In this document: positions 1 through 64,000 of the stretch, in pieces
Layout of the letters: every line of letters starts with the position of its first letter
Position numbering within the stretch: position 1 is the first letter of the stretch
Assembly: GCA_021683455.1 (NCBI GenBank)
Contig: GCA_021683455.1_3051.1
DNA: 64,000 bases
Source: a phage
Reading direction: 5' to 3' (one strand)
The notes under the pieces: model-generated
What the model saw: only the letters and a program-made list of their open reading frames with translations
Told to the model about the DNA's origin: nothing
Database searches by the model: none
Program-made: the position numbers and the translations under genes

Positions 1-1
1 T

Positions 2-1285
2 GGCTATAAAGCCTGGATTGACCCACAAATTAACGAAAAAGAAGAATTATCAAGAAAAGATTTTGATGAATGGCTTTCTAAATTAGAAATCTATTCAGGA
101 AATAAAAGAATTGAACCACACTGGTATCAAAAAGATGCAGTGTTCGAAGGATTAGTTAATCGTCGTAGAATTCTTAATCTTCCAACATCTGCAGGTAAAT
201 CTTTAATTCAGGCTCTGCTTGCGCGATATTATTTGGAAAATTATGAAGGTAAAATTCTTATCATTGTTCCAACAACTGCTCTAACAACTCAGATGGCTGA
301 TGATTTCGTTGACTATCGTTTATTCAGTCATGCAATGATAAAGAAAATCGGTGGTGGAGCATCAAAAGATGATAAATATAAAAATGATGCACCAGTCGTT
401 GTTGGTACATGGCAAACTGTAGTAAAACAACCAAAAGAATGGTTCTCACAGTTTGGAATGATGATGAATGATGAATGTCATCTTGCTACAGGAAAAAGTA
501 TTTCATCTATCATATCAGGTTTAAATAACTGTATGTTCAAATTTGGTCTATCTGGTTCATTACGTGATGGCAAAGCCAATATCATGCAGTATGTTGGAAT
601 GTTTGGCGAAATATTTAAGCCAGTAACGACTTCTAAGTTAATGGAAGATGGACAAGTAACTGAGCTAAAAATTAATAGTATTTTTCTTCGTTATCCTGAT
701 GAGTTCACTACTAAATTAAAGGGAAAAACTTACCAAGAAGAAATAAAAATTATTACGGGGCTTAGTAAAAGAAATAAATGGATCGCTAAATTAGCTATTA
801 AGCTTGCGCAAAAAGATGAAAACGCTTTTGTCATGTTTAAACATGTATCGCACGGTAAAGCTATTTTCGATTTAATTAAAAATGAATACGATAAAGTTTA
901 TTACGTATCAGGGGAAGTTGATACCGAAACCCGCAATATAATGAAAACCTTAGCTGAAAATGGTAAAGGAATAATTATAGTAGCTAGTTATGGTGTATTT
1001 TCTACTGGTATTTCAGTTAAAAATCTGCATCACGTTGTTTTAGCGCACGGTGTTAAATCAAAAATCATTGTATTACAAACAATCGGTCGTGTATTACGTA
1101 AGCATGGTTCTAAGACAATAGCAACTGTCTGGGACCTCATAGATGACGCGGGCGTAGTTTCTAAATCAAAAACATCTTCTAAAAAATACTCGCATTTAAA
1201 CTATCTTTTAAAACATGGACTTGATCGTATTCAGCGTTATGCTGATGAAAAGTTTAATTATGTGATGAAAGAGGTTAAACTTTGA
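2..1285 (+). CDS. uvsW: UvsW RNA-DNA/DNA-DNA helicase, 5-prime partial (N-terminus upstream of window)
   Basis: Frame open from position 2 (..EPHWYQKDAVFEGLV..); helicase motifs LPTSAGKS and NDECH; matches T4 UvsW as recalled; stop TGA 1283-1285. Confidence 0.9.
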   Translation, partial: GYKAWIDPQINEKEELSRKDFDEWLSKLEIYSGNKRIEPHWYQKDAVFEGLVNRRRILNLPTSAGKSLIQALLARYYLENYEGKILIIVPTTALTTQMADDFVDYRLFSHAMIKKIGGGASKDDKYKNDAPVVVGTWQTVVKQPKEWFSQFGMMMNDECHLATGKSISSIISGLNNCMFKFGLSGSLRDGKANIMQYVGMFGEIFKPVTTSKLMEDGQVTELKINSIFLRYPDEFTTKLKGKTYQEEIKIITGLSKRNKWIAKLAIKLAQKDENAFVMFKHVSHGKAIFDLIKNEYDKVYYVSGEVDTETRNIMKTLAENGKGIIIVASYGVFSTGISVKNLHHVVLAHGVKSKIIVLQTIGRVLRKHGSKTIATVWDLIDDAGVVSKSKTSSKKYSHLNYLLKHGLDRIQRYADEKFNYVMKEVKL

Positions 1286-1974
1286 ATTATAAATTAATAT
1301 ATGATAATTTAATTAATAGAGCCCAGAATCGGGCTCGCCTTAATGGATACACTGAAACACATCATATAATTCCTAGATGTATGGGTGGTACAAATGATAA
1401 GTGTAATTTAGTAGAACTAACGGCTGAAGAACATTTTATAGCCCATAAACTTTTAGCTAAAATTCATCCAAACCATTACGGTATAATTAAAGCTGTTATA
1501 TGTATGGGGATGAATTCAAATACTCATGAAAGACATGTTAATAAATCTTACGCATGGGAACGTCGTAAAATGGCAGAACTTCAATCCGGCGAAGGTAATC
1601 CATTTTACGGAAAACACCATACGGAAGAACATAAACAATATATGTCAAAACTCATGAAAAGTCGTCCAATTACATGGGGAAATAAAATTAGTAAAACTAA
1701 AAGAATGAACCCAACGAAATGGACTGAAGAAGCTAAAAGATTACATTCAATCAATCAATCGGGTAAAAATAACGGCATGTATGGAAGGAAACATTCTGCT
1801 AAATCTATTCAGAAAATTAAAGATAACATGCCAGATAATTCAGGAGCTAATAACCCAGCTGCTAAACCTATAGAAGTAAATGGTGTTAAATATAAATGTA
1901 TGAAAGATGCTTCTAAAGCTACTGGATTATCAATGTACAAACTAAGAATACTTAGAAAAACAGTTAATTTATAA
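1282..1974 (+). CDS. HNH-family homing endonuclease (Mob-like) with NUMOD3-type repeats
   Basis: HNH motif HHIIPRCMGG..N..EEHFIAH; repeats GKHHTEEHKQYMSK and GRKHSAKSIQKIK; only in-frame start is TTG at 1282 overlapping the uvsW stop, with AAGAGG at 1269-1274. Confidence 0.8.
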   Translation: MNYKLIYDNLINRAQNRARLNGYTETHHIIPRCMGGTNDKCNLVELTAEEHFIAHKLLAKIHPNHYGIIKAVICMGMNSNTHERHVNKSYAWERRKMAELQSGEGNPFYGKHHTEEHKQYMSKLMKSRPITWGNKISKTKRMNPTKWTEEAKRLHSINQSGKNNGMYGRKHSAKSIQKIKDNMPDNSGANNPAAKPIEVNGVKYKCMKDASKATGLSMYKLRILRKTVNL

Positions 1975-1986
1975 GGGCTTCGGCCC
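1975..1986. terminator. GGGC-UUCG-GCCC stem-loop between HNH gene and uvsW.1 (terminator or RNA-stability hairpin)
   Basis: Perfect 4-bp GC stem with UUCG tetraloop, directly followed by SD GGAG and the uvsW.1 ATG. Confidence 0.45.
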
Positions 1987-1999
1987 TTTGGAGAAAAAG

Positions 2000-2233
2000 A
2001 TGTTACTAGAATTTAAACAATTTCTTTATGAAGCTTCTATTGATGAATTTATGGGTAAAATTGCCTCTTGTCAAACATTAGAAGGTTTAGAAGAACTTGA
2101 AGCTTATTATAAGAAAAGAGTCAAAGAAACTGAATTAAAAGATACTGATGACATCTCTGTGAGAGATGCTTTGGCAGGAAAAAGAGCTGAATTAGAAGAT
2201 TCAGACGATGATGAAGTAGAAGAAAGCTTTTAA
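2000..2233 (+). CDS. uvsW.1: UvsW.1 small acidic protein
   Basis: 77-aa ORF MLLEFKQFLYEASIDEF..; track start at 1988 is a TTG; ATG at 2000 has SD GGAG 6 nt upstream. Confidence 0.8.
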   Translation: MLLEFKQFLYEASIDEFMGKIASCQTLEGLEELEAYYKKRVKETELKDTDDISVRDALAGKRAELEDSDDDEVEESF

Positions 2234-2242
2234 ATTAAAAAA

Positions 2243-2265
2243 GGCCCAACCGAAAAGGAAGGGCC
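2243..2265. terminator. Possible convergent terminator hairpin
   Basis: GGCCC..GGGCC inverted repeat with long loop between converging uvsW.1 and minus-strand genes. Confidence 0.3.
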
Positions 2266-2288
2266 AAAACTATAGACTAAAGGTCACA

Positions 2289-2456
2289 CTATAGCAAAAG
2301 TTGTGTTTCATTTAATTGTTCTTCCGAACTTTCTGAAACTGGTAGTTCTTTAATGTAATTATAGCAAGGCCCAGGATGTACAGGACCTTTGTCTGTTTCA
2401 ACAACCAATGCAGAATCGATTGGAGTTTTACAGACAACACAAATCTTATCTGACAT
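2289..2456 (-). CDS. Small Cys-rich protein (55 aa; uvsY.-2 position)
   Basis: Hand-translated MSDKICVVCKTPIDSALVVETDKGPVHPGPC..; SD GAGGAG upstream; below track size cutoff. Confidence 0.45.
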   Translation of the reverse strand: MSDKICVVCKTPIDSALVVETDKGPVHPGPCYNYIKELPVSESSEEQLNETQLLL

Positions 2457-2482
2457 GATTGTCTCCTCTGAATTATATATCT

Positions 2483-2490
2483 ATTTATAA
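2483..2490 (-). promoter_or_regulatory. T4-type late promoter TATAAATA
   Basis: Exact TATAAATA on minus strand about 27 nt upstream of ATG at 2456. Confidence 0.5.
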
Positions 2491-2579
2491 CCCCATCTTA
2501 AAGCGCATTTCTTGTACACGCTTTAAACATGCTTCCATTTCTGCTAAAAGTCTAAATACTTCTTTATAATTTGTCATAT

Positions 2580-2807
2580 TTACCCCATATCTCTCATATG
2601 CATATCAATGCCCATATCTTTAGAATAAAAATATTCATCAAGATATCCGGCAAATTTTCCTTTAATATAAAGGACATCTTCACCACACGGGTGGTCGGCC
2701 AGGATACGAATATCCTGACGCTTAAGATTATGCTTTTTCATTAAGAATTGAATTTCCGTTTCAAATTCTTCTTCATAATTAAAAGCATCATCAATGCTAT
2801 ATCTCAT
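2580..2807 (-). CDS. Hypothetical protein (75 aa; uvsY.-1 position)
   Basis: ORF immediately downstream of uvsY, start overlaps uvsY stop. Confidence 0.6.
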   Translation of the reverse strand: MRYSIDDAFNYEEEFETEIQFLMKKHNLKRQDIRILADHPCGEDVLYIKGKFAGYLDEYFYSKDMGIDMHMRDMG

Positions 2808-3220
2808 TATTTTCCAGCCTCAAATGCTCGCATGTCTTGAATATGCTTAATAGCAAATCCACGTGATTTAATAGCATCAAGAGCTCCGCTACAGAAATCC
2901 AATAAAATCCCCCAATATTGTAACGAGGTATCAACCTTTAAAACATCCTTATCAGCTGATAGAACTGTTTTCATTTCTGATTTCTCGTAACGATCCATAC
3001 TAAATTCATCACCATCTCCTCGTCCCGAGTAGTAATCTAATTTAGCTTTAAGAGCAACTTTTTTCTGTGCTTCAATTCTAAGCATTTCCTTTTTAATACT
3101 TGAATGCTTATTAAGCCATTTACTATATAACATCACATTATTAGCTGCTTCATACTGTAATTTAGTCGAATCTATAAACACATCTTTCTTCAATTCTTCT
3201 TGAAGATCTTCTAATCTCAT
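2807..3220 (-). CDS. uvsY: UvsY recombination mediator
   Basis: 137-aa ORF MRLEDLQEELKKDVFIDSTKLQYEAANN..; matches T4 UvsY length and sequence as recalled. Confidence 0.9.
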   Translation of the reverse strand: MRLEDLQEELKKDVFIDSTKLQYEAANNVMLYSKWLNKHSSIKKEMLRIEAQKKVALKAKLDYYSGRGDGDEFSMDRYEKSEMKTVLSADKDVLKVDTSLQYWGILLDFCSGALDAIKSRGFAIKHIQDMRAFEAGK

Positions 3221-3258
3221 ATTGTTCTCTATTCAATTGTTATTGGATGGACTTAGAT

Positions 3259-3290
3259 TCATTATACCACGTTTTAACGTGAAGCATTAT
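3259..3290 (-). promoter_or_regulatory. Candidate MotA-dependent middle promoter for uvsY
   Basis: Minus strand ATGCTTCA (MotA-box-like) about 12 nt upstream of TATAAT. Confidence 0.45.
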
Positions 3291-3685
3291 ACCCTATTAC
3301 TGGAAGCCAGTTGCAGTTTTATCTGCTCAATATCATCAGGGTTATCGATGACTGAAAAGCGTATTTCTACTATCAGAGTATAATCATCATAAACGGGTAT
3401 CACATTAACTGCTAATTTATCAATACGTGGCTCATAGTTTCTTACTGCGCTTTCAATGTTACGCTCAACCGTGTCAGCAGTAAGAGGAGTCATATTCTCA
3501 AAAAGTTGGTCAGATAAATCACATCCAAATTCAGGGTCAAACGGTCTTGAACCTTTTCTTGTTGTAATAATTCCTAAAAGACTATTTTTAATTGACCTTA
3601 ATCCAAGTGATCTTGAAACGTCTTTGTTCCAATCCATTTTCATCTCTGGGTCAATATCAGAATAAAGCTTATTAATATTTGCCAT
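3287..3685 (-). CDS. 25: Baseplate wedge subunit gp25
   Basis: 132-aa [22 protein letters not shown]..; T4 gp25 length and sequence. Confidence 0.9.
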   Translation of the reverse strand: MANINKLYSDIDPEMKMDWNKDVSRSLGLRSIKNSLLGIITTRKGSRPFDPEFGCDLSDQLFENMTPLTADTVERNIESAVRNYEPRIDKLAVNVIPVYDDYTLIVEIRFSVIDNPDDIEQIKLQLASSNRV

Positions 3686-4311
3686 TACAATAGCTCAAAG
3701 AATTCTTTGAGTCCTCTTATTACATGAGCGTGAGTTTTTCCACACTCTGGACATTTAATTGGAACAGCCAAATAAACAGTAGGCTTTAAAAGCATATCTT
3801 TTATAGCTACAATATCTGACTCTGTGATGATAGAATATAAATCTTCCAATTCTTTTTCATTTAAGTCTTCAACTGGAATGCTTTCCCCGTTAGCGTGAAT
3901 CGTTTCTATACATGATACTATCATGTGGGCTATATTTTTATCATCAAAAATTTTAGGGTAATGGAATTTAATTTTAATGTCACCCAGTGTATACCAGAGG
4001 TCTTCTGGTGCATCTATTTGTGTATGTAATAGATTTATATGGGTTGGTATTTCAGTTCCACAGGTGCACTTCCAGGAGTTTTCGTGATTAACTTCACCAA
4101 GAGAATGTGCCCATAAATGAATCAATAATAGTTCTGATTCTTGGCGGTTTAAATCTTTTGCATTTGTACAGTCTTTGATTAGCTTTTTAACAATTGCTTC
4201 TACAGAACCATTATTTTTGGCAGTAATAAGTTCTAGATATTCTTTAAGCGTGAATGCGCGACAATTGATTATTTTAGAACCAACTCTCACATCAAATTTG
4301 TATTCATACAT
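3685..4311 (-). CDS. 26: Baseplate hub subunit gp26
   Basis: 208-aa ORF; T4 gp26 length and position. Confidence 0.85.
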
Positions 4312-4332
4312 ATTTAGCTCCTTTATTTATCA

Positions 4333-4340
4333 TATTTATA
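4333..4340 (-). promoter_or_regulatory. Late promoter TATAAATA for 26-25
   Basis: Minus-strand TATAAATA 22 nt upstream of gp26 ATG. Confidence 0.55.
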
Positions 4341-4344
4341 AATA
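4337..4344 (+). promoter_or_regulatory. Late promoter TATAAATA for 51-27-28-29
   Basis: Plus-strand TATAAATA overlapping the minus-strand copy; SD AAGGAG 4351-4356; ATG 4362. Confidence 0.55.
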
Positions 4345-4361
4345 GAATAAAAGGAGCATCT

Positions 4362-5114
4362 ATGGCAAACATTATTCGTTGTAAATTACCAGATGGTGTT
4401 CATCGTTTTAAACCATTTACGGTAGAAGATTATCGAGATTTTTTGTTAGTTCGAAACGATATAGAACATCGGTCACCACAAGAACAAAAAGAAGTAATTG
4501 CTGATTTAATTGCTGATTATTTTGGAGACTATCCAAAGACTTGGCAACCATTTATATTTTTGCAGGTATTTGTAGGTTCAATAGGTAAAACTAAAGTACC
4601 AGTCACATTTGTATGTCCAAAATGTAAAAAAGAAAAGACAATTCCATTTGAAATATATCAAAAAGAATTAAAGGAACCTATTTTTGATGTAGCTAATGTT
4701 AAAATTAAATTAAATTTTCCTTCTGAGTTTTATGAAAATAAAGCAAAGATGATTACTGAAAATATTCATTCTGTTCAAGTAGATGAAATGTGGTATGATT
4801 GGAAGGAAATTAGTGAATCAAGTCAAATAGAACTTGTTGACGCCATCGAGATAGAAACATTAGAAAAAATTCTCGATGCAATGAATCCTATTAATTTAAC
4901 ATTGCACATGTCGTGTTGTGATAAGTACATTAAAAAATACACTGATATAGTAGATGTGTTTAAGCTATTAGTTAATCCAGATGAGATATTTACTTTTTAT
5001 CAAATTAATCACACGCTTGTAAAAAGTAATTATAGCTTAAATTCAATAATGAAAATGATTCCTGCCGAGCGCGGATTCGTATTAAAACTGATTGAGAAGG
5101 ATAAACATCAATGA
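4362..5114 (+). CDS. 51: Baseplate hub assembly protein gp51
   Basis: 250-aa ORF; T4 gp51 length and position. Confidence 0.85.
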
Positions 5115-6283
5115 GTATGTTACAACGTCCTGGATATCCAAATCTCAGCGTTAAATTATTTGAGAGTTATGACGCTTGGAGTAATAATAGATTTGTTGAA
5201 TTAGCTGCTACTATTACCACATTAACTATGCGTGACTCTCTTTATGGTCGAAATGAAGGAATGCTGCAGTTTTATGATTCTAAAAACATCCATACAAAAA
5301 TGGATGGAAATGAAATAATTCAGATTTCTGTAGCTAATGCAAACGATATTAATAATGTTAAAACACGAATTTATGGATGCAAGCATTTTTCCGTGTCAGT
5401 AGATTCAAAAGGCGATAACATCATTGCTATTGAATTGGGAACTATTCATTCTATAGAAAATCTTAAATTTGGTAGACCATTTTTCCCTGATGCCGGTGAA
5501 TCTATAAAGGAAATGCTTGGCGTAATTTATCAAGATCGTACATTATTAACTCCAGCGATAAATGCTATTAATGCTTATGTTCCTGATATTCCATGGACTA
5601 GCACATTTGAAAACTATTTGTCATATGTAAGAGAAGTTGCTCTAGCGGTAGGAAGCGATAAGTTCGTATTTGTATGGCAAGACATCATGGGAGTTAACAT
5701 GATGGACTATGATATGATGATAAATCAAGAACCATATCCAATGATTGTAGGTGAGCCAACTTTAATAGGTCAATTCGTCCAAGAATTGAAATATCCATTA
5801 GCATATGATTTTGTTTGGTTGACTAAATCAAACCCGCATAAACGCGATCCAATGAAAAATGCTACTATCTATGCTCATTCATTTTTAGATTCTTCATTAC
5901 CAATGATTACTACAGGAAAGGGTGAAAACTCTATTGTAGTGTCAAGGTCAGGTGCTTATTCTGAAATGACTTATAGAAATGGATATGAAGAAGCTATTCG
6001 TCTTCAGACTATGGCGCAGTATGATGGTTACGCTAAATGTTCTACTGTCGGTAATTTTAACTTGACTCCCGGCGTTAAAATTATTTTTAATGATAGTAAA
6101 AACCAATTTAAAACAGAATTTTACGTTGATGAAGTTATTCACGAATTATCAAATAATAATTCCGTAACTCATCTTTATATGTTCACTAATGCAACGAAAC
6201 TGGAAACAATCGACCCAGTTAAGGTTAAAAATGAATTTAAAACTGATACTACCACTGAAGAAAGTAGTTCTTCCGATAAGTAA
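5111..6283 (+). CDS. 27: Baseplate hub subunit gp27
   Basis: 390-aa ORF; ATGA overlap with gene 51; T4 gp27. Confidence 0.9.
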
Positions 6284-6764
6284 TAAAGAAGTTTCTATTC
6301 CTAAAATGGGTCTTAAACATTATAACATTTTAAAAGATGTTAAAGGTCCTGATGAAAATTTAAAACTTCTTATTGATTCTATTTGTCCGAATTTATCACC
6401 GGCAGAAGTTGATTTCGTTTCCATTCATTTGCTAGAATTTAATGGAAAGATTAAATCTCGTAAAGAAATAGATGGTTATACTTATGATATTAATGACGTT
6501 TATGTATGCCAAAGATTGGAATTTCAATACCAAGGAAATACATTTTATTTTAGACCTCCTGGAAAATTTGAACAATTTTTAACTGTAAGCGATATGTTAT
6601 CCAAATGCTTGCTTAAGGTCAATGATGAAGTTAAAGAAATTAATTTTCTTGAGATGCCAGCATTTGTTTTAAAATGGGCAAATGATATTTCTACAACTTT
6701 AGCAATTCCTGGCCCTAATGGTCCAATAACCGGAATTGGCAATATTATTGGATTATTTGAATGA
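6231..6764 (+). CDS. 28: Baseplate hub distal subunit gp28
   Basis: Track ORF 6189-6764; internal ATG at 6231 gives 177 aa (T4 gp28 length) and a short overlap with gp27. Confidence 0.8.
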
Positions 6765-8533
6765 AAAAGCCACAAGAAATGCAAACGATGCGTAGAAAAG
6801 TTATTTCAGATAATAAACCAACACAGGACGCGGCTAAATCCGCTTCTAATACTTTATCTGGTCTTAATGACATTTCTACAAAATTAGATGATGCTCAAGC
6901 TGCTTCTGAATTAATAGCTCAGACTGTTGAAGAAAAATCAAATGAAATAGTTGGAGCAATTGATAACGTTGAAAGCGCAGTAAGTGATACTACTGCCGGT
7001 TCTGAGTTAATTGCTGAAACTGTTGAAATTGGAAACAATATTAATAAAGAAATCGGTGAATCGCTCGGAAGCAAATTAGATAAATTAACAAGTTTACTGG
7101 AACAAAAAATTCAGACAGCTGGAATTCAGCAAACTGGAACGAGTTTAGCAGTAGTCGAAAATGCTATTCCTGTTAAAGTCGTCGAGGATGATACAGCTGA
7201 ATCTGTGGGTCCTTTATTACCGGCTCCTGAAGCAGTTAATAATGATCCTGATGCTGATTTTTTCCCTACCCCTCAGCCAATTGAACCAAAACAAGAGTCT
7301 CCAGAAGAGAAGCAAAAAAGAGACGCATTTAACTTAAAAATATCTAATGCATTAGATAAATTAACAAAGACAGTTGATTTCGGATTTAAGAAATCTATTT
7401 CAATTACTGATAAAATATCTAGTATGCTATTTAAGTATACCGTCAGTGCTGCTATTGAAGCTGCTAAAATGGTTGCATTGATAATGGCTGTTGTTATTGG
7501 AATAGACCTGCTGATGGTTCATTTTAAATACTGGTCAGATAAATTTTCAAAAGCCTGGGATTTATTTGGTACTGATTTTACTAAATTCTCTAGCGAAACC
7601 GGAACATGGGGTCCTTTATTACAAAGCATCTTTGATTCTATTGATAAAATTAAACAACTTTGGGAAGCTGGAGATTGGGGCGGATTAACAGCAGCTATTG
7701 TTGAAGGGCTTGGAAGTGTTCTTTATAATTTAGGAGAGCTTATTCAATTAGGTATGGCTAAATTATCTGCAGCAATTCTTCGAGTTATTCCTGGCATGAA
7801 GGATACTGCTGATGAAGTAGAAGGAAGAGCATTAGAAAATTTTCAAAATTCTACTGGAGCATCTCTTAATAAAGAAGACCAAGAAAAAGTAGCAAATTAT
7901 CAAGATAAACGAATGAATGATGATCTTGGCCCAATAGCAAAAGGATTAGACAAAATTGCGAATTGGAAAACTCGTGCATCTAACTGGATTCGTGGTGTAG
8001 ATAATAAAGAAGCATTGACTACTGACGAAGAACGTGCAGCAGAAGAAGAAAAATTAAAACAACTTTCACCGGAAGAAAGAAAAAATGCTTTAATGAAAGC
8101 TAATGAAGCTCGTGCTGCGATGATTCGTTTTGAAAAATACGCTGATTCAGCTGATATGAGCAAAGACTCAACGGTTAAATCAGTTGAATCTGCCTATGAA
8201 GACCTTAAAAAACGGATGGATGACCCGGATTTAAATAATTCACCGGCGGTTAAAAAAGAACTTGCTGCTAGATTTTCTAAAATTGATGCTACTTATCAAG
8301 AGCTCAAGAAAAATCAGCCTAATGCCAAACCTGAAACTTCTGCTAAATCGCCAGAAGCGAAACAGGTCCAGGTGATTGAAAAGAACAAAGCACAACAAGC
8401 TCCTGTTCAACAAGCATCTCCTTCAATCAATAATACTAATAATGTTATTAAGAAAAATACTGTCGTTCATAATATGACACCTGTCACAAGCACAACTGCT
8501 CCTGGTGTATTTGGTGCGACGGGAGTTAATTAA
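6761..8533 (+). CDS. 29: Baseplate hub / tail length determinator gp29
   Basis: 590-aa ORF; T4 gp29 length; ATGA overlap with gene 28. Confidence 0.9.
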   Translation: MKKPQEMQTMRRKVISDNKPTQDAAKSASNTLSGLNDISTKLDDAQAASELIAQTVEEKSNEIVGAIDNVESAVSDTTAGSELIAETVEIGNNINKEIGESLGSKLDKLTSLLEQKIQTAGIQQTGTSLAVVENAIPVKVVEDDTAESVGPLLPAPEAVNNDPDADFFPTPQPIEPKQESPEEKQKRDAFNLKISNALDKLTKTVDFGFKKSISITDKISSMLFKYTVSAAIEAAKMVALIMAVVIGIDLLMVHFKYWSDKFSKAWDLFGTDFTKFSSETGTWGPLLQSIFDSIDKIKQLWEAGDWGGLTAAIVEGLGSVLYNLGELIQLGMAKLSAAILRVIPGMKDTADEVEGRALENFQNSTGASLNKEDQEKVANYQDKRMNDDLGPIAKGLDKIANWKTRASNWIRGVDNKEALTTDEERAAEEEKLKQLSPEERKNALMKANEARAAMIRFEKYADSADMSKDSTVKSVESAYEDLKKRMDDPDLNNSPAVKKELAARFSKIDATYQELKKNQPNAKPETSAKSPEAKQVQVIEKNKAQQAPVQQASPSINNTNNVIKKNTVVHNMTPVTSTTAPGVFGATGVN

Positions 8534-8541
8534 GGAATAAT

Positions 8542-9636
8542 ATGGCAATTGTTAAAGAAATAACTGCTGATTTAATTAAAAAGTCCGGTGAAACAATTTC
8601 AGCCGGACAGAGTACTAAATCAGAAGTAGGAACTAAAACATACACAGCCCAGTTTCCAACTGGGCGTGCTAGTGGTAATGACACTACAGGGGACTTCCAG
8701 GTAACAGATCTATATAAGAATGGATTATTATTTACTGCATACAATATGTCATCTAGGGATTCTGGAAGTCTTAGAACGATGAGATCTAACTACTCTTCTT
8801 CATCTTCGAGTATTTTACGTACAGCCAGAAACACTATCAGTAATACAGTATCAAAACTATCAAATGGACTAATATCAGATAATAATTCAGGAACAATAAG
8901 TAAAGTTCCTGTTGCAAATATTCTTTTACCTAGATCTAAATCTGACGTCGATACGTCATCACATAGATTTAATGATGTTCAAGATAGTCTTATTACAAAA
9001 GGCGGAGGTACTGCTACTGGTGTGCTAAGTAATATGGCTTCAACTGCAGTATTTGGTGCGCTTGAAAGTATAACACAAGGAATAATGGCTGATAATAATG
9101 AACAGATCTATACAACAGCTAGAAGTATGTATGGCGGTGCTGAAAATAGAACAAAAGTGTTCACCTGGGATTTGACTCCACGCTCAACAGAAGATTTAAT
9201 GGCTATTATTAATATCTATCAGTATTTTAACTATTTTTCTTACGGTGAAACTGGTAAATCTCAATATGCTGCTGAAATAAAAGGATATTTAGATGAGTGG
9301 TATCGTTCTACATTTATTGAACCATTAACGCCAGAAGACGCGATTAAAAACAAGACGTTATTTGAAAAAATGACATCGAGTTTAACGAACGTTCTTGTAG
9401 TTTCAAACCCGACAATTTGGATGGTGAAAAACTTTGGTGCAACTTCTAAATTTGATGGAAAGACTGAAGTATTCGGTCCATGCCAAATACAGAGTATTAG
9501 ATTTGATAAAACACCAAATGGTAACTTTAATGGATTAGCTATTGCTCCTAACCTTCCAAGTTCTTTTACACTCGAGATTACTATGAGAGAGATTATTACG
9601 TTAAACCGTGCTTCTTTATATACGGGGACTTTCTAA
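8542..9636 (+). CDS. 48: Baseplate tail-tube cap gp48
   Basis: 364-aa ORF; T4 gp48 length and order. Confidence 0.9.
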   Translation: MAIVKEITADLIKKSGETISAGQSTKSEVGTKTYTAQFPTGRASGNDTTGDFQVTDLYKNGLLFTAYNMSSRDSGSLRTMRSNYSSSSSSILRTARNTISNTVSKLSNGLISDNNSGTISKVPVANILLPRSKSDVDTSSHRFNDVQDSLITKGGGTATGVLSNMASTAVFGALESITQGIMADNNEQIYTTARSMYGGAENRTKVFTWDLTPRSTEDLMAIINIYQYFNYFSYGETGKSQYAAEIKGYLDEWYRSTFIEPLTPEDAIKNKTLFEKMTSSLTNVLVVSNPTIWMVKNFGATSKFDGKTEVFGPCQIQSIRFDKTPNGNFNGLAIAPNLPSSFTLEITMREIITLNRASLYTGTF

Positions 9637-10601
9637 TGTATTCTTTAGAGGAATTTAATAATCAAGCAATAAACGCAGACTTCCAACGTAATAATATGTT
9701 CAGCTGTGTTTTTGCTACAACTCCATCAACTAAAAGCTCATCGTTAATAAGCTCAATTAGTAACTTTGCTTATAATAACTTGGGTCTAAATTCAGATTGG
9801 TTGGGATTAACTCAAGGTGATATTAATCAGGGAATTACCACGCTAATTACCGCTGGCACACAAAAACTAATAAGAAAATCGGGAGTCAGTAAATATCTTA
9901 TTGGCGCTATGAGTCAGCGTACTGTTCAGAGTTTATTAGGCTCATTTACAGTTGGTACATATTTAATTGACTTCTTTAACATGGCATATAACTCATCTGG
10001 ATTGATGATATATTCTGTAAAAATGCCAGAGAATAGATTATCCTATGAAACTGACTGGAACTATAATTCTCCTAATATTCGTATAACTGGAAGAGAATTA
10101 GACCCTTTGGTTATTTCATTCAGAATGGATTCAGAAGCTTGTAACTATCGTGCAATGCAAGACTGGGTTAACGCTGTTCAAGACCCAGTAACTGGATTGC
10201 GTGCTTTACCGCAAGATGTCGAGGCAGATATTCAGGTTAATCTTCATTCTCGCAATGGATTACCTCATACTGCGGTGATGTTCACTGGATGCATTCCAAT
10301 ATCAGTGAGCGCTCCTGAGTTATCATATGATGGAGATAACCAAATAACTACATTTGACGTTACTTTTGCGTATAGAGTGATGCAGGCTGGAGCAGTTGAT
10401 AGACAAGCTGCCCTTGAATGGCTTGAATCTGCTACTATAAATGGTATTCAAAGCGTTCTCGGAAATAGTGGAGGTGTTACTGGACTATCTAATTCGCTTT
10501 CACGACTTAGTAGATTAGGGGGAACTGCAGGAAGCATTTCAAATATTAATACTATGACAGGAATTGTCAATTCGCAAAGTAAAATATTAGGAGCAATATA
10601 A
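9636..10601 (+). CDS. 54: Baseplate tail-tube initiator gp54
   Basis: 321-aa ORF; T4 gp54; start overlaps gp48 stop. Confidence 0.9.
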   Translation: MYSLEEFNNQAINADFQRNNMFSCVFATTPSTKSSSLISSISNFAYNNLGLNSDWLGLTQGDINQGITTLITAGTQKLIRKSGVSKYLIGAMSQRTVQSLLGSFTVGTYLIDFFNMAYNSSGLMIYSVKMPENRLSYETDWNYNSPNIRITGRELDPLVISFRMDSEACNYRAMQDWVNAVQDPVTGLRALPQDVEADIQVNLHSRNGLPHTAVMFTGCIPISVSAPELSYDGDNQITTFDVTFAYRVMQAGAVDRQAALEWLESATINGIQSVLGNSGGVTGLSNSLSRLSRLGGTAGSISNINTMTGIVNSQSKILGAI

Positions 10602-10605
10602 CAAT

Positions 10606-10623
10606 GGGGACCGAAAGGTCCCC
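10606..10623. terminator. Bidirectional terminator hairpin GGGGACC-GAAA-GGTCCCC
   Basis: 7-bp GC stem with GAAA loop followed by T-run, between converging gene 54 and minus-strand genes. Confidence 0.6.
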
Positions 10624-10629
10624 ATATTT

Positions 10630-10920
10630 TTATTTACGGAATGAAATAAAAGCAGCAACTGAAGAAACAGAGGTTTCTTCAATATAAACCTCAATTTTTA
10701 CCGGAGCTTCTGACTCAAATTTACCTGTTACTACACCTTGGAAAATACTTTCAGTCTGTTCTGGCTTTGAAAAATTTTCAGAAGGAAAAATTCCAAACTT
10801 TTTATCGGTTCCGAAAATTTTAATAAATTCATCATAAACTGCTTCATTGAAAGCGTTATCAGCGGGAATAACGCCCTCAACGACGAGTTCTTGACCTAAA
10901 AAGCGCAAAGAAGATTTCAT
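10630..10920 (-). CDS. Hypothetical protein (96 aa; alt.-3 position)
   Basis: ORF with SD GAGGAA; lies downstream of the early promoter at 10952-10981. Confidence 0.6.
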   Translation of the reverse strand: MKSSLRFLGQELVVEGVIPADNAFNEAVYDEFIKIFGTDKKFGIFPSENFSKPEQTESIFQGVVTGKFESEAPVKIEVYIEETSVSSVAAFISFRK

Positions 10921-10951
10921 TTTGTGTTCCTCATGTTATGTCAGTAAAACT

Positions 10952-10981
10952 ACTATAACACAATACGAGGGACTTGTAAAC
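10952..10981 (-). promoter_or_regulatory. Early sigma70-type promoter (GTTTAC-N18-TATAGT)
   Basis: Minus-strand GTTTAC 18 nt upstream of TATAGT; same architecture recurs 12 times in the window. Confidence 0.6.
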
Positions 10982-13038
10982 TACATTTTGAACTTTTTAG
11001 ACATTCCGTTGATGTTAACCAAAGAAGCTAAGATTTGAGAAACTTCGCTTTCCTCTTCTTTTGATTCTTCTACAAGGAATTGATTAAATCTAGCCATTGG
11101 ACGAACTTCTCCGGTTTCCATCAAATGGTCACCATCATATACCGATTCCTCTAATTGTTCAGAAGGAGGAACAATCGTGCCTTCAATTAGATACTTATTA
11201 TAAGCGGTTTCTTTCATCATGTACGTACTTACTTTATTAATCTTCAGTAAAATTCCACGTGGTAGAATAACTTCAGCTTCTGATGGAAATCCTGATAAAT
11301 GACCTGGAACGATAACTTTGATTCGCTCAGCTCCTTTAATTACCATACCCACGCTAGTTTCAGCATCTTCATTAGCATATGTAGAATGACTACCCATATG
11401 CATCAAATCTTCTGCATCAACAGAACCTTCTCCTTCGCCAGAAAATACTGCGCCGGAATCATCTAGAGCCATATAGTTTTTACCATGCTCACCGAAGATA
11501 TTTGGTTTAAGCGATGTGGATACGAAGTTCTTGAAATAGAACATTTTATTTTCAATGTTATGACGCAAAGTTTTAAAGGTAACTTCTTGTCCACGGTAAA
11601 GTGTAGTTCCTGGAGGAAGAACTGAACCTTTAGCGAATGCAGAATCAAGCGTCTCAATATGTTTAATAGCTCGTTCCATATATTCTTCACGGGTAGAATC
11701 TGGTTTACCTAAAAGGAATGAGTTCATTTCAACATATGAATCTGCACAATAATCTTCAATTACATCAGATTCAGCCTGAGTTAATCCTTTTGGAGTTACT
11801 TCAGTACTTGCATATTCATATGCCTGAGCGGCAGATTCATCAATTAATTTATAAATTCCATTCATTACAAATTGAATAATAGCTGTCTTTTCATCTGGTG
11901 TAGCTTTAGAACCTTTAACTAAATCATTGATAATTTTCTTAATAACATCAAAACTATTAGAAATATTAATGTCAGCAAGATCGCTTAAAATTTTATCAGT
12001 TTTATAATCAAAGAATTCTTTATTCTTTAAATATTCTTGAGAACCTTGATATGTTATATCGCTCTGCAACTTGATAGATGGATCACGTAAACGTGCATGG
12101 GCTAATGCAATATGATTTCGGAAACTTTCTAGTTCATAATCGTTAGATTTAAAACGAGAAGCACTTCTCATACCACCGATAGCTCCTTTGCTAAAGTTTG
12201 AACCAATCTGGATAACCCCGGAGTTCATTGGTCCTTCTGCTTTATACACCGGAACTTTAGATTCAAACTCTTGATATTTCTTAGCAGCGAAGCTATCGCC
12301 TTGAAGCGAAGCATCGACAGTAGAATATTGAGCTTGTGCTGCTAATCGACGACTAATTTTAGTTTTCTGAATAACAGCTTGATCCGTACGCTTATCATTT
12401 TCTAAAGCAATAGAAGCAGCAACTGCGACAGCTTTAGGAACAGCATTACCTGTTTTAACATCTACATAAACATCACCGACCTTCGATTCAACTTTTGTGA
12501 ATAGCTCTGTTGAAATAGGAGGTACACCTGGAATGTCTTCTAAATTGGCATTTTTACGGTAAACCATAATATATGCATATTTCTTATCATAGTCCCAGAT
12601 TTCCTTTAAAAGAACATATCGACCTGCTCCTTTAGTACGTACTAAGCGGTCAGCAATAACTTGCATTTGACGAGCTGCGCCATTTGTTTTACTTTTTAGT
12701 ACGCGGAATAGGCATGCATCAATTTTATACTGTTTCATTGTTTGAAGAGCAGTATCAAAAACAGCATTAATGACGCCAATTGGATTTCCACCCAAGTTTT
12801 TAAGCTTAACTAACGATAATTTCTCGTTGACACCTATCATTACGATATGCATCATTTTGTCGCCTGGCTTAACGTTTTTATTCGTATCACCACCAGAGGT
12901 GTATGTACAAAATCTAAATCCAGGAAGCACGCTTTCTTCACCGGCTTGAATAGCAAAAATTTGAGGTATTTTATGCTTAGGATTTAAGTTAACAACCGGC
13001 GCCGAAGCGCCGTCAAATAATTCTGTAATAAGTTCCAT
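10981..13038 (-). CDS. Alt-family ADP-ribosyltransferase paralog (685 aa)
   Basis: N-terminus MELITELFD.. closely similar to neighbouring alt; C-terminal ART motifs YRGQ, FVSTSL, EAEVILPRG. Confidence 0.85.
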   Translation of the reverse strand: MELITELFDGASAPVVNLNPKHKIPQIFAIQAGEESVLPGFRFCTYTSGGDTNKNVKPGDKMMHIVMIGVNEKLSLVKLKNLGGNPIGVINAVFDTALQTMKQYKIDACLFRVLKSKTNGAARQMQVIADRLVRTKGAGRYVLLKEIWDYDKKYAYIMVYRKNANLEDIPGVPPISTELFTKVESKVGDVYVDVKTGNAVPKAVAVAASIALENDKRTDQAVIQKTKISRRLAAQAQYSTVDASLQGDSFAAKKYQEFESKVPVYKAEGPMNSGVIQIGSNFSKGAIGGMRSASRFKSNDYELESFRNHIALAHARLRDPSIKLQSDITYQGSQEYLKNKEFFDYKTDKILSDLADINISNSFDVIKKIINDLVKGSKATPDEKTAIIQFVMNGIYKLIDESAAQAYEYASTEVTPKGLTQAESDVIEDYCADSYVEMNSFLLGKPDSTREEYMERAIKHIETLDSAFAKGSVLPPGTTLYRGQEVTFKTLRHNIENKMFYFKNFVSTSLKPNIFGEHGKNYMALDDSGAVFSGEGEGSVDAEDLMHMGSHSTYANEDAETSVGMVIKGAERIKVIVPGHLSGFPSEAEVILPRGILLKINKVSTYMMKETAYNKYLIEGTIVPPSEQLEESVYDGDHLMETGEVRPMARFNQFLVEESKEEESEVSQILASLVNINGMSKKFKM

Positions 13039-13041
13039 GAT

Positions 13042-15135
13042 TTATCCTTGAACGAACTTGTAAGGCATGTTTGCAATATCTATGCAAGACGCAATAATTC
13101 CAAGAGATGATTCTACTTTTTGTTTAACATTTGATGAAACAAATGATGCAAAGTCAACTCTGTCTTCTATTTCAATATCACCTGTCATTGCAACTACTTC
13201 ACCAGTTTCCATTAGACGGTCTCCGTCATAGATTATCGATTCGGTGAGCTCTTCCGTGGTCATAACTTCAGCTTGAATGAGTTTTGTATTATTAGATGTT
13301 GTTCCGTCATTATTAGAAGCATCAGTTATTTTATTAACTTTGACCATCAATCCACGCGGTAGAATAACTTCAGCTTCTGTTGCTATTCCGAGACTTCCTG
13401 GATATACAACATTAACTTTATGAGCTCCATCAATTGCCCATCCTATTTGAACTTTAACGTATTCAGGATTTTCTTTATACGCTCTTATTTCGTTTGGATT
13501 AATAGTTATTCCTTCTTCATTTTTATCAACTGTTAATTCATTGCGAGCTTCTGGTTCTAAAAGACCAATACCAGCATGTGTGATTCCAAAACGTCCAAAA
13601 ATGATAGGAGTTAAAGAAGTAGATACAAAATTTCTGAAGTAGAACACTTTATTTTTAACTAACGCTTCATATATAGGAGCAGTCATACTTTGAGCACGAT
13701 AAACTGTAATGCCTTCTGGTATACGGTCACCATTTTCAAAAGCTGAATCTAAGTTATTTATAGCAGATTCAATTTCTTTTTCATTCATTACATCATATCG
13801 TTCTGGATTGTAACGACCTAAAAGAAGATTATTGATGTCAGTATATCCTGAACCGCAATATTCTCTAATGCCACGCTTTTGTGATGGAGTATATTTAGAA
13901 CCATCGCGTGCAATAGTAATATCAATCATTGGACCAGCACCAATTCCAGAAAAACTGTAAATCATTCGTTTGAGGAATTTAGTTTTTGCTGCGTTCCAGG
14001 AATTTTTAGTTATTTCTTCCCAGACTTCATCTGATTGTCCTTTACGATTTTTATTATGATTAGCAAGCCATTTATCTTTATAATCTTCAAAGAATTGATT
14101 TACAGCTGCTGCGTATTTCTCTAAACATTTTATTGAAGTAGTTGGTTCATTTTTAATTGCATTAAAAATTACTTCTTTAATTTTTTCTGAAACTTCACCG
14201 ACTTGACTCATTGGAAAGAATTTATAATCATAGTGAAGTTCATCTGCCGTTCCTTCAGCAATAATTTTTGCTGCCTTTGTTTTAGAAGCTAATGAATTAA
14301 TTCCAATTTTCATTTCTTCTGCTTCGGGAATTAAAGGTGCAGTAGCTGGTTTATTAAAATTGGCTGCTGTAGATTCATACTTCTGGAATAATTCACTTTC
14401 AAATCTAGAAGATTCCAATGACTGACTTTGTGCAATTGCTCTACGGGAAATTTTAACTTTAACGATTACAGCTTGGTCAGAACGTTTATCATTTTCTTGT
14501 GCAATAGATGCTGCAATTGCCTCATTTTTAGTTACTTGAGCTCCAGTATCTTTATTGATATAAACATCACCGACCTTCGATTCAACTTTAGTAAAGAGCT
14601 CTGTACTAATTTCCGGAACTCCTGGAATGTCTTCTAGTGATACATTTTTGCGATGTATAAGAATATATGCATACTTTTTATCGTAATCCCAGAGTTCCTT
14701 AAGAAGGACGTATCTGCCACCTGAACGACTACGGATAAGTCTATCAGCAATAAGTTGAATTTGTCGAGCTTGACCGGCGGTTTTAGACTTAAGAATACGA
14801 AGCATGCAGGCATCAATTTTATATTGACGCATTGTTTGCATTGCAACAGTAAAAACTGAATTGATATAATTAATCGGGCTTGGACCAAGACCTTTTAATT
14901 TAGCAATTGAACCTTTAGCAGTTAATGTAAAAGGAACAATATGCATCATTTTATCGCCCATCTTTAAATCGCGATTAGTATCACCTCCAGATGTATATGT
15001 ACATAAACGAAAGCCTGGCTGTTCAATTGCATCATCAACATGAACTGAAAAAATTTGCGGTATTTTCTTCTTTGGATTTAAGTTTGTAATCGGAAGAGTA
15101 GTATCTTCGTCAAATAATTCTGTAATAAGTTCCAT
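13042..15135 (-). CDS. alt: Alt ADP-ribosyltransferase (697 aa from second ATG)
   Basis: MELITELFDEDTTLPITNL..; ART motifs YRAQ, FVSTSL, EAEVILPRG; adjacent to ligase gene as in T4. Confidence 0.8.
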   Translation of the reverse strand: MELITELFDEDTTLPITNLNPKKKIPQIFSVHVDDAIEQPGFRLCTYTSGGDTNRDLKMGDKMMHIVPFTLTAKGSIAKLKGLGPSPINYINSVFTVAMQTMRQYKIDACMLRILKSKTAGQARQIQLIADRLIRSRSGGRYVLLKELWDYDKKYAYILIHRKNVSLEDIPGVPEISTELFTKVESKVGDVYINKDTGAQVTKNEAIAASIAQENDKRSDQAVIVKVKISRRAIAQSQSLESSRFESELFQKYESTAANFNKPATAPLIPEAEEMKIGINSLASKTKAAKIIAEGTADELHYDYKFFPMSQVGEVSEKIKEVIFNAIKNEPTTSIKCLEKYAAAVNQFFEDYKDKWLANHNKNRKGQSDEVWEEITKNSWNAAKTKFLKRMIYSFSGIGAGPMIDITIARDGSKYTPSQKRGIREYCGSGYTDINNLLLGRYNPERYDVMNEKEIESAINNLDSAFENGDRIPEGITVYRAQSMTAPIYEALVKNKVFYFRNFVSTSLTPIIFGRFGITHAGIGLLEPEARNELTVDKNEEGITINPNEIRAYKENPEYVKVQIGWAIDGAHKVNVVYPGSLGIATEAEVILPRGLMVKVNKITDASNNDGTTSNNTKLIQAEVMTTEELTESIIYDGDRLMETGEVVAMTGDIEIEDRVDFASFVSSNVKQKVESSLGIIASCIDIANMPYKFVQG

Positions 15136-15158
15136 CATATCCTCTCTAGTGTTTATTC

Positions 15159-15166
15159 TATTTATA
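15159..15166 (-). promoter_or_regulatory. Late promoter TATAAATA upstream of alt
   Basis: Minus-strand TATAAATA about 21 nt upstream of alt start, followed by SD GAGAGGA. Confidence 0.5.
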
Positions 15167-15171
15167 AAATT

Positions 15172-15189
15172 AAAGGCCCGAAGGCCTTT
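15172..15189. terminator. Terminator hairpin AAAGGCC-CGAA-GGCCTTT
   Basis: GC stem with CGAA loop flanked by A/T runs. Confidence 0.55.
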
Positions 15190-15376
15190 AATAATCTATT
15201 GGTAAGAGAGTACGATATATTTCAAACTTTGGACCTTTTTCATAAGCATCAAAAGTTTCTGTGAATTTATTATAAGCATATGCATCTATAAATTCGAGAA
15301 TGACTTGTGATACAGAAGTAGAAACATCTCCACCTTCTTTTTGAGCAATGACAATTGTTTCTAAGTAAGCTTTCAT
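15188..15376 (-). CDS. Hypothetical protein (62 aa)
   Basis: ORF with ATGA overlap to ligase stop. Confidence 0.5.
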   Translation of the reverse strand: MKAYLETIVIAQKEGGDVSTSVSQVILEFIDAYAYNKFTETFDAYEKGPKFEIYRTLLPIDY

Positions 15377-16836
15377 AGACCAGTTACCTCATGAAAATCA
15401 CCAAATACATCCTCGAATGTATTAGCTTTAGTTTTATCTTCACGTAAACGAATTGCAATTGGAAGAAATAGCTTAACGTAATCAGTACGTCCATCTAATT
15501 TTACCCAGCCGTTGCATTCGCACTCTAGAATTTTTCCAATATAATAATTTTGGTTTTCCATAATGCGAGTACGGTCAAGTTCATGCGATTTTACGCCGGC
15601 TTTATCTTTTAAGCCTGAACCAGCATTTACTTTAATTTTTCCACACTCTGATTCAAGAATGAAACCACCTGCTTTAGTAGGGTCTTTACGGTGAGGATAA
15701 ATTCCTACAATTTTTAAATCAACATCAATTACTTCTTTAAATTTATAAAGATTTTTTGAACGAGCATTTTCCCATAATCCATCGATATTTTTGAGAATAA
15801 TACCTTCAAGACCTTGGTCAATATACTTTTTGTAAATTACCTTAGCTTCATCTAGGTTATTTACTATCTGGTTTTCAATTAAAATTACTTTATCATAGCC
15901 TGATGTCATTTGTTCTAGTTTAGAAAAACGTACATCATATTTTAAACGAAACGCCGGAAGACCGTATATTTCTACCAACGGAACATAATCCCAGACCTGA
16001 AACTTCATGCATTGAGCTTCTTTTTCTGAAATAGTTCCCTTTAAAGATTTATTAGCGATTCCATTAGAAGTAGTACGTGATTCAGCTACTTCGGCGAATT
16101 CTTTAGCTTTACTAATTTCAGGATAAGCATCAAAAAGAAAATCTAGGCCTTCTGGCTCCTTTTCAACTTGCTCATGGTATACCAATTCGCCATCAATTAA
16201 CACACCTTCTGGATGAATCTGGCGAGCTTCTGCAGTCATTTTGATTAACTCTTCCTTGAGAAGATCTAATCCTAGATATTCATTACCAGCTCGTGATAAA
16301 AGACGAACATCATCTAATTCATCACCTCTGACTTCAGCAAAGCACCGAGCTCCATCAGCTTTTAATTGGGCAAAGGCTGGAAATTTGATATTCTTATTAA
16401 TGCCTTTTTCATCATAAGAACTTGCCAGCATTTGAGGTTGTTCAGGAATTAAACCTGGCCAAACTTTGTTTGCAATAGATACTGATGCACCGCATTCAAG
16501 GTCTCGCATCATCACCCGACGCAAAACTTCAACATCATCTTTTTTACCGTCAGTAATATATCCAGTTAATTCCTCAATTGCCGCATTTCCAGTCAATTTC
16601 CGAGTAGCTAATGTGAATTCAATGAAGTCAAGCATATCGGTAAGAGTCAACATTCCAAAACTCTGGGTAGCAATACCAGGTTTAGGCCATTTCTTGATAT
16701 AATACTGTAACCCACGAGAATAAGTCAGACGATATACTCGTTTGAGCAATTCATTATCTTTATTCTTTTCAAGAATTGCTTGCTTTTGCTTAGTTGAACC
16801 AATAGATGCTATTTCATTCAGAATTTTAAGAATCAT
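15373..16836 (-). CDS. 30: ATP-dependent DNA ligase gp30
   Basis: 487-aa ORF MILKILNEIASIGSTKQKQAILEKNKDNELLKRVY..; T4 DNA ligase. Confidence 0.95.
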   Translation of the reverse strand: MILKILNEIASIGSTKQKQAILEKNKDNELLKRVYRLTYSRGLQYYIKKWPKPGIATQSFGMLTLTDMLDFIEFTLATRKLTGNAAIEELTGYITDGKKDDVEVLRRVMMRDLECGASVSIANKVWPGLIPEQPQMLASSYDEKGINKNIKFPAFAQLKADGARCFAEVRGDELDDVRLLSRAGNEYLGLDLLKEELIKMTAEARQIHPEGVLIDGELVYHEQVEKEPEGLDFLFDAYPEISKAKEFAEVAESRTTSNGIANKSLKGTISEKEAQCMKFQVWDYVPLVEIYGLPAFRLKYDVRFSKLEQMTSGYDKVILIENQIVNNLDEAKVIYKKYIDQGLEGIILKNIDGLWENARSKNLYKFKEVIDVDLKIVGIYPHRKDPTKAGGFILESECGKIKVNAGSGLKDKAGVKSHELDRTRIMENQNYYIGKILECECNGWVKLDGRTDYVKLFLPIAIRLREDKTKANTFEDVFGDFHEVTGL

Positions 16837-17102
16837 TGTTCATCCTTTAGAGTTTGGTTTACAGCTCTATTATAAATCAATTCATCATTAAGCTCAGTCA
16901 AAGACCTGTGGTACGTGGTTCTAACTTTATTTCCTTGCATCCAGTGCTTGACGTAAATGAAACCTTGCTCTACACATTTTTTAAAAATTCGTTCGTCTTT
17001 TTGAGCTCGGAATTCTGGATTGCATCTAAAAAATTGATTTACGTGACCGTAATCACGTGTAGTATTACCTTCATTTTCATAAATAGTATGAACAACAAAC
17101 AT
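16833..17102 (-). CDS. Hypothetical protein (89 aa; 30.1 position)
   Basis: ORF overlapping ligase start by 4 nt. Confidence 0.6.
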   Translation of the reverse strand: MFVVHTIYENEGNTTRDYGHVNQFFRCNPEFRAQKDERIFKKCVEQGFIYVKHWMQGNKVRTTYHRSLTELNDELIYNRAVNQTLKDEQ

Positions 17103-17944
17103 TAGAATGCTCCTTGTAAAATATTATCACCACTAGTAGGTCTATTATACAAATACTCTATGCCACCAGGTTTAATATAGTTCCATGTATGAAATGGATG
17201 CACATGATATGGATGTGTATAATATGGATGGTATGGATTTAATCCAGGAGTTCTCCAGGTAGTATTCCAACGAAAAGAATCGTTTTTAATCATCTTTTCA
17301 ATTACATCTTTTATAGCTTTTTCACTATCAAAACTTTCTTTATTTTCATTCGATGGAAAAAGCTTATTCTCTACATCATTCCATGTATAAACTCGCTGTG
17401 CAGTTTTTGGAATACTGTCACGCTCCCCTCGAGCCATCCAATAAACAGGAACATTTAATATTTCACTCGCGTGATCGCAGTGGTGAGCGAGATCGTCAAT
17501 ATAACAAATTACGTTATATTTCTCTTTTGCCTTTTTGAACAACTCTTCTTTTGAAGAATCATGACCACACATCAATACTTCTGAGAAGGCACCAGGAAAA
17601 AGAGCATTCAAATTAAATTGACGATTCAGCAGAGCGTCAATAGAATCACCCAATGCTGTAACAGCTACAAAATTATAATCTTCTTTTAATTTGTTAATTA
17701 CACACAGGGCATCTTTATATGGAGACAAGTAACGAATAAAATCTGAACGATTGTATTTTTCAATTAACTTGACGCCAAGTTCTTCATCGCAATTAAAGAG
17801 CTTACCAGGAGAAATAAATTTTTCGTCCTGAATCATTTTTAAAATATGTTCTAATGGAAGATTATATTTTTGGGCAAAATAAGGAAGACCTGATTGCCAG
17901 CTTAAACATACACCATCAATATCAGTCAAAATAGTAGGCTTCAT
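17102..17944 (-). CDS. HAD-superfamily-like hydrolase (280 aa; 30.2 position) with His/Tyr/Pro-rich tail
   Basis: N-terminal motif ILTDIDGV, later YIDDLAHH; C-terminal HPYHPYYTHPYHVHPFH. Confidence 0.6.
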   Translation of the reverse strand: MKPTILTDIDGVCLSWQSGLPYFAQKYNLPLEHILKMIQDEKFISPGKLFNCDEELGVKLIEKYNRSDFIRYLSPYKDALCVINKLKEDYNFVAVTALGDSIDALLNRQFNLNALFPGAFSEVLMCGHDSSKEELFKKAKEKYNVICYIDDLAHHCDHASEILNVPVYWMARGERDSIPKTAQRVYTWNDVENKLFPSNENKESFDSEKAIKDVIEKMIKNDSFRWNTTWRTPGLNPYHPYYTHPYHVHPFHTWNYIKPGGIEYLYNRPTSGDNILQGAF

Positions 17945-18405
17945 AGAGAGTCTCTTAATAGGTTTAACACATCAATAAATTCAGCTTCGGTTAGTATTGT
18001 ATCATCTTTTGTTAGACCGCTGGCCATGCTGTGCTTCAAAACTTTTCCTTTCGAGGCTTGTAATGCATCACGAAACCCTTTATTTTGGATCGCGGCTTCA
18101 AAATATGCATTTGTGTATAATTCTTTCCACGCTGGAGAGTATCTTGAAAACGGAACTCCGAGCCAGAAGAGGGTCCCACGGTCCTGAGCTCTAGCATAAG
18201 ACCTTCCAGCTTGTTGGGCGGCAAGCCCGGATAACCCAAATACACGACGTTGCTGTTCAACATTTTTCACCTTACATCCTTGGAGAAATCCTTCAAGACC
18301 TCCGAATTGAATACCATCCATGACAAAAGGCCATTGGGCGAAATTACTTAATGCACATGATGGCCATTTAAAATTGCTTCTAATCTCTAACTCAGACATT
18401 TTCAA
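17941..18405 (-). CDS. NADAR-like domain protein (154 aa; 30.3 position)
   Basis: LSNFAQWPFVMDGIQFGGLEGFLQGCK resembles the YbiA/NADAR core FSNFAAWP..DG....EHYFQAQK. Confidence 0.55.
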   Translation of the reverse strand: MKMSELEIRSNFKWPSCALSNFAQWPFVMDGIQFGGLEGFLQGCKVKNVEQQRRVFGLSGLAAQQAGRSYARAQDRGTLFWLGVPFSRYSPAWKELYTNAYFEAAIQNKGFRDALQASKGKVLKHSMASGLTKDDTILTEAEFIDVLNLLRDSL

Positions 18406-18598
18406 TACTTATAATTTCAACATCAGCCCAATGACCATAGCAAGGAAGACGAAACTCAACTGGCCAGTCACTACCCTTTTCTAGTATAATAGACTTGACT
18501 TGTGGTTCTTCATGCTCGTCAGTATATGGATTTTTATCTGTTACTTTATATGTGACCTTAATGTACTGAATTCCAAAAATCTTATTAATTATATTCAT
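18392..18598 (-). CDS. Hypothetical protein (68 aa)
   Basis: Collinear minus-strand ORF in 30.x block. Confidence 0.5.
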   Translation of the reverse strand: MNIINKIFGIQYIKVTYKVTDKNPYTDEHEEPQVKSIILEKGSDWPVEFRLPCYGHWADVEIISIENV

Positions 18599-18792
18599 AC
18601 TAATTCCTTTAATCCGTAAATAGGAGATAATTCATCACCCATACGAAGGTCTTCATTTCCATCTACCCAGGAAACAATATAAGCCTCTTTTATTTGAATA
18701 CCACTCCATTTAAATGGAGGTAGAACCTTAGAAATTAATCCAGGTATACCAACTCCCTTTAATTCAACAGTTTGACCTAAAAAGAATTTCAT
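18595..18792 (-). CDS. Hypothetical protein (65 aa)
   Basis: Collinear ORF, start/stop overlap with neighbours. Confidence 0.5.
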   Translation of the reverse strand: MKFFLGQTVELKGVGIPGLISKVLPPFKWSGIQIKEAYIVSWVDGNEDLRMGDELSPIYGLKELV

Positions 18793-19130
18793 TAGAACCT
18801 CATCTGAAAACCATGTGATTTAACATTACCGCCGCCAATATCAGAAATGTTAATTTCACGCGCAATTGAAGGGTCAATGTCAATTTCACCATTAAGTTTA
18901 GCGATAGCTAAAGTATCACGCCCATTTACTGTACGGAATTCTAAAGGACAAACCACATCAACATAATTTTTAATCGATTCACTAGTAGGTTGCAAATGAG
19001 CAGGAAGGTCTTTAGGCGCCTTAGAGAAAACCACTTCACAAAAATTTTTGCGGGTGTCAAAATAAGTAGTCATAAACATAATATTTTCCTCAGTAAGGGG
19101 CTGAAGCCCCTCATTTATTTTAAATATCAA
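18792..19130 (-). CDS. Hypothetical protein (112 aa)
   Basis: Collinear ORF in 30.x block. Confidence 0.55.
   Translation of the reverse strand: MIFKINEGLQPLTEENIMFMTTYFDTRKNFCEVVFSKAPKDLPAHLQPTSESIKNYVDVVCPLEFRTVNGRDTLAIAKLNGEIDIDPSIAREINISDIGGGNVKSHGFQMRF
19097..19110. terminator. Stem-loop GGGGC-UGAA-GCCCC (inside the 3-prime end of the 19120-19485 ORF)
   Basis: 5-bp GC stem with tetraloop. Confidence 0.35.
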
Positions 19131-19485
19131 ATTCGTTAAGAACTACATCAAAGATTGCTTCAAGATGCTCAGGTTTAGCTCTATTACTCAGAATATGACG
19201 AATCCAAGTTTTAACCAGAAGCTTACGATTAACGCCATTCCAGCAAGGATGAGTCCCTAAATCACGTTGACGAAAATCATCATCTAAAGCGATTTTAAAA
19301 TTTGAACCTTCCATTGTGATTGAAACCGTGATGCCATTTTCAAATCGCATATAAACGTAGTTAGGAGTCATATACTGTTCAATTTCGCATACTGAACCAT
19401 TTTGATGTTTCCAAAGGCAAATAGTATCAATAGAACCTGCAATACCATTAGAAACATATTTACGTTCAAAGTTGATGTAGTTCAT
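19120..19485 (-). CDS. Hypothetical protein (121 aa)
   Basis: ORF downstream of early promoter 19523-19551. Confidence 0.55.
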   Translation of the reverse strand: MNYINFERKYVSNGIAGSIDTICLWKHQNGSVCEIEQYMTPNYVYMRFENGITVSITMEGSNFKIALDDDFRQRDLGTHPCWNGVNRKLLVKTWIRHILSNRAKPEHLEAIFDVVLNEFDI

Positions 19486-19522
19486 TTTTATTCTCCGAGA
19501 TGTTTAATTGCGGTACAGGTAT

Positions 19523-19551
19523 ATAATATCATATCCTGTACCAAAGTAAAC
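19523..19551 (-). promoter_or_regulatory. Early promoter (GTTTAC-N17-TATTAT)
   Basis: Same module as the other early promoters. Confidence 0.55.
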
Positions 19552-19553
19552 AA

Positions 19554-19886
19554 TTATTTTACTACTTTCCAGTACTTCATGTCAAGTTTACCAACTTTTT
19601 TCATCTTCTCAATTAAGCGTTCGGCACGTTGGCGAGCTGTAACATAATACCATTCACCTAATTCATTTTGTTCAATTTTTCCAACGATTACTGTATTCAA
19701 TTCATAAATCCAACCAGTAAAGAAATTATGAACTTGAATTGTAAAGGTGAAATCTGTTCCCATACCTTCTGTTGTTTCTACTTCAATAATATCACCTTCA
19801 ACTGCCATTAAGAACCACATAGTTTCATCATATTTACCATTGAAGCATTTAGTTTTAACTGCAGCGTTCAGATTAATCGTTTTCAT
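19554..19886 (-). CDS. Hypothetical protein (110 aa)
   Basis: Collinear ORF. Confidence 0.55.
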   Translation of the reverse strand: MKTINLNAAVKTKCFNGKYDETMWFLMAVEGDIIEVETTEGMGTDFTFTIQVHNFFTGWIYELNTVIVGKIEQNELGEWYYVTARQRAERLIEKMKKVGKLDMKYWKVVK

Positions 19887-19904
19887 TTTATTCTCCTTTG
19901 TTTG

Positions 19905-19944
19905 TGTAAGATAATACTATCACAAAGGAACCATTACTGTAAAC
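19905..19944 (-). promoter_or_regulatory. Early promoter-like element (GTTTAC .. TAGTAT)
   Basis: GTTTAC and -10-like hexamer upstream of the 19886 start; spacer slightly longer than the others. Confidence 0.4.
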
Positions 19945-19974
19945 AACTTTATGCAATCTTTGGAAAATAAAAAA

Positions 19975-19992
19975 GGACTCCCGAAGGAGTCC
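19975..19992. terminator. Terminator hairpin GGACTCC-CGAA-GGAGTCC
   Basis: 7-bp stem, CGAA loop, flanked by A-run and T-run. Confidence 0.55.
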
Positions 19993-19997
19993 TCAAC

Positions 19998-20174
19998 TTA
20001 TGCTTTCTGCTTACCAAAACGAGAAGCATCATCTCGAAGAACCGCACGTGCTCGGCGCATGATCTTCTCAACAGTTTGATTGATACGAGAGTTCGACCCA
20101 CGCTTGTAGCCAGCGCGTTTAGAATCACCAACTTTCTTTTCAACTGCTTTCTTTGCTTTAGCTTGTTTTGCCAT
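19998..20174 (-). CDS. Small basic protein (58 aa; 30.9 position)
   Basis: Track ORF extends to 20216, but the internal ATG at 20174 (MAKQAKAKK..) has an SD-like AAGAG upstream. Confidence 0.5.
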   Translation of the reverse strand: MAKQAKAKKAVEKKVGDSKRAGYKRGSNSRINQTVEKIMRRARAVLRDDASRFGKQKA

Positions 20175-20419
20175 TATAAATTCTCTTTTAAATGAAAATG
20201 CAGGACTTATTGGCATTGCCTGCGCAAGCCCTCAAGGGGAACATAGGTTTTTGGATATTTAACGACCAGGATAACCATAAACCCGTCATCATTCACATTC
20301 AAGAGGTACACCGTAAAACTGCCGGGGTCTTAAAACTATAATGATTCGCAAATCATTAATCAGACAGTTCGACGGCTCCTCGATTTTAGCTCACACTAAG
20401 GCAGTGAATCTCCAATAAA

Positions 20420-20668
20420 TTACTTCAATGTTACCACAAAGTGACGAACTGCTTTTCGTGCAGCAGAAGCCAGAGGCTTGGCATATTTAAGTTCATCTTT
20501 TTCCTGAAGCTCAGCAGCTAATGCAGTTTGAGCAGGATTCAGATGTTTGAAATAACGCAGGATTTCAAGAGCTTCGGCTTCAACATCAATAGATGCGCCA
20601 TAGTTTTCGTGACCATTATTCCATGCGTTTCGTTGCAGTTCAAGAGCGTGTTGTAATTGTTTAATCAT
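20420..20668 (-). CDS. rIII: rIII lysis-inhibition accessory protein
   Basis: 82-aa ORF MIKQLQHALELQRNAWNNGHENYG..; T4 rIII. Confidence 0.85.
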   Translation of the reverse strand: MIKQLQHALELQRNAWNNGHENYGASIDVEAEALEILRYFKHLNPAQTALAAELQEKDELKYAKPLASAARKAVRHFVVTLK

Positions 20669-20816
20669 TTAAAAAATTCTCGTTAGAGATTAAAACTCGG
20701 TAGTCACGTTCTTCTGAATTTCATCTTCTTTCGACAGATCTCTCAGTTGTAGACTACCACGTAGAATTGTTCGGGTAACTTATTATTCCGACACCCAATT
20801 CATATTATTATTTATA

Positions 20817-21152
20817 TCACTTATAAAGACATGGAATAGCTTTATAGTGGCAAGTGACGAATTTTTGTTTAATTTCTTTTGGCTGCTTAAGACCCAGAGC
20901 TACAAAAGGATGCGGAACATTTCGAATTTGACCAACTGGAAGAGAAGTCAAATCACCAACTTCGCAGAAACCTTCAGGAACATCAGGACCGACAGAGTGA
21001 ACTACACACAGTTCAGGAACTTCACCTTGAACACGTTTACCGATAATAAGTCCTGATTCTGTAACTTCTTCATCACCGGCTTGTGCAGGTTCAGAAACTA
21101 AAATAACATATTCACCGACAGCACGAATTGGCAGCTGTTGTACTTCAGACAT
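20817..21152 (-). CDS. 31: Co-chaperonin gp31 (GroES analogue)
   Basis: 111-aa [33 protein letters not shown]..; T4 gp31. Confidence 0.9.
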
Positions 21153-21209
21153 CGTTTTTCCTTTTTTGTTAACAGATGAATTAATAATAACAAATAATTC
21201 TTAAAGCAT

Positions 21210-21518
21210 TTATTTACCAATAAATTGGAGTAAATGCTCAACTTTCATACCATTAACAGAAATCAATTTGTCAATAGAAAAACCTCGCCAAGCGCCAAGT
21301 TCAATATCAAATACTGGAATCATGTCAGTAGATTCTTTCCGAGTAGATTCAGTCAATTTACCGGTTTGCATGGTTGGCATAAAGTCTGCATCACGAGTAC
21401 CTTTCATAGTACGAATAGTACCATCAGACTTTTCAAAAACTACGTTTGAAACACCCATGGACAATTTAGTTTTCAAAATTTCGCGAATTGCTACTTTCTG
21501 CTCAGTTGTCAGTTTCAT
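21210..21518 (-). CDS. Hypothetical protein (102 aa; 31.1 position)
   Basis: Collinear ORF. Confidence 0.55.
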   Translation of the reverse strand: MKLTTEQKVAIREILKTKLSMGVSNVVFEKSDGTIRTMKGTRDADFMPTMQTGKLTESTRKESTDMIPVFDIELGAWRGFSIDKLISVNGMKVEHLLQFIGK

Positions 21519-21755
21519 TTATTTACCTATTACAGTTTTAATATGAGTTGTTCCACGTTCTTTAAGGGTGGAAAGCAATTTTTGGCATTTTTCTAAATCA
21601 GATTTCCAACTATATGGTCTATCAATACAAACCCATTCTGACTTATAATACTGCTTCCATTTAGAGAAAAAATATTTCTTATACTCTACAGCAAATGAAA
21701 TATTCTCATTAGAATAAGAACTAATTGCTGTGAGCTGTACCAAACGAAATTTCAT
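21519..21755 (-). CDS. Hypothetical protein (78 aa; 31.2 position)
   Basis: Collinear ORF. Confidence 0.55.
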   Translation of the reverse strand: MKFRLVQLTAISSYSNENISFAVEYKKYFFSKWKQYYKSEWVCIDRPYSWKSDLEKCQKLLSTLKERGTTHIKTVIGK

Positions 21756-22336
21756 TATTCACCACAGAATTCGTTGATATTTTCCCAGTTTAACTTATTC
21801 AAGTTTTTCTTAGGAACATTAAACACTTCAATACCTGCATTTCGCAGAATATCATCCCAGCCAGGTTTATTTTTATCGTATGTTTCACAATAAACCAACT
21901 TTTTAATACCAGATTGAGCTATTGCTTTTGCACAATCTGGACAAGGAGAAAGTGTTACATACATAGTAGCACCTTCAATAGAAGAACCATTTCGTGCAGC
22001 AAACAAAATTGCATTTAGCTCAGCATGAATTTCATTTTTAGACGACCATTCAGAGTGAGCGCTGCGGTGTTCTTTCGCCAAGACAAAACGATCAGTTGAA
22101 CCAAATGATACACATTCAGGCTTATGGCCTTGAATGATAGTGTGTTTAGGCTTATTCAACAACCATCCTTGCTCAGCAGCATAATCACAACAGTTCACAC
22201 CCCCGGCAGGTGAACCATTATATCCGGTAGAAATAATACGTCCATTCTTTTCAATTACTGCTCCTACCTTCCAGGAGCAACATTTTGATTCCTGCGATAC
22301 TAAATATGCAATTTGAAGTACTGTACTCGCTTTCAT
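21755..22336 (-). CDS. cd: dCMP deaminase
   Basis: 193-aa ORF with zinc motifs HAELNAI and PCPDCAKAI; T4 Cd. Confidence 0.95.
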   Translation of the reverse strand: MKASTVLQIAYLVSQESKCCSWKVGAVIEKNGRIISTGYNGSPAGGVNCCDYAAEQGWLLNKPKHTIIQGHKPECVSFGSTDRFVLAKEHRSAHSEWSSKNEIHAELNAILFAARNGSSIEGATMYVTLSPCPDCAKAIAQSGIKKLVYCETYDKNKPGWDDILRNAGIEVFNVPKKNLNKLNWENINEFCGE

Positions 22337-22671
22337 TTCATAATCACCAGATAAGCAGATTTAGCAGTTTCAACACGATAAATTTCGTGACGAAGTTTAG
22401 TTATACTTTTAATAACAGAACTAATTATATTCTGCCCATCTTTAAAGCGGTTTTTCTTATCAATAAAAATTGCGCCAACCATCTTTTTGTGAAGCTCAAC
22501 TGGATACTTCGTCACAATAATAGCATCATATACGGAAGGATGAATACTATTTACTAGAGTGTCATTCATTAAAGTTATTCTAATGAACTGTGCTGTTTCA
22601 GAGTCAAGCGCTCTATGATCGCCAGTATCATTTTCAAGACAATTATCAATTATATCAGTTAAATTCATCAT
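22333..22671 (-). CDS. Hypothetical protein (112 aa; cd.1 position)
   Basis: Collinear ORF. Confidence 0.55.
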   Translation of the reverse strand: MMNLTDIIDNCLENDTGDHRALDSETAQFIRITLMNDTLVNSIHPSVYDAIIVTKYPVELHKKMVGAIFIDKKNRFKDGQNIISSVIKSITKLRHEIYRVETAKSAYLVIMK

Positions 22672-22907
22672 AGTACGCCATACACCCTTTGTGCTTCAAC
22701 TAATCCATCAAAATCTAATTTAAGATGTGATATTTGATCGCCATCACCTGGATTCACAATTACTAATACTGAACGAGGAGTTTCGGTAATAACACGAACC
22801 GATGTTTCAGGAAATCGTTCAGAAACCTTATTTACCAATTCCTGTGCAAATAGCTTAACTTTTTCTTGGAATTCTTTAACGGTAATCGGTTTTTCACTTA
22901 ACAGCAT
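22668..22907 (-). CDS. Hypothetical protein (79 aa)
   Basis: Collinear ORF downstream of early promoter. Confidence 0.55.
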   Translation of the reverse strand: MLLSEKPITVKEFQEKVKLFAQELVNKVSERFPETSVRVITETPRSVLVIVNPGDGDQISHLKLDFDGLVEAQRVYGVL

Positions 22908-22936
22908 TTTGTTTTCCTCATTTGTTTGGTAGAGCT

Positions 22937-22966
22937 ATAATATCACAACTCTACCGTAAAGTAAAC
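22937..22966 (-). promoter_or_regulatory. Early promoter (GTTTAC-N18-TATTAT)
   Basis: Same module; SD GAGGAA and ATG follow. Confidence 0.6.
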
Positions 22967-22968
22967 TA

Positions 22969-23250
22969 TTAAATTGCTTTGAATTCTGCTGTCTGCGATT
23001 CAAAACGAATATCGCCTTTGATGACTAGCTCAGCATCAAGACCGAATACAACAATGATATGTGCAGAACCTGGATACAACGTGATGGCAATAGAATCCAC
23101 CTGGTCTGGAAGCAAAGTGTTCAATACATGAGTCACTTGAGCATGGATTCGAAGCTCGGCTGCGTTATCAAGCTTTTCAAACATATTATTAGCGATAATT
23201 TGACTAAACACTACTTCTACGATTTTAGAATAAGTCGGAAACATATTCAC
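22969..23250 (-). CDS. Hypothetical protein (93 aa)
   Basis: Collinear ORF. Confidence 0.55.
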   Translation of the reverse strand: MNMFPTYSKIVEVVFSQIIANNMFEKLDNAAELRIHAQVTHVLNTLLPDQVDSIAITLYPGSAHIIVVFGLDAELVIKGDIRFESQTAEFKAI

Positions 23251-23439
23251 CTCACATAATTTTCTTCAAGCCAATTAATAACATCCAACGCATTATCAAA
23301 AGTTGAACCATCTACTATGTCTTCTGTTTCATAATCAAGAATATCTATGTCTACTCTTCCATCAACAATAGGCCATAAACAAAATAGATATTTCTTTTCT
23401 TTTTCAATTTTATCACAAAGTTGATAAATCTTTTCTATG

Positions 23440-23447
<8 letters not shown>
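23247..23447 (-). CDS. Hypothetical protein (66 aa)
   Basis: Collinear ORF. Confidence 0.5.
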
Positions 23448-24841
<1,394 letters not shown>

Positions 24842-25075
24842 TTATTTTTTCTCAACCAATGATTGAATATAATCATGTAGGTCTTTAGATGCTTTACCCC
24901 ACTTATTTTGATATTCATTTTTAAGATTAGCACGAGATTGAGCTAATAAAACATCATTAGTTGGAGGTAAAGATTCTAACCGCTGAATCTGGCGTCCGTA
25001 AATCATTGCAGCCATCTCGGATTCATAAATCAATCCTTTGAGATGTTCAAATTGATGCCATGAAATCATTTGCAT
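24842..25075 (-). CDS. Hypothetical protein (77 aa)
   Basis: Collinear ORF. Confidence 0.5.
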   Translation of the reverse strand: MQMISWHQFEHLKGLIYESEMAAMIYGRQIQRLESLPPTNDVLLAQSRANLKNEYQNKWGKASKDLHDYIQSLVEKK

Positions 25076-25365
25076 TTATCCTCTTTTAACTCTTTACGAT
25101 AATAACATATCATAGTTTTCTGGTCATGTACATATCGTTTTACGTCATTAAGCCAAATACGAAATTCCTGAGAATCTTCAAATGGCATACCGACCCAAGC
25201 TTTACCATCAATAACTTTAACTTGCCAGGATAGTTTAGCTTCGTCATATGACTTTATTTGTACAGGCCAATTAGGATGAACTGTTTCTTTCTTTACTTCT
25301 AGAGGCTTTGTCGAACAACCAACTAGAAGACCAATAGATAATATTACTGCTGATAGTTTAATCAT
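25066..25365 (-). CDS. pseT.2: Outer-membrane spanin lipoprotein (o-spanin)
   Basis: Signal peptide plus lipobox MIKLSAVILSIGLLVGC; immediately downstream of and overlapping the i-spanin-like gene. Confidence 0.7.
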   Translation of the reverse strand: MIKLSAVILSIGLLVGCSTKPLEVKKETVHPNWPVQIKSYDEAKLSWQVKVIDGKAWVGMPFEDSQEFRIWLNDVKRYVHDQKTMICYYRKELKEDKCK

Positions 25366-25715
25366 TTAGAAAGGTCCTGGATGTCTTCTGCGAACTTGTT
25401 GAAGGAGTTGTTGATTTGTTTTTCAACCAATCCTGGCTTACGAGCCACCACATCCGCCTTCTTTGCGTCTTTGCGCAGTTTTTCATTTTCACGCTCAATA
25501 GCAGCAATCGCCTCACGATTTTTATTATTCATCGCATCAATATAATTATACTGAATTCGCAAATTATTTAATGCTAAAGCGTTTTTATTGGCCGTTTTTG
25601 TAATTTCAGTAACTGATGTTTCTAATCTTTCTACCTTATTTTTTAAAATAATAGATGTTCCGCCTAATGCTATTACAATTAATAGCAAACCTGCTGTAGT
25701 ATTACTTAATTGCAT
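25362..25715 (-). CDS. pseT.3: Inner-membrane spanin (i-spanin)
   Basis: N-terminal TM segment LLLIVIALGG followed by a charged coiled-coil-like region; paired with the downstream lipoprotein. Confidence 0.7.
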   Translation of the reverse strand: MQLSNTTAGLLLIVIALGGTSIILKNKVERLETSVTEITKTANKNALALNNLRIQYNYIDAMNNKNREAIAAIERENEKLRKDAKKADVVARKPGLVEKQINNSFNKFAEDIQDLSK

Positions 25716-26209
25716 AAAGTTTTAATAACCTCTACAATATCATCTTGAGAAAGACCGTTAATTAAAATATGATGTTCAGCCGGAGATTTAGAAATTTTAA
25801 AGCACGCCGCAACATCTTCTGCCATATCAGATGCGCTACGATTTGGATTACTAATTCCAAGACGATGCTTTCCAGTCAAAGGATTAACGATGATATAGCA
25901 TTTACAGCTATTAATGTGAACATTAGGTTGAGTCTGATTAATGAATACTTCACAATCGTATTTCGCAAACTGATTTTCTAAAAAGACTTTCATCTCCTCA
26001 ACCGCATCGGGAAGCATATCACGGGCTTGCTCAAGACGACGATTTCGATATTCTTTAGTGGTCGTTTTCCGTTTGACTTGCTTCGCTAAATCTTTCTTAA
26101 GATCGGTGATATATCCAACTCGACGATTTCCTTTGAATACAGAAATCCCATCTGTAGTATCACCGTATGCTTCAACGACCATTTCAGTAGTAATAAGCTG
26201 CAAATCCAT
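25706..26209 (-). CDS. alc: Alc, inhibitor of host transcription
   Basis: MDLQLITTEMVVEAYGDTTDGISVFKG..; 167 aa from second ATG; T4 Alc. Confidence 0.85.
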   Translation of the reverse strand: MDLQLITTEMVVEAYGDTTDGISVFKGNRRVGYITDLKKDLAKQVKRKTTTKEYRNRRLEQARDMLPDAVEEMKVFLENQFAKYDCEVFINQTQPNVHINSCKCYIIVNPLTGKHRLGISNPNRSASDMAEDVAACFKISKSPAEHHILINGLSQDDIVEVIKTLCN

Positions 26210-26240
26210 CATAAAGTCCTCATGTTATGTCAGTAAGACT

Positions 26241-26270
26241 ACTATAACACAACATGAGGGACTTGTAAAC
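26241..26270 (-). promoter_or_regulatory. Early promoter (GTTTAC-N18-TATAGT) upstream of alc
   Basis: About 50 bp near-identical to the element at 10925-10981. Confidence 0.6.
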
Positions 26271-26273
26271 AGC

Positions 26274-27889
<1,616 letters not shown>

Positions 27890-27892
27890 TCC

Positions 27893-29071
27893 TTAAAAGT
27901 ATTTTTTAAAACTCATCATAACTTTATCATCAACATCATTATCAATCTGTGCAACAAGATAAGATGACAGTTCTACTTCTTGCGGCGCTGATTGAACATT
28001 ATCAGAATTAAGGTATTCACGAATCCAAGGATATGGATGTTTAACCGGAGCATCGGTAATCGGGCATGGAAGACCGCACTGTTTCATACGAGATACAGTT
28101 AAGTAATCAATAAAGCTCCACATGCTATTTGTATTTAATCCAGGAACATCGCCATCTTTAAATAAATGAACTGCCCAATCTTTTTCTTGGCGGTTAACTT
28201 CCATGAAAATATCAACTGCTTCTTGTTCACACTCTTTGGCAATTTTAACCCATTCATCACCATCAGTGCCAAGTTGAAGTTGACGAATAATATATTGTGT
28301 ACCTTTAAGATGAAGCTGCTCATCACGTGCAATGAACTTCATAATCTTGGCATTACCTTCCATGATTTCCATGTTCTTATGGAAGTTGAAAGTACATGCA
28401 AAGGATACATAAAAACGAATAGCTTCCAGAGCATTGATAACATGAAGACACAGATAGAGAGACTTCATTAGGTCATGTTTACATTCTTCCATGTGCATAA
28501 GACTATTTGAATATGCATCTAAATCATATTCATTTTCGGAAAAACGTTTAAAAATTTCTTTGGCATTTTCCCATTCACGAGTCTTGACTAGAACATCGTC
28601 ATAATAGCGGCCAATAGACTCAGCACGTTTCATAATAGCTTCATCTAATACAATTTCATCAAATACCTTCGATGGATCAGTATAAAGATTTCGCATGATA
28701 TGAGTATACGAACGAGAGTGAATAGTTTCACTGAATGTCCATGTAGCAACCCATGTATCAAGACTTGGGTCTGAAATTAACGACATAAGTACAGCAGATG
28801 GTGCACGACCCTGAATGCTATCTAGAAGTGATTGATACTTCAGGTTATTAGTAAAAATATCTTGCTGATATTGAGGAAGCTTGTTAAATTGCGCAGCATC
28901 CATCATTAAGTTTACTTCTTCAGGACGCCAGAAAAATGACAACTGCTTTTCGGTTAAATCTTCAAAAACTTTATGACGTTGAATATCATAACGCGCAATA
29001 CCAAGACCTGAACCAAAAAACATAGGTTCTTTTAAAACATCAACTGGATTTGTATTAAAAACTGTGCTCAT
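27893..29071 (-). CDS. nrdB: Ribonucleotide reductase small subunit, uninterrupted
   Basis: 392-aa contiguous ORF with di-iron/tyrosyl-radical family features; no intron. Confidence 0.9.
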   Translation of the reverse strand: MSTVFNTNPVDVLKEPMFFGSGLGIARYDIQRHKVFEDLTEKQLSFFWRPEEVNLMMDAAQFNKLPQYQQDIFTNNLKYQSLLDSIQGRAPSAVLMSLISDPSLDTWVATWTFSETIHSRSYTHIMRNLYTDPSKVFDEIVLDEAIMKRAESIGRYYDDVLVKTREWENAKEIFKRFSENEYDLDAYSNSLMHMEECKHDLMKSLYLCLHVINALEAIRFYVSFACTFNFHKNMEIMEGNAKIMKFIARDEQLHLKGTQYIIRQLQLGTDGDEWVKIAKECEQEAVDIFMEVNRQEKDWAVHLFKDGDVPGLNTNSMWSFIDYLTVSRMKQCGLPCPITDAPVKHPYPWIREYLNSDNVQSAPQEVELSSYLVAQIDNDVDDKVMMSFKKYF

Positions 29072-29122
29072 AAATTTTCCACTTAGTTAATAGATAGTGA
29101 CTCGTCCATGAGTCAAATTATA

Positions 29123-31387
29123 TCATAATTTACAGGATGAACAATCTTCAGCTTTTGGAGTTTCTATTTCATAATCATCAGTACCAGAACCATCACGGGT
29201 ATTATGATAATAGAAATTTTTTCCGCCAAAATACCAAAAATACAAAAGGTCATCAATCATTATTGACATTGGAACCTTTCCTTTTGGAAAAATCTGCGGG
29301 TCATAATATGTATTCGCCGAAGCTGATTGACAAACCCATTTCAGCATAATAGCTACCTGCGTAAGATAAGGTTTATTACCTTTCTTAGCTAATTTCCATG
29401 TATAATCATAGAGGTCTATGTTATGCTCAATATTGGGCACGACTTGATTAAAGGAGCCCTCTTTTGATTCTTTAACAGAGACTGGTCCACGTGGAGGCTC
29501 GATACCGTTTGTACTGTTAGAAACTTGGGAAGATGACTCACATGGCATAAGTGCTGATAATGTGCTATTACGGATGCCAAAGAGCTTAAGGTCTTCCCGC
29601 AGCGACGACCAGTCACAAACGTATTTTGGAGCTGCGATTTGGTCAATCTTTTTATTGTACCAGTCGATAGGTAATTCGCCTCGAGACCAACGAGTGTCTG
29701 AATAATATTCACAAGGTCCTTTTTCTTTGGCGAGTTTAATGGATGCTTTAATGAGTCCATACTGTAATCTCTCAAATAATTCATGTGTTAAATCGTTAGC
29801 ATCTTCATAAGAAGCAAAGTTACTTGCCAGCCAAGCTGCATAGTTAGTAACACCTACACCGAGGTTACGACGCTTTTTAGCTTTTTCTGCTTCAGGAACT
29901 GGATATCCTTGGTAATCCAAAAGATTATCGAGAGCACGAACTTGGACTTCTGCCAATTCATTAATTTTATCTTGGTCTTGCCAGTCAAAATTATCCAGTA
30001 CGAATGCAGAGAGAGTACACAATCCAATTTCAGCATCTGGACTATTCACATCATTTGTTGGAATAGCAATTTCACAACACAAGTTACTCTGACGAATAGG
30101 TGCCTTTTCACGAATAAACGGAGTATAGTTATTCGTATTATCAATGAACTGCACATAAATCCTTGCTGTTCCTGAGCGTTCAGTCATGAGCAATTCAAAT
30201 AGTTCACGGGCTTTAATACGCTTTTTACGAATATTAGGGTCTTTTTCTGCTGCTTCGTATAATTCACGGAAACGGTCTTGGTCTTTAAAATAAGAATAAT
30301 AAAGCTCGCCACCCATTTCATGCGGACTGAACAAAGTAATGTAATCGTTCTTTCCAAAACGTTCCATCATCAGGTCATTCAGCTGAACACCATAATCCAT
30401 ATGACGAATGCGGTTTTCTTCTACGCCTTTGTTATTTTTCAAAACAAGAAGATTTTCAACTTCCAAATGCCAAATAGGATAATAAGCAGTAGCAGCGCCG
30501 CCACGAATTCCACCCTGTGAGCATGATTTAACAGCAGTCTGAAAATGTTTCCAAAAAGGAATAACACCGGTATGGCGTACTTCACCCATGCCAATCTTAG
30601 AACCTTCGGCACGAATCATACCAACATTAATACCAATTCCAGCACGTTTGGAGATATATTCAACAATTGAAGCGGAAGCCTTATTGATAGACTTTAATGA
30701 ATCACCTGCCTCAATAACAACGCATGAACTAAACTGTCGAGTCGGAGTACGGCAACCAGCCATAATAGGAGTTGGCAGTGAAATCTGTCGAGTAGATACT
30801 GCTTCATAAAAACGGATAACATGTTTTAATCTATCAACAGGTTCATCTTGATGCAATGCCATTCCAATAGTCATAAATGCAAACTGTGGAGTTTCATAAA
30901 TTTGACCGGTGGTTTTATCTTTAACTAGATATTTTTCTTTTAATTGCATCGCCCCGGAATAAGTAAATTCCATATCCCGCTCGTGCTTAATTTTTGATTC
31001 TAAAAATGTAATTTCTTCTGCTGAATATTTTGACAATAATTCAGGGTCGTATTTACCTTCATTTACACAGTAAGAAATATGGTCAATAAATGAACGTGGT
31101 TCATACTGCCCATAAACATGCTTACGAAGAGCGAACATTAAACAACGTGCAGCTACATATTGATAATCAGGCTCTTCAACCGAAATAGAATTCGCAGCGG
31201 CCTTAATGACAATAGTCTGAATATCATCAGTTGTCATTCCATCACGGAGATAAGATTTAATATTTTCATATAATTCATAAGGATCGACTGATGTTCCTTC
31301 AGCTGCCCAAGATAAAACTTTAATAATTTTTTGTGGGTCAAAGCTCTGAGAAACACCACTACTTTTGATAACATTAATTAATTGCAT
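29123..31387 (-). CDS. nrdA: Ribonucleotide reductase large subunit
   Basis: 754-aa ORF (T4 NrdA length); only 51 bp separates it from nrdB. Confidence 0.95.
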   Translation of the reverse strand: MQLINVIKSSGVSQSFDPQKIIKVLSWAAEGTSVDPYELYENIKSYLRDGMTTDDIQTIVIKAAANSISVEEPDYQYVAARCLMFALRKHVYGQYEPRSFIDHISYCVNEGKYDPELLSKYSAEEITFLESKIKHERDMEFTYSGAMQLKEKYLVKDKTTGQIYETPQFAFMTIGMALHQDEPVDRLKHVIRFYEAVSTRQISLPTPIMAGCRTPTRQFSSCVVIEAGDSLKSINKASASIVEYISKRAGIGINVGMIRAEGSKIGMGEVRHTGVIPFWKHFQTAVKSCSQGGIRGGAATAYYPIWHLEVENLLVLKNNKGVEENRIRHMDYGVQLNDLMMERFGKNDYITLFSPHEMGGELYYSYFKDQDRFRELYEAAEKDPNIRKKRIKARELFELLMTERSGTARIYVQFIDNTNNYTPFIREKAPIRQSNLCCEIAIPTNDVNSPDAEIGLCTLSAFVLDNFDWQDQDKINELAEVQVRALDNLLDYQGYPVPEAEKAKKRRNLGVGVTNYAAWLASNFASYEDANDLTHELFERLQYGLIKASIKLAKEKGPCEYYSDTRWSRGELPIDWYNKKIDQIAAPKYVCDWSSLREDLKLFGIRNSTLSALMPCESSSQVSNSTNGIEPPRGPVSVKESKEGSFNQVVPNIEHNIDLYDYTWKLAKKGNKPYLTQVAIMLKWVCQSASANTYYDPQIFPKGKVPMSIMIDDLLYFWYFGGKNFYYHNTRDGSGTDDYEIETPKAEDCSSCKL

Positions 31388-31704
31388 AAGTCCTCAACTT
31401 GAAAATCGTCTTTAAACAATCGGTTAACTATATGAGCTATTATATCACCATGACACGGCTTTGGTTTACATGTGCATCCTAGCCTCATTCCACGTAAAGG
31501 CTCTAAATGTGCTTTAGTTATTTCTCCGGATTTAATTCGACGTATAAAATCTTTTTTGAATAATTCAATGGCAGCCTCCCGGCTGCCAGCATCTTTACCG
31601 ACGTAATTCCCCCAAAATGTACCACGGTGAATATTAACATCAAAGTCGGATTTATATTTATTCACTACTCGGCATATACGGCCTGCGCGGTTGTAAGTGT
31701 TCAT
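31378..31704 (-). CDS. Hypothetical protein (108 aa; nrdA.1 position)
   Basis: Collinear ORF. Confidence 0.55.
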
Positions 31705-31921
31705 ATTGTTCTTCCGTTAAAACAGTAATATCGTAGTAACAGTCAGAAGAAGTTTTAACTGTGGAAATTTTATTATCAAAATACTCACGAGTCATTTTAT
31801 GGGTATAATATTTTTTGCCATAAATGATAATAGGCTGATTTGGTCCTGGAACTTCTAACTCACTTGGATTAGGAAGTGTAAAAAGAACTACACCAGAAGT
31901 ATCCTTAAATCGTAAAATCAT
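31658..31921 (-). CDS. Hypothetical protein (87 aa; nrdA.2 position)
   Basis: Collinear ORF. Confidence 0.5.
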
Positions 31922-32778
31922 ATTGCCATTTTCCCTTTAATTGCCGGATGTGATTCATAATTTTCAAGGATAAAATCTTTCGGTTTCATGTATTCAGTTA
32001 ACCAGTAAAGCTGTGTTTTGGTGTCACAATTTTCAAACTCTATAGGCCAATCAATTTTAAGTTCGCACAGTTCTTTAGGCTCACGACGTAAAATTTCTTT
32101 ACATTGTTCTACGTGATTCATATAGATGTGAGTATTACCACCAGAAAATATCAAATCTCCTGGGATAAGATTACACATCTTAGCTACAATATGAACTAAC
32201 GTAGCATATGATGCAATATTAAATGGAAGACCGAGGAAAACATCTACCGAACGTTGATACCACTGCAAATCTAAATAGCCATTACGCACATTAAACTGAT
32301 AGAACATATGACAAGGTGGTAATGCCATATATTTAAGTTCAGCTGGATTCCACGCAGAAACAATTTGACGCCTATCATTTGGCAGTTTTTTAATACGATC
32401 AACAACTTCTATAATTTGGTCTACACCGCCAAAATCACGCCACTGTTTTCCATAAATTGGACCAAGTTCACCGCTATGGTATCCTAAATCTTTTGCTTGA
32501 TTTTCGTAATTTTCATCCCAGACTGTTTTGCCTTGAATTGATGAATCATGTTGAATTAATCGCAAATCATTGACATTTGTGCTTCCTGATAAAAACCATA
32601 TTAGCTCAGCAATGCATGCATTCCAGGCGAGCTTTTTAGTTGTTACTGCAGGAAAACCTTTAGTTAAATCCCAACGCAATTTAGTACCGAACAGAGCAAT
32701 TGTTCCTGTGCCCGTTCGGTCATCGGTTTCATAGCCATTTTCAAAAATGTCTTTAATTAAATCTTGGTATTGTTTCAT
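31918..32778 (-). CDS. td: Thymidylate synthase, intronless
   Basis: 286-aa contiguous [29 protein letters not shown]..; catalytic PPCH motif. Confidence 0.95.
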
Positions 32779-32823
32779 TTAGTACCTTATATAAATTATA
32801 ATACATTTTATGAAGCTAAATAA

Positions 32824-33171
32824 TCAATACGGTTTAGCAACAAATTTTCTCTCAATTTCAGGCGTGAAATATAATTCTTTACCACGTTTGGAAAAGCGAC
32901 CAATAATATGATAATTATTCTCATCAAACGTAATATTACCAATATCCATAGCTTTCAACCAAATATCGATATTTCTATCTAGCTTTATGTCAAAATTCCA
33001 ATACGGAGAACTATTACCGAAAATACTGCAAGCGGATTCAGTGAAACAACTGCTATAAATCTTGTCTTTAGGAACTACCAATTGATAGACGCCTTTAATA
33101 AACTGAGGACCCTGCCACTTTGGTTGTTTCTCATCTTTTTCTAATAGAATAGGGTAATAATTAAAATTCAT
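32824..33171 (-). CDS. Hypothetical protein (115 aa) between td and frd
   Basis: ORF filling the frd-td junction; no recognisable motif. Confidence 0.55.
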   Translation of the reverse strand: MNFNYYPILLEKDEKQPKWQGPQFIKGVYQLVVPKDKIYSSCFTESACSIFGNSSPYWNFDIKLDRNIDIWLKAMDIGNITFDENNYHIIGRFSKRGKELYFTPEIERKFVAKPY

Positions 33172-33190
33172 ATTTCCGCCACACGTTATT

Positions 33191-34013
<823 letters not shown>

Positions 34014-34029
<16 letters not shown>

Positions 34030-34373
34030 TGAAAAGAGTCATGAGCATATCCGCTAGCGTCAATCATTTTAACTAAAGTTACCATTCCTCTGTTAACTGC
34101 TTGCGCGATTTCATCAAAAACTTCGTCACTATCATCGTAAAGATCATTAAAAAGTTCTAGCACGTTCTTCTGAACTTTTAATTTACGGCCGACAATTTCG
34201 CCTACAGTAAATTCGTTTCCGCCAAATCCAGCGTAAAATGTAATTACACCCATTAACTGGCTTTCACGAGAATCTATGTCGTGTGATAAATTAATAAAAG
34301 CCGTCCCAGGCGCGGTTTTAAGTTGGCAACGAATTTTTACTTGGGTAATTCCAGTTATATGAATGTTAGACAT
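34014..34373 (-). CDS. Hypothetical protein (119 aa)
   Basis: Collinear ORF. Confidence 0.55.
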
Positions 34374-34383
34374 AATATTTTCC

Positions 34384-34626
34384 TCAGACAGACTTTTTCA
34401 CAATTTTCCAATCAGCTTTAAACTGATCAACGTCAGAATGGTAAATCCAGAATCCTGCGCTTTCTCCGTCTTCATAAAGAGGACATCCATCGCATTCATC
34501 TTCCCATCCCATATCACGTAAAAGATGTTCAGCTTTTTCAATGAGTTCAGAATCTTTACCGATGATATTAAAATACCATTTACCTCTAACTTCTGAATCT
34601 TTAATGCTCTGGCGTTGTAATCTCAT
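34384..34626 (-). CDS. Hypothetical protein (80 aa)
   Basis: ORF downstream of early promoter 34655-34684 with SD GAGGAG. Confidence 0.55.
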   Translation of the reverse strand: MRLQRQSIKDSEVRGKWYFNIIGKDSELIEKAEHLLRDMGWEDECDGCPLYEDGESAGFWIYHSDVDQFKADWKIVKKSV

Positions 34627-34654
34627 TTTATTCTCCTCAGTAGTTGATAGGGTA

Positions 34655-34684
34655 ATAGTATCACACTACTACCCTGTTGTAAAC
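34655..34684 (-). promoter_or_regulatory. Early promoter (GTTTAC-N18-TACTAT)
   Basis: Same module including conserved leader TATCAACTACTGAGGAG. Confidence 0.6.
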
Positions 34685-34686
34685 AA

Positions 34687-34989
34687 TTATTTTTGAATTT
34701 TATCGAGCCACTTACCAAGCTTAATCATTTCTTTAGTAGCCTTTTCCATACTTCTGAACTTAACCAATAGAGGATAGGTATCGACACCCATAACTAAATT
34801 GGTTGCAAGACTGTGTTCACCCACAAGCCATAACGAATACGTTTGAATATCGAGCCCGTAATTTCTGTCTTTATGGACCCGTACACCCATCACTTCAAAT
34901 TTCTCACTAGCTTTTTCTACCGCATCCAGGAAATCATCTTTAGTCATATTAGGCCTTGAAAGTTTTTCGCAAAAGTTCAATGATTTCAT
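34687..34989 (-). CDS. Hypothetical protein (100 aa)
   Basis: Collinear ORF. Confidence 0.55.
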   Translation of the reverse strand: MKSLNFCEKLSRPNMTKDDFLDAVEKASEKFEVMGVRVHKDRNYGLDIQTYSLWLVGEHSLATNLVMGVDTYPLLVKFRSMEKATKEMIKLGKWLDKIQK

Positions 34990-35335
34990 CTACATTGTTT
35001 TCGTCAACAATGCAGTGAATTTTTGTTACGCCAGAAACTATACCTTCATTAGCGGATTGAGGCTTTTCTAAAGTTACCTCAGTAAAGTATTTGAATTCTT
35101 CAGAGTAAATCTCAAAATACGTCTCAAGTGGGCCACCCGCCATGTATTCAGTGCCGTCTTCCATAGTTACACGTACCACACAGTCACCAGCACAATCATC
35201 ACTTTCTATTTCATCTACAACAAAACTAGGTCCGTGCTTCTCTATTAAATTTAGCATCATTACATTGCAACGGCACTCGTTAGCAAAGTCATTTTTAAAT
35301 AAAGGGTTAATGATATAAGTTTTTCCAACTTCCAC
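34949..35335 (-). CDS. Hypothetical protein (128 aa)
   Basis: Collinear ORF. Confidence 0.55.
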   Translation of the reverse strand: MEVGKTYIINPLFKNDFANECRCNVMMLNLIEKHGPSFVVDEIESDDCAGDCVVRVTMEDGTEYMAGGPLETYFEIYSEEFKYFTEVTLEKPQSANEGIVSGVTKIHCIVDENNVDEIIELLRKTFKA

Positions 35336-35379
35336 TTTGATTTCCTCATTTTAACGGGGCTATAATAGCCCCTTGATAA

Positions 35380-35610
35380 TTATTGTTCAATCAGTCCCAT
35401 GTAAAATTCTGCGTCTTCAGAATCCATGCCATCACAATATTCATTAGCCATAAAGCGGGTAAGGTCTTCAAGAGGACCTTCAATGACAATAGAAAAATTG
35501 CAATAATTGGGATCATCATGAATACTTGTGATACTAAGTTCAGGATAACGATTACGAATAATCTCTTCAATATATTCAAAATCAACGATGTCAATATCAA
35601 CTTTAGCCAT
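35380..35610 (-). CDS. Hypothetical acidic protein (76 aa)
   Basis: Track ORF to 35736 reads through promoter and terminator; internal ATG at 35610 (MAKVDIDIV..) has SD AAGAGGAA. Confidence 0.55.
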
Positions 35611-35653
35611 ATTATTTTCCTCTTTAATCATCAGCAGTATTGCCGATAGTTGT

Positions 35654-35683
35654 ATAGTACCATAAAGCCTTATGTTTGTAAAC
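35654..35683 (-). promoter_or_regulatory. Early promoter (GTTTAC-N18-TACTAT)
   Basis: Near-identical to 52348-52377, including an upstream A/T-rich tract. Confidence 0.6.
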
Positions 35684-35715
35684 CGTTTTGTGAAAAAAAT
35701 TTTGAAATAAAAAAA

Positions 35716-35734
35716 GGGGACCTCTAGGGTCCCC
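35716..35734. terminator. Terminator hairpin GGGGACC-UCUA-GGGTCCCC downstream of gene 32
   Basis: 7/8-bp GC stem flanked by A-run and T-run. Confidence 0.6.
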
Positions 35735-35756
35735 AATTAATTAGTAATATAATCTA

Positions 35757-36665
35757 TTAAAGGTCATTCAAAAGGTCATCCAGGTCCGTGTCATCAGCAC
35801 TAGATGAACTGCCAGAGCTTGAGCTCATAAAATCATCTTCAGTTTTTGTATTGAAGTCATCAACATTGAATGCATCCAAATCATCAGCAACTTTATCGGC
35901 TTTCTTAGCAGCAGTTGCTGCGGCACCACCCATAGCAGCAGTTCCCATAACTTGACTGAACTTAGTGCTCAGTTCTTCAAACGATTTGAATTTATCTTTA
36001 GAAGTCATTTCAGAAAGGTCAACCATTTGTTCGAACAGTTCTTTCTGGAAAGATTCATCGTCAATGTTTGGAATCGCAGATTGATTCAGGAATTTAGATT
36101 CGTCGTAGTTACTAAATCCAGAAACTTGTTTAACTTTCAGTACAAAGTTAGCACCTTCCCACGGACAAGTTACATCAACCGGAGTTTCACCCATTTCAAC
36201 ATCAACTGCAATCATTGCATTGATTTTATCCCAGATTTTCTTGCCGAAACGGTATTTAAATACTTTACCTTCGTTTTCTGGAGCAGCTGGGTCTTTTACT
36301 ACAAGAATGTTAGCCCAGTAAGAAGTTTTACGTTTAACAAGACCGTACTCTTTATTGTCAGTGTTGTACAAATCATTTTTACTGATGTACTGACATACTG
36401 GACAAGAATCGTAATCACCGTGGGTAGATGAACAGTTTTCAATATACCATTTACCATTTTTCTTGAAACCGTGATTTACAAGAATTGCGAATGGTGCTTG
36501 TTCATCATTTTTAGACGGAAGAAAACGAATTACTGCTTGACCGTTACCCGCATTGTCGAGTTTCAGTTTCCACTCGCCTTTATCTTCAGAAGAAAAACCA
36601 CCTTTATTTCCAGCCAGTTTAGCCATTTGTGCAGCGAGTTCAGCAGTAGATTTACGTTTAAACAT
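35757..36665 (-). CDS. 32: Single-stranded DNA-binding protein gp32
   Basis: 302-aa [40 protein letters not shown].. with acidic C-terminal tail; T4 gp32. Confidence 0.95.
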
Positions 36666-36697
36666 TTTTATTTCCTTTTTAATTTAATTAACAGTTG

Positions 36698-36730
36698 GTG
36701 CTATGACGATGTATGACCTCATAGCTGGTC
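36698..36730 (-). promoter_or_regulatory. Gene 32 translational-operator pseudoknot
   Basis: Minus-strand GACCAGCUAUGAGGUCAUACAUCGUCAUAGCAC: stems GACC/GGUC and AGCUAUGA/UCAUAGCU interleave; followed by an unstructured A/U-rich tract up to the gene 32 ATG. Confidence 0.65.
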
Positions 36731-36748
36731 AGTGAGATAATTATAATC

Positions 36749-36756
36749 TATTTATA
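36749..36756 (-). promoter_or_regulatory. Late promoter TATAAATA upstream of gene 32
   Basis: Exact minus-strand TATAAATA in the 59-32 intergenic region. Confidence 0.5.
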
Positions 36757-36764
36757 ATAAGCAA

Positions 36765-37418
36765 TTAATACTTACAAGATTTCACAGTTTCAATAAAAAC
36801 TTTTTTAGCTTCCTGTGAATCGATATTTAAAATTTTTCTATAAGCCTTTAACTTTATAGAATAATTATTCCAGACTAAATTATCAGTCTGTTCATCATGT
36901 TTATCAATTATATTTAAAAACGAATCAAGCAAGATAAACGTCTCAAACGAAATTATGTTCGACTGAAGCAGTTTAAAAATATAACTTGATTGAACTTTTG
37001 GATTATACTCAAAAATTTCTTTAAAAGCAGAAACTTCAACTTTTTTACTAAAATAATAAATGTTGCGAATATCTTCTTCAAACTTAAATTTAATTTGCTT
37101 TAAGCGTCCGATATATTCACGATAAAACACAAGTGCATCAGCATCAGAGATGTCGCCAATCCAAGCATCTTGGTTAGCTACAAGATTGCTAATAAAAATT
37201 AAAGTCAATTCTTTTAATTTATACTTTTCTGATAGCTTTTGGAAAAAATACTTATCTCTTCGTTTTTGATAAGCGGCATCAGACACCCGCATGCACCAAT
37301 TGTACTTAATAACATCATATTTTCCATTCATATGTTGTTTTATCATTAAGTATAATTTATAAACTGATTTACCATCAATATATCTTTCACCACCAGCAGG
37401 CATGCGGAGTTTAATCAT
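36765..37418 (-). CDS. 59: Helicase loader gp59
   Basis: 217-aa ORF; T4 gp59 length and position. Confidence 0.85.
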   Translation of the reverse strand: MIKLRMPAGGERYIDGKSVYKLYLMIKQHMNGKYDVIKYNWCMRVSDAAYQKRRDKYFFQKLSEKYKLKELTLIFISNLVANQDAWIGDISDADALVFYREYIGRLKQIKFKFEEDIRNIYYFSKKVEVSAFKEIFEYNPKVQSSYIFKLLQSNIISFETFILLDSFLNIIDKHDEQTDNLVWNNYSIKLKAYRKILNIDSQEAKKVFIETVKSCKY

Positions 37419-37753
37419 AGCAGAAAGTCTAACGTATTCGTTTTTTCACATCTAACAACAGAAGGGCGTAAAAGATTTTCGTCAATAGCTTCTGATTGAA
37501 TTTTTTCAATTATACCCGAAGGAATAAATTTAGCAAATTGAGTTTCAGGAATAGAGTTTTCTTCCAAGAATGCTGTCGTAGCTTCAAGATAACTCATTCC
37601 AAACTCTTCTACCATTTTTTCAATAATAAATCCATTTTCTTGACGATCAAGAAGCTTTGCTATTTCATCCTTTTCTTTCTTGATTGAAAGTTCTTTTTCT
37701 GAAAGACCGGTCTCATCGACCGGACGAATATCATTTAGAGAAAACTGTGTCAT
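37415..37753 (-). CDS. 33: Late transcription co-activator gp33
   Basis: MTQFSLNDIRPVDETGLSEKELS.. from ATG 37753 gives 112 aa (track ORF starts 3 codons earlier). Confidence 0.85.
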   Translation of the reverse strand: MTQFSLNDIRPVDETGLSEKELSIKKEKDEIAKLLDRQENGFIIEKMVEEFGMSYLEATTAFLEENSIPETQFAKFIPSGIIEKIQSEAIDENLLRPSVVRCEKTNTLDFLL

Positions 37754-38000
37754 AAAGTTCAACTACCTCTTCAGTTTCAGCTTCAAACACATCACGGTTA
37801 TCTTTATGATATAGAGCTAATAGACGATTAAACATCTTGCCGTCAACACCAAGTTCATCTTTAGCACGAATTCGAATATCTTTAATCAATTCATTATAAC
37901 CGGAAATTTTCAGTTTATGATCAGATGCTTCTTTAATAAATTTAGCCAAGTCTTCGCCATGGATAGCTTCATCAAATTCAACCATTTCTTTTTTAGCCAT
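37731..38000 (-). CDS. dsbA: DsbA double-stranded DNA-binding protein
   Basis: 89-aa ORF; T4 DsbA length and position. Confidence 0.8.
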   Translation of the reverse strand: MAKKEMVEFDEAIHGEDLAKFIKEASDHKLKISGYNELIKDIRIRAKDELGVDGKMFNRLLALYHKDNRDVFEAETEEVVELYDTVFSK

Positions 38001-38008
38001 TATTCACC

Positions 38009-38926
38009 TCAAAATTCATTAATGCTATTAGTTAATTTAGAAAGACCCGCTTTTACAAAATATGAATAAATTTTGCCACGCGGTGGTAATTTATATGAAT
38101 TATAGTAATTCACAATGTTTGAAGCAATATTATCAGGAATATAATCAAAATCAATTAGAACTAAATTTTCTTTATAACGATTATATTCAGATTCTGTGAG
38201 AAGCACCTTAGCTTGCTCACGGTCATTAGCAATAGCTTCAACGATTGAAGTTTTCATTGAAGGGGTTCGTTCACCTTCAACTTTGGTAAACCAAAAGTCA
38301 GATCGTACTTTAACTGAAGCAACGTTATCCTTTTTGTCGCCCTTAAGGATTTTAGTCATACAGTCAATTTCAGCAGAACCGCTTTTAATTTTAACCCATT
38401 TCTTGTGCATCGGTGACCATTGCTTAACATTTGGGTATTTGTGAAGTTGAGTAAAGTCACCATCCGATGAAATGATTAAAATCTTGTGTCCTTCTAAAGA
38501 GAACTTTTTAACAAGAACAGCAATGTGGTCATCTGCTTCATACTTATCGATATCCATAACAATGTATGGCATATAAGCTTTCAATTCATCTATAACTTTG
38601 TGGCTGGATTCAAAATAACCTTCCCAGTCCCAAGTCGATTCTTCTCGTGCTTTTCCACGGTTTTTCTTATAATAATAAGCGAAATCACGACGCCAGTATC
38701 CAGATTTCGCGTTATCAATACACAGTACAATTTTAGTGTATCCAAGAGTTTTTGCTTTTTTGACATTAAACTTAATTGAGTTCAATATCAAATGACGAAC
38801 CATTGATAAATTAATTTTTTCTTTATCTGGGAAGTTTACTAAAGCAGTTGAAAGCGCAATTTGACTAAAGTCAATAAAGCAAATTCCTTCTTTGTAATCT
38901 TCATCCAGCATCATTTCTAAATCCAT
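38009..38926 (-). CDS. rnh: RNase H (5-prime to 3-prime exonuclease / flap endonuclease)
   Basis: MDLEMMLDEDYKEGICFIDFSQIAL.. from ATG 38926 gives 305 aa as in T4 RNase H. Confidence 0.9.
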   Translation of the reverse strand: MDLEMMLDEDYKEGICFIDFSQIALSTALVNFPDKEKINLSMVRHLILNSIKFNVKKAKTLGYTKIVLCIDNAKSGYWRRDFAYYYKKNRGKAREESTWDWEGYFESSHKVIDELKAYMPYIVMDIDKYEADDHIAVLVKKFSLEGHKILIISSDGDFTQLHKYPNVKQWSPMHKKWVKIKSGSAEIDCMTKILKGDKKDNVASVKVRSDFWFTKVEGERTPSMKTSIVEAIANDREQAKVLLTESEYNRYKENLVLIDFDYIPDNIASNIVNYYNSYKLPPRGKIYSYFVKAGLSKLTNSINEF

Positions 38927-38955
38927 ATGAACCTCGTTCAATTAGTGAGATTTCT

Positions 38956-38985
38956 ATTATATACCATCCAAATCTTAAAGTAAAC
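38956..38985 (-). promoter_or_regulatory. Early promoter (GTTTAC-N18-TATAAT) for rnh
   Basis: Same 30-nt architecture, in the rnh-34 intergenic region. Confidence 0.5.
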
Positions 38986-38988
38986 AAG

Positions 38989-38996
38989 TATAAATA
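38989..38996 (+). promoter_or_regulatory. Late promoter TATAAATA for gene 34
   Basis: Exact TATAAATA 35 nt upstream of gp34 ATG, SD GGAG. Confidence 0.6.
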
Positions 38997-39030
38997 CTTA
39001 TTATTGAAAACACAATAGGAGCCCGGGAGA

Positions 39031-42000
39031 ATGGCCGAGATTAAAAGAAAGTTCAGAGCAGAAGACGGTCTGGACGCAGGTGGTGATAAAATAATCAACG
39101 TAGCTTTAGCTGATCGTACCGTAGGAACTGACGGTGTTAACGTTGATTACTTAATTCAAGAAAACACAGTTCAACAATATGATCCAACTCGTGGATACTT
39201 AAAAGATTTTGTAATCATTTATGATAACCGCTTTTGGGCTGCTATAAATGATATTCCAAAACCAGCAGGAGCTTTTAATAGCGTACGCTGGAGAGCATTA
39301 CGTACTGATGCAAACTGGACAACTGTTTCGTCAGGACCTTATCAATTAAAATCAGGCGAATCGATTTCAGTTAACACCGCAGCGGGTAATGACATTACAT
39401 TTACTTTGCCATCTTCTCCAATTGATGGTGATACTATCGTTCTCCAAGATATTGGAGGAAAACCTGGAGTTAACCAGGTTTTAATTACAGCTCCGGTACA
39501 AAGCATTGTAAACTTTAGAGGTCAACAAGTACGCTCAGTACTAATGACTCATCCAAAATCACAGATAGTTTTAATTTTTAGTAATCGTCTGTGGCAAATG
39601 TATGTTGCTGATTATAGCAGAGAAGCGGCAGTTGTAACGCCAGCGAGTCTTTATCAAGCGCAATCAAACGATTTTATCGTGCGTAGATTTACTTCTGCTT
39701 CAGCAATTAATATTAAACTTCCTAGATTTGCTAATCATGGGGATATTATTAATTTTGTTGATTTAGATAAATTAAATCCGTTATATCATACTATCGTTAC
39801 TACATACGATGAAACGACTTCAGTACAAGAAGTTGGAACTCATTCCATTGAAGGCCGTACATCTATTGATGGTTTCTTGATGTTTGATGATAATGAGAAA
39901 TTGTGGAGATTGTTTGACGGGGATAGTAAAGCACGTTTACGCATTATAACGACTAATTCTAATATTCGTCCAAATGAAGAAGTCATGGTATTTGGCGCGA
40001 ATAATGGAACAACCCAAACAATTGAACTTCAGCTTCCAACTGATATTTCTATCGGTGATACTGTTAAAATTTCCATGAATTACATGAGAAAAGGACAAAC
40101 AGTTAAAATCAAAGCTGCCGGTGAAGATAAAATTGCTTCTTCAGTTCAATTGCTGCAATTCCCAAAACGTTCAGAATATCCACCTGAAACTAAATGGGTG
40201 ACTGTTCAAGAATTAGTTTTTAATGGCGAAACCAATTATGTTCCAGTTTTACAGCTTGCTTATATCGAAGATTCCGATGGAAAATATTGGGTTGTACAGC
40301 AAAACGTTCCAACTGTAGAAAGAGTAGACTCTTTAAATAATTCTACTAGAGCAAGATTAGGCGTAATTGCTTTAGCTACACAGGCTCAAGCTAATGCTGA
40401 TTTAGAAAATTCTCCACAAAAAGAATTAGCAATTACTCCAGAAACGTTAGCTAATCGTACTGCTACAGAAACTCGTAGAGGTATTGCAAGAATAGCAACT
40501 ACTGCCCAAGTGAACCAGGATACTACATTCTCTTTTGCTGATGACCTTATCATCACTCCTAAAAAGTTGAATGAAAGAACTGCTACAGAAACTCGTAGGG
40601 GTGTCGCTGAAATTGCTACGCAGCAAGAAACTAATACAGGGACCGATGATACTACAATCATTACTCCTAAAAAGCTTCAAGCTCGCCAAGGTTCTGAATC
40701 ATTATCTGGTATTGTAACTTTTGTATCTACTGCAGGTGCTACTCCGGCTTCTAGCCGTGAATTAAATGGTACAAATGTTTATAATAAAAACACTAATAAT
40801 TTAGTTGTTTCGCCAAAAGCTTTGGACCAGTATAAAGCTACTCCTACTCAACAGGGTGCAGTAATTTTAGCAGTTGAAAGTGAAGTAATTGCTGGTCAAA
40901 GTCAAGAAGGATGGGCAAATGCTGTTGTAACTCCAGAAACGTTACACAAAAAGACATCAACTGATGGAAGAATTGGTTTAATTGAAATTGCTACACAAAG
41001 TGAAGTTAATACAGGAACTGATTATACTCGTGCAGTCACTCCTAAAACTTTAAATGACCGTAGAGCAACTGAAAGTTTAAGTGGTATAGCTGAAATTGCT
41101 ACACAAGTTGAATTCGACGCAGGCGTCGACGATACTCGTATCTCTACACCATTAAAAATTAAAACTAGATTTAATAGTACTGATCGTACTTCTGTTGTTG
41201 CTCTATCTGGATTAGTTGAATCAGGAACTCTCTGGGACCATTATACCCTTAATATTCTTGAAGCAAATGAGACACAACGTGGTACACTTCGTGTGGCTAC
41301 ACAAGTTGAAGCTGCTGCTGGAAAATTAGATAATGTTTTAATAACTCCTAAAAAGCTTTTAGGTACTAAATCTACTGAAGCACAAGAAGGTGTTATTAAA
41401 GTTGCAACACAAACCGAAACTGTTGCTGGAACATCGGCAAATACTGCTGTATCTCCAAAAAATTTAAAATGGATTGTGCAGAGTGAACCTACTTGGGCAG
41501 CTACTACTGCGATAAGAGGTTTTGTTAAAACTTCATCTGGTTCAATTACATTTGTCGGTAATGATACAGTCGGTTCTACCCAAGATTTAGAACTGTATGA
41601 GAAAAATAGCTATGCAGTATCACCATACGAATTAAACCGTGTATTAGCAAATTATTTGCCATTAAAAGCAAAAGCTACAGATAGTAATTTATTGGATGGT
41701 CTAGATTCATCTCAGTTCATTCGTAGGGACATTGCGCAGACGGTTAATGGTTCACTAACCTTAACCCAACAAACGAATCTGAGTGCCCCTCTTGTATCAT
41801 CTAGTACTGCTACGTTCGGTGGATCAGTTTCAGCAAATAGTACATTAACTATTTCTAATACTGGAACAGCAACTCGATTGATTTTTGAGAAAGGACCTCA
41901 AACTGGAACAAACCCAGCCCAAACGATGACTGTTAGAGTGTGGGGAAATCAATTTAGTGGGGAATTAGATACAACACGTTCTACCGTATTTGAAGTTAGT

Positions 42001-42900
42001 GATGAAACATCTAGTCATTTTTATTCTCAGCGCAATAAAGCTGGAAATATAACATTTAATATCAACGGTACAGTAACACCGATAAATGTTAATGCTTCAG
42101 GAACATTGAATGCAAATGGCGTAGCAACATTTGGTAATTCAGTCACTGCAACTGGTGAAATTATTTCTCGAAGCGCAAATGCTTTCCGTGCTATTAACGG
42201 AAATTATGGTTTCATTGTTCGCAATGATGGATCAGTAACGAATTTTATGCTTACTGCATCGGGTGATCAGACTGGTGGATTTAATGGATTACGTCCTTTG
42301 GCTATTAATAATGCATCTGGTCAAGTAACGATTGGTGAAAGCTTAATCATCGCCAAAGGTGCTACTATAAATTCTGGTGGTTTAACTGTTAATTCGAGAA
42401 TTCGTTCTCAAGGTACTAAAACTTCTGATTTATATACCCGTGCGCCAACATCTGATACTGTAGGATTCTGGTCAATTGATATTAATGATTCAGCTACTTA
42501 TAACCAGTTCCCAGGTTATTTTAAAATGGTTGAAAAAACTAATGAAGTGACTGGTCTTCCATATTTAGAACGTGGCGAAGAAGTTAAATCTCCTGGTACA
42601 TTGACTCAGTTTGGTAACACACTTGATTCGCTTTATCAAGATTGGATTACTTATCCAACGACGCCAGAAGCGCGTACCACTCGTTGGACCCGCACATGGC
42701 AGAAAACCAAAAATTCTTGGTCAAGTTTTGTTCAGGTATTTGATGGAGGTAACCCTCCTCAACCGTCTGATATCGGTGCTTTACCATCTGATAATGCTAC
42801 AATGGGTAATCTTACTATTCGTGATTTCTTACGAATTGGTAATGTTCGCATTATTCCTGACCCAGTGAATAAAACTGTTAAATTTGAATGGGTTGAATAA
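39031..42900 (+). CDS. 34: Long tail fiber proximal subunit gp34
   Basis: 1289-aa ORF (T4 gp34 length) with internal fibre repeats. Confidence 0.9.
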   Translation: MAEIKRKFRAEDGLDAGGDKIINVALADRTVGTDGVNVDYLIQENTVQQYDPTRGYLKDFVIIYDNRFWAAINDIPKPAGAFNSVRWRALRTDANWTTVSSGPYQLKSGESISVNTAAGNDITFTLPSSPIDGDTIVLQDIGGKPGVNQVLITAPVQSIVNFRGQQVRSVLMTHPKSQIVLIFSNRLWQMYVADYSREAAVVTPASLYQAQSNDFIVRRFTSASAINIKLPRFANHGDIINFVDLDKLNPLYHTIVTTYDETTSVQEVGTHSIEGRTSIDGFLMFDDNEKLWRLFDGDSKARLRIITTNSNIRPNEEVMVFGANNGTTQTIELQLPTDISIGDTVKISMNYMRKGQTVKIKAAGEDKIASSVQLLQFPKRSEYPPETKWVTVQELVFNGETNYVPVLQLAYIEDSDGKYWVVQQNVPTVERVDSLNNSTRARLGVIALATQAQANADLENSPQKELAITPETLANRTATETRRGIARIATTAQVNQDTTFSFADDLIITPKKLNERTATETRRGVAEIATQQETNTGTDDTTIITPKKLQARQGSESLSGIVTFVSTAGATPASSRELNGTNVYNKNTNNLVVSPKALDQYKATPTQQGAVILAVESEVIAGQSQEGWANAVVTPETLHKKTSTDGRIGLIEIATQSEVNTGTDYTRAVTPKTLNDRRATESLSGIAEIATQVEFDAGVDDTRISTPLKIKTRFNSTDRTSVVALSGLVESGTLWDHYTLNILEANETQRGTLRVATQVEAAAGKLDNVLITPKKLLGTKSTEAQEGVIKVATQTETVAGTSANTAVSPKNLKWIVQSEPTWAATTAIRGFVKTSSGSITFVGNDTVGSTQDLELYEKNSYAVSPYELNRVLANYLPLKAKATDSNLLDGLDSSQFIRRDIAQTVNGSLTLTQQTNLSAPLVSSSTATFGGSVSANSTLTISNTGTATRLIFEKGPQTGTNPAQTMTVRVWGNQFSGELDTTRSTVFEVSDETSSHFYSQRNKAGNITFNINGTVTPINVNASGTLNANGVATFGNSVTATGEIISRSANAFRAINGNYGFIVRNDGSVTNFMLTASGDQTGGFNGLRPLAINNASGQVTIGESLIIAKGATINSGGLTVNSRIRSQGTKTSDLYTRAPTSDTVGFWSIDINDSATYNQFPGYFKMVEKTNEVTGLPYLERGEEVKSPGTLTQFGNTLDSLYQDWITYPTTPEARTTRWTRTWQKTKNSWSSFVQVFDGGNPPQPSDIGALPSDNATMGNLTIRDFLRIGNVRIIPDPVNKTVKFEWVE
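40380..41500 (+). repeat. Degenerate tandem fibre repeats inside gene 34
   Basis: Recurring units such as ITPETLANRTATETRRGIARIATTAQ / ITPKKLNERTATETRRGVAEIATQQE / VTPKTLNDRRATESLSGIAEIATQ, also visible at DNA level. Confidence 0.7.
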
Positions 42901-42908
42901 GAGGTATT

Positions 42909-44024
42909 ATGGAAAAATTTATGGCAGAGTTTGGACAAGGATATGTCCAAACGCCATTTTTATCGGAAAGTAATTCAGTAAGATATAAAATAAGTATAGC
43001 GGGTTCTTGCCCGCTTTCTACCGCAGGACCATACGTTAAATTTCAAGATAATCCTGTAGGAAGTCAAACATTTAGCGCAGGCCTTCATTTAAGAGTTTTT
43101 GACCCTTCCACGGGAGCATTGGTTGATAGTAAGTCATATGTTTTTTCGACTTCAAATGATACTACATCAGCTGCTTTTGTTAGTTTCATGAATTCTTTTT
43201 CAAGCAATAGACTTGTTGCCATATTAACTAGCGGAAAGGTTAATTTTCCTCCTGAAGTAGTATCTTGGTTAAGAACGGCAGGAACATCTGCTTTTCCATC
43301 TGATTCTTTATTGTCAAGATTTGACGTATCATATGCTGCCTTTTACACTTCTTCTAAAAGAGCTATCGCACTAGAGCATGTTAAACTGAGTAACAGAAAA
43401 AGCACAGATGACTATCAAACTATATTAGATGTAGTATTTGATAGTTTAGAAGATGTTGGAGCGACAGGATTTCCTAAAAGAACATATGAAAGCGTTGAGC
43501 AATTTATGTCAGCTGTCGGTGGAACTAATAACGAAATTGCACGTCTACCTACAGCATCTGCAATAAGTAAACTTTCTGACTATAATTTAATTCCTGGAGA
43601 TGTTCTTTATCTTAAAGCACAACTATATGCTGATGCTGATTTATTAGCGTTGGGAACTACTAATATTTCAATTCGTTTTTATAATGCGTCGAATGGATAT
43701 ATTTCCTCTACCCAAGCTGAGTTTACTGGACAAGCTGGGTCATGGGAATTAAAGGAAGATTATGTAGTTATTCCAGAAAATGCAGTAGGATTTACGATAT
43801 ACGCACAGAGAACTGCACAAGCGGGTCAAGGCGGTATGAGAAATTTAAGCTTTTCTGAAGTGTCAAGAAATGGCGGCATTTCAAAACCTGCTGAGTTTGG
43901 CGTCAATGGTATTCGAGTTAATTATATCTGTGAATCTGCTTCACCTCCGGATATAATGGTACTTCCTACGCAAGCATCGTCTAAAACTGGTAAAGTGTTT
44001 GGGCAAGAATTTAGAGAAGTATAA
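42909..44024 (+). CDS. 35: Long tail fiber hinge protein gp35
   Basis: 371-aa ORF; T4 gp35 length and order. Confidence 0.85.
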   Translation: MEKFMAEFGQGYVQTPFLSESNSVRYKISIAGSCPLSTAGPYVKFQDNPVGSQTFSAGLHLRVFDPSTGALVDSKSYVFSTSNDTTSAAFVSFMNSFSSNRLVAILTSGKVNFPPEVVSWLRTAGTSAFPSDSLLSRFDVSYAAFYTSSKRAIALEHVKLSNRKSTDDYQTILDVVFDSLEDVGATGFPKRTYESVEQFMSAVGGTNNEIARLPTASAISKLSDYNLIPGDVLYLKAQLYADADLLALGTTNISIRFYNASNGYISSTQAEFTGQAGSWELKEDYVVIPENAVGFTIYAQRTAQAGQGGMRNLSFSEVSRNGGISKPAEFGVNGIRVNYICESASPPDIMVLPTQASSKTGKVFGQEFREV

Positions 44025-44029
44025 ATTGA

Positions 44030-44047
44030 GGGAGCCTTCGGGTTCCC
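44030..44047. terminator. Stem-loop GGGAGCC-UUCG-GGUUCCC after gene 35
   Basis: GC stem (one G-U pair) with UUCG tetraloop followed by T-run. Confidence 0.5.
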
Positions 44048-44055
44048 TTTTTCTT

Positions 44056-44063
44056 TATAAATA
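44056..44063 (+). promoter_or_regulatory. Late promoter TATAAATA for 36-37-38
   Basis: Exact TATAAATA 24 nt upstream of gp36 ATG. Confidence 0.6.
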
Positions 44064-44086
44064 CTATTAAAATAAAGGGGCATACA

Positions 44087-44743
44087 ATGGCTGATTTAAA
44101 AGTAGGTTCAACAACTGGAGGCTCTGTCATTTGGCATCAAGGAAATTTTCCATTGAATCCAGCCGGTGACGATGTACTCTATAAATCATTTAAAATATAT
44201 TCAGAATATAATAAACCACAAGCAACTGATAACGATTTCGTTTCTAAAGCTAATGGTGGTACATATTTAAATAAAGTAATTTTTAATAAAGGAATGACTG
44301 TTCCTGGTGCTGGGTCAGGTGACAACGGCATTTTTGCCGGTCCTGGTGATAATGCCACATATGATACTACAAATATGGATATTGTTTCATGGTATGGTAT
44401 CGGCTTTAAATCATCACAAGGAGCAGCAGGTAGAACTGTAGTAATTAACACACGAAACGGAGATATTAGCTCAAAGGGTGTAATTGAAGCATCACAAATA
44501 CGCGCAACTTCGTTATCACCAGTAAATAATTATGACCTTACGAGAAAAGATTATGTTGATGGGGCAATAAATATTGTTACAACAAATGCAAACTCTAGAG
44601 TATTACGCTCTGGAGACACTATGACAGGAAATTTAACTGCGCCAAACCTTTTTTCACAGAATCCTGCATCTCAACCCTCGCATGTTCCGCGATTTGACCA
44701 AATCGTAATTAAGGATTCTGTTCAAGATTTCGGCTATTATTAA
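44087..44743 (+). CDS. 36: Long tail fiber distal connector gp36
   Basis: 218-aa ORF; T4 gp36 order and length. Confidence 0.85.
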   Translation: MADLKVGSTTGGSVIWHQGNFPLNPAGDDVLYKSFKIYSEYNKPQATDNDFVSKANGGTYLNKVIFNKGMTVPGAGSGDNGIFAGPGDNATYDTTNMDIVSWYGIGFKSSQGAAGRTVVINTRNGDISSKGVIEASQIRATSLSPVNNYDLTRKDYVDGAINIVTTNANSRVLRSGDTMTGNLTAPNLFSQNPASQPSHVPRFDQIVIKDSVQDFGYY

Positions 44744-44751
44744 GAGGACTT

Positions 44752-48889
<4,138 letters not shown>

Positions 48890-48921
48890 TTTTTGAATAA
48901 ATATCCTTAAAAGGAGGGTCT

Positions 48922-49578
48922 ATGGCAGCACCTAGAATATCATTTTCGCCCTCTGATATTCTATTTGGTGTTCTAGATCGCTTGTTCAAAGATAACGCTA
49001 CCGGGAAAGTTCTTGCTTCCCGGGTAGCTGTCGTAGTTCTTTTGTTTATGATGGCGATTGTTTGGTATAGGGGAGATAGTTTCTTTGAGTACTATAAGCA
49101 ATCAAAGTATGAAACATACAGTGAAATTATTGAAAAGGAAAGAAATGCACGCTTTGAATCTGTCGCCCTGGAACAACTCCAGATAGTTCACATATCATCT
49201 GAGGCAGACTTTAGTGCGGTGTATTCTTTCCGCCCTAAAAACTTAAACTATTTTGTCGATATTATAGCATATGAAGGAAAATTACCTTCAACAATAAGTG
49301 AAAAATCACTTGGAGGATATCCTGTTGATAAAACTATGGATGAATATGCAGTTCATTTAAATGGACGTCATTATTATTCCAACTCAAAATTTGCTTTTTT
49401 ACCAACTAAAAAGCCTACTCCCGAAATAAACTACATGTACAGTTGTCCATATTTTAATTTGGATAATATCTATGCTGGAACGATAACCATGTACTGGTAT
49501 AGAAATGATCATATAAGTAATGACCGCCTTGAATCAATATGTTCTCAGGCGGCCAGAATATTAGGAAGGGCTAAATAA
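48922..49578 (+). CDS. t: Holin t
   Basis: 218-aa ORF MAAPRISFSPSDILFGVLDRLFKDNATGK.. with one TM segment; T4 holin. Confidence 0.9.
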   Translation: MAAPRISFSPSDILFGVLDRLFKDNATGKVLASRVAVVVLLFMMAIVWYRGDSFFEYYKQSKYETYSEIIEKERNARFESVALEQLQIVHISSEADFSAVYSFRPKNLNYFVDIIAYEGKLPSTISEKSLGGYPVDKTMDEYAVHLNGRHYYSNSKFAFLPTKKPTPEINYMYSCPYFNLDNIYAGTITMYWYRNDHISNDRLESICSQAARILGRAK

Positions 49579-49851
49579 TTATTTGTTTGTATACATTTCT
49601 AAATATCTATATACACCCTCAAAACCCTCGTTGAATTCGTCGATGAGGGTTTTCTTATCTTCTTGAGTTAATTCAGAAACAATTTTACGGAATGAATTCT
49701 GATTTAATTTTCTACCTTCGTGTGTTACTCCAATCTCATTCAGAAATGCAATAAAATTAGCACGATTCTCAACAATATCTTCTCTGGAAAATTTAATCAA
49801 AATAGACGCAACAGTAATAATTTCACGAACTGTATCAATATTTTTATTCAT
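49579..49851 (-). CDS. asiA: Anti-sigma70 factor AsiA
   Basis: 90-aa ORF MNKNIDTVREIITVASILIKFSREDIVENRANFIAF..; T4 AsiA. Confidence 0.9.
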   Translation of the reverse strand: MNKNIDTVREIITVASILIKFSREDIVENRANFIAFLNEIGVTHEGRKLNQNSFRKIVSELTQEDKKTLIDEFNEGFEGVYRYLEMYTNK

Positions 49852-49863
49852 TAACTATACCAC

Positions 49864-50016
49864 TCAATTAGTTGACTTTATTATAATATCATCAGACGCT
49901 TGATTTGTAAACTGGTCTGTGTTATTTTCTTCAAAAATTTTTTCTACGAATTCCTTGAACGACTCACGTTCCTGAGCTACATTGTGCTCGATTACCTTTT
50001 CAAGATTATGACTCAT
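49864..50016 (-). CDS. Possible small acidic protein (50 aa) between arn and asiA
   Basis: Hand-translated MSHNLEKVIEHNVAQERESFKEF..; ATGA overlap with arn stop; early promoter embedded at its 3-prime end. Confidence 0.4.
   Translation of the reverse strand: MSHNLEKVIEHNVAQERESFKEFVEKIFEENNTDQFTNQASDDIIIKSTN
49883..49912 (-). promoter_or_regulatory. Early promoter (GTTTAC-N18-TATTAT) for asiA
   Basis: Same 30-nt architecture as the other early promoters. Confidence 0.55.
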
Positions 50017-50291
50017 TCGAAATAATCTTCAATTTCGTAATCATGGACGTAAATCATTATAGTTTTTAATACATCATCAATACTTTTTCCTGGAGCTGGA
50101 ATTACGTAAAAATATCCTGCTTTTGAGAGGTCTTTATAAGTTCCAACCAAGAAATCATTATTCTCGAGATGTAATTCTTCAACTAATTCATTAACAATTG
50201 AGTGGTATAAATTTGGTAGAAACTTATATAGCTTTTCTAGAATATCAATTTTGATTGTGTATTGAACCACAGACTGAGAATCAATAATCAT
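50013..50291 (-). CDS. arn: Arn anti-restriction protein
   Basis: 92-aa acidic ORF MIIDSQSVVQYTIKIDILEKLYKFLPNLYH..; T4 Arn. Confidence 0.85.
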   Translation of the reverse strand: MIIDSQSVVQYTIKIDILEKLYKFLPNLYHSIVNELVEELHLENNDFLVGTYKDLSKAGYFYVIPAPGKSIDDVLKTIMIYVHDYEIEDYFE

Positions 50292-50374
50292 AGACCTTCC
50301 CCTTATGTTTCTGTTTGCGATTAGATTCTTTAAACGCTTTCTTCTTATCCTTATGAACAGAAGCTTTATTAAAA

Positions 50375-50593
50375 TTATGTTTTGCGACTAAATTGTTCAT
50401 AATGCTGAATTACCTCTCTTAAACATTTGCATGTGAATGAAAACTTTTTAGCTACACCACATTCAAATATATGTTCTCTTAAATCACGTGTATCAGTATA
50501 TCCCATCTCAACAATAAAATGCCTTATTAGATTTTTATCTTTATCATTGAGAGAATTAAAATAATCAGATTTTGAATTAATTTCCCTGGCCAA
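50375..50593 (-). CDS. Hypothetical protein (72 aa; arn.x block)
   Basis: Collinear ORF. Confidence 0.5.
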   Translation of the reverse strand: MAREINSKSDYFNSLNDKDKNLIRHFIVEMGYTDTRDLREHIFECGVAKKFSFTCKCLREVIQHYEQFSRKT

Positions 50594-50873
50594 ATTGAAT
50601 CACCTTCAGTTGACGTTTTAATTCTTTTATCATTTCTTCGTTCATCGCAATATAAAGATCGCGTAAAGCAGGTTTTAGCATTCCATTTACCGGAGAACTA
50701 AATGGGCATACATAATCTTTTCCTACAAGCTTTTTGGTAAATTCCATATCACAAAATTTAAATGCCGGCTCATTCGCATAAATTCCCCAATTAGTTGACA
50801 TCATTTTATTGGCATATTCCAGTGCCTGGATTTGATTCATAATTCCATCGATTTGAAACTTTTTAATATTCAT
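50577..50873 (-). CDS. Hypothetical protein (98 aa)
   Basis: Collinear ORF. Confidence 0.55.
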   Translation of the reverse strand: MNIKKFQIDGIMNQIQALEYANKMMSTNWGIYANEPAFKFCDMEFTKKLVGKDYVCPFSSPVNGMLKPALRDLYIAMNEEMIKELKRQLKVIQFGQGN

Positions 50874-51334
50874 TAGTAAAGGTCCTCAGAGTAAAGTTCT
50901 TTTTCACTACCACCGCGTTCAATACGTACTTGTCCAGCGTAAGTTGCAATAATCATTGCTTCTTCACGTGTCCAATAATTACTATATTGGTCAATAAACC
51001 CTTGGTCATCATCACAAACTTGTTGAGTAACTAATTGAGGTTTAACTACATCTAAAACTTCTGCCATATCTTTAGAATAATGACGAGCACCTGGAATAAT
51101 AAGAGTTCGTCCATCTTTTAATTTAAAACGGTTGGCTGCACAGACAATTCGTCGTTGGTACTTTTGGTTTTCATCCCAGTATGCAGTCTGCCAACAGATT
51201 TCAGGAACTTCTTTCAGGATATCTTCTTCTGTACATTTATAACCATGCGCTTTAAATTTTTCAACAAGACTTTCTGGAGTTTCACGAGATAAAGGAACAT
51301 TCAGCATTTTTAAACGATTAATAAATGGGTTCAT
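50873..51334 (-). CDS. Hypothetical protein (153 aa)
   Basis: Collinear ORF. Confidence 0.55.
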
Positions 51335-51660
51335 TTAAACCATCCTTTAATACGTTGCCACAAAGTTTTCTGTTGAGCTTTGTTAACACCAATTGAACGA
51401 ATAACTGGTTGAGATTCCTGGAATTCTTTATAATCAGCAAGGTAAATTTCGTAAGCTGAATCCGTAAAGGAACTTATCGCTGCCATGAAATTATTGCGAA
51501 TACCTATTGGAGCATCTTTACTGTCACGAATAATCATGTATTTACCAGTCTTAATCTTTACAATAGTTCCAAGATAAGCTCCATGGTACCAAATGTCCCA
51601 CCCCTCTTGAGTGGGTTCTGCACAACGACGAAGTTCATTGATAATTTCTAACTTGTTCAT
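51331..51660 (-). CDS. Hypothetical protein (109 aa)
   Basis: Collinear ORF. Confidence 0.55.
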
Positions 51661-51670
51661 TATTTATTCC

Positions 51671-52306
51671 TCACAGTTCAGATGCTACAGTGATTACAGC
51701 TTCAATGTTTTCTGCTGAGCGTTTAATGTCAAGATACACATTACCGTTTTTAGCGATTTTACAAGACATTCCGATATCAGTAAATTTCTGAATATGATGT
51801 TCCATCATTTTGTATCCAAAAATTCGCATATTTCCATTATTGTTAATTTCAAAATTGCGAATTCCGTGAGTGCGTTTTTCTAAAATAGCAAGATAGTTAC
51901 TACGATAAGTTTCAACTTTTTTAAGAACAAATCCATTTTCATCTAAAAGTTTTAACATAAAGTCTTTATCTTCTTCCATATCAGAAGTAATCTCGCGAGC
52001 TTTACGAGTTGCTCGTTTTTTCAGCAGTTCCGGAGCATTTTCCTGTGCGTATAAAGTTGCTGCATTTGAAATAATATCCTGAGCTTCACCAGTAATGATT
52101 AATCCATCACCAGATTTCTCCACCAGGCCTTTTTTAATCAATACCCCAATATTACTATTAACTACTGCATTACCTAAATCTGGATGCACCTCACGAACTT
52201 CTGCAGCTGTAATGAAATCTTTCTTAGCAATAGTAATTAAAATCGCAGCAGTTTTTTCATTCAGAACATCGTTAGAAGCTTTGATGATGTAAGTTACTTT
52301 AGACAT
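51671..52306 (-). CDS. motA: MotA middle-transcription activator
   Basis: 211-aa ORF MSKVTYIIKASNDVLNEKTAAILITIAKKDF..; T4 MotA. Confidence 0.9.
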   Translation of the reverse strand: MSKVTYIIKASNDVLNEKTAAILITIAKKDFITAAEVREVHPDLGNAVVNSNIGVLIKKGLVEKSGDGLIITGEAQDIISNAATLYAQENAPELLKKRATRKAREITSDMEEDKDFMLKLLDENGFVLKKVETYRSNYLAILEKRTHGIRNFEINNNGNMRIFGYKMMEHHIQKFTDIGMSCKIAKNGNVYLDIKRSAENIEAVITVASEL

Positions 52307-52347
52307 TTTCTAATCTCCGTAATTCTGTATCAGTAGTTGATAGTTGT

Positions 52348-52377
52348 ATAGTACCACAGTATGCTTTGGTTGTAAAC
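52348..52377 (-). promoter_or_regulatory. Early promoter (GTTTAC-N18-TACTAT) for motA
   Basis: Same module with upstream A/T tract. Confidence 0.6.
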
Positions 52378-52408
52378 CGTTTTGTGAAAAAAATTTTGAA
52401 ATAAAAAA

Positions 52409-52428
52409 GGGAGAGCCGAGGCTCTCCC
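52409..52428. terminator. Terminator hairpin GGGAGAGCC-GAG-GCUCUCCC
   Basis: 8/9-bp stem flanked by A-run and T-run, directly upstream of the motA early promoter. Confidence 0.6.
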
Positions 52429-52433
52429 TAAAA

Positions 52434-52583
52434 TTACTGCATGACTGTGATAACTGTCATGATAACACGTTGAATTCCGAATGCAAGAAGACCTCCTGCT
52501 ACGGCTGGAACAACACCTAAACCCGCCAGTAAAATGCTACCGGATACTAATGCAGCGCTTGTAATACCTATAAATGGACTCAT
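52434..52583 (-). CDS. Small hydrophobic membrane peptide (49 aa)
   Basis: Hand-translated MSPFIGITSAALVSGSILLAGLGVVPAVAGGLLAFG..; ATGA overlap with gene 52 stop. Confidence 0.45.
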   Translation of the reverse strand: MSPFIGITSAALVSGSILLAGLGVVPAVAGGLLAFGIQRVIMTVITVMQ

Positions 52584-53908
52584 TTGATTTCCTCTAAATC
52601 TTTAGTGTATTCGGTAACTACATCAGTAGTTTTCCAATATTCGTTTTCTTCTTTCTTAGCTTTAGCTTCTTCAGCAAGTTTCTTTGCTTCGTCGGAAGTC
52701 ATATGAAAAATATTCATTCCAACTAGTTTATCAACATAAGAAGAATACATATCAATTTTAGAAAGTTCTTCGGTCAGTTCTTTGCGAGTTTTACCCTGCA
52801 CAACGATTTCACCTGAAATTACTTTCTTAATGAAATGTGCCTTGGCAAAGGCTAAACGAAAAGCTGACTCAGTTTCTTTGATTTTGTTATCAATTCGCTT
52901 TTGGACATAAGTTTTACGAACTTCAACGAAGTCTTTAATTAAATCGACTACGTTATCGTAAACTTGTAGTTTTCCTTTCTCATTAATAACCGTAATATTC
53001 TGAGAACGACGCTCAATTAACCCAAAGTCTTTCATAATTTTTGCATGGCGTTCTTCTTCATTATCGCTCAAAGAATATTCTTTACGGAATTTAACTTTAA
53101 AGCCAAAACCATGCTCACCACAAGCATCATCCCATGTAATGAAGCCTTTATCTTCAAGTGGGTCTAAGATTTTACTCACATAAGTTTCACGATCATACTT
53201 ATACGGAATCTCAGTGATATGCATTTGAGTTCGTGAAGTAAACTTATATGTTCCACGAATTTCATATTGCCCATCAATTTCAACGACTTCACCACGAAAT
53301 TCTGGGAATTCTACCTTCGGTTTAGTTACTTTCTTTCCTTGAAGAGCTTGTAATACAGCTTTCTTAACAGAAGAAACGCTATGAGGAAGAATGTAAGTTG
53401 CATAACCAGTTGCAATACCGGAAACGCCATTAAGAAGAACAGTAGGAATAATAGGCAAATAGAAAGCAGGCGGAATGTGTTCTTTATCTTGATGTACCGG
53501 AGCATATTCAGTATCTTTATATACGTTATAGAAATTTTTACTTACACGAGCAAAAATATAACGACTTGCTGCTGCTTTTTGGACGGTACGAGAACCAAAG
53601 TTTCCTTGACCATCTAACAAAGGAAAGTTATTATTCCAAGTATTCGCCATCAAAGCACCTGCATCTTGTGCAGAGTTTTCACCATGATGATATCCAAGGT
53701 CCGCTACACCACCTGCAATAGAAGCGAGTTTGTGAAACTTATCTTTATTTCCTCGTGCCAAATCAAGAGCTCGAGCAATAACAAATCGTTGAACTGGCTT
53801 AAATCCGTCAATCATATTTGGAATGGCACGATTTTCAACCGTGTACATAGCATAAGCCAATGCTTCATTATCAATGATACTTTTTAAATCGCGATTATTC
53901 AGTTGCAT
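52580..53908 (-). CDS. 52: DNA topoisomerase II medium subunit gp52
   Basis: 442-aa ORF MQLNNRDLKSIIDNEALAYAMYTVENRAIPN.. (GyrA-like N-terminal domain); T4 gp52 length. Confidence 0.95.
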   Translation of the reverse strand: MQLNNRDLKSIIDNEALAYAMYTVENRAIPNMIDGFKPVQRFVIARALDLARGNKDKFHKLASIAGGVADLGYHHGENSAQDAGALMANTWNNNFPLLDGQGNFGSRTVQKAAASRYIFARVSKNFYNVYKDTEYAPVHQDKEHIPPAFYLPIIPTVLLNGVSGIATGYATYILPHSVSSVKKAVLQALQGKKVTKPKVEFPEFRGEVVEIDGQYEIRGTYKFTSRTQMHITEIPYKYDRETYVSKILDPLEDKGFITWDDACGEHGFGFKVKFRKEYSLSDNEEERHAKIMKDFGLIERRSQNITVINEKGKLQVYDNVVDLIKDFVEVRKTYVQKRIDNKIKETESAFRLAFAKAHFIKKVISGEIVVQGKTRKELTEELSKIDMYSSYVDKLVGMNIFHMTSDEAKKLAEEAKAKKEENEYWKTTDVVTEYTKDLEEIK

Positions 53909-53912
53909 AAAT

Positions 53913-54053
53913 TTACCATACTAGTGAATGTAGTGCCATAATAACATCAGAAATGAAAAGCACGACTTGAATTAATCCGAACATTACTCCATAATATAGT
54001 GCTGCTAATAAAGTAGCAAGGGCTAATGAATAGCCCAAGATTTTCTTAATCAT
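53913..54053 (-). CDS. Small hydrophobic peptide (46 aa; 52.1 position)
   Basis: Hand-translated MIKKILGYSLALATLLAALYYGVMFGLIQVV.. Confidence 0.4.
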   Translation of the reverse strand: MIKKILGYSLALATLLAALYYGVMFGLIQVVLFISDVIMALHSLVW

Positions 54054-54198
54054 TTTCATTTAATAGCCAAAACAATGATAAAATTGCTAATACGCCTTGA
54101 GCTGTTGCTTGTAAAAATACTGAAGTTTCTCCAGTTATTACTGTTCCGGCGAATAAAAAGGACCAGCAGAAAAAGGCTATACCATAAACAAATTTCAT
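54046..54198 (-). CDS. ac: Small membrane protein (50 aa; ac position)
   Basis: Hand-translated MKFVYGIAFFCWSFLFAGTVITGETSVFLQATAQGVLAILSLFWLLNEND; position between 52 and stp. Confidence 0.5.
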   Translation of the reverse strand: MKFVYGIAFFCWSFLFAGTVITGETSVFLQATAQGVLAILSLFWLLNEND

Positions 54199-54205
54199 AT
54201 TTTCC

Positions 54206-54286
54206 TCACTGGCGTCCGAAGACGCCTTTGGTTTTAAGATTATTACGATAGAACTGCATCACATGTTCGTTATGGAAATTACTCAT
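54206..54286 (-). CDS. stp: Stp peptide (26 aa)
   Basis: Hand-translated [26 protein letters not shown], matching T4 Stp as recalled; TAATG overlap with ndd stop. Confidence 0.8.
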
Positions 54287-54744
54287 TAATATGCCTGCAA
54301 AACAAATTTAAAGTTATCAGCCAACATACGGTTCATTTCTTCAAGTGTTTGATACTCAGAATGATGATTACGAGTAAACGCCAAAGCTAACTGACCTTTA
54401 CCAAATCCCGTCGTCAGAGGTTTCATCTTAGAAGCAGGCAGATAAAATACTGTGTATGGAACATTGTTATTTGCAATAGTACGTGCAAGTTGAGACCGGC
54501 GTTGACGAATATGACTTAAAACCGCACTGAATCCTTGCTTAGAACGTTGATTACCTACATAAAATCGTGCAGACACACATGGATTACTAAATGGACGACC
54601 ATCTAATTTACTTACTAAAAAGTAAAATCCAGGTTTAGATAAAATATCTTTATGCGGAGTTCCCAAAAACCATTCACCACACTTGATTGTACCAATAACA
54701 GTAGCGCCTGCATTATTCAGATCAGTAACAGTCATATATTTCAT
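54286..54744 (-). CDS. ndd: Ndd nucleoid disruption protein
   Basis: [21 protein letters not shown].. from internal ATG 54744 (SD GGAGGAA); about 152 aa. Confidence 0.85.
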
Positions 54745-54804
54745 ATTAATTTCCTCTAAATTATTTTCTACTCCAAGGCCGCATGAATACATACGGCCGA
54801 TAAA

Positions 54805-55020
54805 TTAATCGTCGCAGTCAACGCTCAATTCCCAAAACTCTTCTATGGTATAAGTTTCAGTATCATTTTCAATACAGAAACGTTCATTGCTGTTATTTGC
54901 TAAAGTAGCATTAACTGTCGGTTTCTCGCTAGTGCTCTTAAGAGGTGAAATACGAATTAACTGATCACCGTTATCTAAACAAAAAATTTCACCGACTTTT
55001 ACATCTTTAAAAATTTTCAT
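54805..55020 (-). CDS. Hypothetical protein (71 aa; ndd.1 position)
   Basis: Collinear ORF. Confidence 0.5.
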   Translation of the reverse strand: MKIFKDVKVGEIFCLDNGDQLIRISPLKSTSEKPTVNATLANNSNERFCIENDTETYTIEEFWELSVDCDD

Positions 55021-55135
55021 AATTCACCTCAAGGAGTATAAAATCCGAATGCAGTTGTTGACCATCCCATCCAATATGGGAAATTTGCGCCAATGTAAAA
55101 CATAAGAATATAAAACCAACCGCTCAGCAAATTCA

Positions 55136-55354
55136 TCATTTTACACCATTCCAAATTGTTTCAACCACGGATTTTAAACCATTTTGATGAATATCCATTC
55201 CGACAACTGCCATCAAATAGATTCCAACTACAACTGAACCTAAGGCAAAAATCAGCATGAAAATGAATAAAGCCGGAAAAATATTATCGAAAAACCATTC
55301 AATAAATGTAAAAGCACTGCGTTTACGCTTCATATTTTCCTCACATAAATCCAA
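55136..55354 (-). CDS. Hypothetical membrane protein (72 aa)
   Basis: Hydrophobic segment IFPALFIFMLIFALGSVVVGIYLMAVVG. Confidence 0.5.
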   Translation of the reverse strand: MDLCEENMKRKRSAFTFIEWFFDNIFPALFIFMLIFALGSVVVGIYLMAVVGMDIHQNGLKSVVETIWNGVK

Positions 55355-55454
55355 AGTAAACGTTTAATACATCAATCATTAAAACGATTGGGAATATACT
55401 CAAAACTATTAGTATTATAACTACATTCCATATAGCTTTAATAATCTTTTTCAT
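55341..55454 (-). CDS. Small membrane peptide (37 aa)
   Basis: Internal ATG MKKIIKAIWNVVIILIVLSIFPIVLM.. after SD GGAGGAA; track N-terminal extension reads through the promoter. Confidence 0.45.
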   Translation of the reverse strand: MKKIIKAIWNVVIILIVLSIFPIVLMIDVLNVYFGFM

Positions 55455-55482
55455 TTTCTGTTCCTCCGTAGTTGATAGGGTA

Positions 55483-55512
55483 ATAGTACCACGGAAGAAC
55501 AGTCTTGTAAAC
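55483..55512 (-). promoter_or_regulatory. Early promoter (GTTTAC-N18-TACTAT)
   Basis: Same module plus conserved leader CCTATCAACTACGGAGGAA. Confidence 0.6.
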
Positions 55513-55697
55513 AACTTTTTTAAAAATATTCGTAATAAATGTGAATACCAACTACTACCGCTGAAACCTGTGCAACCCACCACGCACAAGCAATAAGTGC
55601 AGAATTCAAAATTTTCATAATAACCTCATCACAAAAGTAAATGTTAAACAAATTACTGGAATACTAATTAACCAAACAAAACACCACCATAATGAAC

Positions 55698-55961
55698 TCA
55701 TAGTTCAATCTCAGCAATTTTCATTTCATTACTATTAATAGCCGCTTTAAGACTATCTGAAAGAATTACATTCCAGTGGTCATTCATATGACCATTAACT
55801 AAGCGTGTAATTTCTTCGGGAGTTGAAAAATAAGGCGTATCAGACTCCCAATGCGATAATCCTAAGCGAGTATAAATCATACCTTCATCATCGCTAGAAT
55901 ATTCAACTGACACAAACTCATCAGTTATTTTATGTTTAGCGTAATGAAATTTAAATTTCAT
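55698..55961 (-). CDS. Hypothetical protein (87 aa)
   Basis: Internal ATG at 55961 (MKFKFHYAKHK..) after SD GGAGGAG; track extension rejected. Confidence 0.5.
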   Translation of the reverse strand: MKFKFHYAKHKITDEFVSVEYSSDDEGMIYTRLGLSHWESDTPYFSTPEEITRLVNGHMNDHWNVILSDSLKAAINSNEMKIAEIEL

Positions 55962-55989
55962 TTTCCGCTCCTCCGTAGTTGATAGTTGT

Positions 55990-56019
55990 ATAGTACCACG
56001 GTCCTTGTGGTATGTAAAC
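55990..56019 (-). promoter_or_regulatory. Early promoter (GTTTAC-N18-TACTAT)
   Basis: Same module. Confidence 0.6.
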
Positions 56020-56035
56020 CGTTTTGTGAAAATTT

Positions 56036-56593
56036 TTAAATGGAAAGATACCATCCGTTGTAGTTGCTTTTTCTTACAACCTTACGAAGGTCTTCTCTGT
56101 CACCGATGAACTTCGGAGTGTACTGGATGACACCTGGATGAATTTCTTTAGTGTTGAATATAATTATACAGTCAGCGACTTGATGATTTAGAATGGGCCC
56201 TAGATTTATTCCAGAACCATATGGATACTCTCCGCTGCATCCCGTTGTTACCGAAATCCAACGCGAGTCAGTTTGATGTGTTTTGACTTCTACACGAAGC
56301 CCGCAATATTTTGGATGCGCTAAAACATCCCATGCATACGTGTACGGATCATCGACATTTTCTTGGCCTTTATTGACATATCCGCTTAGCCAATCTGCCA
56401 CAAAAAACTCTGCGTACACCGCGATACGGCATCTTTCGATAACTTCTGCTTTATCCTGGTTCGGGTTTTGTTTTAAAGAGTATCTTGCTGTATCAGCAAT
56501 TTTGACCTTCATTTCACTAGTCAAGTCACTGTTCGATAGGGTAAATGTCGGAATCTGAAATAGTCTCTGCAAACCCGGATTTGTTTTCTGCAT
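56036..56593 (-). CDS. denB: Endonuclease IV (cytosine-DNA specific)
   Basis: 185-aa ORF; T4 DenB length and position between ndd block and rIIB. Confidence 0.8.
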   Translation of the reverse strand: MQKTNPGLQRLFQIPTFTLSNSDLTSEMKVKIADTARYSLKQNPNQDKAEVIERCRIAVYAEFFVADWLSGYVNKGQENVDDPYTYAWDVLAHPKYCGLRVEVKTHQTDSRWISVTTGCSGEYPYGSGINLGPILNHQVADCIIIFNTKEIHPGVIQYTPKFIGDREDLRKVVRKSNYNGWYLSI

Positions 56594-56639
56594 TTAAACT
56601 TTCCTTTATGTCGGAATCATAATTTCTCTTAAAACAAAA

Positions 56640-56651
56640 GGGCCGAAGCCC
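56640..56651. terminator. Stem-loop GGGC-CGAA-GCCC
   Basis: GC stem with tetraloop flanked by A-run and T-run. Confidence 0.45.
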
Positions 56652-56657
56652 CTTATT

Positions 56658-56852
56658 TTATTTGAATTGTGCAATTCTTTTCTCTAGACATTCAGCATAA
56701 GATTTCATTGAGATGAACTGTGAAAGTAGAAGTTCTTGCTCAACTGCACTAACCGTTAGAAACTTTGCGCTTTCTAAAAATTTGCTCAGTGCATTAATTT
56801 TGAGCATTAATTGATCGTATTCTTCTTTTACTCGTGCTTGATAACCTAACAT
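56658..56852 (-). CDS. Hypothetical protein (64 aa; denB.1 position)
   Basis: Collinear ORF flanked by hairpins. Confidence 0.5.
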   Translation of the reverse strand: MLGYQARVKEEYDQLMLKINALSKFLESAKFLTVSAVEQELLLSQFISMKSYAECLEKRIAQFK

Positions 56853-56867
56853 AATTTTCCTTAGTTA

Positions 56868-56881
56868 AGGGCCGAAGCCCT
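56868..56881. terminator. Stem-loop AGGGC-CGAA-GCCCU downstream of rIIB
   Basis: GC stem with tetraloop followed by T-run. Confidence 0.5.
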
Positions 56882-57819
56882 TATTTAAATTGTTCAGTAA
56901 CGTCTTCAACTACTTCGTATTGACAGGTACGCATTTTAGCGTCGTTGTAATCAATCGGAATTGATACTACATCGCGAGGATGAACTTTAACTTTTACAAC
57001 TCGGCTGGTTGAACCACCGAAGTGACGAATATAAGATTTAGAACACACATGCAGACCACGAGAACAAGTTTGTGTATCATCGTCATTCACGCGAGTACGC
57101 GGCATTTTAACTACTTTACCCGGACTGTTATCAAAGGTATTTGAGTGACAGTCAAAGTAATTGCTGCGAACTACTTTCCAAGCATAGAAGTAACCATCTT
57201 CTGTAATTTCAATATCGTTTGCTACCAAGAAATCAAAAAGTCGAGATACCGCTTTCTGGCTTGGGTTTTCCAGCAGATTTTCCAAGAACGGAAAATAAAA
57301 TTCAAAGTTTTCGCCTTTTTCCATCGAATCAAGAATACGATCAACCAAACCAGACCGCAATTCAATATTTTGATAGAATAAGCTTCCACCTTCAATTCGA
57401 ACATCGCCGGAAATATATTTTTCAACAGCGCGACGAACATTAATTTTTTGTGCAGCTTCTTCCAACTTATCCGCTACAAGCAGATTAAGAATTTCCTGGA
57501 AGTTTGAATGAGTATTAGGAGTTGCGTTATAAGTTACACCGTCAACAGTAATTGAAATGAATTTTTTAGATGCATTCCAAATAATGTCAGATTTAGCAAC
57601 TGGAGCAATAACTACATCACTATTAACTTTAACTGTAATATCACCGCTAATAGTAACTTTAGAGCGTTCAGCTTCTTCAGCATTTTTCAAAACACGACGG
57701 ATTGTATCAACCGATACACCTTGCCAATCAGCCAATTCCTGTTGGGTGTAATTACCGCTTGAATACAGTTTAACAATTTCAGCTTGTTCGTTTTTGGTCA
57801 GGCATTTAATATTGTACAT
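56881..57819 (-). CDS. rIIB: rIIB protein
   Basis: 312-aa ORF; T4 rIIB length and position. Confidence 0.9.
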   Translation of the reverse strand: MYNIKCLTKNEQAEIVKLYSSGNYTQQELADWQGVSVDTIRRVLKNAEEAERSKVTISGDITVKVNSDVVIAPVAKSDIIWNASKKFISITVDGVTYNATPNTHSNFQEILNLLVADKLEEAAQKINVRRAVEKYISGDVRIEGGSLFYQNIELRSGLVDRILDSMEKGENFEFYFPFLENLLENPSQKAVSRLFDFLVANDIEITEDGYFYAWKVVRSNYFDCHSNTFDNSPGKVVKMPRTRVNDDDTQTCSRGLHVCSKSYIRHFGGSTSRVVKVKVHPRDVVSIPIDYNDAKMRTCQYEVVEDVTEQFK

Positions 57820-57830
57820 AATTTTCCTTA

Positions 57831-60008
57831 TTAGGCCGCAAGGGCCTTCATAGTTTTAGCGATTTGGGAAACTTCATCATCACTTAAAGAGTTGCGATAA
57901 CCGATGAAGTCAGAAACAATACGGAATTTCTTGGTAAACTCAGCAACCATTTTATCACTATTTTTTGAAGCATTACGTGATAATTCATCAAAGAGATTAG
58001 TTACTGTCCAGATATCATGACCGATGGTATCTTTTCCACCATTAAAATACACACCGCGTAATGAACTAACCATATTAGCGAGTCGTGTATATTCTTCAGA
58101 AACTTCATCTGTACTGAAGTATTTCATCATAAAATCTAGTTCAGGATACTTGATAATTTTATCAATATATCGTTGAGCTGAACTTGAATAACCTACATAC
58201 TTATCATAATCTACATCATCAAAAGCATCTACATATAAATCACGTAAAGCTTCAAAAATACATTGGCACTGACCAAGCTCTTTTACCTTTTTCTGCAAAA
58301 GCGGACGAATAACATAAAATTCATTAATGCCAATAAGATTAGCCATACGAATCAAAATATTCATAGATGGATGACAAAGAGATGTAGTACCATCCATAGA
58401 GAAAATATCAGAACGATGCATATACGCTACATAACCAGTAATTTCATCTGCTTCTGACGTAAGTGTAAATAGTTCCTCTTTTTCCCATCGCCCATCTTTA
58501 ATTTCAAATTTAAATGCTGTAGCAGCTTTAGGACGAGGAGCTTTACTTTTAACTACCTTTGGAATATAGCTTTTAACTAAAGCTTCAATTTCTGACAAAT
58601 AATGAATGTTAACTTCATCACTTTCAAACATTGCCATAATATCAGGTAGTAAATCAATCTGCGATTCTACTTCCGGATTAATAAACAGAAGACGCTCATT
58701 GTGATGAATATTTAAAGTGTTATTAAATTCACTATCATCTAACGCGTGTGCTAATCCACGGACAATATTAACACGATTTTTAATATTATCAATAACGATA
58801 TTAATTTTTGTTGTATTAATACCAAACAGACGATAACTTGATGCAACGGCTGAAGTTTCATGACTTTGCTTAATGCGTTTCAGTCGAGGGTCAAGATTTA
58901 CTTCATACACCACGCCTGCATTACATAACTTACTGTCAGGTTCAAACATGCTCTGCATTTTCTTATATGACAGATTTTTAGTCGTGAATTTGACTGAATT
59001 ACTAATCATATAATCTCGAGCAGAATACCCCATCTTCATCAATTCACGATATGTATGACGAGGAGATGTAGATTCTTTAAATCGTTTTACATCTTCATTA
59101 AATGCTTTCTCACTGAGTTCTTTAACTCGTTCAATAATATTTTTACGAGTGCGATCATCTAATGAAAGAGCTTCGCGTGATGGAGCAATATCCAGCGAAC
59201 CCATTGGAAACTTAATGTAATTCACTTCATTGCGAATGCTTAGCCAGTTACGCTCTCTAATAACGCCATCGATAGGATATACAATACCGCCATAGATAGC
59301 ATATAATCCACCACGATCTGGCCAGTATCTTTCTGGATTTACACCGTAATAGTCATCAAAATCCGGAAAATAATCAATTTCGCGGTCAAGACCATTAATG
59401 ATAGCCAAATCTTTGAACGGTCGCATGATATAAGAAACTTCATAAGCAAAGTTTCTAAAGTCTTTTTCTTCAACTGGAACTACGATTTCAATACCGGTTT
59501 TATCATCTGGACCCATTTCTTTTACGAATGTAGGTTTAATCTGTGGGCCATCACCATCCATGTAAGCTACATAACCACGAATTTCACCTTTATGATACGA
59601 AGTAATACTAAACGTATCAGTATAACTAAACGGAGATTTAGAACCTAAACCAAATCCGCCAATGAAATCGTTAGATTCAGCCTTAGATGAACTGAAGTAT
59701 GAATTATACAAACCAGGAGAATTATCATCACCCTGAATATCAAAATCACTCATACCCGGACCAAAATCTCGGCAAACAAATCGTGGATCTAAACGTCCAG
59801 GAACTTGAATGATAAATTTTTCAGGATTTCCATTGAGAGCATGGGCATCAATCATGTTGGTAATCAATTCACGAACAACTGCGCGAATTTTGTTTGTATA
59901 CAAATCAGATGACAGAATTTTAAATACTTTAGGAGATGCTGTGATGCTAAATGCTTTTGATTTAGAACCATTACCAAGAATTGTTTCTTTTTCAGTGGTG
60001 ATAATCAT
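57831..60008 (-). CDS. rIIA: rIIA protein
   Basis: 725-aa [31 protein letters not shown]..; T4 rIIA. Confidence 0.95.
57833..57847. terminator. Stem-loop AGGCC-GCAAG-GGCCU at the rIIA/rIIB junction
   Basis: 5-bp stem at the rIIA stop. Confidence 0.4.
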
Positions 60009-60018
60009 AATTTCCTCA

Positions 60019-60222
60019 TTAATTCATATTACGCTTAATAACTTCAGCAACTTCTAGTAGTTCATCTTTAGTTGCAGTGTCGGATTGAATTTTATCTCTA
60101 ATATCTTTAAAGCGGTTTTTAAATTCTTCGGCTTCTCCCATATCGAAAAAGCGTTGAATGATTCTATATTCTCGATGAACTGCTTTATCAAAAAGTTCTA
60201 AATTTACTCTATATGATTTCAT
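60019..60222 (-). CDS. rIIA.1: rIIA.1 small protein
   Basis: 67-aa ORF immediately upstream of rIIA. Confidence 0.7.
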
Positions 60223-60247
60223 TTCAATATCCTCATTTGCCCAATTA

Positions 60248-60277
60248 ATTATACCACATCCTTGTGGTAAAGTAAAC
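60248..60277 (-). promoter_or_regulatory. Early promoter (GTTTAC-N18-TATAAT) for rIIA.1-rIIA
   Basis: Same architecture with consensus -10. Confidence 0.6.
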
Positions 60278-62097
60278 TACTGGCTCATCCATTCTTTACG
60301 AAGGTCAGCATTATCTCCCATGAGCATTTCAAAAAGCTCTTTCCAGTTCTCAGGAAGTTTAACAACATCATATACTGGATTTTGAATCATCTCACGATAT
60401 TCAGATTTTTCCAAAGAGCCAAGTCCCTTAATATAACGGATGCTATGTTTAGGTAGAGCATCTTTAGCACTCTCATATTCAGCGACTGTATAAAACCATT
60501 CTTGTTTTTTACCGACCTGAGCGATGATTACAGGAGTTTTGACAAAGCGAATTCGTCCTTGCTCAAACAATTCTGGCCAATTACTAAAAAATCCGAGCAG
60601 AGAAGGATAAATGCTTCCTAGACCATCATGGTCAGCATCAGTCATAATAGCAATATTATGATAATTCAAGTTTTCAGCTTTTTCACCTAGAACTAAACCC
60701 GTGATTGCGCAAATATCAAACAGTTCTTTGTTTTTAAGCATATCAGCATATGACATACCCCAACTGTTGAGAACTTTACCACGCAATGGATAACCACCAT
60801 GAAGTTCTTTATCACGAACATCAATAAGATATCCGATAGCAGAATCACCCTCAGTCAAGAAAAGAGTAGTATCAGCATCTTTACCGCAAAGATTCGCTTT
60901 GATATGTTTATGAACTTTAGCTTTAGAAGCCTTTTTAGCTGCTTTAGTTTCAGCTGCTTTTTCTGCCGCCAATTTACGAGCCAACGCAGCTTCAATAATC
61001 GGCATTAGAATTGCTTCATTATTTAGAATAGCGCGTGAAATCTTTTTAGCATCAAGCTGAATATGACTACGAATTTCGCCAAATGGAGAAGTCAAACGCT
61101 CTTTAGTTTGAGAATCAAATCGCATGTTTTTCATATCACGAACAAACATAACGATAGTCAAACATTCTTTGACACGTGCTTTAGTTACATCAATTTTGAA
61201 CTTACGTTTGATTTGTGGAATAAGGTCTTCACAAATATCATCCATAACACAGTCAATGTGATGGCCACCATTCTTAGTGTGAATGTTATTCACATAAGTT
61301 AATTGACGAAAACCATCAGGTGAACGACCAACCGCAATAGAACAATTTTCTTGTTCTTGAACAATAGCATGTTCATCATACTGCCGTGCATATTTCTTAA
61401 AATTGCCCTGAACCTTTTTACCATTAAAAGTAAATTGAATATCAGGATAAACAACAGCAAGTGTCTGAAGACGATCTAGTGTAATGTCAAGATAAACTTG
61501 GGACAGCTCATTAGTTTCAAATGACATAAAATCAGGAATGAAAGTAACACGAGTTCCTTTCCATTTTCCAGGAATATCTTCCCATGATTTATTTTCCATG
61601 CCATTTGAACAACGAACTACAATATTATTTTGACCATCGCCAGTTTCACCGACAAACATCACAGAAAAAATGTTAGTTAAACTAGAACCAACACCATTCA
61701 TACCACCGGTGACACGTTCTTTATCATCACCAAAGTTACCACCTGCTTTTGGAATAGTCCACGCAGCAACAGGACCAGGAATTTCTTCACCAGTAGGTGT
61801 TTTAACCATCGCTTGTGGAATACCGCGACCGTTATCTTCAACTGTCACCTGATTATTTTTAATGGTAACATTAATTTTATTTGCGAACTTAAATTTAGTA
61901 CGAATACCTTCATCGACTGAGTTATCGATAATTTCATCAATAAGCTTAACAAGACCAGGTACATACTGAACACTTTCCCATTTACCAAACAGAAAGCGCT
62001 CATGCATTTCATTAGCAGAAGAGCCAATATACATGCCGCTACGTTTTTTGATATGTTCAATATCGCTCAGAATTTTAATTTCATTCTTAATCATCAC
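60277..62097 (-). CDS. 39: DNA topoisomerase II large (ATPase) subunit gp39, uninterrupted
   Basis: 606-aa single ORF with GHKL ATPase N-terminus and Toprim region; no split into 39 plus 60. Confidence 0.9.
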   Translation of the reverse strand: MMIKNEIKILSDIEHIKKRSGMYIGSSANEMHERFLFGKWESVQYVPGLVKLIDEIIDNSVDEGIRTKFKFANKINVTIKNNQVTVEDNGRGIPQAMVKTPTGEEIPGPVAAWTIPKAGGNFGDDKERVTGGMNGVGSSLTNIFSVMFVGETGDGQNNIVVRCSNGMENKSWEDIPGKWKGTRVTFIPDFMSFETNELSQVYLDITLDRLQTLAVVYPDIQFTFNGKKVQGNFKKYARQYDEHAIVQEQENCSIAVGRSPDGFRQLTYVNNIHTKNGGHHIDCVMDDICEDLIPQIKRKFKIDVTKARVKECLTIVMFVRDMKNMRFDSQTKERLTSPFGEIRSHIQLDAKKISRAILNNEAILMPIIEAALARKLAAEKAAETKAAKKASKAKVHKHIKANLCGKDADTTLFLTEGDSAIGYLIDVRDKELHGGYPLRGKVLNSWGMSYADMLKNKELFDICAITGLVLGEKAENLNYHNIAIMTDADHDGLGSIYPSLLGFFSNWPELFEQGRIRFVKTPVIIAQVGKKQEWFYTVAEYESAKDALPKHSIRYIKGLGSLEKSEYREMIQNPVYDVVKLPENWKELFEMLMGDNADLRKEWMSQ

Positions 62098-62148
62098 TTA
62101 TCCTCGTTTGGTTTCGGGAATATTATACTCCGGCAATCATAAAGCTAA

Positions 62149-62162
62149 AGGCCCGAAGGCCT
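62149..62162. terminator. Terminator hairpin AGGCC-CGAA-GGCCU
   Basis: GC stem with tetraloop flanked by A-run and T-run. Confidence 0.55.
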
Positions 62163-62163
62163 T

Positions 62164-62433
62164 TTATTTAAAACGAATAGTTGAATCCTTAAAGAACAGC
62201 CCAGAACATACTGTTCCTTCTACTTTCTGCCCAGTAGGTCCAATAGCACGAAATCCAGTATGTTGGAAATCATTTTCAGAGCAACCGAACCAATTATATC
62301 CAGTGATTTCAATATTCGTAAAACCACTCGATGATAAAATTTTAGTTGCATTATCAGCATCAGTACATCCTACTAAAGATACTGCTAATACTAATGCTGC
62401 AATAGAACGATTAATATATTTCATAGTTTTCAC
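62164..62433 (-). CDS. Predicted lipoprotein (89 aa)
   Basis: Signal peptide plus lipobox MKYINRSIAALVLAVSLVGC. Confidence 0.6.
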   Translation of the reverse strand: MKTMKYINRSIAALVLAVSLVGCTDADNATKILSSSGFTNIEITGYNWFGCSENDFQHTGFRAIGPTGQKVEGTVCSGLFFKDSTIRFK

Positions 62434-62804
62434 TTAAATTTAATGGCTTGAAGGAGACTAATAATTCTCAAACGGCTTCTTTCATCTTTAACTGTAAAAG
62501 AAAGAGGGTCGCCAGATTTCATAGTGATAGTGCATTCAAAATCAAAATCTTCAGGAACTTCTTCGAAGAAGTCAAATTCTTCATCATAAATTAGAACTTC
62601 ACTCCGCAGACTGTGAAGAATTTTTCCAGCATTTCTGCTAGTTGCTGTACTAATCATTGTAACATTATGACCTTTCATATCTTCAACGATAAATTCGCTT
62701 GTAGATATTACGGCATTAATAGAACCATTCCTATTACTAGCAGAAAGTAGATATTTCTTTTCTTCACCTTCGCGAACACGATATTTCTTACCGATTTTAA
62801 ACAT
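62430..62804 (-). CDS. Hypothetical protein (about 124 aa)
   Basis: Track start 62810 appears to be GTG; first ATG at 62804. Confidence 0.55.
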   Translation of the reverse strand: MFKIGKKYRVREGEEKKYLLSASNRNGSINAVISTSEFIVEDMKGHNVTMISTATSRNAGKILHSLRSEVLIYDEEFDFFEEVPEDFDFECTITMKSGDPLSFTVKDERSRLRIISLLQAIKFK

Positions 62805-62806
62805 AA

Positions 62807-62983
62807 TCACCCTTTAAGTAAATCGTAAAAACCGCCATTCACATGCTTAGGAGCAGAAGGCCGACGAGTAGACAAACGATGACATTTAGGACAAACATCA
62901 TTTTCTCGTTCAGAAATCTTTTTAATTTTTTCATATTCATGCCCGCAATCTTTAGATTGGCATTTATAATCATACATTGGCAT
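62807..62983 (-). CDS. Small zinc-ribbon protein (58 aa)
   Basis: Hand-translated MPMYDYKCQSKDCGHEYEKIKKISERENDVCPKCHR.. with two CxxC pairs; start is 2 nt downstream of the upstream gene stop. Confidence 0.5.
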   Translation of the reverse strand: MPMYDYKCQSKDCGHEYEKIKKISERENDVCPKCHRLSTRRPSAPKHVNGGFYDLLKG

Positions 62984-62985
62984 AA

Positions 62986-63429
62986 TTATTCCTTAAAGTG
63001 TGCTTTCAACATCTGATACAAGGACCATGCCTGTTCATTATTTTCAATAGTAACTTTCATGACCGGGAATTCTGTGAAATCTTCTATTTGTTCTTGCTCT
63101 TTCTCTTCCTGCTCTTGCTCTTCAGCTGCCTGGTATGGATTTTCCACTTCATCAAAGAACACAGCTTCACTCGTTGAAAGCCAGATAAAATCTTCATCCA
63201 AAATATCTTTACCAGAAGATAACGCCAATTTTCCACTAGATGTCACAAGTTTAGTAGGACGACCAAGATAGTCAATATCTGTAACTCTAAAAGGTTCCAT
63301 ACCAAGACGTCGTGCATAAATTCCGTTTTCAGTATGGTCCTTGATAAAATCTTCTTGAGCTTGTTTATTTTTAAATTGATACCATTTATTAACTTCAAAT
63401 TTAATAGCCATTAATAAGTTTCCTTCCAA
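62986..63429 (-). CDS. Hypothetical acidic protein (147 aa)
   Basis: Collinear ORF with Glu/Gln-rich stretch. Confidence 0.55.
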
Positions 63430-63626
63430 TAAGTTGTACCATCTTCAGTAATTTCGCGAAACACACCATAAATTGGTTGTTTATCACCAACTTTTTCGTA
63501 CACATAAACCGAAGTCAAGTGAGTAAACTTAACGGTATGTTCCTTTTGAACTACTACCAAATCTGGATCAAATAATACATCTTCAAATTCGTCATTAGTG
63601 CAATTCTGAACAATTTTACGTTTCAT
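63411..63626 (-). CDS. Hypothetical protein (71 aa)
   Basis: Collinear ORF. Confidence 0.5.
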
Positions 63627-63639
63627 TACAATTTCCTCA

Positions 63640-63921
63640 TTAATTGAACAGTGGAGCGATGCGTTTCAGAAGAGTAGCAGCACCTTTAGCGAATTTTACA
63701 TCATGAAAAACAGTTTCTTCTTCCGTTACAACACGAGCTTTAATGTTTTCACAATCCCAATTTTTGCGAACAATCTTCAAAAGCTGCAGTAAATCTTTAC
63801 ATTCAGCAATATCGATAACACATCCACGAGAATCTTCCATTATCGCACGATAACCGTAAGCCATACCATAATCGTTGAAAGATTGCTCGATGATAATTAA
63901 GTTTTCCATTTTATTCTCCAA
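63640..63921 (-). CDS. Hypothetical protein (93 aa)
   Basis: Collinear ORF with SD GGAGAA; partial early-promoter-like module upstream at the window edge. Confidence 0.55.
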   Translation of the reverse strand: MENKMENLIIIEQSFNDYGMAYGYRAIMEDSRGCVIDIAECKDLLQLLKIVRKNWDCENIKARVVTEEETVFHDVKFAKGAATLLKRIAPLFN

Positions 63922-64000
63922 GTTATTTTCTGTATCAGTAGTTGATATTGATATAGTACCATAATCAACTACTGATGTATATAGTTTTATGAAAAAATTT

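Follow-up and report, generated by a model that had tools for sequence, protein, structure and literature searches.

A Putative Mob-Type HNH Homing Endonuclease Gene Seated within the Last Codons of uvsW in a T-Even Phage

Mob enzymes of phage T4 have been described to nick DNA, and homing is accompanied by the co-conversion of flanking sequences (review PMC2988022). MobE nicks a target located in the gene next to it and shows high-frequency inheritance, and the overlap of mobE with the nrdA stop codon is suggestive of translational coupling (PMC2988022). The free-standing endonuclease genes of T4 start with AUG, with the exception of mobA, which starts with GUG (PMC2988022). In a phage DNA stretch of 64,000 nucleotides (NCBI GenBank assembly GCA_021683455.1, contig GCA_021683455.1_3051.1; hereafter, the window), an HNH endonuclease gene had been noticed at the uvsW/uvsW.1 junction by a sequence-only reading. 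The window opens within uvsW, the 3' 427 codons of which (1..1285, plus strand, open from the window edge, stop codon TGA at 1283–1285) encode part of the phage repair helicase, recognized by the Pfam families ResIII, DEAD, and Helicase_C. This gene is followed by an intact ORF of 230 codons with a TTG start (1282..1974, plus strand; program-made ORF list), and by uvsW.1 (2000..2233, plus strand, 77 aa; Pfam UvsW-1, PF11637, E 5e-29). The ORF 1282..1974 was annotated as a Mob-type HNH endonuclease of 230 aa, based on the ORF list, Pfam, PHROG 655, and BLASTP.

Pfam detected two stretches of NUMOD3 (PF07460, E 7.6e-14) in the nuclease ORF, a weak match to the I-TevI DNA-binding domain, and an HNH match remaining below the threshold (16.2 bits versus a cut-off of 21.4). 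In the family alignment, comprising 43 sequences, the residues H28, N42, H51, and H55 were invariant, and the corresponding profile matched the HNH cores of McrA, a group II intron maturase, and Cas8-HNH; furthermore, the nuclease tail matched the I-TevI DNA-binding domain (1i3j/1t2t, E 9.7e-7, family profile). As deduced from invariant columns and the profile alignment, the predicted HNH catalytic core, featuring the conserved residues His28, Asn42, and His51, extends over aa 23–55 (1348..1446, plus strand; YTETHHIIPRCMGGTNDKCNLVELTAEEHFIAH). It is followed by NUMOD3 repeat 1 (aa 94–122; 1561..1647, plus strand; Pfam PF07460), and by NUMOD3 repeat 2 together with the I-TevI-like DNA-binding module (aa 157–216; 1750..1929, plus strand). 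The sequence-only reading had described a 230-aa HNH protein with NUMOD3-like repeats, and the intact ORF, both NUMOD3 matches, and HNH residues that are invariant among the homologues rather than degenerate bear this description out.

The nuclease protein matched PHROG 655 ‘homing endonuclease’ (E 4e-60) and, in BLASTP searches, T4 MobE (51% identity, residues 1–103, E 1e-31), MobD (57%, E 4e-25), MobB (44%, E 1e-25), MobC (43%, E 5e-19), and MobA (62% over 21 aa). The identities of 43–57% to MobB–E cover only the N-terminal 71–122 residues, i.e., the nuclease domain, which is homologous; the sequence-only reading had suggested this comparison with the Mob proteins. I-TevIII, named alongside them, gave no similarity in the comparison with its truncated 97-aa T4 remnant (E 2.1). 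An identical copy of the protein exists in public data, where it belongs to a cluster of 65, and a literature search on the gene retrieved no paper. The gene is free-standing, as no Rfam intron was found and the ORF takes up all of the 689 bp inserted between the body of uvsW and uvsW.1. The reading of 1282–1974 as a Mob-type free-standing HNH homing endonuclease gene is supported by these sequence comparisons.

The 3' end of uvsW reads AAA CTT TGA (stop 1283–1285) and shares a TTGA overlap with the nuclease TTG at 1282–1284. A start further upstream is not possible because of an in-frame TAA at 1276–1278, and an in-frame ATG follows only at codon 34 (1381–1383), past His27/His28 of the HNH motif. 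The triplets TTG AAT TAT align with ATG AAT TAT (Met1, MNY) of every T4 Mob protein, and the N-terminus MNYKLIYDNLI is shared from residue 1 with MobE, MobD, and MobB. In nuclease orthologues at the same junction of other genera, the homologous start codon is TTG, ATG, or GTG. With the upstream TAA and the alignment to Met1 of the Mob proteins, the TTG at 1282 is supported as the probable nuclease start, as proposed before. The motif AAGAGG (1269–1274) precedes it by 7 nt, the 8 nt given previously differing by counting convention only. The low divergence of the carriers is sufficient to account for their common TTG, which, therefore, provides no evidence of selection for a weak start. An RNA hairpin hiding the Shine-Dalgarno sequence and the TTG was not substantiated: a 51-nt segment folded with −6.7 kcal/mol (z −2.8), and its 91-nt context folded no better than shuffles. 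Sigma-70-like and terminator-like sites for the nuclease gene were at or below chance, and the exact late-promoter box TATAAATA was absent in or upstream of the nuclease ORF on the plus strand. A perfect 11-nt inverted repeat was observed at the ends of the ORF (1287–1297 and 1964–1974); it was rejected as a meaningful feature, being expected approximately by chance in AT-rich DNA (rough estimate), having native uvsW sequence as its right arm, and not being conserved in phage SP18.

Alignments of filled versus empty sites of the T4 type delimited an insertion of 689 bp (1271..1959, plus strand), the boundary of which is ambiguous by a shared AAA. The insert brings a recoded uvsW end, AAA GAG GTT AAA CTT TGA (KEVKL*; 1268..1285, plus strand), which carries the Shine-Dalgarno sequence AAGAGG as well as the TTG and replaces the native AAA ACA GTT AAT TTA TAA (KTVNL*). 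The native end, identical to the T4 uvsW terminus, is located at 1957..1974 (plus strand), where it now encodes the final five codons and the stop of the nuclease ORF. The adjacent native uvsW/uvsW.1 spacer (1975..1999, plus strand) matches OZ035787, a resequenced T4 record, without a difference and contains a GGGC-UUCG-GCCC hairpin (1975–1986), folding with −9.5 kcal/mol and no better than shuffles, and the GGAG Shine-Dalgarno sequence of uvsW.1 (1990–1993). Hence, the insert sits within the last five codons of uvsW and not in intergenic DNA. The earlier statement of an insertion between uvsW and uvsW.1 holds insofar as T4 possesses no ORF there, but its site has to be moved into the uvsW coding sequence. 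An ancestral UvsW–UvsW.1 fusion split by the nuclease was also considered and rejected, since in a limited search 75 out of 75 UvsW.1 homologues were free-standing (~52–96 aa) and none was fused to a helicase. The 587-aa UvsW of the T4 RefSeq record represents a known sequencing error.

Divergence from T4 was found on the left side of the insert. Over positions 1–1125, 22 out of 1125 nt differed from T4 uvsW (~98% identical), compared to 17 out of 90 nt in the final 90 nt of the gene (81% identical) and none out of 277 nt downstream of the insert (1975–2251). The amino-acid changes common to all carriers within these final 90 nt are only T>E and N>K, with I>L being private to the window. The tract 1198..1267 (plus strand) contains ten substitutions, namely nine silent third-position changes and the window-private exchange of Ile to Leu at 1220; in the base-by-base alignment, the nine silent changes were shared by 3 out of 3 loci with the HNH gene and by no empty-site locus. 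In the region 1120–1285, 49 carriers were 98–100% identical, and the other Tequatrovirus records showed 73–78%. The left-only divergence looks like a one-sided co-conversion tract comprising ~90–135 nt of uvsW, and 1198..1267 is proposed to represent the co-conversion tract and a candidate target or immunity region. As to the donor of the imported tract, no sampled genus was closer than 68–71 out of 90 nt. A hypervariable uvsW patch (1150..1192, plus strand), where the divergence is densest and base alignment revealed 24 out of 43 nt differing from T4 (VKPKSANTKKKYV -> VVSKSKTSSKKYS), was also found in four HNH-less phages (LH2 and OES_C-1/2/3). The patch is, therefore, not strictly linked to the nuclease gene, and part of the seemingly linked uvsW divergence is ordinary hypervariability.

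The nuclease ORF is not ubiquitous in T-even phages, but sporadically present at a conserved uvsW/uvsW.1 locus. An empty junction of the T4 type occurred in 450 out of 500 matching phage records, T4 and T2 included, versus a filled junction in 49 out of ~500 Tequatrovirus records (T6, PST, HY03, and others), and these carriers span many species of Escherichia, Yersinia, Shigella, and Salmonella phages. Pattern scans of IMG/VR retrieved only one contig with a filled and two contigs with an empty junction, too few to be informative. Orthologues with 57–70% identity occupy the uvsW/uvsW.1 junction in Gaprivervirus SP18, Jiaodavirus KLB2, and Moonvirus NM4.3, and Gaprivervirus P479 harbors another, MobD-like HNH gene at the same junction (30% identical to the window nuclease over 275 aa). 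In Tequatrovirus, Gaprivervirus, and Jiaodavirus, the nuclease start and the uvsW stop overlap as NTGA, and the nuclease ORF ends in the UvsW C-terminal codons of the respective genus (KTVNL*, IKQVEI*, and NL*, respectively). Non-AUG nuclease starts were represented by UUG in two genera and GUG in one.

In our view, 1282–1974 is quite probably a functional free-standing Mob (HNH) homing endonuclease gene, which would be coupled to uvsW and home into the uvsW 3' end of phages lacking it. This view draws on the family match and the start codon, the distribution, the purifying selection acting on the ORF (see below), and the flanking sequences. The gene has no promoter of its own and would be transcribed together with uvsW; presumably, termination–reinitiation at the UUGA overlap, aided by the insert-borne AAGAGG, would result in coupled translation at a low level. 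The protein combines an N-terminal HNH (beta-beta-alpha-metal) nuclease with a NUMOD3/I-TevI-like DNA-binding tail and, in a mixed infection, would most likely introduce a one-strand nick into the DNA of the gene-less phage, at the 3' end of uvsW or at its junction with uvsW.1. Both the location of the target and nicking rather than double-strand cleavage are inferred here, the latter by analogy with MobA, MobE, and I-HmuI. Recombinational repair would then copy the 689-bp cassette along with ~90–135 nt of adjacent donor uvsW into the recipient. Protection of the carrier itself is proposed to result from the recoding of its uvsW 3' end (silent changes and KEVKL*) together with the interruption of its junction. 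Both neighbours are left intact: uvsW receives a replacement terminus from the insert, and the nuclease ORF extends across the native terminus of uvsW, its stop codon, and the hairpin, with the translation signals of uvsW.1 untouched.

All 49 carriers could go back to one invasion, with vertical descent and general recombination thereafter, so that the polymorphism alone is no proof of ongoing homing. The nuclease may be a domesticated or ‘resident’ enzyme that entered once and was kept for the benefit of the phage (competitor exclusion, degradation of foreign DNA) rather than for homing, its presence or absence reflecting one gain and ordinary recombination or loss. The left flank common to all carriers, being 98–100% identical, fits a single origin, and HNH-less recombinants possessing part of the carrier haplotype exist (LH2, OES_C). 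Moreover, the nuclease ORF is under strong purifying selection: it was intact in 8 out of 8 carriers examined, which differed by ~14–21 synonymous versus 3–5 non-synonymous changes (pN/pS 0.04–0.09, ~0.05). However, purifying selection is also expected for an actively homing gene, and the imported flank is one-sided, as break-initiated conversion would predict. The exact junction is occupied by related genes in three other genera, each joined to the uvsW terminus of its genus, which requires repeated site-specific acquisition. Domestication is regarded as distinctly improbable.

Inactivity of the gene, either as a decaying pseudogene or with a product initiated at the internal ATG (codon 34) instead of the TTG, was judged to be very improbable. 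TTG starts are indeed rare in T-even phages, T4 contains a defective mobA and a defective I-TevIII, and the ORF or its TTG start is unannotated in some records. Nevertheless, full length and the low pN/pS (~0.05) in all eight ORFs include the codons before Met34, a start at Met34 would remove His27/His28, and the residues MNYKLIYDNLI are conserved with MobE, MobD, and MobB, the orthologues featuring ATG or GTG at the homologous codon.

It is hardly conceivable that the endonuclease is intron-encoded, as implied by the GenBank label ‘group I intron endonuclease’ in phages G28, G8, and G2540-3 and by a weak TIGR01453 (grpIintron_endo) match, or fused to UvsW by a −1 frameshift, as its −1 frame relative to uvsW might suggest, because this match (30 bits versus a cut-off of 56.05) is restricted to NUMOD3 and the DNA-binding tail, no Rfam intron or other RNA family was detected in 800–2600, a ribozyme would find no space in the 689-bp insert, which is entirely taken up by the ORF, uvsW and uvsW.1 form separate ORFs also where the site is empty, and the frameshift is rejected by an in-frame TAA two codons before the TTG and the absence of a slippery heptamer.

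Homing into the uvsW 3' end may be part of a wider pattern, which is put forward tentatively and is, as a whole, rather unlikely to hold. The uvsW terminus would be a cross-genus hot spot entered ‘seamlessly’ by at least two Mob lineages, each insertion duplicating or recoding the last uvsW codons and the nuclease borrowing the C-terminus and stop of the host gene. NTGA overlaps would join the nuclease gene to uvsW and, in some genera, also to uvsW.1; non-AUG starts would act as a selected attenuator, and the silent-substitution tract at 1198–1285 would mark the recognition site. If true, the targets of free-standing endonucleases could be predicted from sequence only.

By itself, the window gene adds another member to the homing endonuclease genes of T-even phages, and public records, e.g., RefSeq T6 NC_054907, already carry this label. 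Since the classical phage T6 contains it, whereas T2 and T4 do not, it could be used in standard crosses to probe homing and marker exclusion around uvsW, as well as the question of how HNH enzymes lead from a nick to recombination. Judging from the one-sided recoded tract, the likely target lies within ~135 bp, and the locus represents a clean natural case of a nuclease gene inside a coding sequence with neither neighbour damaged. Furthermore, the analysis corrects misleading labels in public records, namely ‘group I intron endonuclease’, ‘mobD’, and ‘uvsW-A/uvsW-B split helicase’.

Compared to known systems, the window nuclease has its best T4 match in MobE, sharing the MNY... N-terminus and the motif HHIIPRCMGG...NLV.LTA.EHF.AH. 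Like the window gene, mobE (between nrdA and nrdB) is promoterless and its start overlaps the upstream stop (UAAUGA in mobE, UUGA here). In contrast, MobE comprises 141 aa, lacks NUMOD3 and the I-TevI-like tail, starts with AUG, and resides at another locus with another target (nrdB), whereas the window gene is located inside the uvsW 3' end and uses its last codons. MobB, MobC, and MobD of T4 are likewise free-standing and sporadic and possess a homologous N-terminal nuclease domain, but their C-terminal DNA-binding regions are unrelated. Accordingly, the GenBank names ‘mobD’ or ‘MobE’ given to the gene in PST and ACG-C40 do not indicate orthology; the true MobD-like protein of the uvsW/uvsW.1 junction is that of phage P479. 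The nicking enzymes I-HmuI and I-BasI of Bacillus phages share the modular layout of HNH, NUMOD-type linkers, and a small C-terminal DNA-binding module; however, they are intron-encoded, and no significant sequence or fold match to I-HmuI was obtained for the window nuclease, which is free-standing. The I-TevI nuclease belongs to the GIY-YIG type, in contrast to the HNH nuclease of the window. SegE resembles the window nuclease as a free-standing homing endonuclease having uvsW as neighbour and target (PMC2988022), but is an experimentally characterised member of the GIY-YIG family encoded on the 5' side of uvsW. The segE gene is located upstream of uvsW in T4, T6, and PST, and in T6 and PST uvsW is flanked by both segE and the HNH gene.

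The nuclease ORF, a Mob-type HNH gene at window positions 1282-1974 (plus strand), appeared in a mechanical ORF listing with 230 codons and a TTG start, the latter overlapping, as TTGA, the stop codon (1283-1285) of the 3' part of the UvsW helicase gene uvsW (plus strand, 427 codons, ending AAA CTT TGA). Both features had been described in a sequence-only reading and were confirmed, and the AAGAGG motif noted there ahead of the TTG was found at 1269-1274, with a spacing of 7 nt in our analysis. A start further upstream is excluded because of an in-frame TAA at 1276-1278, and the first in-frame ATG after the TTG, at codon 34, lies 3' of the nuclease motif's His-His pair. The T4 Mob proteins all begin with MNY (ATG AAT TAT) and the window ORF reads TTG AAT TAT, so that its TTG aligns with their Met1. 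A GC-rich hairpin (GAGCCC-AGAATC-GGGCTC, 1319-1336) corresponds to codons 13-18; the scanner called it terminator-like on the minus strand only, and no U-tract follows it on the plus strand. For T4 mobE, a weak intrinsic terminator was reported in the 5' coding region (PMC2988022).

The HNH assignment with NUMOD3-like repeats was likewise borne out. In Pfam searches NUMOD3 was found twice (E 7.6e-14), the HNH match stayed below threshold and the match to the I-TevI DNA-binding domain was weak, while PHROG 655 ('homing endonuclease') matched with E 4e-60. In the BLASTP comparison suggested by the sequence-only reading, the N-terminal nuclease domain was related to T4 MobE (51% identity, aa 1-103, E 1e-31), MobD (57%, aa 1-71), MobB (44%), and MobC (43%), and no similarity was found to I-TevIII, of which only the T4 remnant was compared (E 2.1). 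Residues H28, N42, H51, and H55 are invariant rather than degenerate in an alignment of 43 homologues, the profile of which matched the HNH cores of McrA (E 9e-4), a group II intron maturase, and Cas8-HNH, as well as the I-TevI DNA-binding domain (E 9.7e-7). The HNH catalytic motif is intact. The AlphaFold model of the product was confident (pLDDT 88.6); whole-chain fold searches with it returned no significant match.

Downstream, uvsW.1 follows (2000-2233, plus strand, 77 codons; Pfam PF11637, E 5e-29). The proposed location between uvsW and uvsW.1 was correct as to the neighbours, but alignments of filled and empty junctions placed the 689-bp insert (1271-1959) within the last five uvsW codons. 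The empty site reads ATG AAA ACA GTT AAT TTA TAA-GGGCTTCGGCCC-...GGAG...ATG(uvsW.1), and the window's uvsW terminates with ATG AAA GAG GTT AAA CTT TGA (KEVKL*), a stretch that comes with the insert and holds both the GAGG of the Shine-Dalgarno sequence and the nuclease TTG. The native uvsW end, AAA ACA GTT AAT TTA TAA, forms the last five codons and the stop of the nuclease ORF (1957-1974), 3' of which the hairpin and the uvsW.1 signals are unaltered. A perfect 11-nt inverted repeat lies at both ORF ends (1287-1297 and 1964-1974; TTATAAATTAA and TTAATTTATAA); its right arm is native uvsW sequence, it is not kept in phage SP18, and by a rough estimate it is at about chance level in AT-rich DNA.

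The window region is 99% identical to T6, vB_EcoM-G28, PST, and other Tequatrovirus genomes. The T6 annotation lists the ORF as T6ORF179 with the same TTG start ('homing endonuclease' in RefSeq), and in PST it is named 'mobD/MobE'. T4 is devoid of it: in resequenced T4 and in T2, a 25-nt spacer separates uvsW from uvsW.1, the direct succession given for T4 in the sequence-only reading. Of 500 records matching a 201-nt probe across the empty T4 junction, 450 cover it without interruption. The filled left junction was present in 49 records (RefSeq/GenBank duplicates included), which belong to many named species of Escherichia, Yersinia, Shigella, and Salmonella phage. Therefore, the gene is sporadic (roughly 10%) and not ubiquitous.

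Public annotation of the locus is uneven. The T4 RefSeq record (NC_000866.4, 1678-3441) still carries a fused 587-aa UvsW owing to a known old sequencing error: its junction (about 3177-3190) reads AATTTAATAAGCTTCGG, where resequenced T4 (OZ035787) and relatives read AATTTATAAGGGCTTCGG. This error masks the uvsW stop and uvsW.1, and spreads names such as 'DNA helicase (x2)' and 'uvsW-A/uvsW-B' elsewhere. The T6 record MH550421 (2376-2442) is one nucleotide shorter than the window at window position 839 or so, with the result that uvsW is annotated as two CDSs, 'uvsW' and 'uvsW-B'; this 1-nt deletion may be either an error of sequencing or a mutation of the lab strain. In the window, unlike that record, the uvsW frame is open throughout. 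Furthermore, segE, a GIY-YIG homing endonuclease gene targeting uvsW, lies directly 5' of uvsW in T6 and PST (659-1276), a locus upstream of the window's left edge, so that uvsW is flanked there on both sides by homing endonuclease genes, each of a different family.

The same junction is occupied in other genera. In SP18 (Gaprivervirus), a 57% identical protein starts with TTG at an ATT TGA overlap and ends with the phage's own UvsW end, IKQVEI*; the public record (2497-3192) starts it internally (200 aa), missing the TTG. KLB2 (Jiaodavirus) has an ATG start and an NL* end recreating the ATGA overlap with uvsW.1 of the empty Mineola site; in its public record (about 880-2440), no uvsW CDS is annotated 5' of the HNH gene. 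In NM4.3 (Moonvirus), the gene starts with GTG and ends with KLRKLR*, its stop overlapping the uvsW.1 ATG, with no clear copy of the UvsW end. In P479 (Gaprivervirus, 3105-3890), the occupant is another, MobD-like HNH gene, whose 261-aa product shares 30% identity with T4 MobD over its full length; it has an ATG start on a CTATGA overlap and its host's IKQVEI* end. The insertion logic, comprising overlap with the uvsW stop and a borrowed UvsW end, recurs in other genera. Because of these occupants, at least two Mob lineages are represented at the uvsW junction across four genera, a recurrence that argues for repeated site-specific acquisition.

The flanks of the insert differ markedly. To the right, no mismatch to T4 was found over 277 nt. 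To the left, 22 mismatches to T4 uvsW occur in 1-1125 (none in 854-1125), 24 of 43 positions differ in 1150-1192, and 1198-1264 has ten substitutions (nine silent) ahead of the recoded terminus. Over the last 90 nt of uvsW, 73 positions are identical to T4, a distance similar to that of other genera (68-71/90), and the only protein changes are T>E and N>K together with a window-specific I>L. The left flank is 98-100% identical among the 49 carriers, compared with 73-78% in other Tequatrovirus records. The 1150-1192 patch, a hypervariable or recombining segment, is shared by four phages that lack the HNH gene (LH2 and OES_C-1/2/3) and have T4-like downstream sequence and junction; these are either carrier x non-carrier recombinants or the patch is an older polymorphism. 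Only the 1198-1285 tract is strictly linked to the nuclease gene. Recurrent occupancy of one site and a one-sided divergent flank are documented at the sequence level, and such a foreign-looking, mostly silent tract beside the gene is the trace expected of co-conversion starting from a cut in the gene upstream.

In eight genomes chosen across the diversity of the 49 carriers, the 693-nt ORF was intact throughout, with identical Shine-Dalgarno sequence and TTG; in three examined records with one junction mismatch, this was a silent TAT>TAC at codon 7. Pairwise differences comprised 14-21 synonymous and 3-5 non-synonymous changes (pN/pS 0.04-0.09), pointing to strong purifying selection rather than decay. 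The comparisons demonstrate that the Mob-type HNH gene is intact, where it starts, that it is under purifying selection, and that it is polymorphic for presence or absence, and they support the homing-endonuclease interpretation, extended here by the within-gene, end-borrowing insertion, the cross-genus recurrence, and a candidate target tract. That the gene is instead a domesticated resident nuclease seems unlikely. An untranslated or decaying remnant is considerably less probable, contradicted by the pN/pS values and by conservation at the N-terminus. A nuclease encoded in an intron, or a frameshift fusion, is scarcely credible, given a TIGR01453 (grpIintron_endo) match of only 30 bits against a cut-off of 56.05, no RNA family detected at the locus, and the in-frame TAA 5' of the TTG.

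No promoter-like or terminator-like signals above chance were detected at the gene, nor an exact late-promoter box nearby on the plus strand; a small, weak hairpin can pair the Shine-Dalgarno sequence with the TTG. In the simplest reading, the homing endonuclease cassette would be promoterless and read from uvsW transcripts, with ribosomes reinitiating at UUGA in the way put forward for mobE, where the overlap is UAAUGA (PMC2988022). T4 free-standing endonuclease genes use AUG in all cases but mobA (GUG) (PMC2988022); the UUG (window, SP18) and GUG (NM4.3) starts are unusual and compatible with attenuation, and TTG conservation among closely related carriers is no proof of selection for it. 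Further downstream, a stem-loop (GGCCC...GGGCC, 2243-2266; -15.1 kcal/mol, z -2.6) between convergent uvsW.1 and uvsY.-2 matches the bidirectional terminator reported as conserved 3' of uvsW.1 in T4-like phages (PMC1524935).

From family knowledge, the predicted enzyme would nick the HNH-less uvsW 3' end or junction, as MobA, MobE, and I-HmuI nick their DNA (PMC2988022), and subsequent repair would copy the cassette together with about 90-135 nt of uvsW. The mostly silent tract beside the insert would also make the carrier's own allele resistant; flanking co-conversion and resistance of the carrier allele are both known properties of T-even free-standing endonucleases (PMC2988022). Many public genomes, T6 among them, already label the gene a homing endonuclease, and a literature search turned up no paper on it. 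The gene is an uncharacterised representative of a kind that is well known.

Follow-up and report, generated by a model that had tools for sequence, protein, structure and literature searches.

The Alt protein of bacteriophage T4 (gpAlt, 682 aa) is a head-packaged NAD+:arginine mono-ADP-ribosyltransferase that is injected together with the phage DNA and modifies Arg265 of the RNA polymerase alpha subunit as well as other host proteins. The ModA and ModB proteins have a length of about 200 aa and are devoid of the N-domain and propeptide modules of Alt. In T4 Alt, the prohead protease gp21 cleaves at ITE-6 and at LTE-619, the latter site having been found by mass spectrometry (PMC5694885). T4 Alt is non-essential (PMC9026906). 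T4 ModA and ModB are ADP-ribosyltransferases (ARTs) of the R-S-E type from the same phage group and target proteins of host transcription and translation (PMC2988021). As short, early, unpackaged proteins encoded at another locus they are unlike the Alt pair analysed here. The C3-like and binary-toxin ARTs of the R-S-E type (Vis, C3bot, Iota Ia/CdtA, VIP2, Certhrax) share the ART fold, the Arg, the STS and the ExE with the Alt pair. However, these are secreted bacterial toxins with other delivery domains, whereas Alt proteins possess a phage-specific N-domain, a helical region and protease-removed propeptides, and their STS and ExE are separated by a long disordered insert.

In the window, the whole stretch of 64,000 nucleotides of phage DNA that was analysed, two adjacent minus-strand Alt-family genes encoding 685 and 697 aa had been reported by the first-pass annotation, and both were recovered in the ORF list and by PF03496 and PHROG 802 (Table 1). 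The 697-aa gene is alt, with the start at 15135 that is also annotated in T4, RB14 and T2; an in-frame ATG at 15136-15138 would extend its ORF to 13042-15138 on the minus strand (698 aa). The 685-aa paralog in tandem with it is here called alt.-2. PHROG 802 ('Alt-like RNA polymerase ADP-ribosyltransferase') is matched end to end by both proteins (phrog_802, 2e-271 for alt and 6.3e-256 for alt.-2; PF03496, 6.1e-38 and 5.5e-20, respectively), and PF26846 'Tevenvirinae_ADPRT' is recorded for these proteins. Both genes are intact and encode full-length members of the T4 Alt family, ADP-ribosyltransferases of the R-S-E type. It is rather likely that the window is derived from a Tequatrovirus (T-even phage) whose alt locus is in its complete ancestral state, in which two intact, late-expressed Alt ARTs with exchangeable effector cassettes are packaged and injected, this judgement applying to the explanation as a whole.

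Table 1. Positions of the features of the alt/alt.-2 locus in the window
Feature	Position	Strand	Remarks
alt	13042..15135	(-)	697 aa counted from second ATG (15135); ortholog of T4 alt
Second Alt paralog (alt.-2)	10981..13038	(-)	685 aa; 'alt.-2' in RB14, 'alt.-1' in T2 record
Late promoter box of T4 type, TATAAATA	15159..15166	(-)	exact match; 20 nt upstream of alt start codons
GC-rich hairpin AAAGGCC-TTCG-GGCCTTT	15172..15189	(-)	between alt.1 and alt late promoter
Shine-Dalgarno GAGAGG of alt	15141..15146	(-)	followed by ATGATG double start 15133-15138; conserved in T4, RB14
alt/alt.-2 junction	13039..13052	(-)	TTCAAGGATAAATC, then directly alt.-2 ATG
alt N-terminal propeptide MELITE, gp21 site ITE-6	15118..15135	(-)	matches T4 Alt cut (PMC5694885)
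alt.-2 N-terminal propeptide MELITE	13021..13038	(-)	identical to that of alt
N-terminal alpha/beta domain and linker helices, alt.-2 residues 10-238	12325..13011	(-)	alt equivalent 14422-15108
Central all-helical region, alt.-2 residues 239-415	11794..12324	(-)	alt equivalent 13891-14421
alt ART domain, residues 416-626	13258..13890	(-)	
alt catalytic codons	R480 13696-13698; STS 505-507 13615-13623; EAE 587-589 13369-13377	(-)	
alt.-2 ART domain, residues 416-625	11164..11793	(-)	R482, STS, EAE and variable disordered insert ~518-565
alt.-2 catalytic codons	R482 11593-11595; STS 507-509 11512-11520; EAE 587-589 11272-11280	(-)	
alt C-terminal gp21 site LTE-632	13240..13248	(-)	aligns with T4 Alt LTE-619; cut would remove 65 residues
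alt.-2 C-terminal L-x-E site LEE-631	11146..11154	(-)	cut would remove 54 residues
AATAAAAAC, A5 run in alt.-2 codons 53-55	12874..12882	(-)	
First 9-bp direct repeat CTAAAAAGT	12691..12699	(-)	gene nt 340-348
Second CTAAAAAGT repeat	10992..11000	(-)	gene nt 2039-2047

The pair resembles T4 Alt in its locus (alt.-3 ... alt ... alt.1, gene 30), late promoter, length class, four-part architecture, R-S-E residues, and ITE-6 plus aligned L-x-E gp21 site. Window alt matches T4 Alt closely at both ends (99% identity over residues 1-238, 94% for the tail) but carries a different cassette (32% in 239-410 and 65% in 411-625); its central and ART regions are of the RB14/T2 type, and the RB14 and T2 records name the same gene alt. 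Such cassettes exist as two alleles of alt: 326 records have the window type and 175 that of T4. The 685-aa paralog is about 41% identical to T4 Alt overall (central region 13-15%, ART 33-36%). Its orthologs are RB14 alt.-2 and T2 'alt.-1', located at the same position with 96-97% nucleotide identity and 99% identity in the protein cluster, and hundreds of Tequatrovirus records annotate the ortholog as 'Alt-like RNA polymerase ADP-ribosyltransferase' with no material difference from the window gene. Of 500 phage records with a match, at least 402 contain the gene in full length, T2 among them. Since hundreds of sequenced relatives, including T2 and RB14, are annotated with the same pair, the arrangement is already known at the annotation level and is not new. 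An experimental characterisation of the RB14 and T2 orthologs was not found in the searched literature.

The two proteins of the window match each other in BLASTP with E = 2e-162 and 41% identity and have a common four-part plan, consisting of the MELITE propeptide with an alpha/beta domain, a hypervariable helical region, the R-S-E ART domain and a tail starting with L-x-E. Identity amounts to 65-68% in residues 1-238, 13-23% in the central helical region and 33-36% in the ART domain, and to 40% in the tail. The highly similar N-terminal region of roughly 230 aa noted at first pass was thus confirmed by pairwise alignment (67.5% identity in residues 1-238). The divergence described for everything behind it holds for the central region (23%) and the ART domain (36%) but less so for the tail, in which the motif L-x-E-S...YDGD.LMETGE is conserved. 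The N-domains adopt the same alpha/beta fold in the AF2 models, and their similarity persists at nearly saturated synonymous sites (pS 0.63). The most divergent parts of the pair are the insert within the ART domain and the central region, which is all-helical in both AF2 models and hypervariable family-wide (mean top-residue frequency 0.19); in alt.-2 it shares 13% identity with alt and 43% with the JS10-type Alt P0012.

The ART signature proposed for both proteins is present in each of them: YRGQ starts at residue 481 in alt.-2 and YRAQ at 479 in alt, followed by STS and EAE. A broken catalytic triad in one copy, which would have spoken against two active enzymes, was not seen, Arg, STS and ExE being intact in both on alignment. 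R482, S507, E587 and E589 (alt.-2 numbering) are invariant across a 69-sequence family alignment, and the Arg and ExE of the Alt family have aligned counterparts in CdtA and Iota Ia. Both products are probably arginine-specific mono-ADP-ribosyltransferases.

Because both gp21 sites mapped in T4 Alt are kept, alt.-2 is probably packaged too. E6 is nearly invariant in the 69-sequence alignment. LEE-631 of alt.-2 shares its alignment column with the LTE of alt, and the conserved S..YDGD.LMETGE comes directly behind it. Throughout the family E631 hardly varies, and conservation of each of the two P1 glutamates reaches at least 90%. The AF2 models are disordered around the C-terminal sites (residues 631-635 in alt and 629-636 in alt.-2), and the predicted mature alt.-2 comprises residues 7-631 (69.1 kDa). 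The earlier proposal of packaged ARTs thereby gains indirect support from ITE-6 and the L-x-E aligned with T4 Alt LTE-619 in both proteins. Both would enter the prohead core, be trimmed by gp21 at both ends as in T4 Alt, reach the cell together with the injected DNA and ADP-ribosylate host proteins ahead of all phage gene expression. A literature search yielded nothing direct on the 685-aa protein being made, packaged, processed, injected or enzymatically active.

The late promoter had been assigned to the gene next to ligase. It is indeed only alt that has a TATAAATA box directly upstream, in a context conserved in T4, RB14 and PST, but the 62-aa gene alt.1 (15188-15376) separates alt from ligase. 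The motif as such occurs in the window at chance frequency (10 found vs 9.3 expected). A further exact TATAAATA lies within alt (13755-13762 on the minus strand, 717 nt upstream of alt.-2), where it spans A-I-N codons and is missing from the T4 allele; the 660 nt preceding alt.-2 contain no late-like or MotA-like box. The AAAGGCC-TTCG-GGCCTTT hairpin, identical in T4, RB14 and PST, is probably a terminator for upstream early/middle transcripts, which the terminator scan passed over because its T-run is short. The same scan found no minus-strand terminator-like site between or inside alt and alt.-2. Only 3 nt lie between the alt stop codon TAA and the alt.-2 ATG, and an AAGGA ribosome-binding site is located within the end of alt. 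The alt.-2 gene is without a promoter of its own. Both genes would be transcribed late, on a single mRNA starting from the TATAAATA box that precedes alt, and alt.-2 would be translated from its own AAGGA site.

With respect to its RB14 ortholog, the alt.-2 gene of the window is under strong purifying selection (dS 0.175, dN 0.007, dN/dS 0.04). The duplication itself is old, as the paralogs show pS 0.63 and dS about 1.4 even in the N-domain (67.5% identical). In simple NJ trees of 185-227 columns, the ART domain of alt.-2 grouped with the JS10-type Alt (99% bootstrap) and that of alt with the T4-type Alt (100%), an exclusive alt plus alt.-2 clade receiving 0%, whereas the N-domains of the pair formed an exclusive clade with a bootstrap of only 69%. 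Identities of the N-domain, central region and ART domain are 65/13/33% for alt.-2 vs alt and 45/43/55% for alt.-2 vs JS10 Alt. The N-domain thus follows the phage, while the central and ART cassettes of the pair come from different ancient lineages. Since it tracks the phage lineage, the conserved N-domain may serve as a virion-association module, and the central helical region with the ART domain as an exchangeable effector cassette setting target choice. From the different lineages of the cassettes it follows that the target sets are probably different and possibly overlapping. That alt and alt.-2 have different host targets is therefore a reasonable idea, the basis of which is sequence divergence and tree incongruence (central region 13%, ART 33%, ART domains in different well-supported clades); a published experiment on different host targets of the two enzymes was not found in the literature search. 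Yersinia phage PST carries a single natural alt::alt.-2 fusion (nt 1-300 alt-type, the rest alt.-2-type) that follows the alt TATAAATA box; the alt.-2 cassette is thus viable when placed under the promoter of alt.

Two small ORFs of T4, alt.-1 with 61 aa and alt.-2 with 67 aa, correspond to residues 1-56 (phrog_23015, 2.1e-40) and 62-117 (phrog_15247, 3.2e-38) of the 685-aa protein. T4 and a metagenomic relative have A4 instead of A5 at AATAAAAAC, a -1 frameshift that splits the gene, and in T4 the 1,699 bp between the two CTAAAAAGT repeats are deleted. By this comparison the two T4 ORFs are the decayed remnant of a full-length second paralog, whereas the T4 record explains them by an old duplication confined to the beginning of alt. 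Their recognition as a remnant of the 685-aa gene is added by the present analysis, as are the retained gp21 sites, the age of the duplication with the selection on alt.-2, the different histories of N-domain and cassettes, and the PST fusion. The first-pass annotation had missed both this remnant and the already annotated arrangement. The second copy is dispensable, as T4 lost alt.-2 by frameshift and deletion and PST fused both genes. The repeated loss or breakage of alt.-2, in T4, in the metagenomic phage that shares the A-run frameshift and in further ORF calls starting at M158 or M271, implies that its fitness contribution is conditional.

These losses could also indicate that alt.-2 is a redundant duplicate becoming a pseudogene, which would at most provide extra dosage on the same targets, e.g. 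RNA polymerase alpha Arg265. T4 grows well without alt.-2, its remnant combining the frameshift with the 1.7-kb deletion; the frameshift recurs in a second phage, where the ORF is intact apart from it, N-terminally truncated clusters hold ~55 member sequences vs ~770 in the full-length cluster, and T4 Alt itself is non-essential (PMC9026906). We nevertheless consider redundancy unlikely: dN/dS is 0.04 vs RB14 with catalytic and processing residues unchanged, at least 402 records contain an unbroken ORF, both copies have been retained despite their old divergence (dS about 1.4), and PST has retained the cassette of alt.-2. The separate, strongly supported ART clades together with the low central (13%) and ART (33%) identity do not fit simple redundancy. 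Alternatively, alt.-2 might be active without being a virion protein, acting late inside the infected cell or expressed by upstream read-through, and would then be nearer to ModA/ModB than to Alt. It has no promoter of its own, proteomic signs of it in virions were not found in the literature search, and in some phages the A-run frameshift splits off the N-terminal 61 residues and leaves a 624-aa remainder open. This reading is judged to be equally improbable, because alt.-2 keeps the exact MELITE, the whole N-domain and the aligned C-terminal L-x-E, which are hallmarks of the family and include the sites of T4 Alt processing in the head, follows a late gene with a head-packaged product at a distance of 3 nt without an intervening terminator, and differs from the short (about 200 aa) ModA and ModB, which are without Alt modules.

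That the N-terminal similarity results from a recent conversion of one tandem gene by the other, or from an assembly artefact, and not from functional constraint is very unlikely. Switches from alt to alt.-2 do occur, at about residue 40, 100, 150 or 210 in the chimeric proteins P0003-P0006 and at about nt 300 in PST, and the paralog N-domains are each other's closest relatives while the ART domains are not. However, the N-terminal 238 codons have a nucleotide identity of 67.7% with pS 0.63 and dS about 1.4, much like the rest of the gene, and the near-saturated synonymous sites refute a recent conversion. An artefact is countered by hundreds of isolates, sequenced independently, that have the same pair with a nucleotide identity of 96-97%. 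From both observations it follows that any homogenisation was ancient, and a conversion of such age agrees with the favoured explanation of two packaged Alt enzymes.

The locus was matched with 97% nucleotide identity to many Tequatrovirus genomes, including KIT03, wV7, RB68, RB51 and RB14; the window was therefore assigned to a T-even phage, whose alt locus is the subject here. In the records of these relatives both large ORFs are named, either as 'Alt-like RNA polymerase ADP-ribosyltransferase (x2)' or as 'alt' and 'alt.-2'. Five genes are located on the minus strand of 10,600-16,900, with the transcription order gene 30, alt.1, alt, alt.-2 and alt.-3 (see the table). The alt/alt.-2 pair is already known, since hundreds of genomes have it annotated and a 2006 paper already listed the duplication. 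Three incremental points appear not to have been spelled out in the accessible literature: the origin of T4 alt.-1 and alt.-2, the conserved double processing sites of the paralog, and the incongruence between the N-domain and the cassette (central helical region plus ART domain), together with the fusion in Yersinia phage PST.

Positions of genes, signals and predicted protein regions at the alt locus of the window
Feature	Position (nt)	Strand	Residues	Remarks
gene 30 (DNA ligase)	15373-16836	minus		
Overlap of alt.1 start and ligase gene end	15373-15376			4 nt
alt.1	15188-15376	minus		62 aa; Pfam PF24647 'Phage blade protein', 1.7e-29
Late-promoter box TATAAATA	15159-15166	minus		exact; 20 nt 5′ of alt start codons
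ATGATG double start of alt	15133-15138	minus		two adjacent in-frame ATGs, after GAGAGG; same in T4 and RB14
alt	13042-15135/15138	minus		697/698 aa
Second exact TATAAATA	13755-13762	minus		within alt; 717 nt 5′ of alt.-2
Hypervariable insert, alt	13501-13587		517-545	long, disordered; between STS and ExE
alt.-2	10981-13038	minus		685 aa
A5 run AATAAAAAC	12874-12882			site of T4 frameshift
9-bp direct repeats CTAAAAAGT	12691-12699, 10992-11000			ends of T4 deletion
Hypervariable insert, alt.-2	11344-11487		518-565	long, disordered; between STS and ExE
Early-type promoter TTTACA-17-TATAGT	10952-10980			directly after alt.-2 stop
alt.-3	10630-10920	minus		DUF5498
Bidirectional terminator	10604-10625			common to alt.-3 and gene 54
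Alpha/beta N-domain			about 10-195	AF2
Linker helices			to about 240	AF2
Central all-helical region			about 240-415	AF2
ART domain			about 417-625	AF2; disordered variable insert at about 517-545
Helical tail			after ART domain	AF2

The first-pass annotation of an adjacent Alt-family pair was borne out by BLASTP of one protein against the other (E = 2e-162, 41% identity), by PF03496 and by PHROG 802, which covers residues 1-685 of alt.-2 and 1-696 of alt end to end. The profile PF03496 (ADPrib_exo_Tox; Alt/VIP2 clade) was matched by all 69 family members and scored 130.6 bits for alt and 72 bits for alt.-2, both above the curated cut-off of 23.4 bits; PF26846 (Tevenvirinae_ADPRT) is recorded for the protein cluster. 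NCBIfam gave no match for alt or alt.-2, the Pfam scan of the 69 family members detected PF03496 alone, with neither GNAT nor MuF as a second domain, and the PDB returned no solved Alt structure, the matches being toxin ART domains only. In the codon-level alignment of alt and alt.-2 the amino acid identity was 67.5% over residues 1-238, in agreement with the high similarity previously described for some 230 N-terminal residues, 23% over residues 239-410, 36% over residues 411-625 and 40% in the tail. The divergence claimed for everything beyond the N-terminus thus holds for the central and ART parts, but not for the moderately conserved C-terminal tail.

The ART signature was recovered in both proteins with the motifs originally quoted and with intact catalytic Arg, STS and ExE, namely YRGQ-481 (R482), STS 507-509 and EAE 587-589 in alt.-2 and YRAQ-479 (R480), STS 505-507 and EAE 587-589 in alt. 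The 69-sequence family alignment shows no variation at the Arg, at the first Ser or at either Glu, and the Arg and the ExE of the window proteins align with those of the toxins CdtA and Iota Ia. An ExE, not a QxE, is the usual mark of Arg-specific ADP-ribosyltransferases. By these residues both proteins classify as Alt-family R-S-E mono-ADP-ribosyltransferases, a membership that includes the ART fold, and NAD+-dependent transfer to arginine is predicted for both.

In the AF2 models (mean pLDDT 78.6 for alt.-2 and 82.3 for alt; pTM 0.70 and 0.72, respectively) the secondary-structure elements of the two proteins occur in the same order. Second-tier matches to the GNAT acyl-CoA N-acyltransferase fold, which came without aligned ranges, are most plausibly placed on the N-domain and are treated as a lead only; the fold was considered for this domain alone, and GNAT sequence matches were absent from the whole family (Pfam, n=69). 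The insert between STS and ExE is acidic in alt.-2. Four residues ahead of ExE, alt.-2 has Phe and alt has Ile. Both the insert and this position are candidate determinants of substrate choice.

Of 500 matching phage records, at least 402 contain a full-length alt.-2, and T2 carries the full-length second gene under the label 'hypothetical protein; alt.-1'. T4 (L001, NC_000866) has two small ORFs, alt.-1 (61 aa) and alt.-2 (67 aa), at 4066-4451 in place of the full gene; according to the T4 record they arose by an old duplication of the initial part of alt, and Nolan et al. (2006) listed them with RB49 and 44RR ORFs as paralogous duplications of alt (PMC1524935). Two lesions were identified in T4, a -1 frameshift in the A5 run (AATAAAAAC in the window versus AATAAAAC in T4) and a 1,699-bp deletion exactly between the 9-bp direct repeats CTAAAAAGT. 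T4 alt.-1 and alt.-2 are relics of a full-length Alt paralog, and the PHROGs built from the T4 fragments fit residues 1-56 and 62-117 of alt.-2 better than they fit Alt. On a 53-kb ENA metagenome scaffold (L005, 2319-4375) the A-run frameshift of T4 is present and the 1.7-kb deletion absent, which leaves ORFs of 61 aa and of 624 aa, the latter starting at Met62; this scaffold represents an intermediate decay state of the second gene. Its cluster stands for 36 member sequences, and other clusters begin at Met158 (7 members) and Met271 (12 members).

The exact late-promoter box of alt is immediately preceded by a GC-rich hairpin and followed by a GAGAGG ribosome-binding site and the ATGATG double start. 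The length of the Alt propeptide is given as 7 residues in one review and as 6 in a primary paper, a discrepancy that would fit either ATG serving as the start. A late promoter had been assigned only to the gene beside ligase; the box directly 5′ is indeed confined to alt, but alt.1 intervenes between alt and the ligase gene, and a second exact box lies within alt. No TATAAATA late promoter directly precedes alt.-2, and the 660 nt 5′ of this gene contain no late-like or MotA-like box. The spacer between the alt stop codon and the alt.-2 ATG is 3 nt, with an AAGGA ribosome-binding site inside the end of alt, and a scan of the minus strand between and within the two genes detected no terminator-like site. 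The short spacer, the uninterrupted strand and the lack of an own promoter for alt.-2 point to late co-transcription with alt, and the simplest reading is that one late transcript from the alt promoter would serve both genes. The internal TATAAATA, which covers codons A-I-N of AINNLDSAF, is kept in RB14, and T4 has GCTATTGATAAT there. As a dedicated late promoter of alt.-2 this box found no support: the motif occurs at chance frequency across the window, so that its presence is no evidence of a promoter, it coincides with the A-I-N codons and it is absent from the T4 allele.

The repeated losses of alt.-2 would fit a redundant copy in slow decay. This explanation is at odds with the long co-retention of both genes and with the comparison of the window alt.-2 and its RB14 ortholog, for which dS was 0.175, dN 0.007 and dN/dS 0.04; alt.-2 is very likely a functional gene. 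Between the paralogs, synonymous sites are near saturation over the whole gene, the conserved N-terminal part included (pS 0.63, dS about 1.4), and the two paralogs are old. The near-saturation excludes recent gene conversion as the source of the N-terminal similarity, which is therefore attributed to constraint at the protein level.

T4 Alt is present in the mature head at about 40 copies and is injected with the DNA. Mass spectrometry has established that gp21, the prohead protease, cuts it behind ITE-6 and LTE-619, with the loss of 63 C-terminal residues (PMC5694885; PMC9026906). Both alt and alt.-2 begin with MELITE, and the alignment column of the C-terminal T4 site holds LTE-632 in alt and LEE-631 in alt.-2, followed in each by S..YDGD.LMETGE. 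At either site the conservation of the P1 glutamate across the 69-member family is at least 90%, the flanking patterns L/I-x-E/V-F-D and L/I-x-E/S...YDGD (the last slash in each marking the cut) reappear in very distant members, and in both AF2 models a disordered stretch coincides exactly with the C-terminal site. After trimming, alt.-2 would have a mass of 69.1 kDa and alt one of 70.1 kDa. An intracellular, non-packaged enzyme would be in keeping with the lack of a dedicated promoter for alt.-2, yet such a role is at odds with the retained propeptide, N-domain and C-terminal site; cleavage of alt.-2 by gp21 and its packaging are likely.

Different histories were observed for the parts of the proteins. 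In the family alignment the identities for N-domain, central region and ART domain, respectively, were 65, 13 and 33% between alt.-2 and alt, 45, 43 and 55% between alt.-2 and the Alt of JS10 type (P0012), 41, 13 and 36% between alt and the latter, and 100, 29 and 64% between alt and T4-type Alt. Compared directly with T4 Alt, the window Alt was 99% identical over residues 1-238 and 94% in the tail, with 32% in the central and 65% in the ART part, and dS was about 1.2-1.3 for 13258-14421 of the window (residues 239-626) versus 4680-5790 of T4. Neighbor-joining trees with 200 bootstraps were calculated separately for the ART domain and the N-domain. In the ART tree alt.-2 clustered with the sequences of JS10 type (99%) and alt with the T4-type Alt clade (100%); support for a group of alt and alt.-2 alone was 0% in this tree and 69% in the N-domain tree. 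These identities and the incongruence of the trees suggest that the N-domain tracks the phage and that the central and ART parts behave as a cassette drawn from one of several old lineages.

For alt itself two effector alleles were found (326 phage records with the window/RB14/T2 cassette, 175 with that of T4), and a full-length alt.-2 can accompany either, as exemplified by MZ234031 with a T4-type alt and a full alt.-2. Recombination joins the paralogs within the conserved N-terminal segment: chimeric database proteins (P0003-P0006) start as 100% alt and become alt.-2 in sequence near residue 40, 100, 150 or 210. Yersinia phage PST (KF208315, L003 3501-5561) has a single 686-aa hybrid gene between alt.-3 and alt.1, alt-type over approximately nt 1-300, alt.-2-type in the remainder and located behind the alt late promoter, which makes it an unequal-crossover fusion of the two paralogs. 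By tblastn the N-domain was found in 1,202 phage records, with mostly two copies in Tequatroviruses, a single copy in most other genera and two or three in a few. The family is small among 1.84 billion representatives, with 114 clusters at E <= 0.001, many of which align as two stretches with the centre unaligned.

In the mechanism proposed here, alt and alt.-2 would both be expressed late from one promoter, and the shared N-terminal module would build both proteins into the prohead core. After trimming by gp21 at both ends the two would be injected with the DNA, and inside the cell each enzyme would ADP-ribosylate arginines on host proteins, with the central helical region and the variable ART parts determining which targets are chosen. 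ADP-ribosylation of Arg265 of RNA polymerase alpha is known for T4 Alt only (PMC2988021), and the cassettes of both window proteins differ from that of T4 Alt. Whether the two enzymes have distinct targets is judged to be evenly balanced. The literature searched yielded no experiment on the second copy, be it on function, virion proteomics or an anti-defence role; in PMC12373910, one of the papers matched, 'Alt' does not occur as a separate word.

Alt is a textbook case of an enzyme injected by a phage with its DNA. Almost all knowledge about it comes from T4, the unusual relative that lost the second copy, and injection of two different ADP-ribosyltransferases is probably the rule among T-even phages, T2 and many therapy candidates included. 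As a tentative model, which we hold to be somewhat less probable than an even chance, the ADP-ribosylating effectors injected by T-even phages may form a small, exchangeable set, each with a phage-specific head-association N-domain (possibly of GNAT-like fold), flanking propeptides removed by protease and an interchangeable central and ART cassette. The cassettes would derive from at least three lineages (T4-Alt, RB14/T2-Alt and alt.-2/JS10) and would be swapped, fused as in PST or deleted as in T4 by recombination in the N-domain; the second enzyme would act on host targets not modified by Alt, e.g. a defence or stress-response protein, and would have been missed in T4 because the gene was lost there. 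If the targets differ, these phages have a component of host takeover or counter-defence that is so far unstudied. The domain pattern provides a concrete hypothesis as to which part of Alt directs head entry and which picks the substrate, useful for engineering proteins into T4-type heads, and the second enzyme is a fair question for study, with T2 as a ready model.

Downstream of the pair, the early-type promoter behind the alt.-2 stop codon is a good match and serves alt.-3. C-terminal extension mutants of Alt.-3 in T4 escape the CmdTAC defence system (PMC11618068).

Follow-up and report, generated by a model that had tools for sequence, protein, structure and literature searches.

Early promoter cassettes of T4 type in a Tequatrovirus early-gene region, most with a stem-loop over the promoter

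Introduction

The early promoters (Pe) of phage T4 are reportedly of a 'UP/-35/TGn/-10' class. Their consensus has GTTTAC at -36 to -31, an A-rich UP region, and a GT-rich stretch or TGn before the -10 box (PMC1524935, PMC2988021). In promoter-early-stem-loop cassettes (PeSLs), a stop codon is followed by an AT-rich region, -35 and -10 boxes, a stem-loop overlapping the promoter, a Shine-Dalgarno sequence (SD), and an ATG (PMC2839356); the T4/PST promoter consensus is TTTACW-N17-TAYWAT (PMC4122927). In T4 genes e, soc, 49, and I-TevI, read-through RNA folds and hides the SD, and the promoter's own RNA does not (PMC3014915).

We analyzed a 64-kb stretch of phage DNA (the window), which is the early-gene region of a Tequatrovirus (RB51/RB68/T4-like). 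It carries 14 copies of a cassette, very probably early promoters of T4 type that depend on host sigma-70, each fused to a leader with SD and start codon, with a stem in most copies and sometimes serving as recombination junctions. The finding is real but ordinary: these are well-known, strong T4-like early promoters, and the cassette type has already been described as PeSL.

Results

We searched the window for GTTTAC-N17-19-TANNNT and found 14 matches against an expected 2.6 +/- 1.6, a number that none of 100 shuffles reached; 13 of the matches lie on the minus strand. The repeated minus-strand sites noticed in a preliminary description are thus real, comprising 13 exact copies and a degenerate 14th at the window edge (Table 1). 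That description had located 12 of the 13 exact copies correctly, and the one it placed at 19905 actually spans 19914-19944. It had also described an 18-nt spacer as shared, which holds for 11 exact copies; the spacer is 17 nt in one (19523-19551) and 19 nt in the relocated one. An extended -10 element (TG at -15/-14) is present in 12 of the 13, with TGg in the degenerate copy. The UP region, taken as the 25 nt upstream of the -35 box, is 77% AT compared with a window mean of 64%, in a tally where the row of the 14th copy is offset by 3 nt. Scoring with a two-block position weight matrix, a check that the preliminary description had proposed, gave the 13 sites 28-58 bits and nothing else more than 12 bits; because the matrix was trained on the same 13 sites, the width of that gap is all that can be learned from it. 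By this matrix, the plus strand of the window had no site at promoter level. Across 55 related loci, the same promoter type occurred 191 times on the gene strand and 10 times on the other.

Table 1. Positions and features of the 14 cassettes in the window
Cassette	Span	Strand	Promoter	Leader and gene	T4 copy	Stem	Upstream terminator
1	10918..11006	-	-35 GTTTAC 10976-10981; TGt; -10 TATAGT 10952-10957; UP region	31-nt leader; ATG 10920; alt.-3-like, 96 aa	123093	spacer CCTCGTATTGTGTTAT pairs with leader ATAACATGAGG; SD covered	
2	19483..19576	-	-35 19546-19551; spacer 17; -10 TATTAT 19523-19528	37-nt leader with GGAG; ATG 19485; 30.7	129918	GGTACAGGATAT / ATACCTGTACC; -10 box in loop; z -4.6	
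3	19884..19994	-	-35 19939-19944; spacer 19; -10 TAGTAT 19914-19919	ATG 19886; 30.8	130310	spacer TTCCTTTGT pairs with SD ACAAAGGAG	intrinsic, 19973-19994; UUCG loop and T-run
4	22905..22991	-	-35 22961-22966; -10 TATTAT 22937-22942	ATG 22907; cd.2; counterpart of T4 Pe133295	133331	GGTAGAGTT / AGCTCTACC; -10 box enclosed; z -5.4; covariation	
5	26210..26295	-	-35 26265-26270; -10 TATAGT 26241-26246	ATG 26212; alc; 94% identical to cassette 1	136336	SD covered; dG -24.8; z -5.5	
6	34624..34709	-	-35 34679-34684; -10 TACTAT 34655-34660	leader TACCCTATCAACTACTGAGGAG; ATG 34626; frd.1-like, 80 aa	146143		
7	35608..35734	-	-35 35678-35683; -10 TACTAT 35654-35659	43-nt leader; ATG 35610; frd.3-like	146875		35716-35734
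8	38924..39010	-	-35 38980-38985; -10 TATAAT 38956-38961; without TG	ATG 38926; rnh	150763	not significant; z +0.85	
9	49849..49937	-	-35 49907-49912; -10 TATTAT 49883-49888	ATG 49851; asiA; cassette inside 3' end of asiA.1 ORF	161211	not significant	
10	52304..52429	-	-35 52372-52377; -10 TACTAT 52348-52353	leader ACAACTATCAACTACTGATACAG...; ATG 52306; motA	163673		52408-52429
11	55452..55537	-	-35 55507-55512; -10 TACTAT 55483-55488	ATG 55454; ndd.4-like	166807	spacer CTGTTCTTCCGTGGT pairs with ACTACGGAGGAACAG; SD masked; z -5.6; dG -22.7	
12	55959..56044	-	-35 56014-56019; -10 TACTAT 55990-55995	leader ...TATCAACTACGGAGGAG; ATG 55961; 87-aa ORF absent from T4	167086		
13	60220..60302	-	-35 60272-60277, overlapping gp39 stop codon; -10 TATAAT 60248-60253	ATG 60222; rIIA.1	2458	small CCACA/TGTGG, inside spacer	
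14	63907..64000	-	-35 ATATAC 63977-63982, degenerate; TGg; -10 TACTAT 63953-63958; UP region cut by window end	ATG 63909	6630	spacer ATCAGTAGTTGAT is perfect inverted repeat of leader ATCAACTACTGAT; z -5.2	

All copies lie between genes, or reach no further than the final codons or stop of the gene before them (asiA.1, gp39, alt), and in every copy, an ATG lies 25-43 nt downstream of the promoter behind a leader that carries the SD. Each of the 14 has a T4 counterpart in conserved gene order (at alt.-3, 30.7, 30.8, cd.2, alc, the frd region, rnh, asiA, motA, ndd.4, ndd.6, and rIIA.1), a matching based on sequence and order in which the downstream ORFs differ at the frd copies. Pe133295, which is named in the T4 record, lies exactly 7 nt downstream of the -10 box of the T4 cd.2 copy. 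We found no substantive difference from the T4 early promoters (Hinton 2010, PMC2988021; Nolan 2006, PMC1524935): the consensus, 17-19 nt spacing, TAnnnT hexamer, and A-rich UP region are the same, as are the strand and downstream genes, including Pe133295, motA, and asiA. With the T4 consensus matched, on the early-gene strand, directly before early-gene ORFs, and in T4 order, the copies bear out the earlier assignment to early promoters.

The copies vary more than the "near-identical" family with a widely shared leader first described. Near identity holds for the pair 10928-10981 / 26217-26270 (94% over 54 nt, spacer and leader included); identity across the whole family is 60-94%, with sub-families, and the copies at 35683 and 52377 are 86% identical over 76 nt, extending back towards the terminator. 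An exact TATCAACTAC leader occurs in no more than five copies (34640, 52333, 55468, 55975, and 63938), and the full TATCAACTAC(G/T)GAGGA in only three (34684, 55512, and 56019).

In most copies, a stretch of the promoter spacer (5' arm) can pair with one of the leader (3' arm), and the resulting stem typically encloses the -10 box in its loop. The stem is significant (z <= -1.9) in 9-10 of the 14 window copies; three (38985, 49912, and 52377) have no significant stem, and those at 56019 and 60277 have a weak one only (z -0.3 and -0.5), which means that a stem is not required. Among 142 distinct units from diverse T4-like phages, a set whose independence is limited by related copies from relatives, mean z was -2.56 with 44% below -3, compared with -0.56 and 8% for 200 control gene starts. 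The 5' arm lay in the spacer in about 70% of these units. The cd.2 series showed compensatory changes, with 82% of positions paired vs. 26-47% in slid controls. The stem covered the SD in about 43-45% of the 142 units; in the window, SD pairing is clear in four of the 14 copies (10981, 19944, 26270, and 55512), and the stem at 56019 ends just short of the SD. Since masking reaches just about 45% of units, the stem cannot serve this purpose alone.

The likeness to PeSLs proposed earlier is apt, as both the published anatomy (PMC2839356) and the T4/PST consensus (PMC4122927) are found here. The window cassettes have the same composite layout (Arbiol 2010, PMC2839356; Comeau 2014, PMC4122927), sit in the same setting of small non-essential early ORFs (30.x, cd.x, frd.x, arn/ndd, and rIIA.1), and likewise stand at some indel junctions, including the ndd region, the T4/PST example of Comeau et al. 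In contrast to Comeau et al., who put T4/PST stems just upstream of the promoter, we found the main stem to span the -10 box, as it does in the PeSLs of RB49 and phi1. Moreover, U-tracts are absent from the stems here and about 45% of stems cover the SD; these features suggest masking of translation instead of termination, or in addition to it. The breakpoint excess is also weak in this sample.

Of the 28 indel boundaries in relatives, seven fell inside cassettes, which exceeds a per-base null (p about 1e-5) but does not significantly exceed one based on gene junctions (p 0.09-0.2); many ORF indels have no cassette at either end. The earlier idea of recombination sites, therefore, survives at the level of individual junctions and not as an excess over ordinary gene junctions. 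At cassette 6, homology with T4 and with related loci L059 and L061 breaks at 34640. An insertion follows the cd.2 leader in L017-L020. At motA (cassette 10), L004-L006 carry an extra ORF that brings its own cassette with the same leader; two cassettes flank it in L005 and L006, and the first copy is degraded in L004. At the ndd copy (cassette 12), T4 167086 diverges from the window right after ATCAACTAC, the leaders being swapped.

Discussion

From the correspondence with T4, we infer that the copies would be active promoters in this phage. On injection, unmodified E. coli RNA polymerase would fire leftward (minus strand) from them, so that each small early gene block would have its own strong start. 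Each promoter's own RNA would start inside the loop or the 3' arm and, therefore, could not form the stem; only upstream read-through RNA could. On that RNA, the stem would most likely shield the gene behind it, hiding its SD in about half of the cases and otherwise attenuating or structuring the junction. It is conceivable, though we hold it only tentatively, that the spacer of many T4-type early promoters doubles as an anti-SD that pairs with the leader, silences the gene on read-through (delayed-early or middle) RNA, and leaves translation only from its own immediate-early transcript. If true, T4-like phages in general would have a translational insulator and timer built into these promoters, which would extend to the early class the logic of genes e, soc, 49, and I-TevI and give the PeSL "terminator" stem a new interpretation. 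In those four genes, too, the 5' arm precedes the start site of the embedded promoter (Uzan and Miller 2010, PMC3014915). There, the embedded promoters are late (TATAAATA) or middle and delay translation, whereas here they are early and of sigma-70 type, so the effect would be translation confined to the immediate-early transcript.

The stem might instead terminate or attenuate upstream transcription, as the PeSL papers propose, a reading that we consider possible but doubtful. The stems stand at gene ends, where termination would make sense, and one RB49 PeSL stem reportedly cut lacZ expression as strongly as rrnB T1 (PMC2839356), but that drop could also reflect translation or RNA stability. 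None of 73 strong stems was followed by a U-tract (five or more U in 8 nt), and they are thus not canonical intrinsic terminators; such terminators occur only as separate hairpins, further upstream of three window copies. Also against termination, anti-SD tetramers occur in 29% of spacers vs. 9% in shuffles, and the pairing profile of the 3' arm has a second peak ∼22-29 nt past the first base of the -10 box, where the SD is placed. Arbiol et al. speculate on a DNA-binding recombination factor at the stem (PMC2839356), and one relative has a deletion boundary (19109) within another hairpin, a C(UUCG)G one. That the inverted repeats act in DNA, as a cruciform or single-stranded hairpin signaling recombination or replication, is nevertheless improbable: in 53 of 78 units, the fold of the sense strand is more stable than that of the antisense (p about 1e-4) and G-U pairs are tolerated in series from different phages, an asymmetry expected for RNA and not for a cruciform, and most breakpoints lie in leaders and UP regions, not at stem bases.

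As for the nature of the repeats, the sequence refutes coding sequence, which the preliminary description had named as a possible refutation, or MotA-dependent middle promoters, and we give either next to no chance. A few mechanical ORFs overlap copies (35380-35736, 55341-55589, and 49864-50016), but these overlaps are TTG-start artefacts or involve just the final codons of the gene before the copy (asiA.1, gp39 stop), and each copy has behind it an SD and an ATG opening a gene that matches T4's at that place (the frd-copy ORFs differ). No copy has TGCTT where a MotA box, (a/t)(a/t)(a/t)TGCTTtA centred at -30, would require it, and all have a GTTTAC -35 box, degenerate in cassette 14. Convergence, in which independent promoters are alike through RNA polymerase constraint and are neither duplicated nor mobile and have no recombination role, seems to us rather unlikely. 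It would fit the 60-70% identity of most pairs outside the functional boxes, their differing spacers, and the breakpoint result against the gene-junction null. However, sub-families share sequence without known polymerase contact, as in the 94% and 86% pairs and the leader ATCAACTAC(TGATAC) common to five copies, and both the T4/window leader swap and the motA insert with its own same-leader cassette count against convergence. Because the copies share 12-75 nt and T4 recombines at short homologies, early promoter cassettes of this kind would at times be the junctions at which gene cassettes are inserted, deleted, or swapped, and may have a causal role in recombination. Against such a role, T4 can recombine at microhomologies of 2-10 bp anyway (PMC9391042).

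Mini-circles, expected of PeSLs when neighbouring cassettes recombine, would have two candidate pairs here, 56019/55512 (507 nt apart) and 19944/19551 (393 nt apart). Compared with T4, the small-ORF complement behind some copies is another one, with the 87-aa ORF at 55961 and two alt paralogues.

Early Promoter Cassettes on the Minus Strand

Of the 14 matches to the motif GTTTAC-N17–19-TANNNT in the window, 13 lie on the minus strand. The expected number of matches is 2.6 ± 1.6, and none of 100 shuffles gave as many as 14. Among the 13 exact copies, the spacer is 18 nt long in 11, 17 nt at 19523–19551, and 19 nt at 19914–19944, and 12 copies carry TG two bases ahead of the −10 hexamer. The preliminary description had listed 13 starts, of which 12 are exact; the start given as 19905 belongs to the site at 19914–19944. 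A two-block log-odds model scored the 13 sites at 28–58 bits and the best other position on either strand at 12 bits, although only the size of this gap is informative because the model was trained on the same 13 sites. A relaxed consensus scan (one mismatch at −35, two at −10) returned mostly noise on both strands. At the window end lies a degenerate copy 14 (−35 ATATAC at 63977–63982, TGg, and −10 TACTAT at 63953–63958), whose leader, ATCAACTAC, is the same as in other copies.

In an unbiased repeat search, the promoter sites ranked as the top families of dispersed repeats (D1, D2, D4, D8, D9, and D18), with 60–94% identity between copies. The copies had been called near-identical, and the pair quoted in support (10928–10981 and 26217–26270) indeed shares 94% identity across 54 nt. 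Near identity holds within sub-families, here named by the upstream end of the −35 hexamer, or for copy 14 by position 63979 within it ({10981, 26270}, {35683, 52377, 56019, 63979}, and {34684, 55512}), but not for the family as a whole. Similarly, the proposed shared leader is present as an exact TATCAACTAC in five copies, but in its longer form, TATCAACTAC(G/T)GAGGA, in just three. In leaders of the ACAACTATC... sub-family (52333–52347, 35620–35650, and 63925–63947), the first ∼20 transcribed bases can fold as a small hairpin at the 5′ end of the promoter’s own RNA, either TATCA-ACTAC-TGATA or, with a different stem sequence, ATCGGCA-ATAC-TGCTGAT; this hairpin may act as a stabilizing 5′ stem-loop.

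The window shares 95–97% identity with Tequatrovirus genomes, among them ECP52, RB68, and RB51. By comparison with T4, the minus strand carries early and middle genes (alt, 30, 30.x, rIII, 31, cd, pseT, alc, rnlA, nrdB, nrdA, td, frd, 32, 59, 33, rnh, asiA, arn, motA, 52, ndd, denB, rIIB, rIIA, and 39), and late genes lie on the plus strand (baseplate genes and 34–38/t). All copies are intergenic and start at, or a few bases from, the upstream stop codon. The G of the −35 hexamer overlaps the stop codon of alt at copy 10981 and of gp39 at copy 60277, and only at asiA does a copy fall inside the terminal codons of a genuine upstream ORF (asiA.1, an arrangement shared with T4). A+T content is 77% in the 25 nt upstream of −35 compared with 64% window-wide. 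Downstream of −10, a leader of 25–43 nt contains the Shine–Dalgarno (SD) sequence and is followed by the ATG of the gene at the same position in T4, except at the frd-region copies and the 87-aa ORF. Counted from the printed leaders, eight have GGAG within the SD, the motif known to be targeted in early mRNAs by the RegB nuclease of T4 (PMC3014915), making these leaders candidate RegB targets. Canonical intrinsic terminators lie directly upstream of only three copies (19973–19994, 35716–35734, and 52408–52429).

Several other identities were weighed. A reading of the copies as coding sequence was rejected from the sequence, and a reading as MotA middle promoters was rejected with a MotA box in none of the copies. 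A generic TTGACA/TATAAT scan recovers all 13 exact copies as TTTAC[AT]-17-TAnnnT, but its hits show no enrichment relative to shuffles (70 vs. 76, 77 vs. 67, and 52 vs. 60), so the scan is no evidence in itself. What distinguishes the copies from generic sigma-70 matches is the T4-specific extended consensus, with GTTTAC at −36 to −31, an A-rich stretch at −40 to −44, and a GT-rich stretch before −12 (PMC1524935); T4 early promoters have been described as a “UP/−35/TGn/−10” class (PMC2988021). The match to this consensus, together with T4 counterparts in the same order, supports the early-promoter reading of the preliminary description. Each of the 14 cassettes, assigned by sequence similarity and conserved order, has such a counterpart (Table), and T4 and the window have different downstream ORFs at the two frd-region copies. 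The GenBank record of T4 (AF158101) names an “early promoter Pe133295 between cd.2 and cd.3”; the −10 box of the T4 cd.2 copy ends at 133302, so position 133295 is the seventh base downstream, the expected +1. This single note is the only promoter feature in AF158101, and the older record X03007 has only “potential” promoters upstream of pseT, unrelated to the cassettes.

The copies are, then, already known T4-type early promoters, also described as promoter-early stem-loops (PeSLs). As textbook elements, they are of little importance for discovery; for annotation, 14 early transcription units can be given start points and set beside T4 gene by gene.

Table. Minus-strand promoter cassettes, their T4 counterparts, folding, and the indel or replacement boundaries that fall inside them
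Copy	Site label (upstream end of −35, except copy 14)	Gene or ORF	T4 position	Stem	Boundary
1	10981	alt.-3	123093	3′ arm covers SD	11000, UP region; edge of alt duplication
2	19551	30.7	129918	closes around −10	
3	19944	30.8	130310	3′ arm covers SD	19891, SD–ATG spacer
4	22966	cd.2	133331	closes around −10	22903–22911, leader and ATG; extra ∼170-aa ORF in related loci L017–L020
5	26270	alc	136336	3′ arm covers SD	
6	34684	frd.1-like	146143	closes around −10	34640, inside TATCAACTAC
7	35683	frd.3-like	146875	small, within spacer	35703, UP region
8	38985	rnh	150763	none significant	
9	49912	asiA	161211	none significant	
10	52377	motA	163673	none significant	52334–52410
11	55512	ndd.4-like	166807	3′ arm covers SD	
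12	56019	87-aa ORF	167086	small, within spacer	55972, directly after ATCAACTAC
13	60277	rIIA.1	2458	small, within spacer	
14	63979	89-aa ORF	6630	closes around −10	

Stem-Loops Across the −10 Box

Each unit was folded as RNA from −35 to the ATG and compared with dinucleotide shuffles; 9–10 of the 14 copies fold more stably than the shuffles (z of −1.9 to −5.6). In stems that span the −10 box, the promoter spacer forms the 5′ arm, the −10 box and start site form the loop, and the leader forms the 3′ arm. The 3′ arm covers the SD in four copies (for example, spacer CTGTTCTTCCGTGGT pairs with ACTACGGAGGAACAG), four others have a stem that closes directly around the −10 box, and a small stem lies within the spacer in three; the remaining three folded copies have no significant stem (Table). 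The start of T4 Pe133295 falls inside the 3′ arm. With transcription starting in the loop or the 3′ arm, the promoter’s own RNA cannot form the stem, and read-through RNA alone can.

We fetched 135 related IMG/VR loci around motA, cd, and gene 32 and carried out a promoter census and fold statistics on the first 55 (motA and cd regions). The census counted 191 occurrences of this promoter type on the gene strand compared with 10 on the opposite strand. The 142 distinct units had a mean z of −2.56, with 44% below −3, compared with a mean of −0.56 and 8% below −3 for 200 control gene starts lacking this promoter type (Mann–Whitney P ∼ 3e-15, a value that is indicative only, since related copies are not independent). 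The 5′ arm lay within the spacer in ∼70% of units. The 3′-arm profile had two peaks, one directly after −10 and one ∼22–29 nt past the start of the −10 box, where we place the SD; the SD was paired in 43–49% of units. In the cd.2 series from various phages, GGTAGAGTT/AGCTCTACC is replaced by GGTAGGACT/AGTCCTACC or GGTGGAGTT/AACTCTACC through compensatory changes, and in one phage an unrelated stem, CCGGAAGT/ACTTCCGG, occupies this position. In the cd.2 alignment, 82% of cells are paired compared with 26–47% when the partner is slid, and both sides have changed in three of nine pairs; three relatives have an alternative stem within the spacer instead.

The likening of these elements to PeSLs in the preliminary description was apt, as they match this already described class. 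PeSLs are concentrated in hyperplastic regions; their stems were proposed to attenuate transcription from upstream, and the cassettes to mediate the shuffling of ORFs and the formation of mini-circles (Arbiol et al. 2010, PMC2839356). Comeau et al. (2014, PMC4122927) later extended the class to T4/PST, with the consensus TTTACW-N17-TAYWAT, and illustrated it with the ndd.4/.5 exchange. For the stems that span −10, an intrinsic-terminator label is rejected, since a U-tract followed none of 73 strong stems. Anti-SD tetramers occurred in 29% of spacers compared with 8.9 ± 2.4% in shuffles, and of 78 strong units, 53 folded better as the sense than as the antisense strand (mean −1.9 kcal/mol, P ∼ 1e-4), which favors a role at the RNA level over a DNA cruciform. 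Taken together, the missing U-tract, the anti-SD enrichment, and the strand asymmetry suggest that, at least in part, the PeSL stem could mask translation on read-through RNA instead of terminating transcription. A promoter inside an SD-sequestering hairpin is known for late promoters of T4, at e, soc, 49, and I-TevI (PMC3014915). The stems described here enclose early promoters, for which we found no statement of such a design. In a tentative proposal, which we consider rather unlikely, the promoter spacer would also serve as an anti-SD insulator on read-through transcripts; if shown, this would be of moderate interest. A −10-spanning stem that is widespread, covarying, without a U-tract, and often hiding the SD gives the “terminator” reading of PeSLs an alternative that can be tested. 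This is a modest refinement. The cassette organization and its proposed shuffling role were published in 2010 and 2014.

Recombination Junctions

Comparison of the window by blastn with T4 and four close IMG/VR genomes placed seven distinct indel or replacement boundaries inside cassettes (Table). The clearest case is motA, where two related loci (L005 and L006) have an extra ∼83-aa ORF between two cassettes sharing the leader CTATCAAATAAATGAACTGAAAC, and a third (L004) has a degraded first cassette copy. The ndd copy in T4 has an alternative leader, TGATACGGA...GGAGAATAAAATG, that is also present at other cassettes, and the 87-aa ORF is missing there. A further 21 boundaries lie away from cassettes (for example, 23288–23604, 24539–24835, 32781–33186, 33773–34380, and 62425–62802). 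Other differences were introns and homing-endonuclease insertions (nrdB intron, mobE, td intron/I-TevI, segG, and gene 60/mobA) and tail-fiber mosaics.

The share of boundaries at cassettes, 7 of 28, is far above the per-base expectation (P ∼ 1e-5) but not significant against a gene-junction null (P of 0.09–0.2), in which ∼15% of gene junctions were estimated to carry a cassette. We therefore dropped the claim of significant breakpoint enrichment. T4 recombination also occurs at microhomologies of 2–10 bp (PMC9391042). The earlier suggestion that cassettes are plausible sites of recombination thus has good individual junctions behind it: a role is plausible, and a preference for cassettes over gene junctions is not demonstrated by this 28-boundary sample.

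Other Features of the Region

Small window ORFs missing from T4 lie at 24539–24841 (100 aa), 32824–33171 (115 aa), 33772–34373 (85 + 119 aa), 62430–62810 (126 aa), and 55698–55961 (87 aa); most are precise insertions at gene boundaries without a cassette at either end. Compared with T4, the window is without the nrdB intron/I-TevIII, mobE/nrdB.1, the td intron/I-TevI, segG, and the gene 60/mobA insertion (sites at 28395, 29071–29127, 32229, 36728–36764, and 60612–60677), and gp39 is consequently a single 606-aa ORF (60277–62097). Two full-length alt-like ADP-ribosyltransferase genes stand in tandem at 10981–13038 and 13042–15138 (685 and 698 aa), with repeats D3, D7, and D14 spaced 2094–2097 nt apart, whereas T4 has a single alt gene and the remnants alt.-1 and alt.-2.

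Rfam gave no match anywhere in the window, including a ∼200-nt noncoding stretch between rIII and 30.9 (20217–20425), which is conserved in 677 phage records, mostly Tequatrovirus, and has an unexceptional RNA fold (z of −1.27). The surrounding ∼340 nt (20166–20504) are 97% identical to a segment within the tRNA gene cluster of the Justusliebigvirus Escherichia phage AV123 and partially match other genera, and several Tequatroviruses break the alignment at 20292–20320. The stretch may be a horizontally exchanged noncoding module.

A second dispersed intergenic repeat family (15164–15192, 19096–19120, 56629–56662, 56867–56891, and 62139–62172) reads, on the minus strand, as hairpins that are GC-rich and close on a UUCG loop (for example, AAGGGGC-UUCG-GCCCTT); T-runs often flank them on one or both sides. 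These resemble the C(UUCG)G hairpins that Tuerk reportedly described in T4 intercistronic regions in 1988. In one relative (L021), a deletion boundary (19109) falls inside such a hairpin.

Follow-up and report, generated by a model that had tools for sequence, protein, structure and literature searches.

The window analysed here, a stretch of 64,000 nucleotides of phage DNA, is nearly identical to bacteriophage T4. On its minus strand, a gap of 245 bp (20175-20419), bounded by the rIII stop codon and the ATG of gene 30.9, separates these two genes. The rIII product is 100% identical to T4 RIII (tblastn). In the T4 reference genome (NC_000866), 30.9 occupies 130364-130540 and rIII 130785-131033, with 244 unannotated bp between them, and the gap is 100% identical in Yersinia phage phiD1. 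In the direction of rIII and 30.9, the features of the locus are as follows.

20817-21152, minus strand: gene 31
20420-20668, minus strand: rIII, 82 aa, the upstream cistron (open reading frame list and T4 annotation)
20391-20407, minus strand: Ma, a small hairpin, UCAC-UGCCUUAGU-GUGA (RNAalifold on T4-like sequences)
20303-20381, minus strand: segment A, a long irregular hairpin domain (RNAalifold consensus)
20339-20359, minus strand: apical hairpin of segment A, UAAUGAUU-UGCG-AAUCAUUA
20290-20300, minus strand: junction at which relatives carry extra modules, with a deletion in T4 and the window
20241-20287, minus strand: M2, an H-type pseudoknot (fixed-rule alignment and pair counts)
20282-20287 (S1a, GACGGG) and 20264-20270 (S1b, CCUGGUC), minus strand: stem 1 of M2
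20273-20281 (S2a, UUUAUGGUU) and 20241-20249 (S2b, AACCUAUGU), minus strand: stem 2 of M2
20250-20263, minus strand: L3, the conserved A-rich loop of M2, GUUAAAUAUCCAAA
20225-20242, minus strand: M1, a mini-hairpin with conserved flanks, GUU-CCC-CUUGA-GGG-CUUG
20200-20223, minus strand: M3, a hairpin with a conserved 14-nt loop, GCAGG-CAAUGCCAAUAAGU-CCUGC, followed by AUUUUCAUUU
20181-20198, minus strand: weak hairpin in which UUUUC pairs with the Shine-Dalgarno region of 30.9, GAGAA
19998-20174, minus strand: 30.9, 58 aa, very basic, the downstream cistron (start codon at 20172-20174)
19973-19994, minus strand: intrinsic terminator ending the rIII/30.9 unit

In the terminator, a G+C-rich stem of 9 bp is capped by a UUCG loop and accompanied by a U-run; an early-type promoter for 30.8 lies beyond it. 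No sigma-70-type promoter was called inside the gap by a promoter scan, and neither the late promoter sequence TATAAATA nor a MotA box was seen there. Because no promoter was called in it, the gap is presumably read through from the promoters that precede 31 and rIII (PMC9409239) as far as the terminator after 30.9.

An earlier note on this DNA had described the gap as unusually long, relatively GC-rich and without a convincing open reading frame, and this description holds. T4 has the same 244 bp, and on a crude map of open reading frames only two uncovered stretches exceed 245 bp (322 and 261 bp), in a ranking that uses the annotated 245 bp of the gap, the map itself partly filling it with spurious open reading frames; the 322-bp stretch is mostly covered by a 100-aa open reading frame omitted from the greedy map. 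The G+C content of the gap is 0.40 versus 0.355 for the whole window, and the other uncovered stretches (at least 40 nt) average 0.32. Both GC-rich strings that the note had quoted are present: GCCTGCGCAAGCCCTCAAGGGGAAC is the plus-strand reading of the 5′ half of M3 together with mini-hairpin M1, and CTGCCGGGGTC is the 3′ strand of a helix in segment A.

The gap persists throughout the relatives of T4. A blastn search with the 245 bp matched 771 phage records, with one copy per genome and mosaic matches; the stretch measures 194 nt in PP01 and only 121 nt in JLBYU22. A further 47 loci were fetched from IMG/VR via rIII, and the rIII–30.9 spacer was cut from the loci carrying both genes. A spacer of 120–416 nt is present in 55 of the 55 usable loci with rIII and 30.9 (47 unique). 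Over the 103 nt proximal to 30.9, identity to the window is 89% in VR25, 92% in QL01, 97% in PNJ-9 and 82% in CF-SP2. For the same four phages, rIII is 71–84% identical overall and 55–67% identical at third codon positions, and gene 30.9 is 65–91% identical. Thus, the 30.9-proximal gap is better conserved than the flanking coding sequence across four other genera, although recent recombination, and not selection, might account for part of this similarity.

This conservation is not that of a protein-coding gene. In the individual spacer variants, the longest open reading frame measures between 0 and 72 aa, in differing frames and strands, and none is common to the variants; the spacer of locus L037 has no open reading frame of at least 20 aa on either strand. 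Close relatives differ by 1-nt indels within the most conserved part of the gap. A conserved small open reading frame with a good Shine-Dalgarno sequence, which the earlier note had named as one observation that would count against its suggestions, was looked for among the spacer variants and is absent. The 72-aa open reading frame at 19998-20216, which that note took to be an unsupported N-terminal extension of 30.9, is just that: the short form is the one annotated in T4, PP01, VR25 and QL01, and 1–3-nt indels separate the genera just upstream of the 30.9 ATG. The note had also offered a degraded gene as one explanation. The mosaic character of the region, the origin of the T4 copy by deletion (see below) and the 37–64-aa open reading frames that annotators have called in longer variants would suit such a protein gene, or a neutral recombination spacer in a plastic region. 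However, the lack of a common frame, the frameshifting indels, the variants with no open reading frame of at least 20 aa, a conservation exceeding that of the neighboring coding sequence and helices that covary make this explanation extremely improbable. Many database records mis-annotate the RNA region as a protein, under names such as “hypothetical protein” and “1,4-alpha-glucan branching enzyme.”

The preferred reading is that of a structured RNA. Folding the whole gap as a single sequence gives z-scores of −1.6 and −1.2, which are not significant; these scores are uninformative, so that the structural signal comes only from comparative analysis. Alignment with the orthologous regions of related phages, suggested beforehand as a check, revealed conserved modules and covarying helices, of which the pseudoknot M2 is the most persistent. 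A first alignment of M2, in which each sequence was optimized for pairing, was discarded as biased, and an alignment by fixed rules was therefore adopted. In the latter, 33 distinct sequences were placed by our own fixed positional rules rather than by an independent aligner, and 81% of the cells are paired, compared with 31–54% when the 3′ partners are slid by 1–3 columns. Changes on both sides of the helix occur in 8 of the 15 pairs. The covariation score is 0.35 versus 0.16 in shuffles, and none of 500 shuffles reaches 0.35, a control that overstates the significance since the sequences are phylogenetically related.

The individual substitutions illustrate how the pseudoknot is maintained. 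Stem 1 reads GAC(G)AGG/CCUGUC, with the variants GAC(G)UGG/CCAGUC, GUC(G)UGG/CCAGAC, GUC(G)UAG/CUAGAC, GGCGAGG/CCUGCC and GUGG/CCAC. Stem 2 is weaker and imperfect in the T4-like phages, where GGUU/AACC is followed by AU/AU across a bulge; elsewhere, it reads UUAGUAGUU/AACUACUAA, UUGUGAG/CUCACAA, UUGUUGGUU/AACCAACGG or GAUGG/CCAUC. The alignment of M2 contains 33 G-U cells versus 8 A-C cells, and the sense strand is favored both by this ratio and by the alifold energies given below for other modules. A covariance model of M2 finds a single match in the 64-kb window, with 51 bits. Pairing between M1 and the M2 loop was also considered, and no covariation was seen in an alignment judged by eye.

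M2 is tied to gene 30.9. It is present in 55 of the 55 usable loci with 30.9. Conversely, when ten rIII loci without an intact 30.9 were searched with the covariance model, nine had no M2 match. Eight of these nine (L050, L053-L055, L059 and L062-L064) have no match to 30.9 either, and in the remaining one (L052) the only 30.9 match is weak and spurious. In L050, there is no spacer at all and the next open reading frame begins 5 nt after rIII. The tenth locus, L049, keeps M1, M2, Ma and a hairpin together with the first codons of 30.9, which run into a gene for an RyR-domain protein. The RNA element thus co-occurs strictly with 30.9, and the possibility of a regulatory site, raised in the earlier note, gains support alongside that of a structured RNA. 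The product of 30.9 belongs to PHROG 1427, is found only in T4-like phages, with roughly 1000 phage records carrying the gene, and has no Pfam or PDB match. Its AlphaFold2 model, of low overall confidence, has a low-confidence basic N-terminus and one helix (residues 29–53), a combination that would be in keeping with many RNA-binding peptides.

Between M2 and 30.9, the window carries two further hairpins and a weak fold over the ribosome-binding region. M1 has a stem of 3–4 bp, with CCUC/GAGG among its variants, and the sequence GGGCUUG is invariant in an alignment of 11 genomes. It lies 5′ rather than 3′ of M2 in five loci (L034, L035, L037, L043 and L060) and was not found in two (L045 and L061). 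The stem of M3 varies to GCGGG/CCUGC, with a G-U pair, and to an extended GAACUGG/CCAGUUC, with an A-U to U-A change, in Salmonella phage CF-SP2 and in locus L032 (Gelderlandvirus); in Jiaoda-, Karam- and Moon-type phages it is replaced by a stem GGGAGC...GCUCCC with a long insert. As a terminator, for which a G+C-rich stem, a loop of 3–8 nt and a subsequent U-run are typical, M3 would consist of a 5-bp stem with its 14-nt loop and the subsequent AUUUUCAUUU, and it was not called by a terminator scan. In several other genera, the terminal hairpin is tighter and precedes CUUUUAUUA. When the last 42 nt plus the ATG of 30 distinct leader ends were folded, part of the purine-rich Shine-Dalgarno region was paired with upstream bases in most of them. 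The common partner is an upstream pyrimidine tract, as in UUCUCC/GGAAGA, CUCC/GGAAG and UUUUC/GAGAA, and the energies of these hairpins are small (−0.7 to −6.3 kcal/mol).

The rIII-proximal part of the gap is folded as well. RNAalifold on 15 T4-like sequences predicts 29 pairs for Ma and segment A, 25 of them within segment A, and two-sided changes occur in 6 of the 29, five of these within segment A. Ma has four predicted pairs, one of which changes from A-U to G-C in 5 of 12 sequences; in other genera, Jiaoda- and Kanagawa- among them, this hairpin occupies different positions. The helices of segment A include GAGG/CCUC, GCCGU/ACGGU and GAACUGUC/GGCAGUUU. Compensatory changes convert CCGU/ACGG to CCAU/AUGG and AACUGUC/GACAGUU to AAUUGUC/GACAAUU, and the apical stem changes from AAUGAUU/AAUCAUU to AUCGAUU/AAUCGGU. 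The alifold energy of segment A is −26.0 kcal/mol for the sense strand versus −18.8 kcal/mol for the antisense strand.

Together, these observations indicate that the gap is a conserved, structured, non-coding RNA, read on the rIII/30.9 strand, with the H-type pseudoknot as its invariant core (probability of about 0.85–0.9). The earlier note had listed a small structured RNA among its options, and this option agrees with helices that covary on the sense strand and with a conservation above that of neighboring third codon positions.

The junction between segment A and M2 shows that T4 carries a reduced version of this RNA. T6 and T4_ev240 have an extra 44 nt there (in T6, at 20292/20293), with a hairpin of the CAGA..UCUG type, and ACG-C40 and G3F7 have about 155 nt extra, corresponding to a module termed M4. 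The T4 copy lacks the 44–52-nt hairpin retained by T6, VR25, QL01 and PNJ-9, and is a deletion derivative. Segment A, in turn, has the look of a shortened relative of the 140-nt M4. Across the deletion junction of T4, a promoter-like TTGAAT-N17-TATGGT can be read, which would fit a signal at the level of DNA (a promoter, a replication origin or a protein-binding site) rather than RNA. However, this sequence exists only in the T4 deletion variant, is split by 44–155 nt in T6 and ACG-C40 and was not called by the promoter scan, and the G-U pairs and alifold energies favor RNA of the sense strand. A DNA signal is thus very unlikely, as is the self-cleaving ribozyme discussed below.

Across the family, the structured RNA is assembled from modules whose order is shuffled. 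The T4-like phages have Ma, segment A, in some cases a hairpin, M2, M1 and M3; Karam- and Moon-type phages have M4, M2, M1 and a long hairpin; Jiaoda-type phages have a hairpin, M2, Ma, M4, M1 and the long hairpin; and L035 and L037 have M1, M2 and a hairpin. The distance from M2 to the start of 30.9 also varies widely: T4 has about 66 nt, whereas Jiaoda- and Kanagawa-type phages have far more, about 290 nt in the case of Jiaodavirus, with other modules lying between. M4, which is 140 nt long and not found in T4, has a well-supported multi-helix fold of 42 pairs, 20 of them changed on both sides, and contains a GNRA hairpin; its alifold energy is −35.4 kcal/mol for the sense strand versus −27.8 kcal/mol for the antisense strand. 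Two resemblances of M4 to known RNAs were followed up and rejected. Within the 155-nt insert of ACG-C40, a string similar to GGTTCGA had suggested a tRNA-like T-arm; ARAGORN called no tRNA, and the string is the GNRA hairpin of M4. Strings reminiscent of RNase P RNA (GUGCAACAGA, CGAUGGCC and GCGGUAAG) are not collinear with M1 RNA, and there was no Rfam match. A scan of 596 Gb of genomes for AAYGGTGTGCAACAGAT gave 81 matches versus about 140 expected by chance, with no known RNA at the site in the 18 of 18 loci checked.

The shuffling bears on where such an RNA would act. It might be a stable non-coding RNA acting in trans, or the RNA half of a ribonucleoprotein with gp30.9, its modules being excised from the rIII–30.9 transcript. 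It would then act on host or phage machinery, such as the ribosome and S1, RNases or a defense system, with 30.9 as its partner and not its target. The modules keep their folds like beads on a string, independently of their order and of the distance to 30.9; the conserved loops GUUAAAUAU and CAAUAAG suggest specific recognition; the element is strictly linked to a small basic protein; and the 140-nt fold of M4 with its GNRA hairpin exceeds what a simple leader would need. Yet no promoter or terminator of its own was called, many modules are dispensable in nature, with JLBYU22 retaining 121 nt, and literature searches found no report of a stable T4 RNA from the locus; RNAC and RNAD are the only small T4 RNAs known according to a 2010 review (PMC3014915). 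A trans-acting RNA is therefore considered a rather unlikely alternative to a leader of 30.9.

A role restricted to the processing and stability of the 31–rIII–30.9 operon appears similarly doubtful. The modules would then be sites for RNase III, RNase E or RegB with no ligand or operator function, protecting the 3′ end of the rIII message and stabilizing the 5′ end of the 30.9 message. A long three-tier hairpin directly precedes 30.9 in the Jiaoda-, Karam- and Moon-type phages, and T4 has a related one in the gap between 31 and rIII instead (20699-20758 in the window). All three of its helices are kept through compensatory changes, and it resembles the intercistronic RNase III sites of phage T7. 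The gap also contains two GGAG motifs, the target of RegB, and the transcript of the neighboring 30.7 is a known RegB substrate (PMC9409239). Generic stabilizers, however, need neither near-invariant loops across genera nor a covarying pseudoknot, and the RNA is strictly linked to 30.9, not to rIII, which speaks against a role as the 3′ untranslated region of rIII.

The RNA does not correspond to a cataloged family. A covariance-model search, a check that the earlier note had suggested, was made against Rfam 15 and gave no family match near its gathering score in the gap; a 1.7-kb scan had no match inside the gap, and there was nothing credible in the relatives. In a scan of 141 nt at E <= 10, three weak matches at chance level overlap the gap. 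The best of the three, the DUF2815 RNA, matched over M1 to M3 with 14.5 bits versus a gathering score of 41.2. This match was not reproduced in CF-SP2, which is nearer to the consensus, and it was therefore taken as chance; the paper on this family does not discuss the RNA in its main text. ARAGORN called no tRNA or tmRNA in L001 or in L003-L006, a set that covers the 400-nt variants. Literature searches found no paper describing an RNA, or a stable T4 RNA, at the rIII–30.9 locus, and according to the 2010 review, T4 had yielded neither a characterized riboswitch nor a characterized trans-acting regulatory RNA (PMC3014915).

Among known systems, the closest functional analogue of M2 would be the translational operator of T4 gene 32. 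In that leader (36666-36764 in the same window), the binding of gp32 is nucleated by a pseudoknot lying 67 nt before the start codon, which may be the sole viral pseudoknot involved in translational autoregulation (PMC3014915). Like M2, it is an H-type pseudoknot located in a 5′ leader, and loop 1 is almost absent from both. In the T4-like phages only, the distances to the start codon are also similar: the 3′ end of M2 (20241) lies 66 nt upstream of the 30.9 ATG (20174). In both leaders, an A/U-rich ribosome-binding region follows the pseudoknot. The two differ in that there is no kinship in sequence, the M2 model R1 missing the gene 32 leader at E <= 1, and in that loop 3 of M2 is A-rich, conserved and 13–14 nt long, whereas that of gene 32 has about 7 nt. 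The hairpins M1 and M3 precede the ribosome-binding site of 30.9, whereas gene 32 has unstructured UUAAA repeats, and the position of M2 relative to the start codon varies among the other genera.

Other small pseudoknot RNAs offer more distant parallels. The aptamers of the preQ1-I, SAM-II and fluoride riboswitches are small H-type pseudoknots. M2 is similarly compact, and going by the general architecture of these aptamers its A-rich 3′ loop could occupy the groove of stem 1; like the riboswitches, it lies upstream of a gene with a hairpin that may sequester the Shine-Dalgarno sequence. In contrast to the riboswitches, M2 has longer stems and no Rfam match to these families at E <= 10, no ligand is hinted at by 30.9, and in many genera the expression platform lies at a distance from it. 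The rpsO operator for S15 in E. coli, mentioned in the same review (PMC3014915), is likewise a pseudoknot-structured leader before the gene of a small, very basic protein. However, gp30.9 has no homology to ribosomal proteins and is not known to bind RNA, and the Rfam S15 leader model has no match in the gap.

The pistol ribozyme deserves separate mention, as the layout of M2 echoes it. In M2, a hairpin loop pairs downstream and is followed by GUUAAAU and a small hairpin, as in the pistol family (RF02679); stems S1 and S2, which covary, have the loop-pseudoknot topology of pistol P1. We take the M2 region to resemble the env25 pistol sequence. The architecture of pistols has been described, and they are common near phage genes (PMC4604425). 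Membership was nevertheless rejected: RF02679 has no match at E <= 10 (141-nt scan), no conserved P2 was found, and the 2-nt GU cleavage junction was not found, the junction reading GC or AC. Moreover, M1, the would-be P3, is not always beside M2, being on the other side of the pseudoknot in some phages and missing in others. Self-cleavage of this kind is accordingly no more probable than the DNA-level signal with which it was grouped above.

For the preferred RNA, there is about an even chance that it functions as a cis-acting leader of 30.9, in which the pseudoknot binds a factor, possibly gp30.9, and thereby sets translation or stability. The gap would be transcribed as an intercistronic leader of 30.9, built as a chain of independently folding modules, and M2 would serve as an operator or aptamer for a trans-acting factor. 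By analogy with the control of gp32 through its own pseudoknot, the most economical candidate for this factor would be gp30.9 itself, acting autogenously. Occupancy of M2 could then be relayed through the downstream hairpins to the translation of the 30.9 message, its stability or both, with the weak terminal hairpin possibly occluding the Shine-Dalgarno sequence. From the position of the RNA and its link to 30.9, we infer that it acts in cis, and the binding partner and direction of regulation are proposed in the same spirit. The variable position of M2 and the modules that intervene before 30.9 make for a poor fit to a classical operator or to the expression platform of a riboswitch.

A more far-reaching possibility, which should be held only tentatively and is on balance unlikely, is that of a new class of phage RNA: either a riboswitch-like sensor, which would be the first in T4, or a ribonucleoprotein with gp30.9 that acts on host translation or RNA decay. 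The rIII product itself binds ribosomal protein S1. If this reading were true, the shuffled modules would represent an exchange of RNA domains between phage genera. In either case, the locus provides RNA modules that can be tested directly, namely M2, segment A and M4, together with the long hairpin between 31 and rIII. No virulent phage has been studied better than T4. The RNA of this gap is in no catalog of RNA families searched (Rfam 15). As a leader, it would be the second conserved pseudoknot-containing leader in T4 after that of gene 32, located where the reference genome has no annotation and shared by about 800 sequenced relatives, and it would offer a concrete handle on the conserved gene 30.9.

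In one of the related phage loci (L049, 1750-2533), gene 30.9 is cut down to about its first codons and fused in frame to a RyR-domain protein (PF02026, PHROG 18865). Upstream of this truncated gene, the mini-hairpin M1, the H-type pseudoknot M2, the small hairpin Ma and the terminal hairpin are all intact. In the window, an extended ORF of 30.9 (72 aa, 19998-20216) overlaps the RNA modules, and in many phage records it carries the label '1,4-alpha-glucan (glycogen) branching enzyme, GH-13-type' (records with this label matching 19998-20216 include LR597657, MZ502379 and KY290975). A UniProt entry of 97 aa is named 'Uncharacterized 11.1 kDa protein in Gp30-rIII intergenic region'. The branching-enzyme label and this entry both look like annotation artefacts. 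A sub-threshold Rfam match to the Rhizobiales sRNA Atu_C8 (19959-20042, minus strand; 31 bits vs. a gathering score of 50) takes in the 3' end of 30.9 together with the terminator and is seen again in relatives; it is most likely due to the terminator hairpin that follows 30.9. On a crude map of ORFs of at least 50 aa, two further stretches of the window are uncovered: 6284-6544 (261 bp) and 31705-31917 (213 bp).

Three further features of the window and one module of related phages are listed here:

20699-20758, minus strand: three-tier hairpin of 60 nt in the 148-bp gap that separates rIII from gene 31
20809-20816, minus strand: TATAAATA, directly after the gene 31 stop codon, at the start of the same gap
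36666-36764, minus strand: gene 32 leader, in the same window as the 30.9 leader
L006 847-1029, L005 853-1032 and the spacers of L013-L016: M4, a structured RNA roughly 140 nt long

The gene 32 leader, which served as the comparator for the 30.9 leader, holds the known autoregulatory pseudoknot CUGACCAGCUAUGAGGUCAUACAUCGUCAUAGC and a UUAAAUUAAA tract. The predicted fold of M4 has 42 pairs, 20 of them covarying, and includes a GNRA hairpin; a pseudoknot between loop and downstream sequence (GGCG..CGCC / GGCC..GGCC) is possible. M4 occurs in many T4-like genera, is absent from both T4 and the window, and is labelled as a hypothetical protein in several database records.

The motif after gene 31 matches the T4 late-promoter consensus, and a putative late promoter at this site agrees with reports that rIII is transcribed late. 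The three-tier hairpin of this gap reads GGUAGUC-UACAA-CUGA-GAG-AUCU-GUCGAAAGA-AGAU-GAAAU-UCAG-AAGAACGU-GACUACC. In Jiaoda-, Karam- and Moon-type phages, this same hairpin module lies directly 5' of 30.9, with compensatory changes in all three helices (GGGAGC/GCUCCC, CCGA/UCGG and AACU/AGUU), and Mosigvirus PNJ-9 has a third variant. The three-tier hairpin may serve as a site of processing or of protein binding.

Follow-up and report, generated by a model that had tools for sequence, protein, structure and literature searches.

A conserved small gene between frd and td of T4-like phages and its probable deletion from phage T4

In the 64,000-nt stretch of phage DNA analysed here (the window), a 115-aa open reading frame (orfA) separates the dihydrofolate reductase gene (frd) from the thymidylate synthase gene (td). 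We think it probable, for the explanation as a whole, that orfA is an ancestral frd-td gene, that T4 has lost it by deletion, and that its product, co-expressed with DHFR and thymidylate synthase, is a binding protein rather than an enzyme. The frd-td junction would be the long-standing home of the gene and probably held a tandem pair of paralogs, orfA-orfB, at the outset. Tequatroviruses such as the window phage and T2 have orfA only, and neither gene is present in T4 and a few relatives and, separately, in the genus Mosigvirus. In T4, a 416-bp deletion between two copies of TAAATGAAA would have fused the stop codon of frd with the start codon of td, and the textbook ATGA overlap would be its product.

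The frd-td junction in the window and in T4

The ORF listing places orfA exactly where the original prediction had put it, between td and frd. The minus-strand genes of this region are nrdA (29123-31387), nrdA.1 (DUF4326), nrdA.2 (DUF5496), td, orfA and frd. The features of the junction are as follows.

31918-32778, minus strand: td (thymidylate synthase), 286 aa; uninterrupted, without the group I intron and without I-TevI
32773-32781, minus strand: downstream copy of the 9-bp direct repeat TAAATGAAA; includes the td start codon
32779-32823, minus strand: ORF-td spacer, 45 nt, with an AAGG ribosome-binding site for td
32824-33171, minus strand: orfA, 115-aa ORF with an ATG start; member of PHROG 1928; beta-rich and mildly basic (pI 8.5)
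33172-33190, minus strand: frd-ORF spacer, 19 nt, AATAACGTGTGGCGGAAAT, read directly from the sequence
33189-33197, minus strand: upstream copy of the 9-bp direct repeat TAAATGAAA; includes the frd stop codon TGA
33191-33772, minus strand: frd (dihydrofolate reductase), 193 aa; 97.4% identical to T4 Frd

The distance from frd to td in the window is 412 nt with the ORF inside, and the T4-type stop/start (ATGA) overlap is absent. The frd-ORF spacer contains a weak Shine-Dalgarno-like element (GGCGGA/GGA) located 4-9 nt upstream of the orfA ATG. A consensus scan of the ORF-td spacer finds a promoter-like (sigma-70-like) TTGATT-N18-TATTAT arrangement at 32795-32827 on the minus strand and a MotA-box-like TTAGCTTCA at 32811-32819 that is followed by TATAAT/TAATTT. 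If functional, these elements may give ORF-bearing phages a separate promoter for td. The entire ORF-td spacer is missing from T4, and 32 nt of it are missing from phage F2. HMM searches for orfA and orfB find no second orfA copy elsewhere in the window and no copy of orfB.

In T4 (NC_000866), the end of frd is at 145109 and the start of td at 145112. The two genes consequently share a 4-nt ATGA overlap with no ORF between them; the direct overlap is as the original prediction described it, and the ORF is absent from this junction in T4 itself. The two copies of TAAATGAAA in the window are 416 bp apart, which is the size of the indel relative to T4. On the coding strand, the window reads ...CAGTATA-TAAATGAAA-TAACGTGTGGCGGAAATATG-ORF at the end of frd and ORF-TGATTATTTAGCTTCATAAAATGTATTATAATTTATATAAGGTAC-TAAATGAAA-CAATACC... 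at the start of td. The T4 junction reads ...CAGTATA-TAAATGAAA-CAATACC..., which is the window sequence minus 416 bp. A five-way alignment places one clean 416-bp gap in T4 and RB69, with T4 junction flanks that are identical or nearly so to those of the window and T2. Deletion by recombination or slippage at short direct repeats is a well documented process in T4, and the gap and its flanking repeats bear its signature.

The repeat itself may have an ordinary origin. Outgroup phages have no frd-orfA spacer; the TGA of frd overlaps the orfA start (ATGAA...), and the ATGAAACAA of td overlaps the stop codon of the preceding gene. These stop/start overlaps are a plausible source of the TAAATGAAA microhomology without any target-site duplication.

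Two further observations concern frd and its other neighbour. Escherichia phage F2 has an extra A (within 1170-1225) in the run ahead of the frd stop codon (TATAAAAATGA vs TATAAATGA). The stop codon is displaced as a result, which gives F2 an annotated frd with 12 additional codons and an 11-nt overlap with the ORF. The interval from frd to frd.1 is a mere 71-nt gap in T4, but in the window (33772-34373, minus strand) it contains two more ORFs: one of 85 aa with no Pfam match (33772-34029, minus strand) and one that encodes a 119-aa DUF7247 protein (34014-34373, minus strand). Other Tequatroviruses have a single 81-aa gene in this place instead, making it another variable slot with T4 as the reduced form.

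Distribution, duplication and age of the gene

The gene is already known, since it is catalogued in hundreds of genomes as a hypothetical protein belonging to PHROG 1928 (hmmscan E = 6.6e-36, residues 4-110 against profile positions 2-124 of 126). Our literature search found no mention of the frd-td junction ORF, RB32ORF229c or phrog_1928. A tblastn search with orfA matches 589 of 50,697 phage records. More than 90% identity is seen in 363 of these, all from T-even-type phages of Escherichia, Shigella, Salmonella, Yersinia and Citrobacter, including T2, RB14, RB32, RB10, AR1, wV7 and PP01. The 226 records with less than 60% identity are from phages of Klebsiella, Enterobacter, Pectobacterium, Serratia, Salmonella, Citrobacter, Kosakonia and others. 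Among 1.84 billion representative proteins, a search recovered only 20 genuine clusters, all of standalone proteins with 95-116 aa. Two long profile matches considered as larger relatives (P0021 and P0024) are spurious, being repetitive reverse-transcriptase-like fragments. orfA belongs to a small family restricted to T4-like (Tevenvirinae) phages.

At least seven other T4-like lineages have diverged homologs (28-62% identity) between frd and td, and in all nine lineages whose gene context was inspected the homolog lies directly after frd and before td. The order is frd-A-td in Klebsiella phage K65_evo3 and frd-A-B-td in PM2 (Mosugukvirus), Melville (Gelderlandvirus), ZX14 (Kanagawavirus) and Merlin (Moonvirus). 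A gene for 69 aa is added in frd-A-B-69aa-td of P545 (Marfavirus) and of an uncultured 32-kb contig; the orfA proteins of this contig and the window share 62% identity. In all, two uncultured T4-like contigs have a homolog at the junction. The second gene, orfB, encodes about 115 aa between orfA and td and is a paralog of orfA (hhalign probability 98.9%, E = 3.9e-17). Both share an N-terminal QxxW, an HG(I/F)Y and a C-terminal GRFxKxGxEI motif. The 129 records in which orfB was found include, judged by organism name, no Escherichia phage, whether Tequatrovirus or other.

The overlap arrangement is rarer within the genus. A 40-bp T4 probe across the junction, with either side too short to seed alone, detects the T4-type overlap in at least 32 records (T4 and its laboratory derivatives, RB55, RB59, e11/2, HY03, SG1, JEP6, G28, F1, FN, FL12, FL18 and G2133), and the equivalent RB69 probe detects at least 126 Mosigvirus-type records. 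These are minimum counts, since megablast seeds only on an exact word of 28 nt. In Tequatrovirus, phages with the ORF are roughly ten times as frequent as those in the T4 state. HMMs for orfA and orfB find no gene remnants in T4 or RB69. The original prediction interpreted the locus as an accessory insertion between two conserved genes. The junction is indeed a variable, accessory locus, but the synteny comparison reverses the polarity of the event: homologs are syntenic across genera, and the overlap is the minority state (32 records, compared to about 363 Tequatrovirus records that carry the gene).

Substitution rates point in the same direction. Among five alleles (window, AdolfPortmann, T2, EP01 and F2), orfA has dN/dS values of 0.015-0.05 with dS up to 0.97, and in the same five genomes dN/dS is 0.04-0.22 for frd and 0.03-0.20 for td. 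The constraint on orfA is therefore stronger than that on frd or td and reflects very strong purifying selection. The frd genes of T4 and the window differ by a dS of only 0.08. ORF-bearing F2 differs from the window by a dS of 0.45 in frd and 0.86-0.97 in the ORF. Because these F2 distances greatly exceed that of T4, the ORF was in the genus long before the T4 and window frd genes split, and the T4 state would consequently be secondary. The overlap is also both the minority form and the exact product expected of a deletion between the 9-bp repeats, which argues that T4 is the derived, deleted form. Across genera, identity to the window is 30-62% for orfA, 42-49% for frd and 70-79% for td. This divergence of orfA, within the range of frd, fits a long residence at the junction. 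The divergence of orfA has a weak rank correlation with that of frd and td (rho 0.35-0.45), which is compatible with vertical descent but falls short of proof.

The T4-type junction may be linked to the td intron. Eight of the nine T4-type junction lineages examined have this intron, and FL12 has the deletion but no intron. I-TevI is full in T4, HY03, SG1 and JEP6 and is a truncated ORF in FL18, e11/2, G28 and F1. The intron is present in 11 of the 30 best-matching records of a frd-td DNA search (ORF state not checked record by record). Some 550 bp separate the junction from the site of intron insertion, and a sliding comparison of identity with T4 reveals no delimited tract. This pattern is suggestive of the T4 deletion hitch-hiking with the td intron by I-TevI co-conversion, in a count of lineages that are not independent.

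Several other features of td were observed. In FL18, e11/2, G28 and F1 (about 2897-3065), the td intron holds a 168-nt I-TevI remnant that corresponds to a catalytic-domain fragment. The gene is full (738 nt) in HY03, SG1 and JEP6, and the remnants are degenerating homing endonucleases inside a retained intron. The frd-td junction of FL18 (PP400780.1, labelled Mosigvirus) is 100% identical to T4 over the 40-bp probe. Its frd and td are 91-100% identical to T4 per 150-bp window, and the gene 32 side is only 44-52% identical; FL18 is either a mosaic genome or a taxonomic mislabel. The td gene of the window is intronless, as in T2, so this phage would be a recipient of I-TevI intron homing in a mixed infection with T4. 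Finally, td contains a cassette-like hypervariable segment at about 31978-32058 (codons ~241-267). Residues 241-267 are almost wholly different among the window (which equals AdolfPortmann here), T2, FL12 and RB69, with the remainder nearly identical, a pattern suggestive of mosaic exchange that affects a surface segment close to the 3' end of td.

The orfA product and alternative readings

The original prediction saw no recognizable motif in the 115-aa protein, and profile searches agree. orfA has no Pfam match at E <= 10, and 23 family members give single noise matches only at E <= 1. There is no match in NCBIfam, and nothing better than E = 0.04 appears in a sequence search of the PDB. The family is mildly basic (pI 7.7-9.5), with a product of about 13 kDa. 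An AlphaFold2 model built from a 23-sequence alignment is a single domain with a mean pLDDT of 92.2 and a pTM of 0.85. It consists of strands at 6-12, 27-34, 38-40, 48-50, 62-64 and 80-82, a helix at 68-76 and a long hairpin (86-96/99-104). The only significant neighbours of this model in BFVD are other uncharacterised T4-like phage proteins, including PM2 orfB (Foldseek E = 8e-5), and the modelled fold appears to have no confident relative. The number of matching records (589), the low dN/dS and the high pLDDT place the ORF far beyond chance, and a spurious ORF is ruled out by its dN/dS, homologs and confident fold.

Residues L9, Q16, W19, G27, Y29, N79, G91, F93, K95, G97 and F102 are invariant or nearly so, and Q16, W19, G27, G91, K95 and G97 are strictly invariant in the family. 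They mark two conserved features, an N-terminal loop (Q16 and W19) and a C-terminal beta-hairpin with the motif GRFxKxG (G91, F93, K95 and G97). The family alignment has neither a conserved acidic/histidine set such as a nuclease requires nor another catalytic signature. We infer that the product is a non-enzymatic binding module with an OB-like topology whose partner may be nucleic acid or protein, and that the conserved aromatic and basic loop and hairpin would form its binding face. Its synthesis from the prereplicative frd-td unit would accompany that of DHFR and thymidylate synthase, with translational coupling in most genera, because the genes are co-oriented and their start and stop codons overlap in most genera. 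The gene may confer a fitness benefit in nature and would be dispensable in laboratory hosts, since T4 and RB69 grow without it.

Several GenBank records of the BASEL collection name orfA a 'putative homing endonuclease'. The BASEL paper describes annotation by comparative genomics and mentions the presence or absence of 'putative homing endonucleases' (PMC8594841), and the label on orfA probably rests on presence or absence relative to reference genomes rather than on homology. Two stray labels, 'putative glucose-1-phosphate adenylyltransferase' and 'putative dihydrofolate reductase', have no support.

The label belongs with a reading in which a mobile or accessory cassette, possibly a free-standing homing endonuclease, was inserted into an ancestral frd/td overlap and the 9-bp repeat is its target-site duplication. 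The overlap in T4 and Mosigvirus, the direct repeat that flanks the unit and the relic-looking ATGAAA at the frd end could all be read this way, but we reject it as very unlikely indeed. TAAATGAAA is a common stop/start coupling context with 10 copies in the window, compared to 4.1 expected. orfA has no GIY-YIG, HNH, LAGLIDADG, PD-(D/E)xK or EDxHD domain or motif, no nuclease-family match in Pfam, NCBIfam or PADLOC, and no nuclease fold among the structural matches to its model. Its invariant residues (Q, W, G, G, K and G) do not make up an acidic or histidine catalytic set. To our knowledge, 115 aa is also too small for the known phage homing enzymes with DNA-binding domains. Instead of the sporadic distribution of a mobile element, we find one fixed locus in all lineages examined, syntenic across genera, with a divergence like that of frd and no second copy in the window. 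An unlikely alternative is that the common ancestor of Tequatrovirus and Mosigvirus had already lost orfA and orfB and so had the overlap, and that Tequatrovirus re-acquired orfA by recombination with another T4-like phage. This exchange would have used homologous td sequence at the right end and an illegitimate junction at the left end, where the repeat arose. T4 would then have lost orfA a second time or never received it. The RB69 and T4 overlap junctions are indeed identical in sequence (TATAAATGAAACAATACC), and the loose 19-nt and 45-nt spacers of Tequatrovirus are atypical given that the genes overlap in other genera. The ATGAAA kept at the frd end of ORF-bearing phages resembles the td start, but this relic (ATGAA) is equally derivable from the ancestral start of orfA, as in the outgroup frd-stop/orfA overlap. 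Similarly, orfA is 62% identical to the uncultured lineage and frd only 48%, but the slower evolution of orfA than frd within the genus could explain this difference alone. The high dS between the F2 allele and the others implies that orfA is old within the genus, contrary to a regain.

Other functions can be weighed against the same data. It is possible, if rather doubtful, that orfA acts in host takeover or against host defences, without a link to its neighbours, by binding a host protein or nucleic acid, and that it is needed on some hosts only. It is small, located in an early region, variably present and dispensable in laboratory phages; it diverges fast between genera that infect different hosts but is under tight constraint within a genus; and the paralog number varies among orfA only, orfA plus orfB and none. 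However, it has no similarity to the known anti-defence or defence families covered by the search (PADLOC gave one noise match only), and its fixed position is atypical of anti-defence islands. It seems improbable that orfA serves the thymidylate cycle or the dNTP-synthetase complex as a dedicated accessory subunit that bridges the two enzymes DHFR and thymidylate synthase or regulates them, for instance to channel dihydrofolate. This role is read from gene position and selection, namely the invariable location between frd and td with translational coupling in at least eight lineages and the very strong selection on orfA. Conserved order is the norm for T4-like prereplicative genes, however, and T4 and all Mosigvirus run the same pathway without orfA. 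We regard it as quite improbable that orfA and orfB represent a structurally new small binding domain that couples DHFR and thymidylate synthase, physically or through regulation, to each other, or both to the replication or dNTP-synthetase machinery. If this were true, it would explain the invariant position and extreme constraint, and T4 and Mosigvirus would have rewired frd and td into a translationally coupled overlap after the loss.

Comparison with known systems

If orfA is ancestral and was deleted from T4, then the textbook frd/td overlap is the scar of a deletion and represents a derived state rather than the original T-even gene order, and most T-even phages, classic T2 included, make an extra, tightly conserved protein from between the two enzyme genes. 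What is modestly new here is the 416-bp scar in T4 and the description of the gene as ancestral, tandemly duplicated in many genera, unusually constrained and predicted to adopt a fold without a confident relative. With no assigned function and no confident structural relative, orfA is a reasonable, non-urgent target for functional work. The locus is also a clear example of how the use of T4 as an annotation reference can cause ancestral genes to be mistaken for insertions.

orfA resembles I-TevI and the Seg and Mob endonucleases in its presence/absence polymorphism between conserved genes relative to T4 and in its BASEL label. It differs from them in having no GIY-YIG/HNH domain or fold, in being vertically syntenic rather than sporadic, and in being less than half as long as I-TevI (245 aa in T4). 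Because every testable defining feature failed, the 'homing endonuclease' label should be dropped, and it should not spread to further records. The orfA model has a weak resemblance to OB-fold domains (SSB, RPA14/32, RuvA domain I, HIN, Teb1 and S1), a fold defined by a closed beta-barrel of five strands in which a helix connects strands 3 and 4, and by superposition on known OB domains.

The closest counterparts are in other phages. RB32ORF229c, ar1_242 and their equivalents in T2, RB14, wV7 and PP01 are the same gene, 96-99% identical and in the same place between frd and td, and we note no difference between PHROG 1928 and the window ORF, neither of which has an assigned function. The orfB proteins of PM2, Melville, Merlin, ZX14 and P545 are homologous to orfA in fold and motifs but are only 22-31% identical to it and have an additional insert after the first strand. 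The frd/td junction of T4 has flanking genes nearly identical to those of the window, with identical bases on both sides of the junction, and lacks the 416-bp unit, which comprises the ORF and the promoter-like spacer. The td gene is translationally coupled to frd in T4, whereas that of the window comes with a ribosome-binding site of its own and possibly a promoter.
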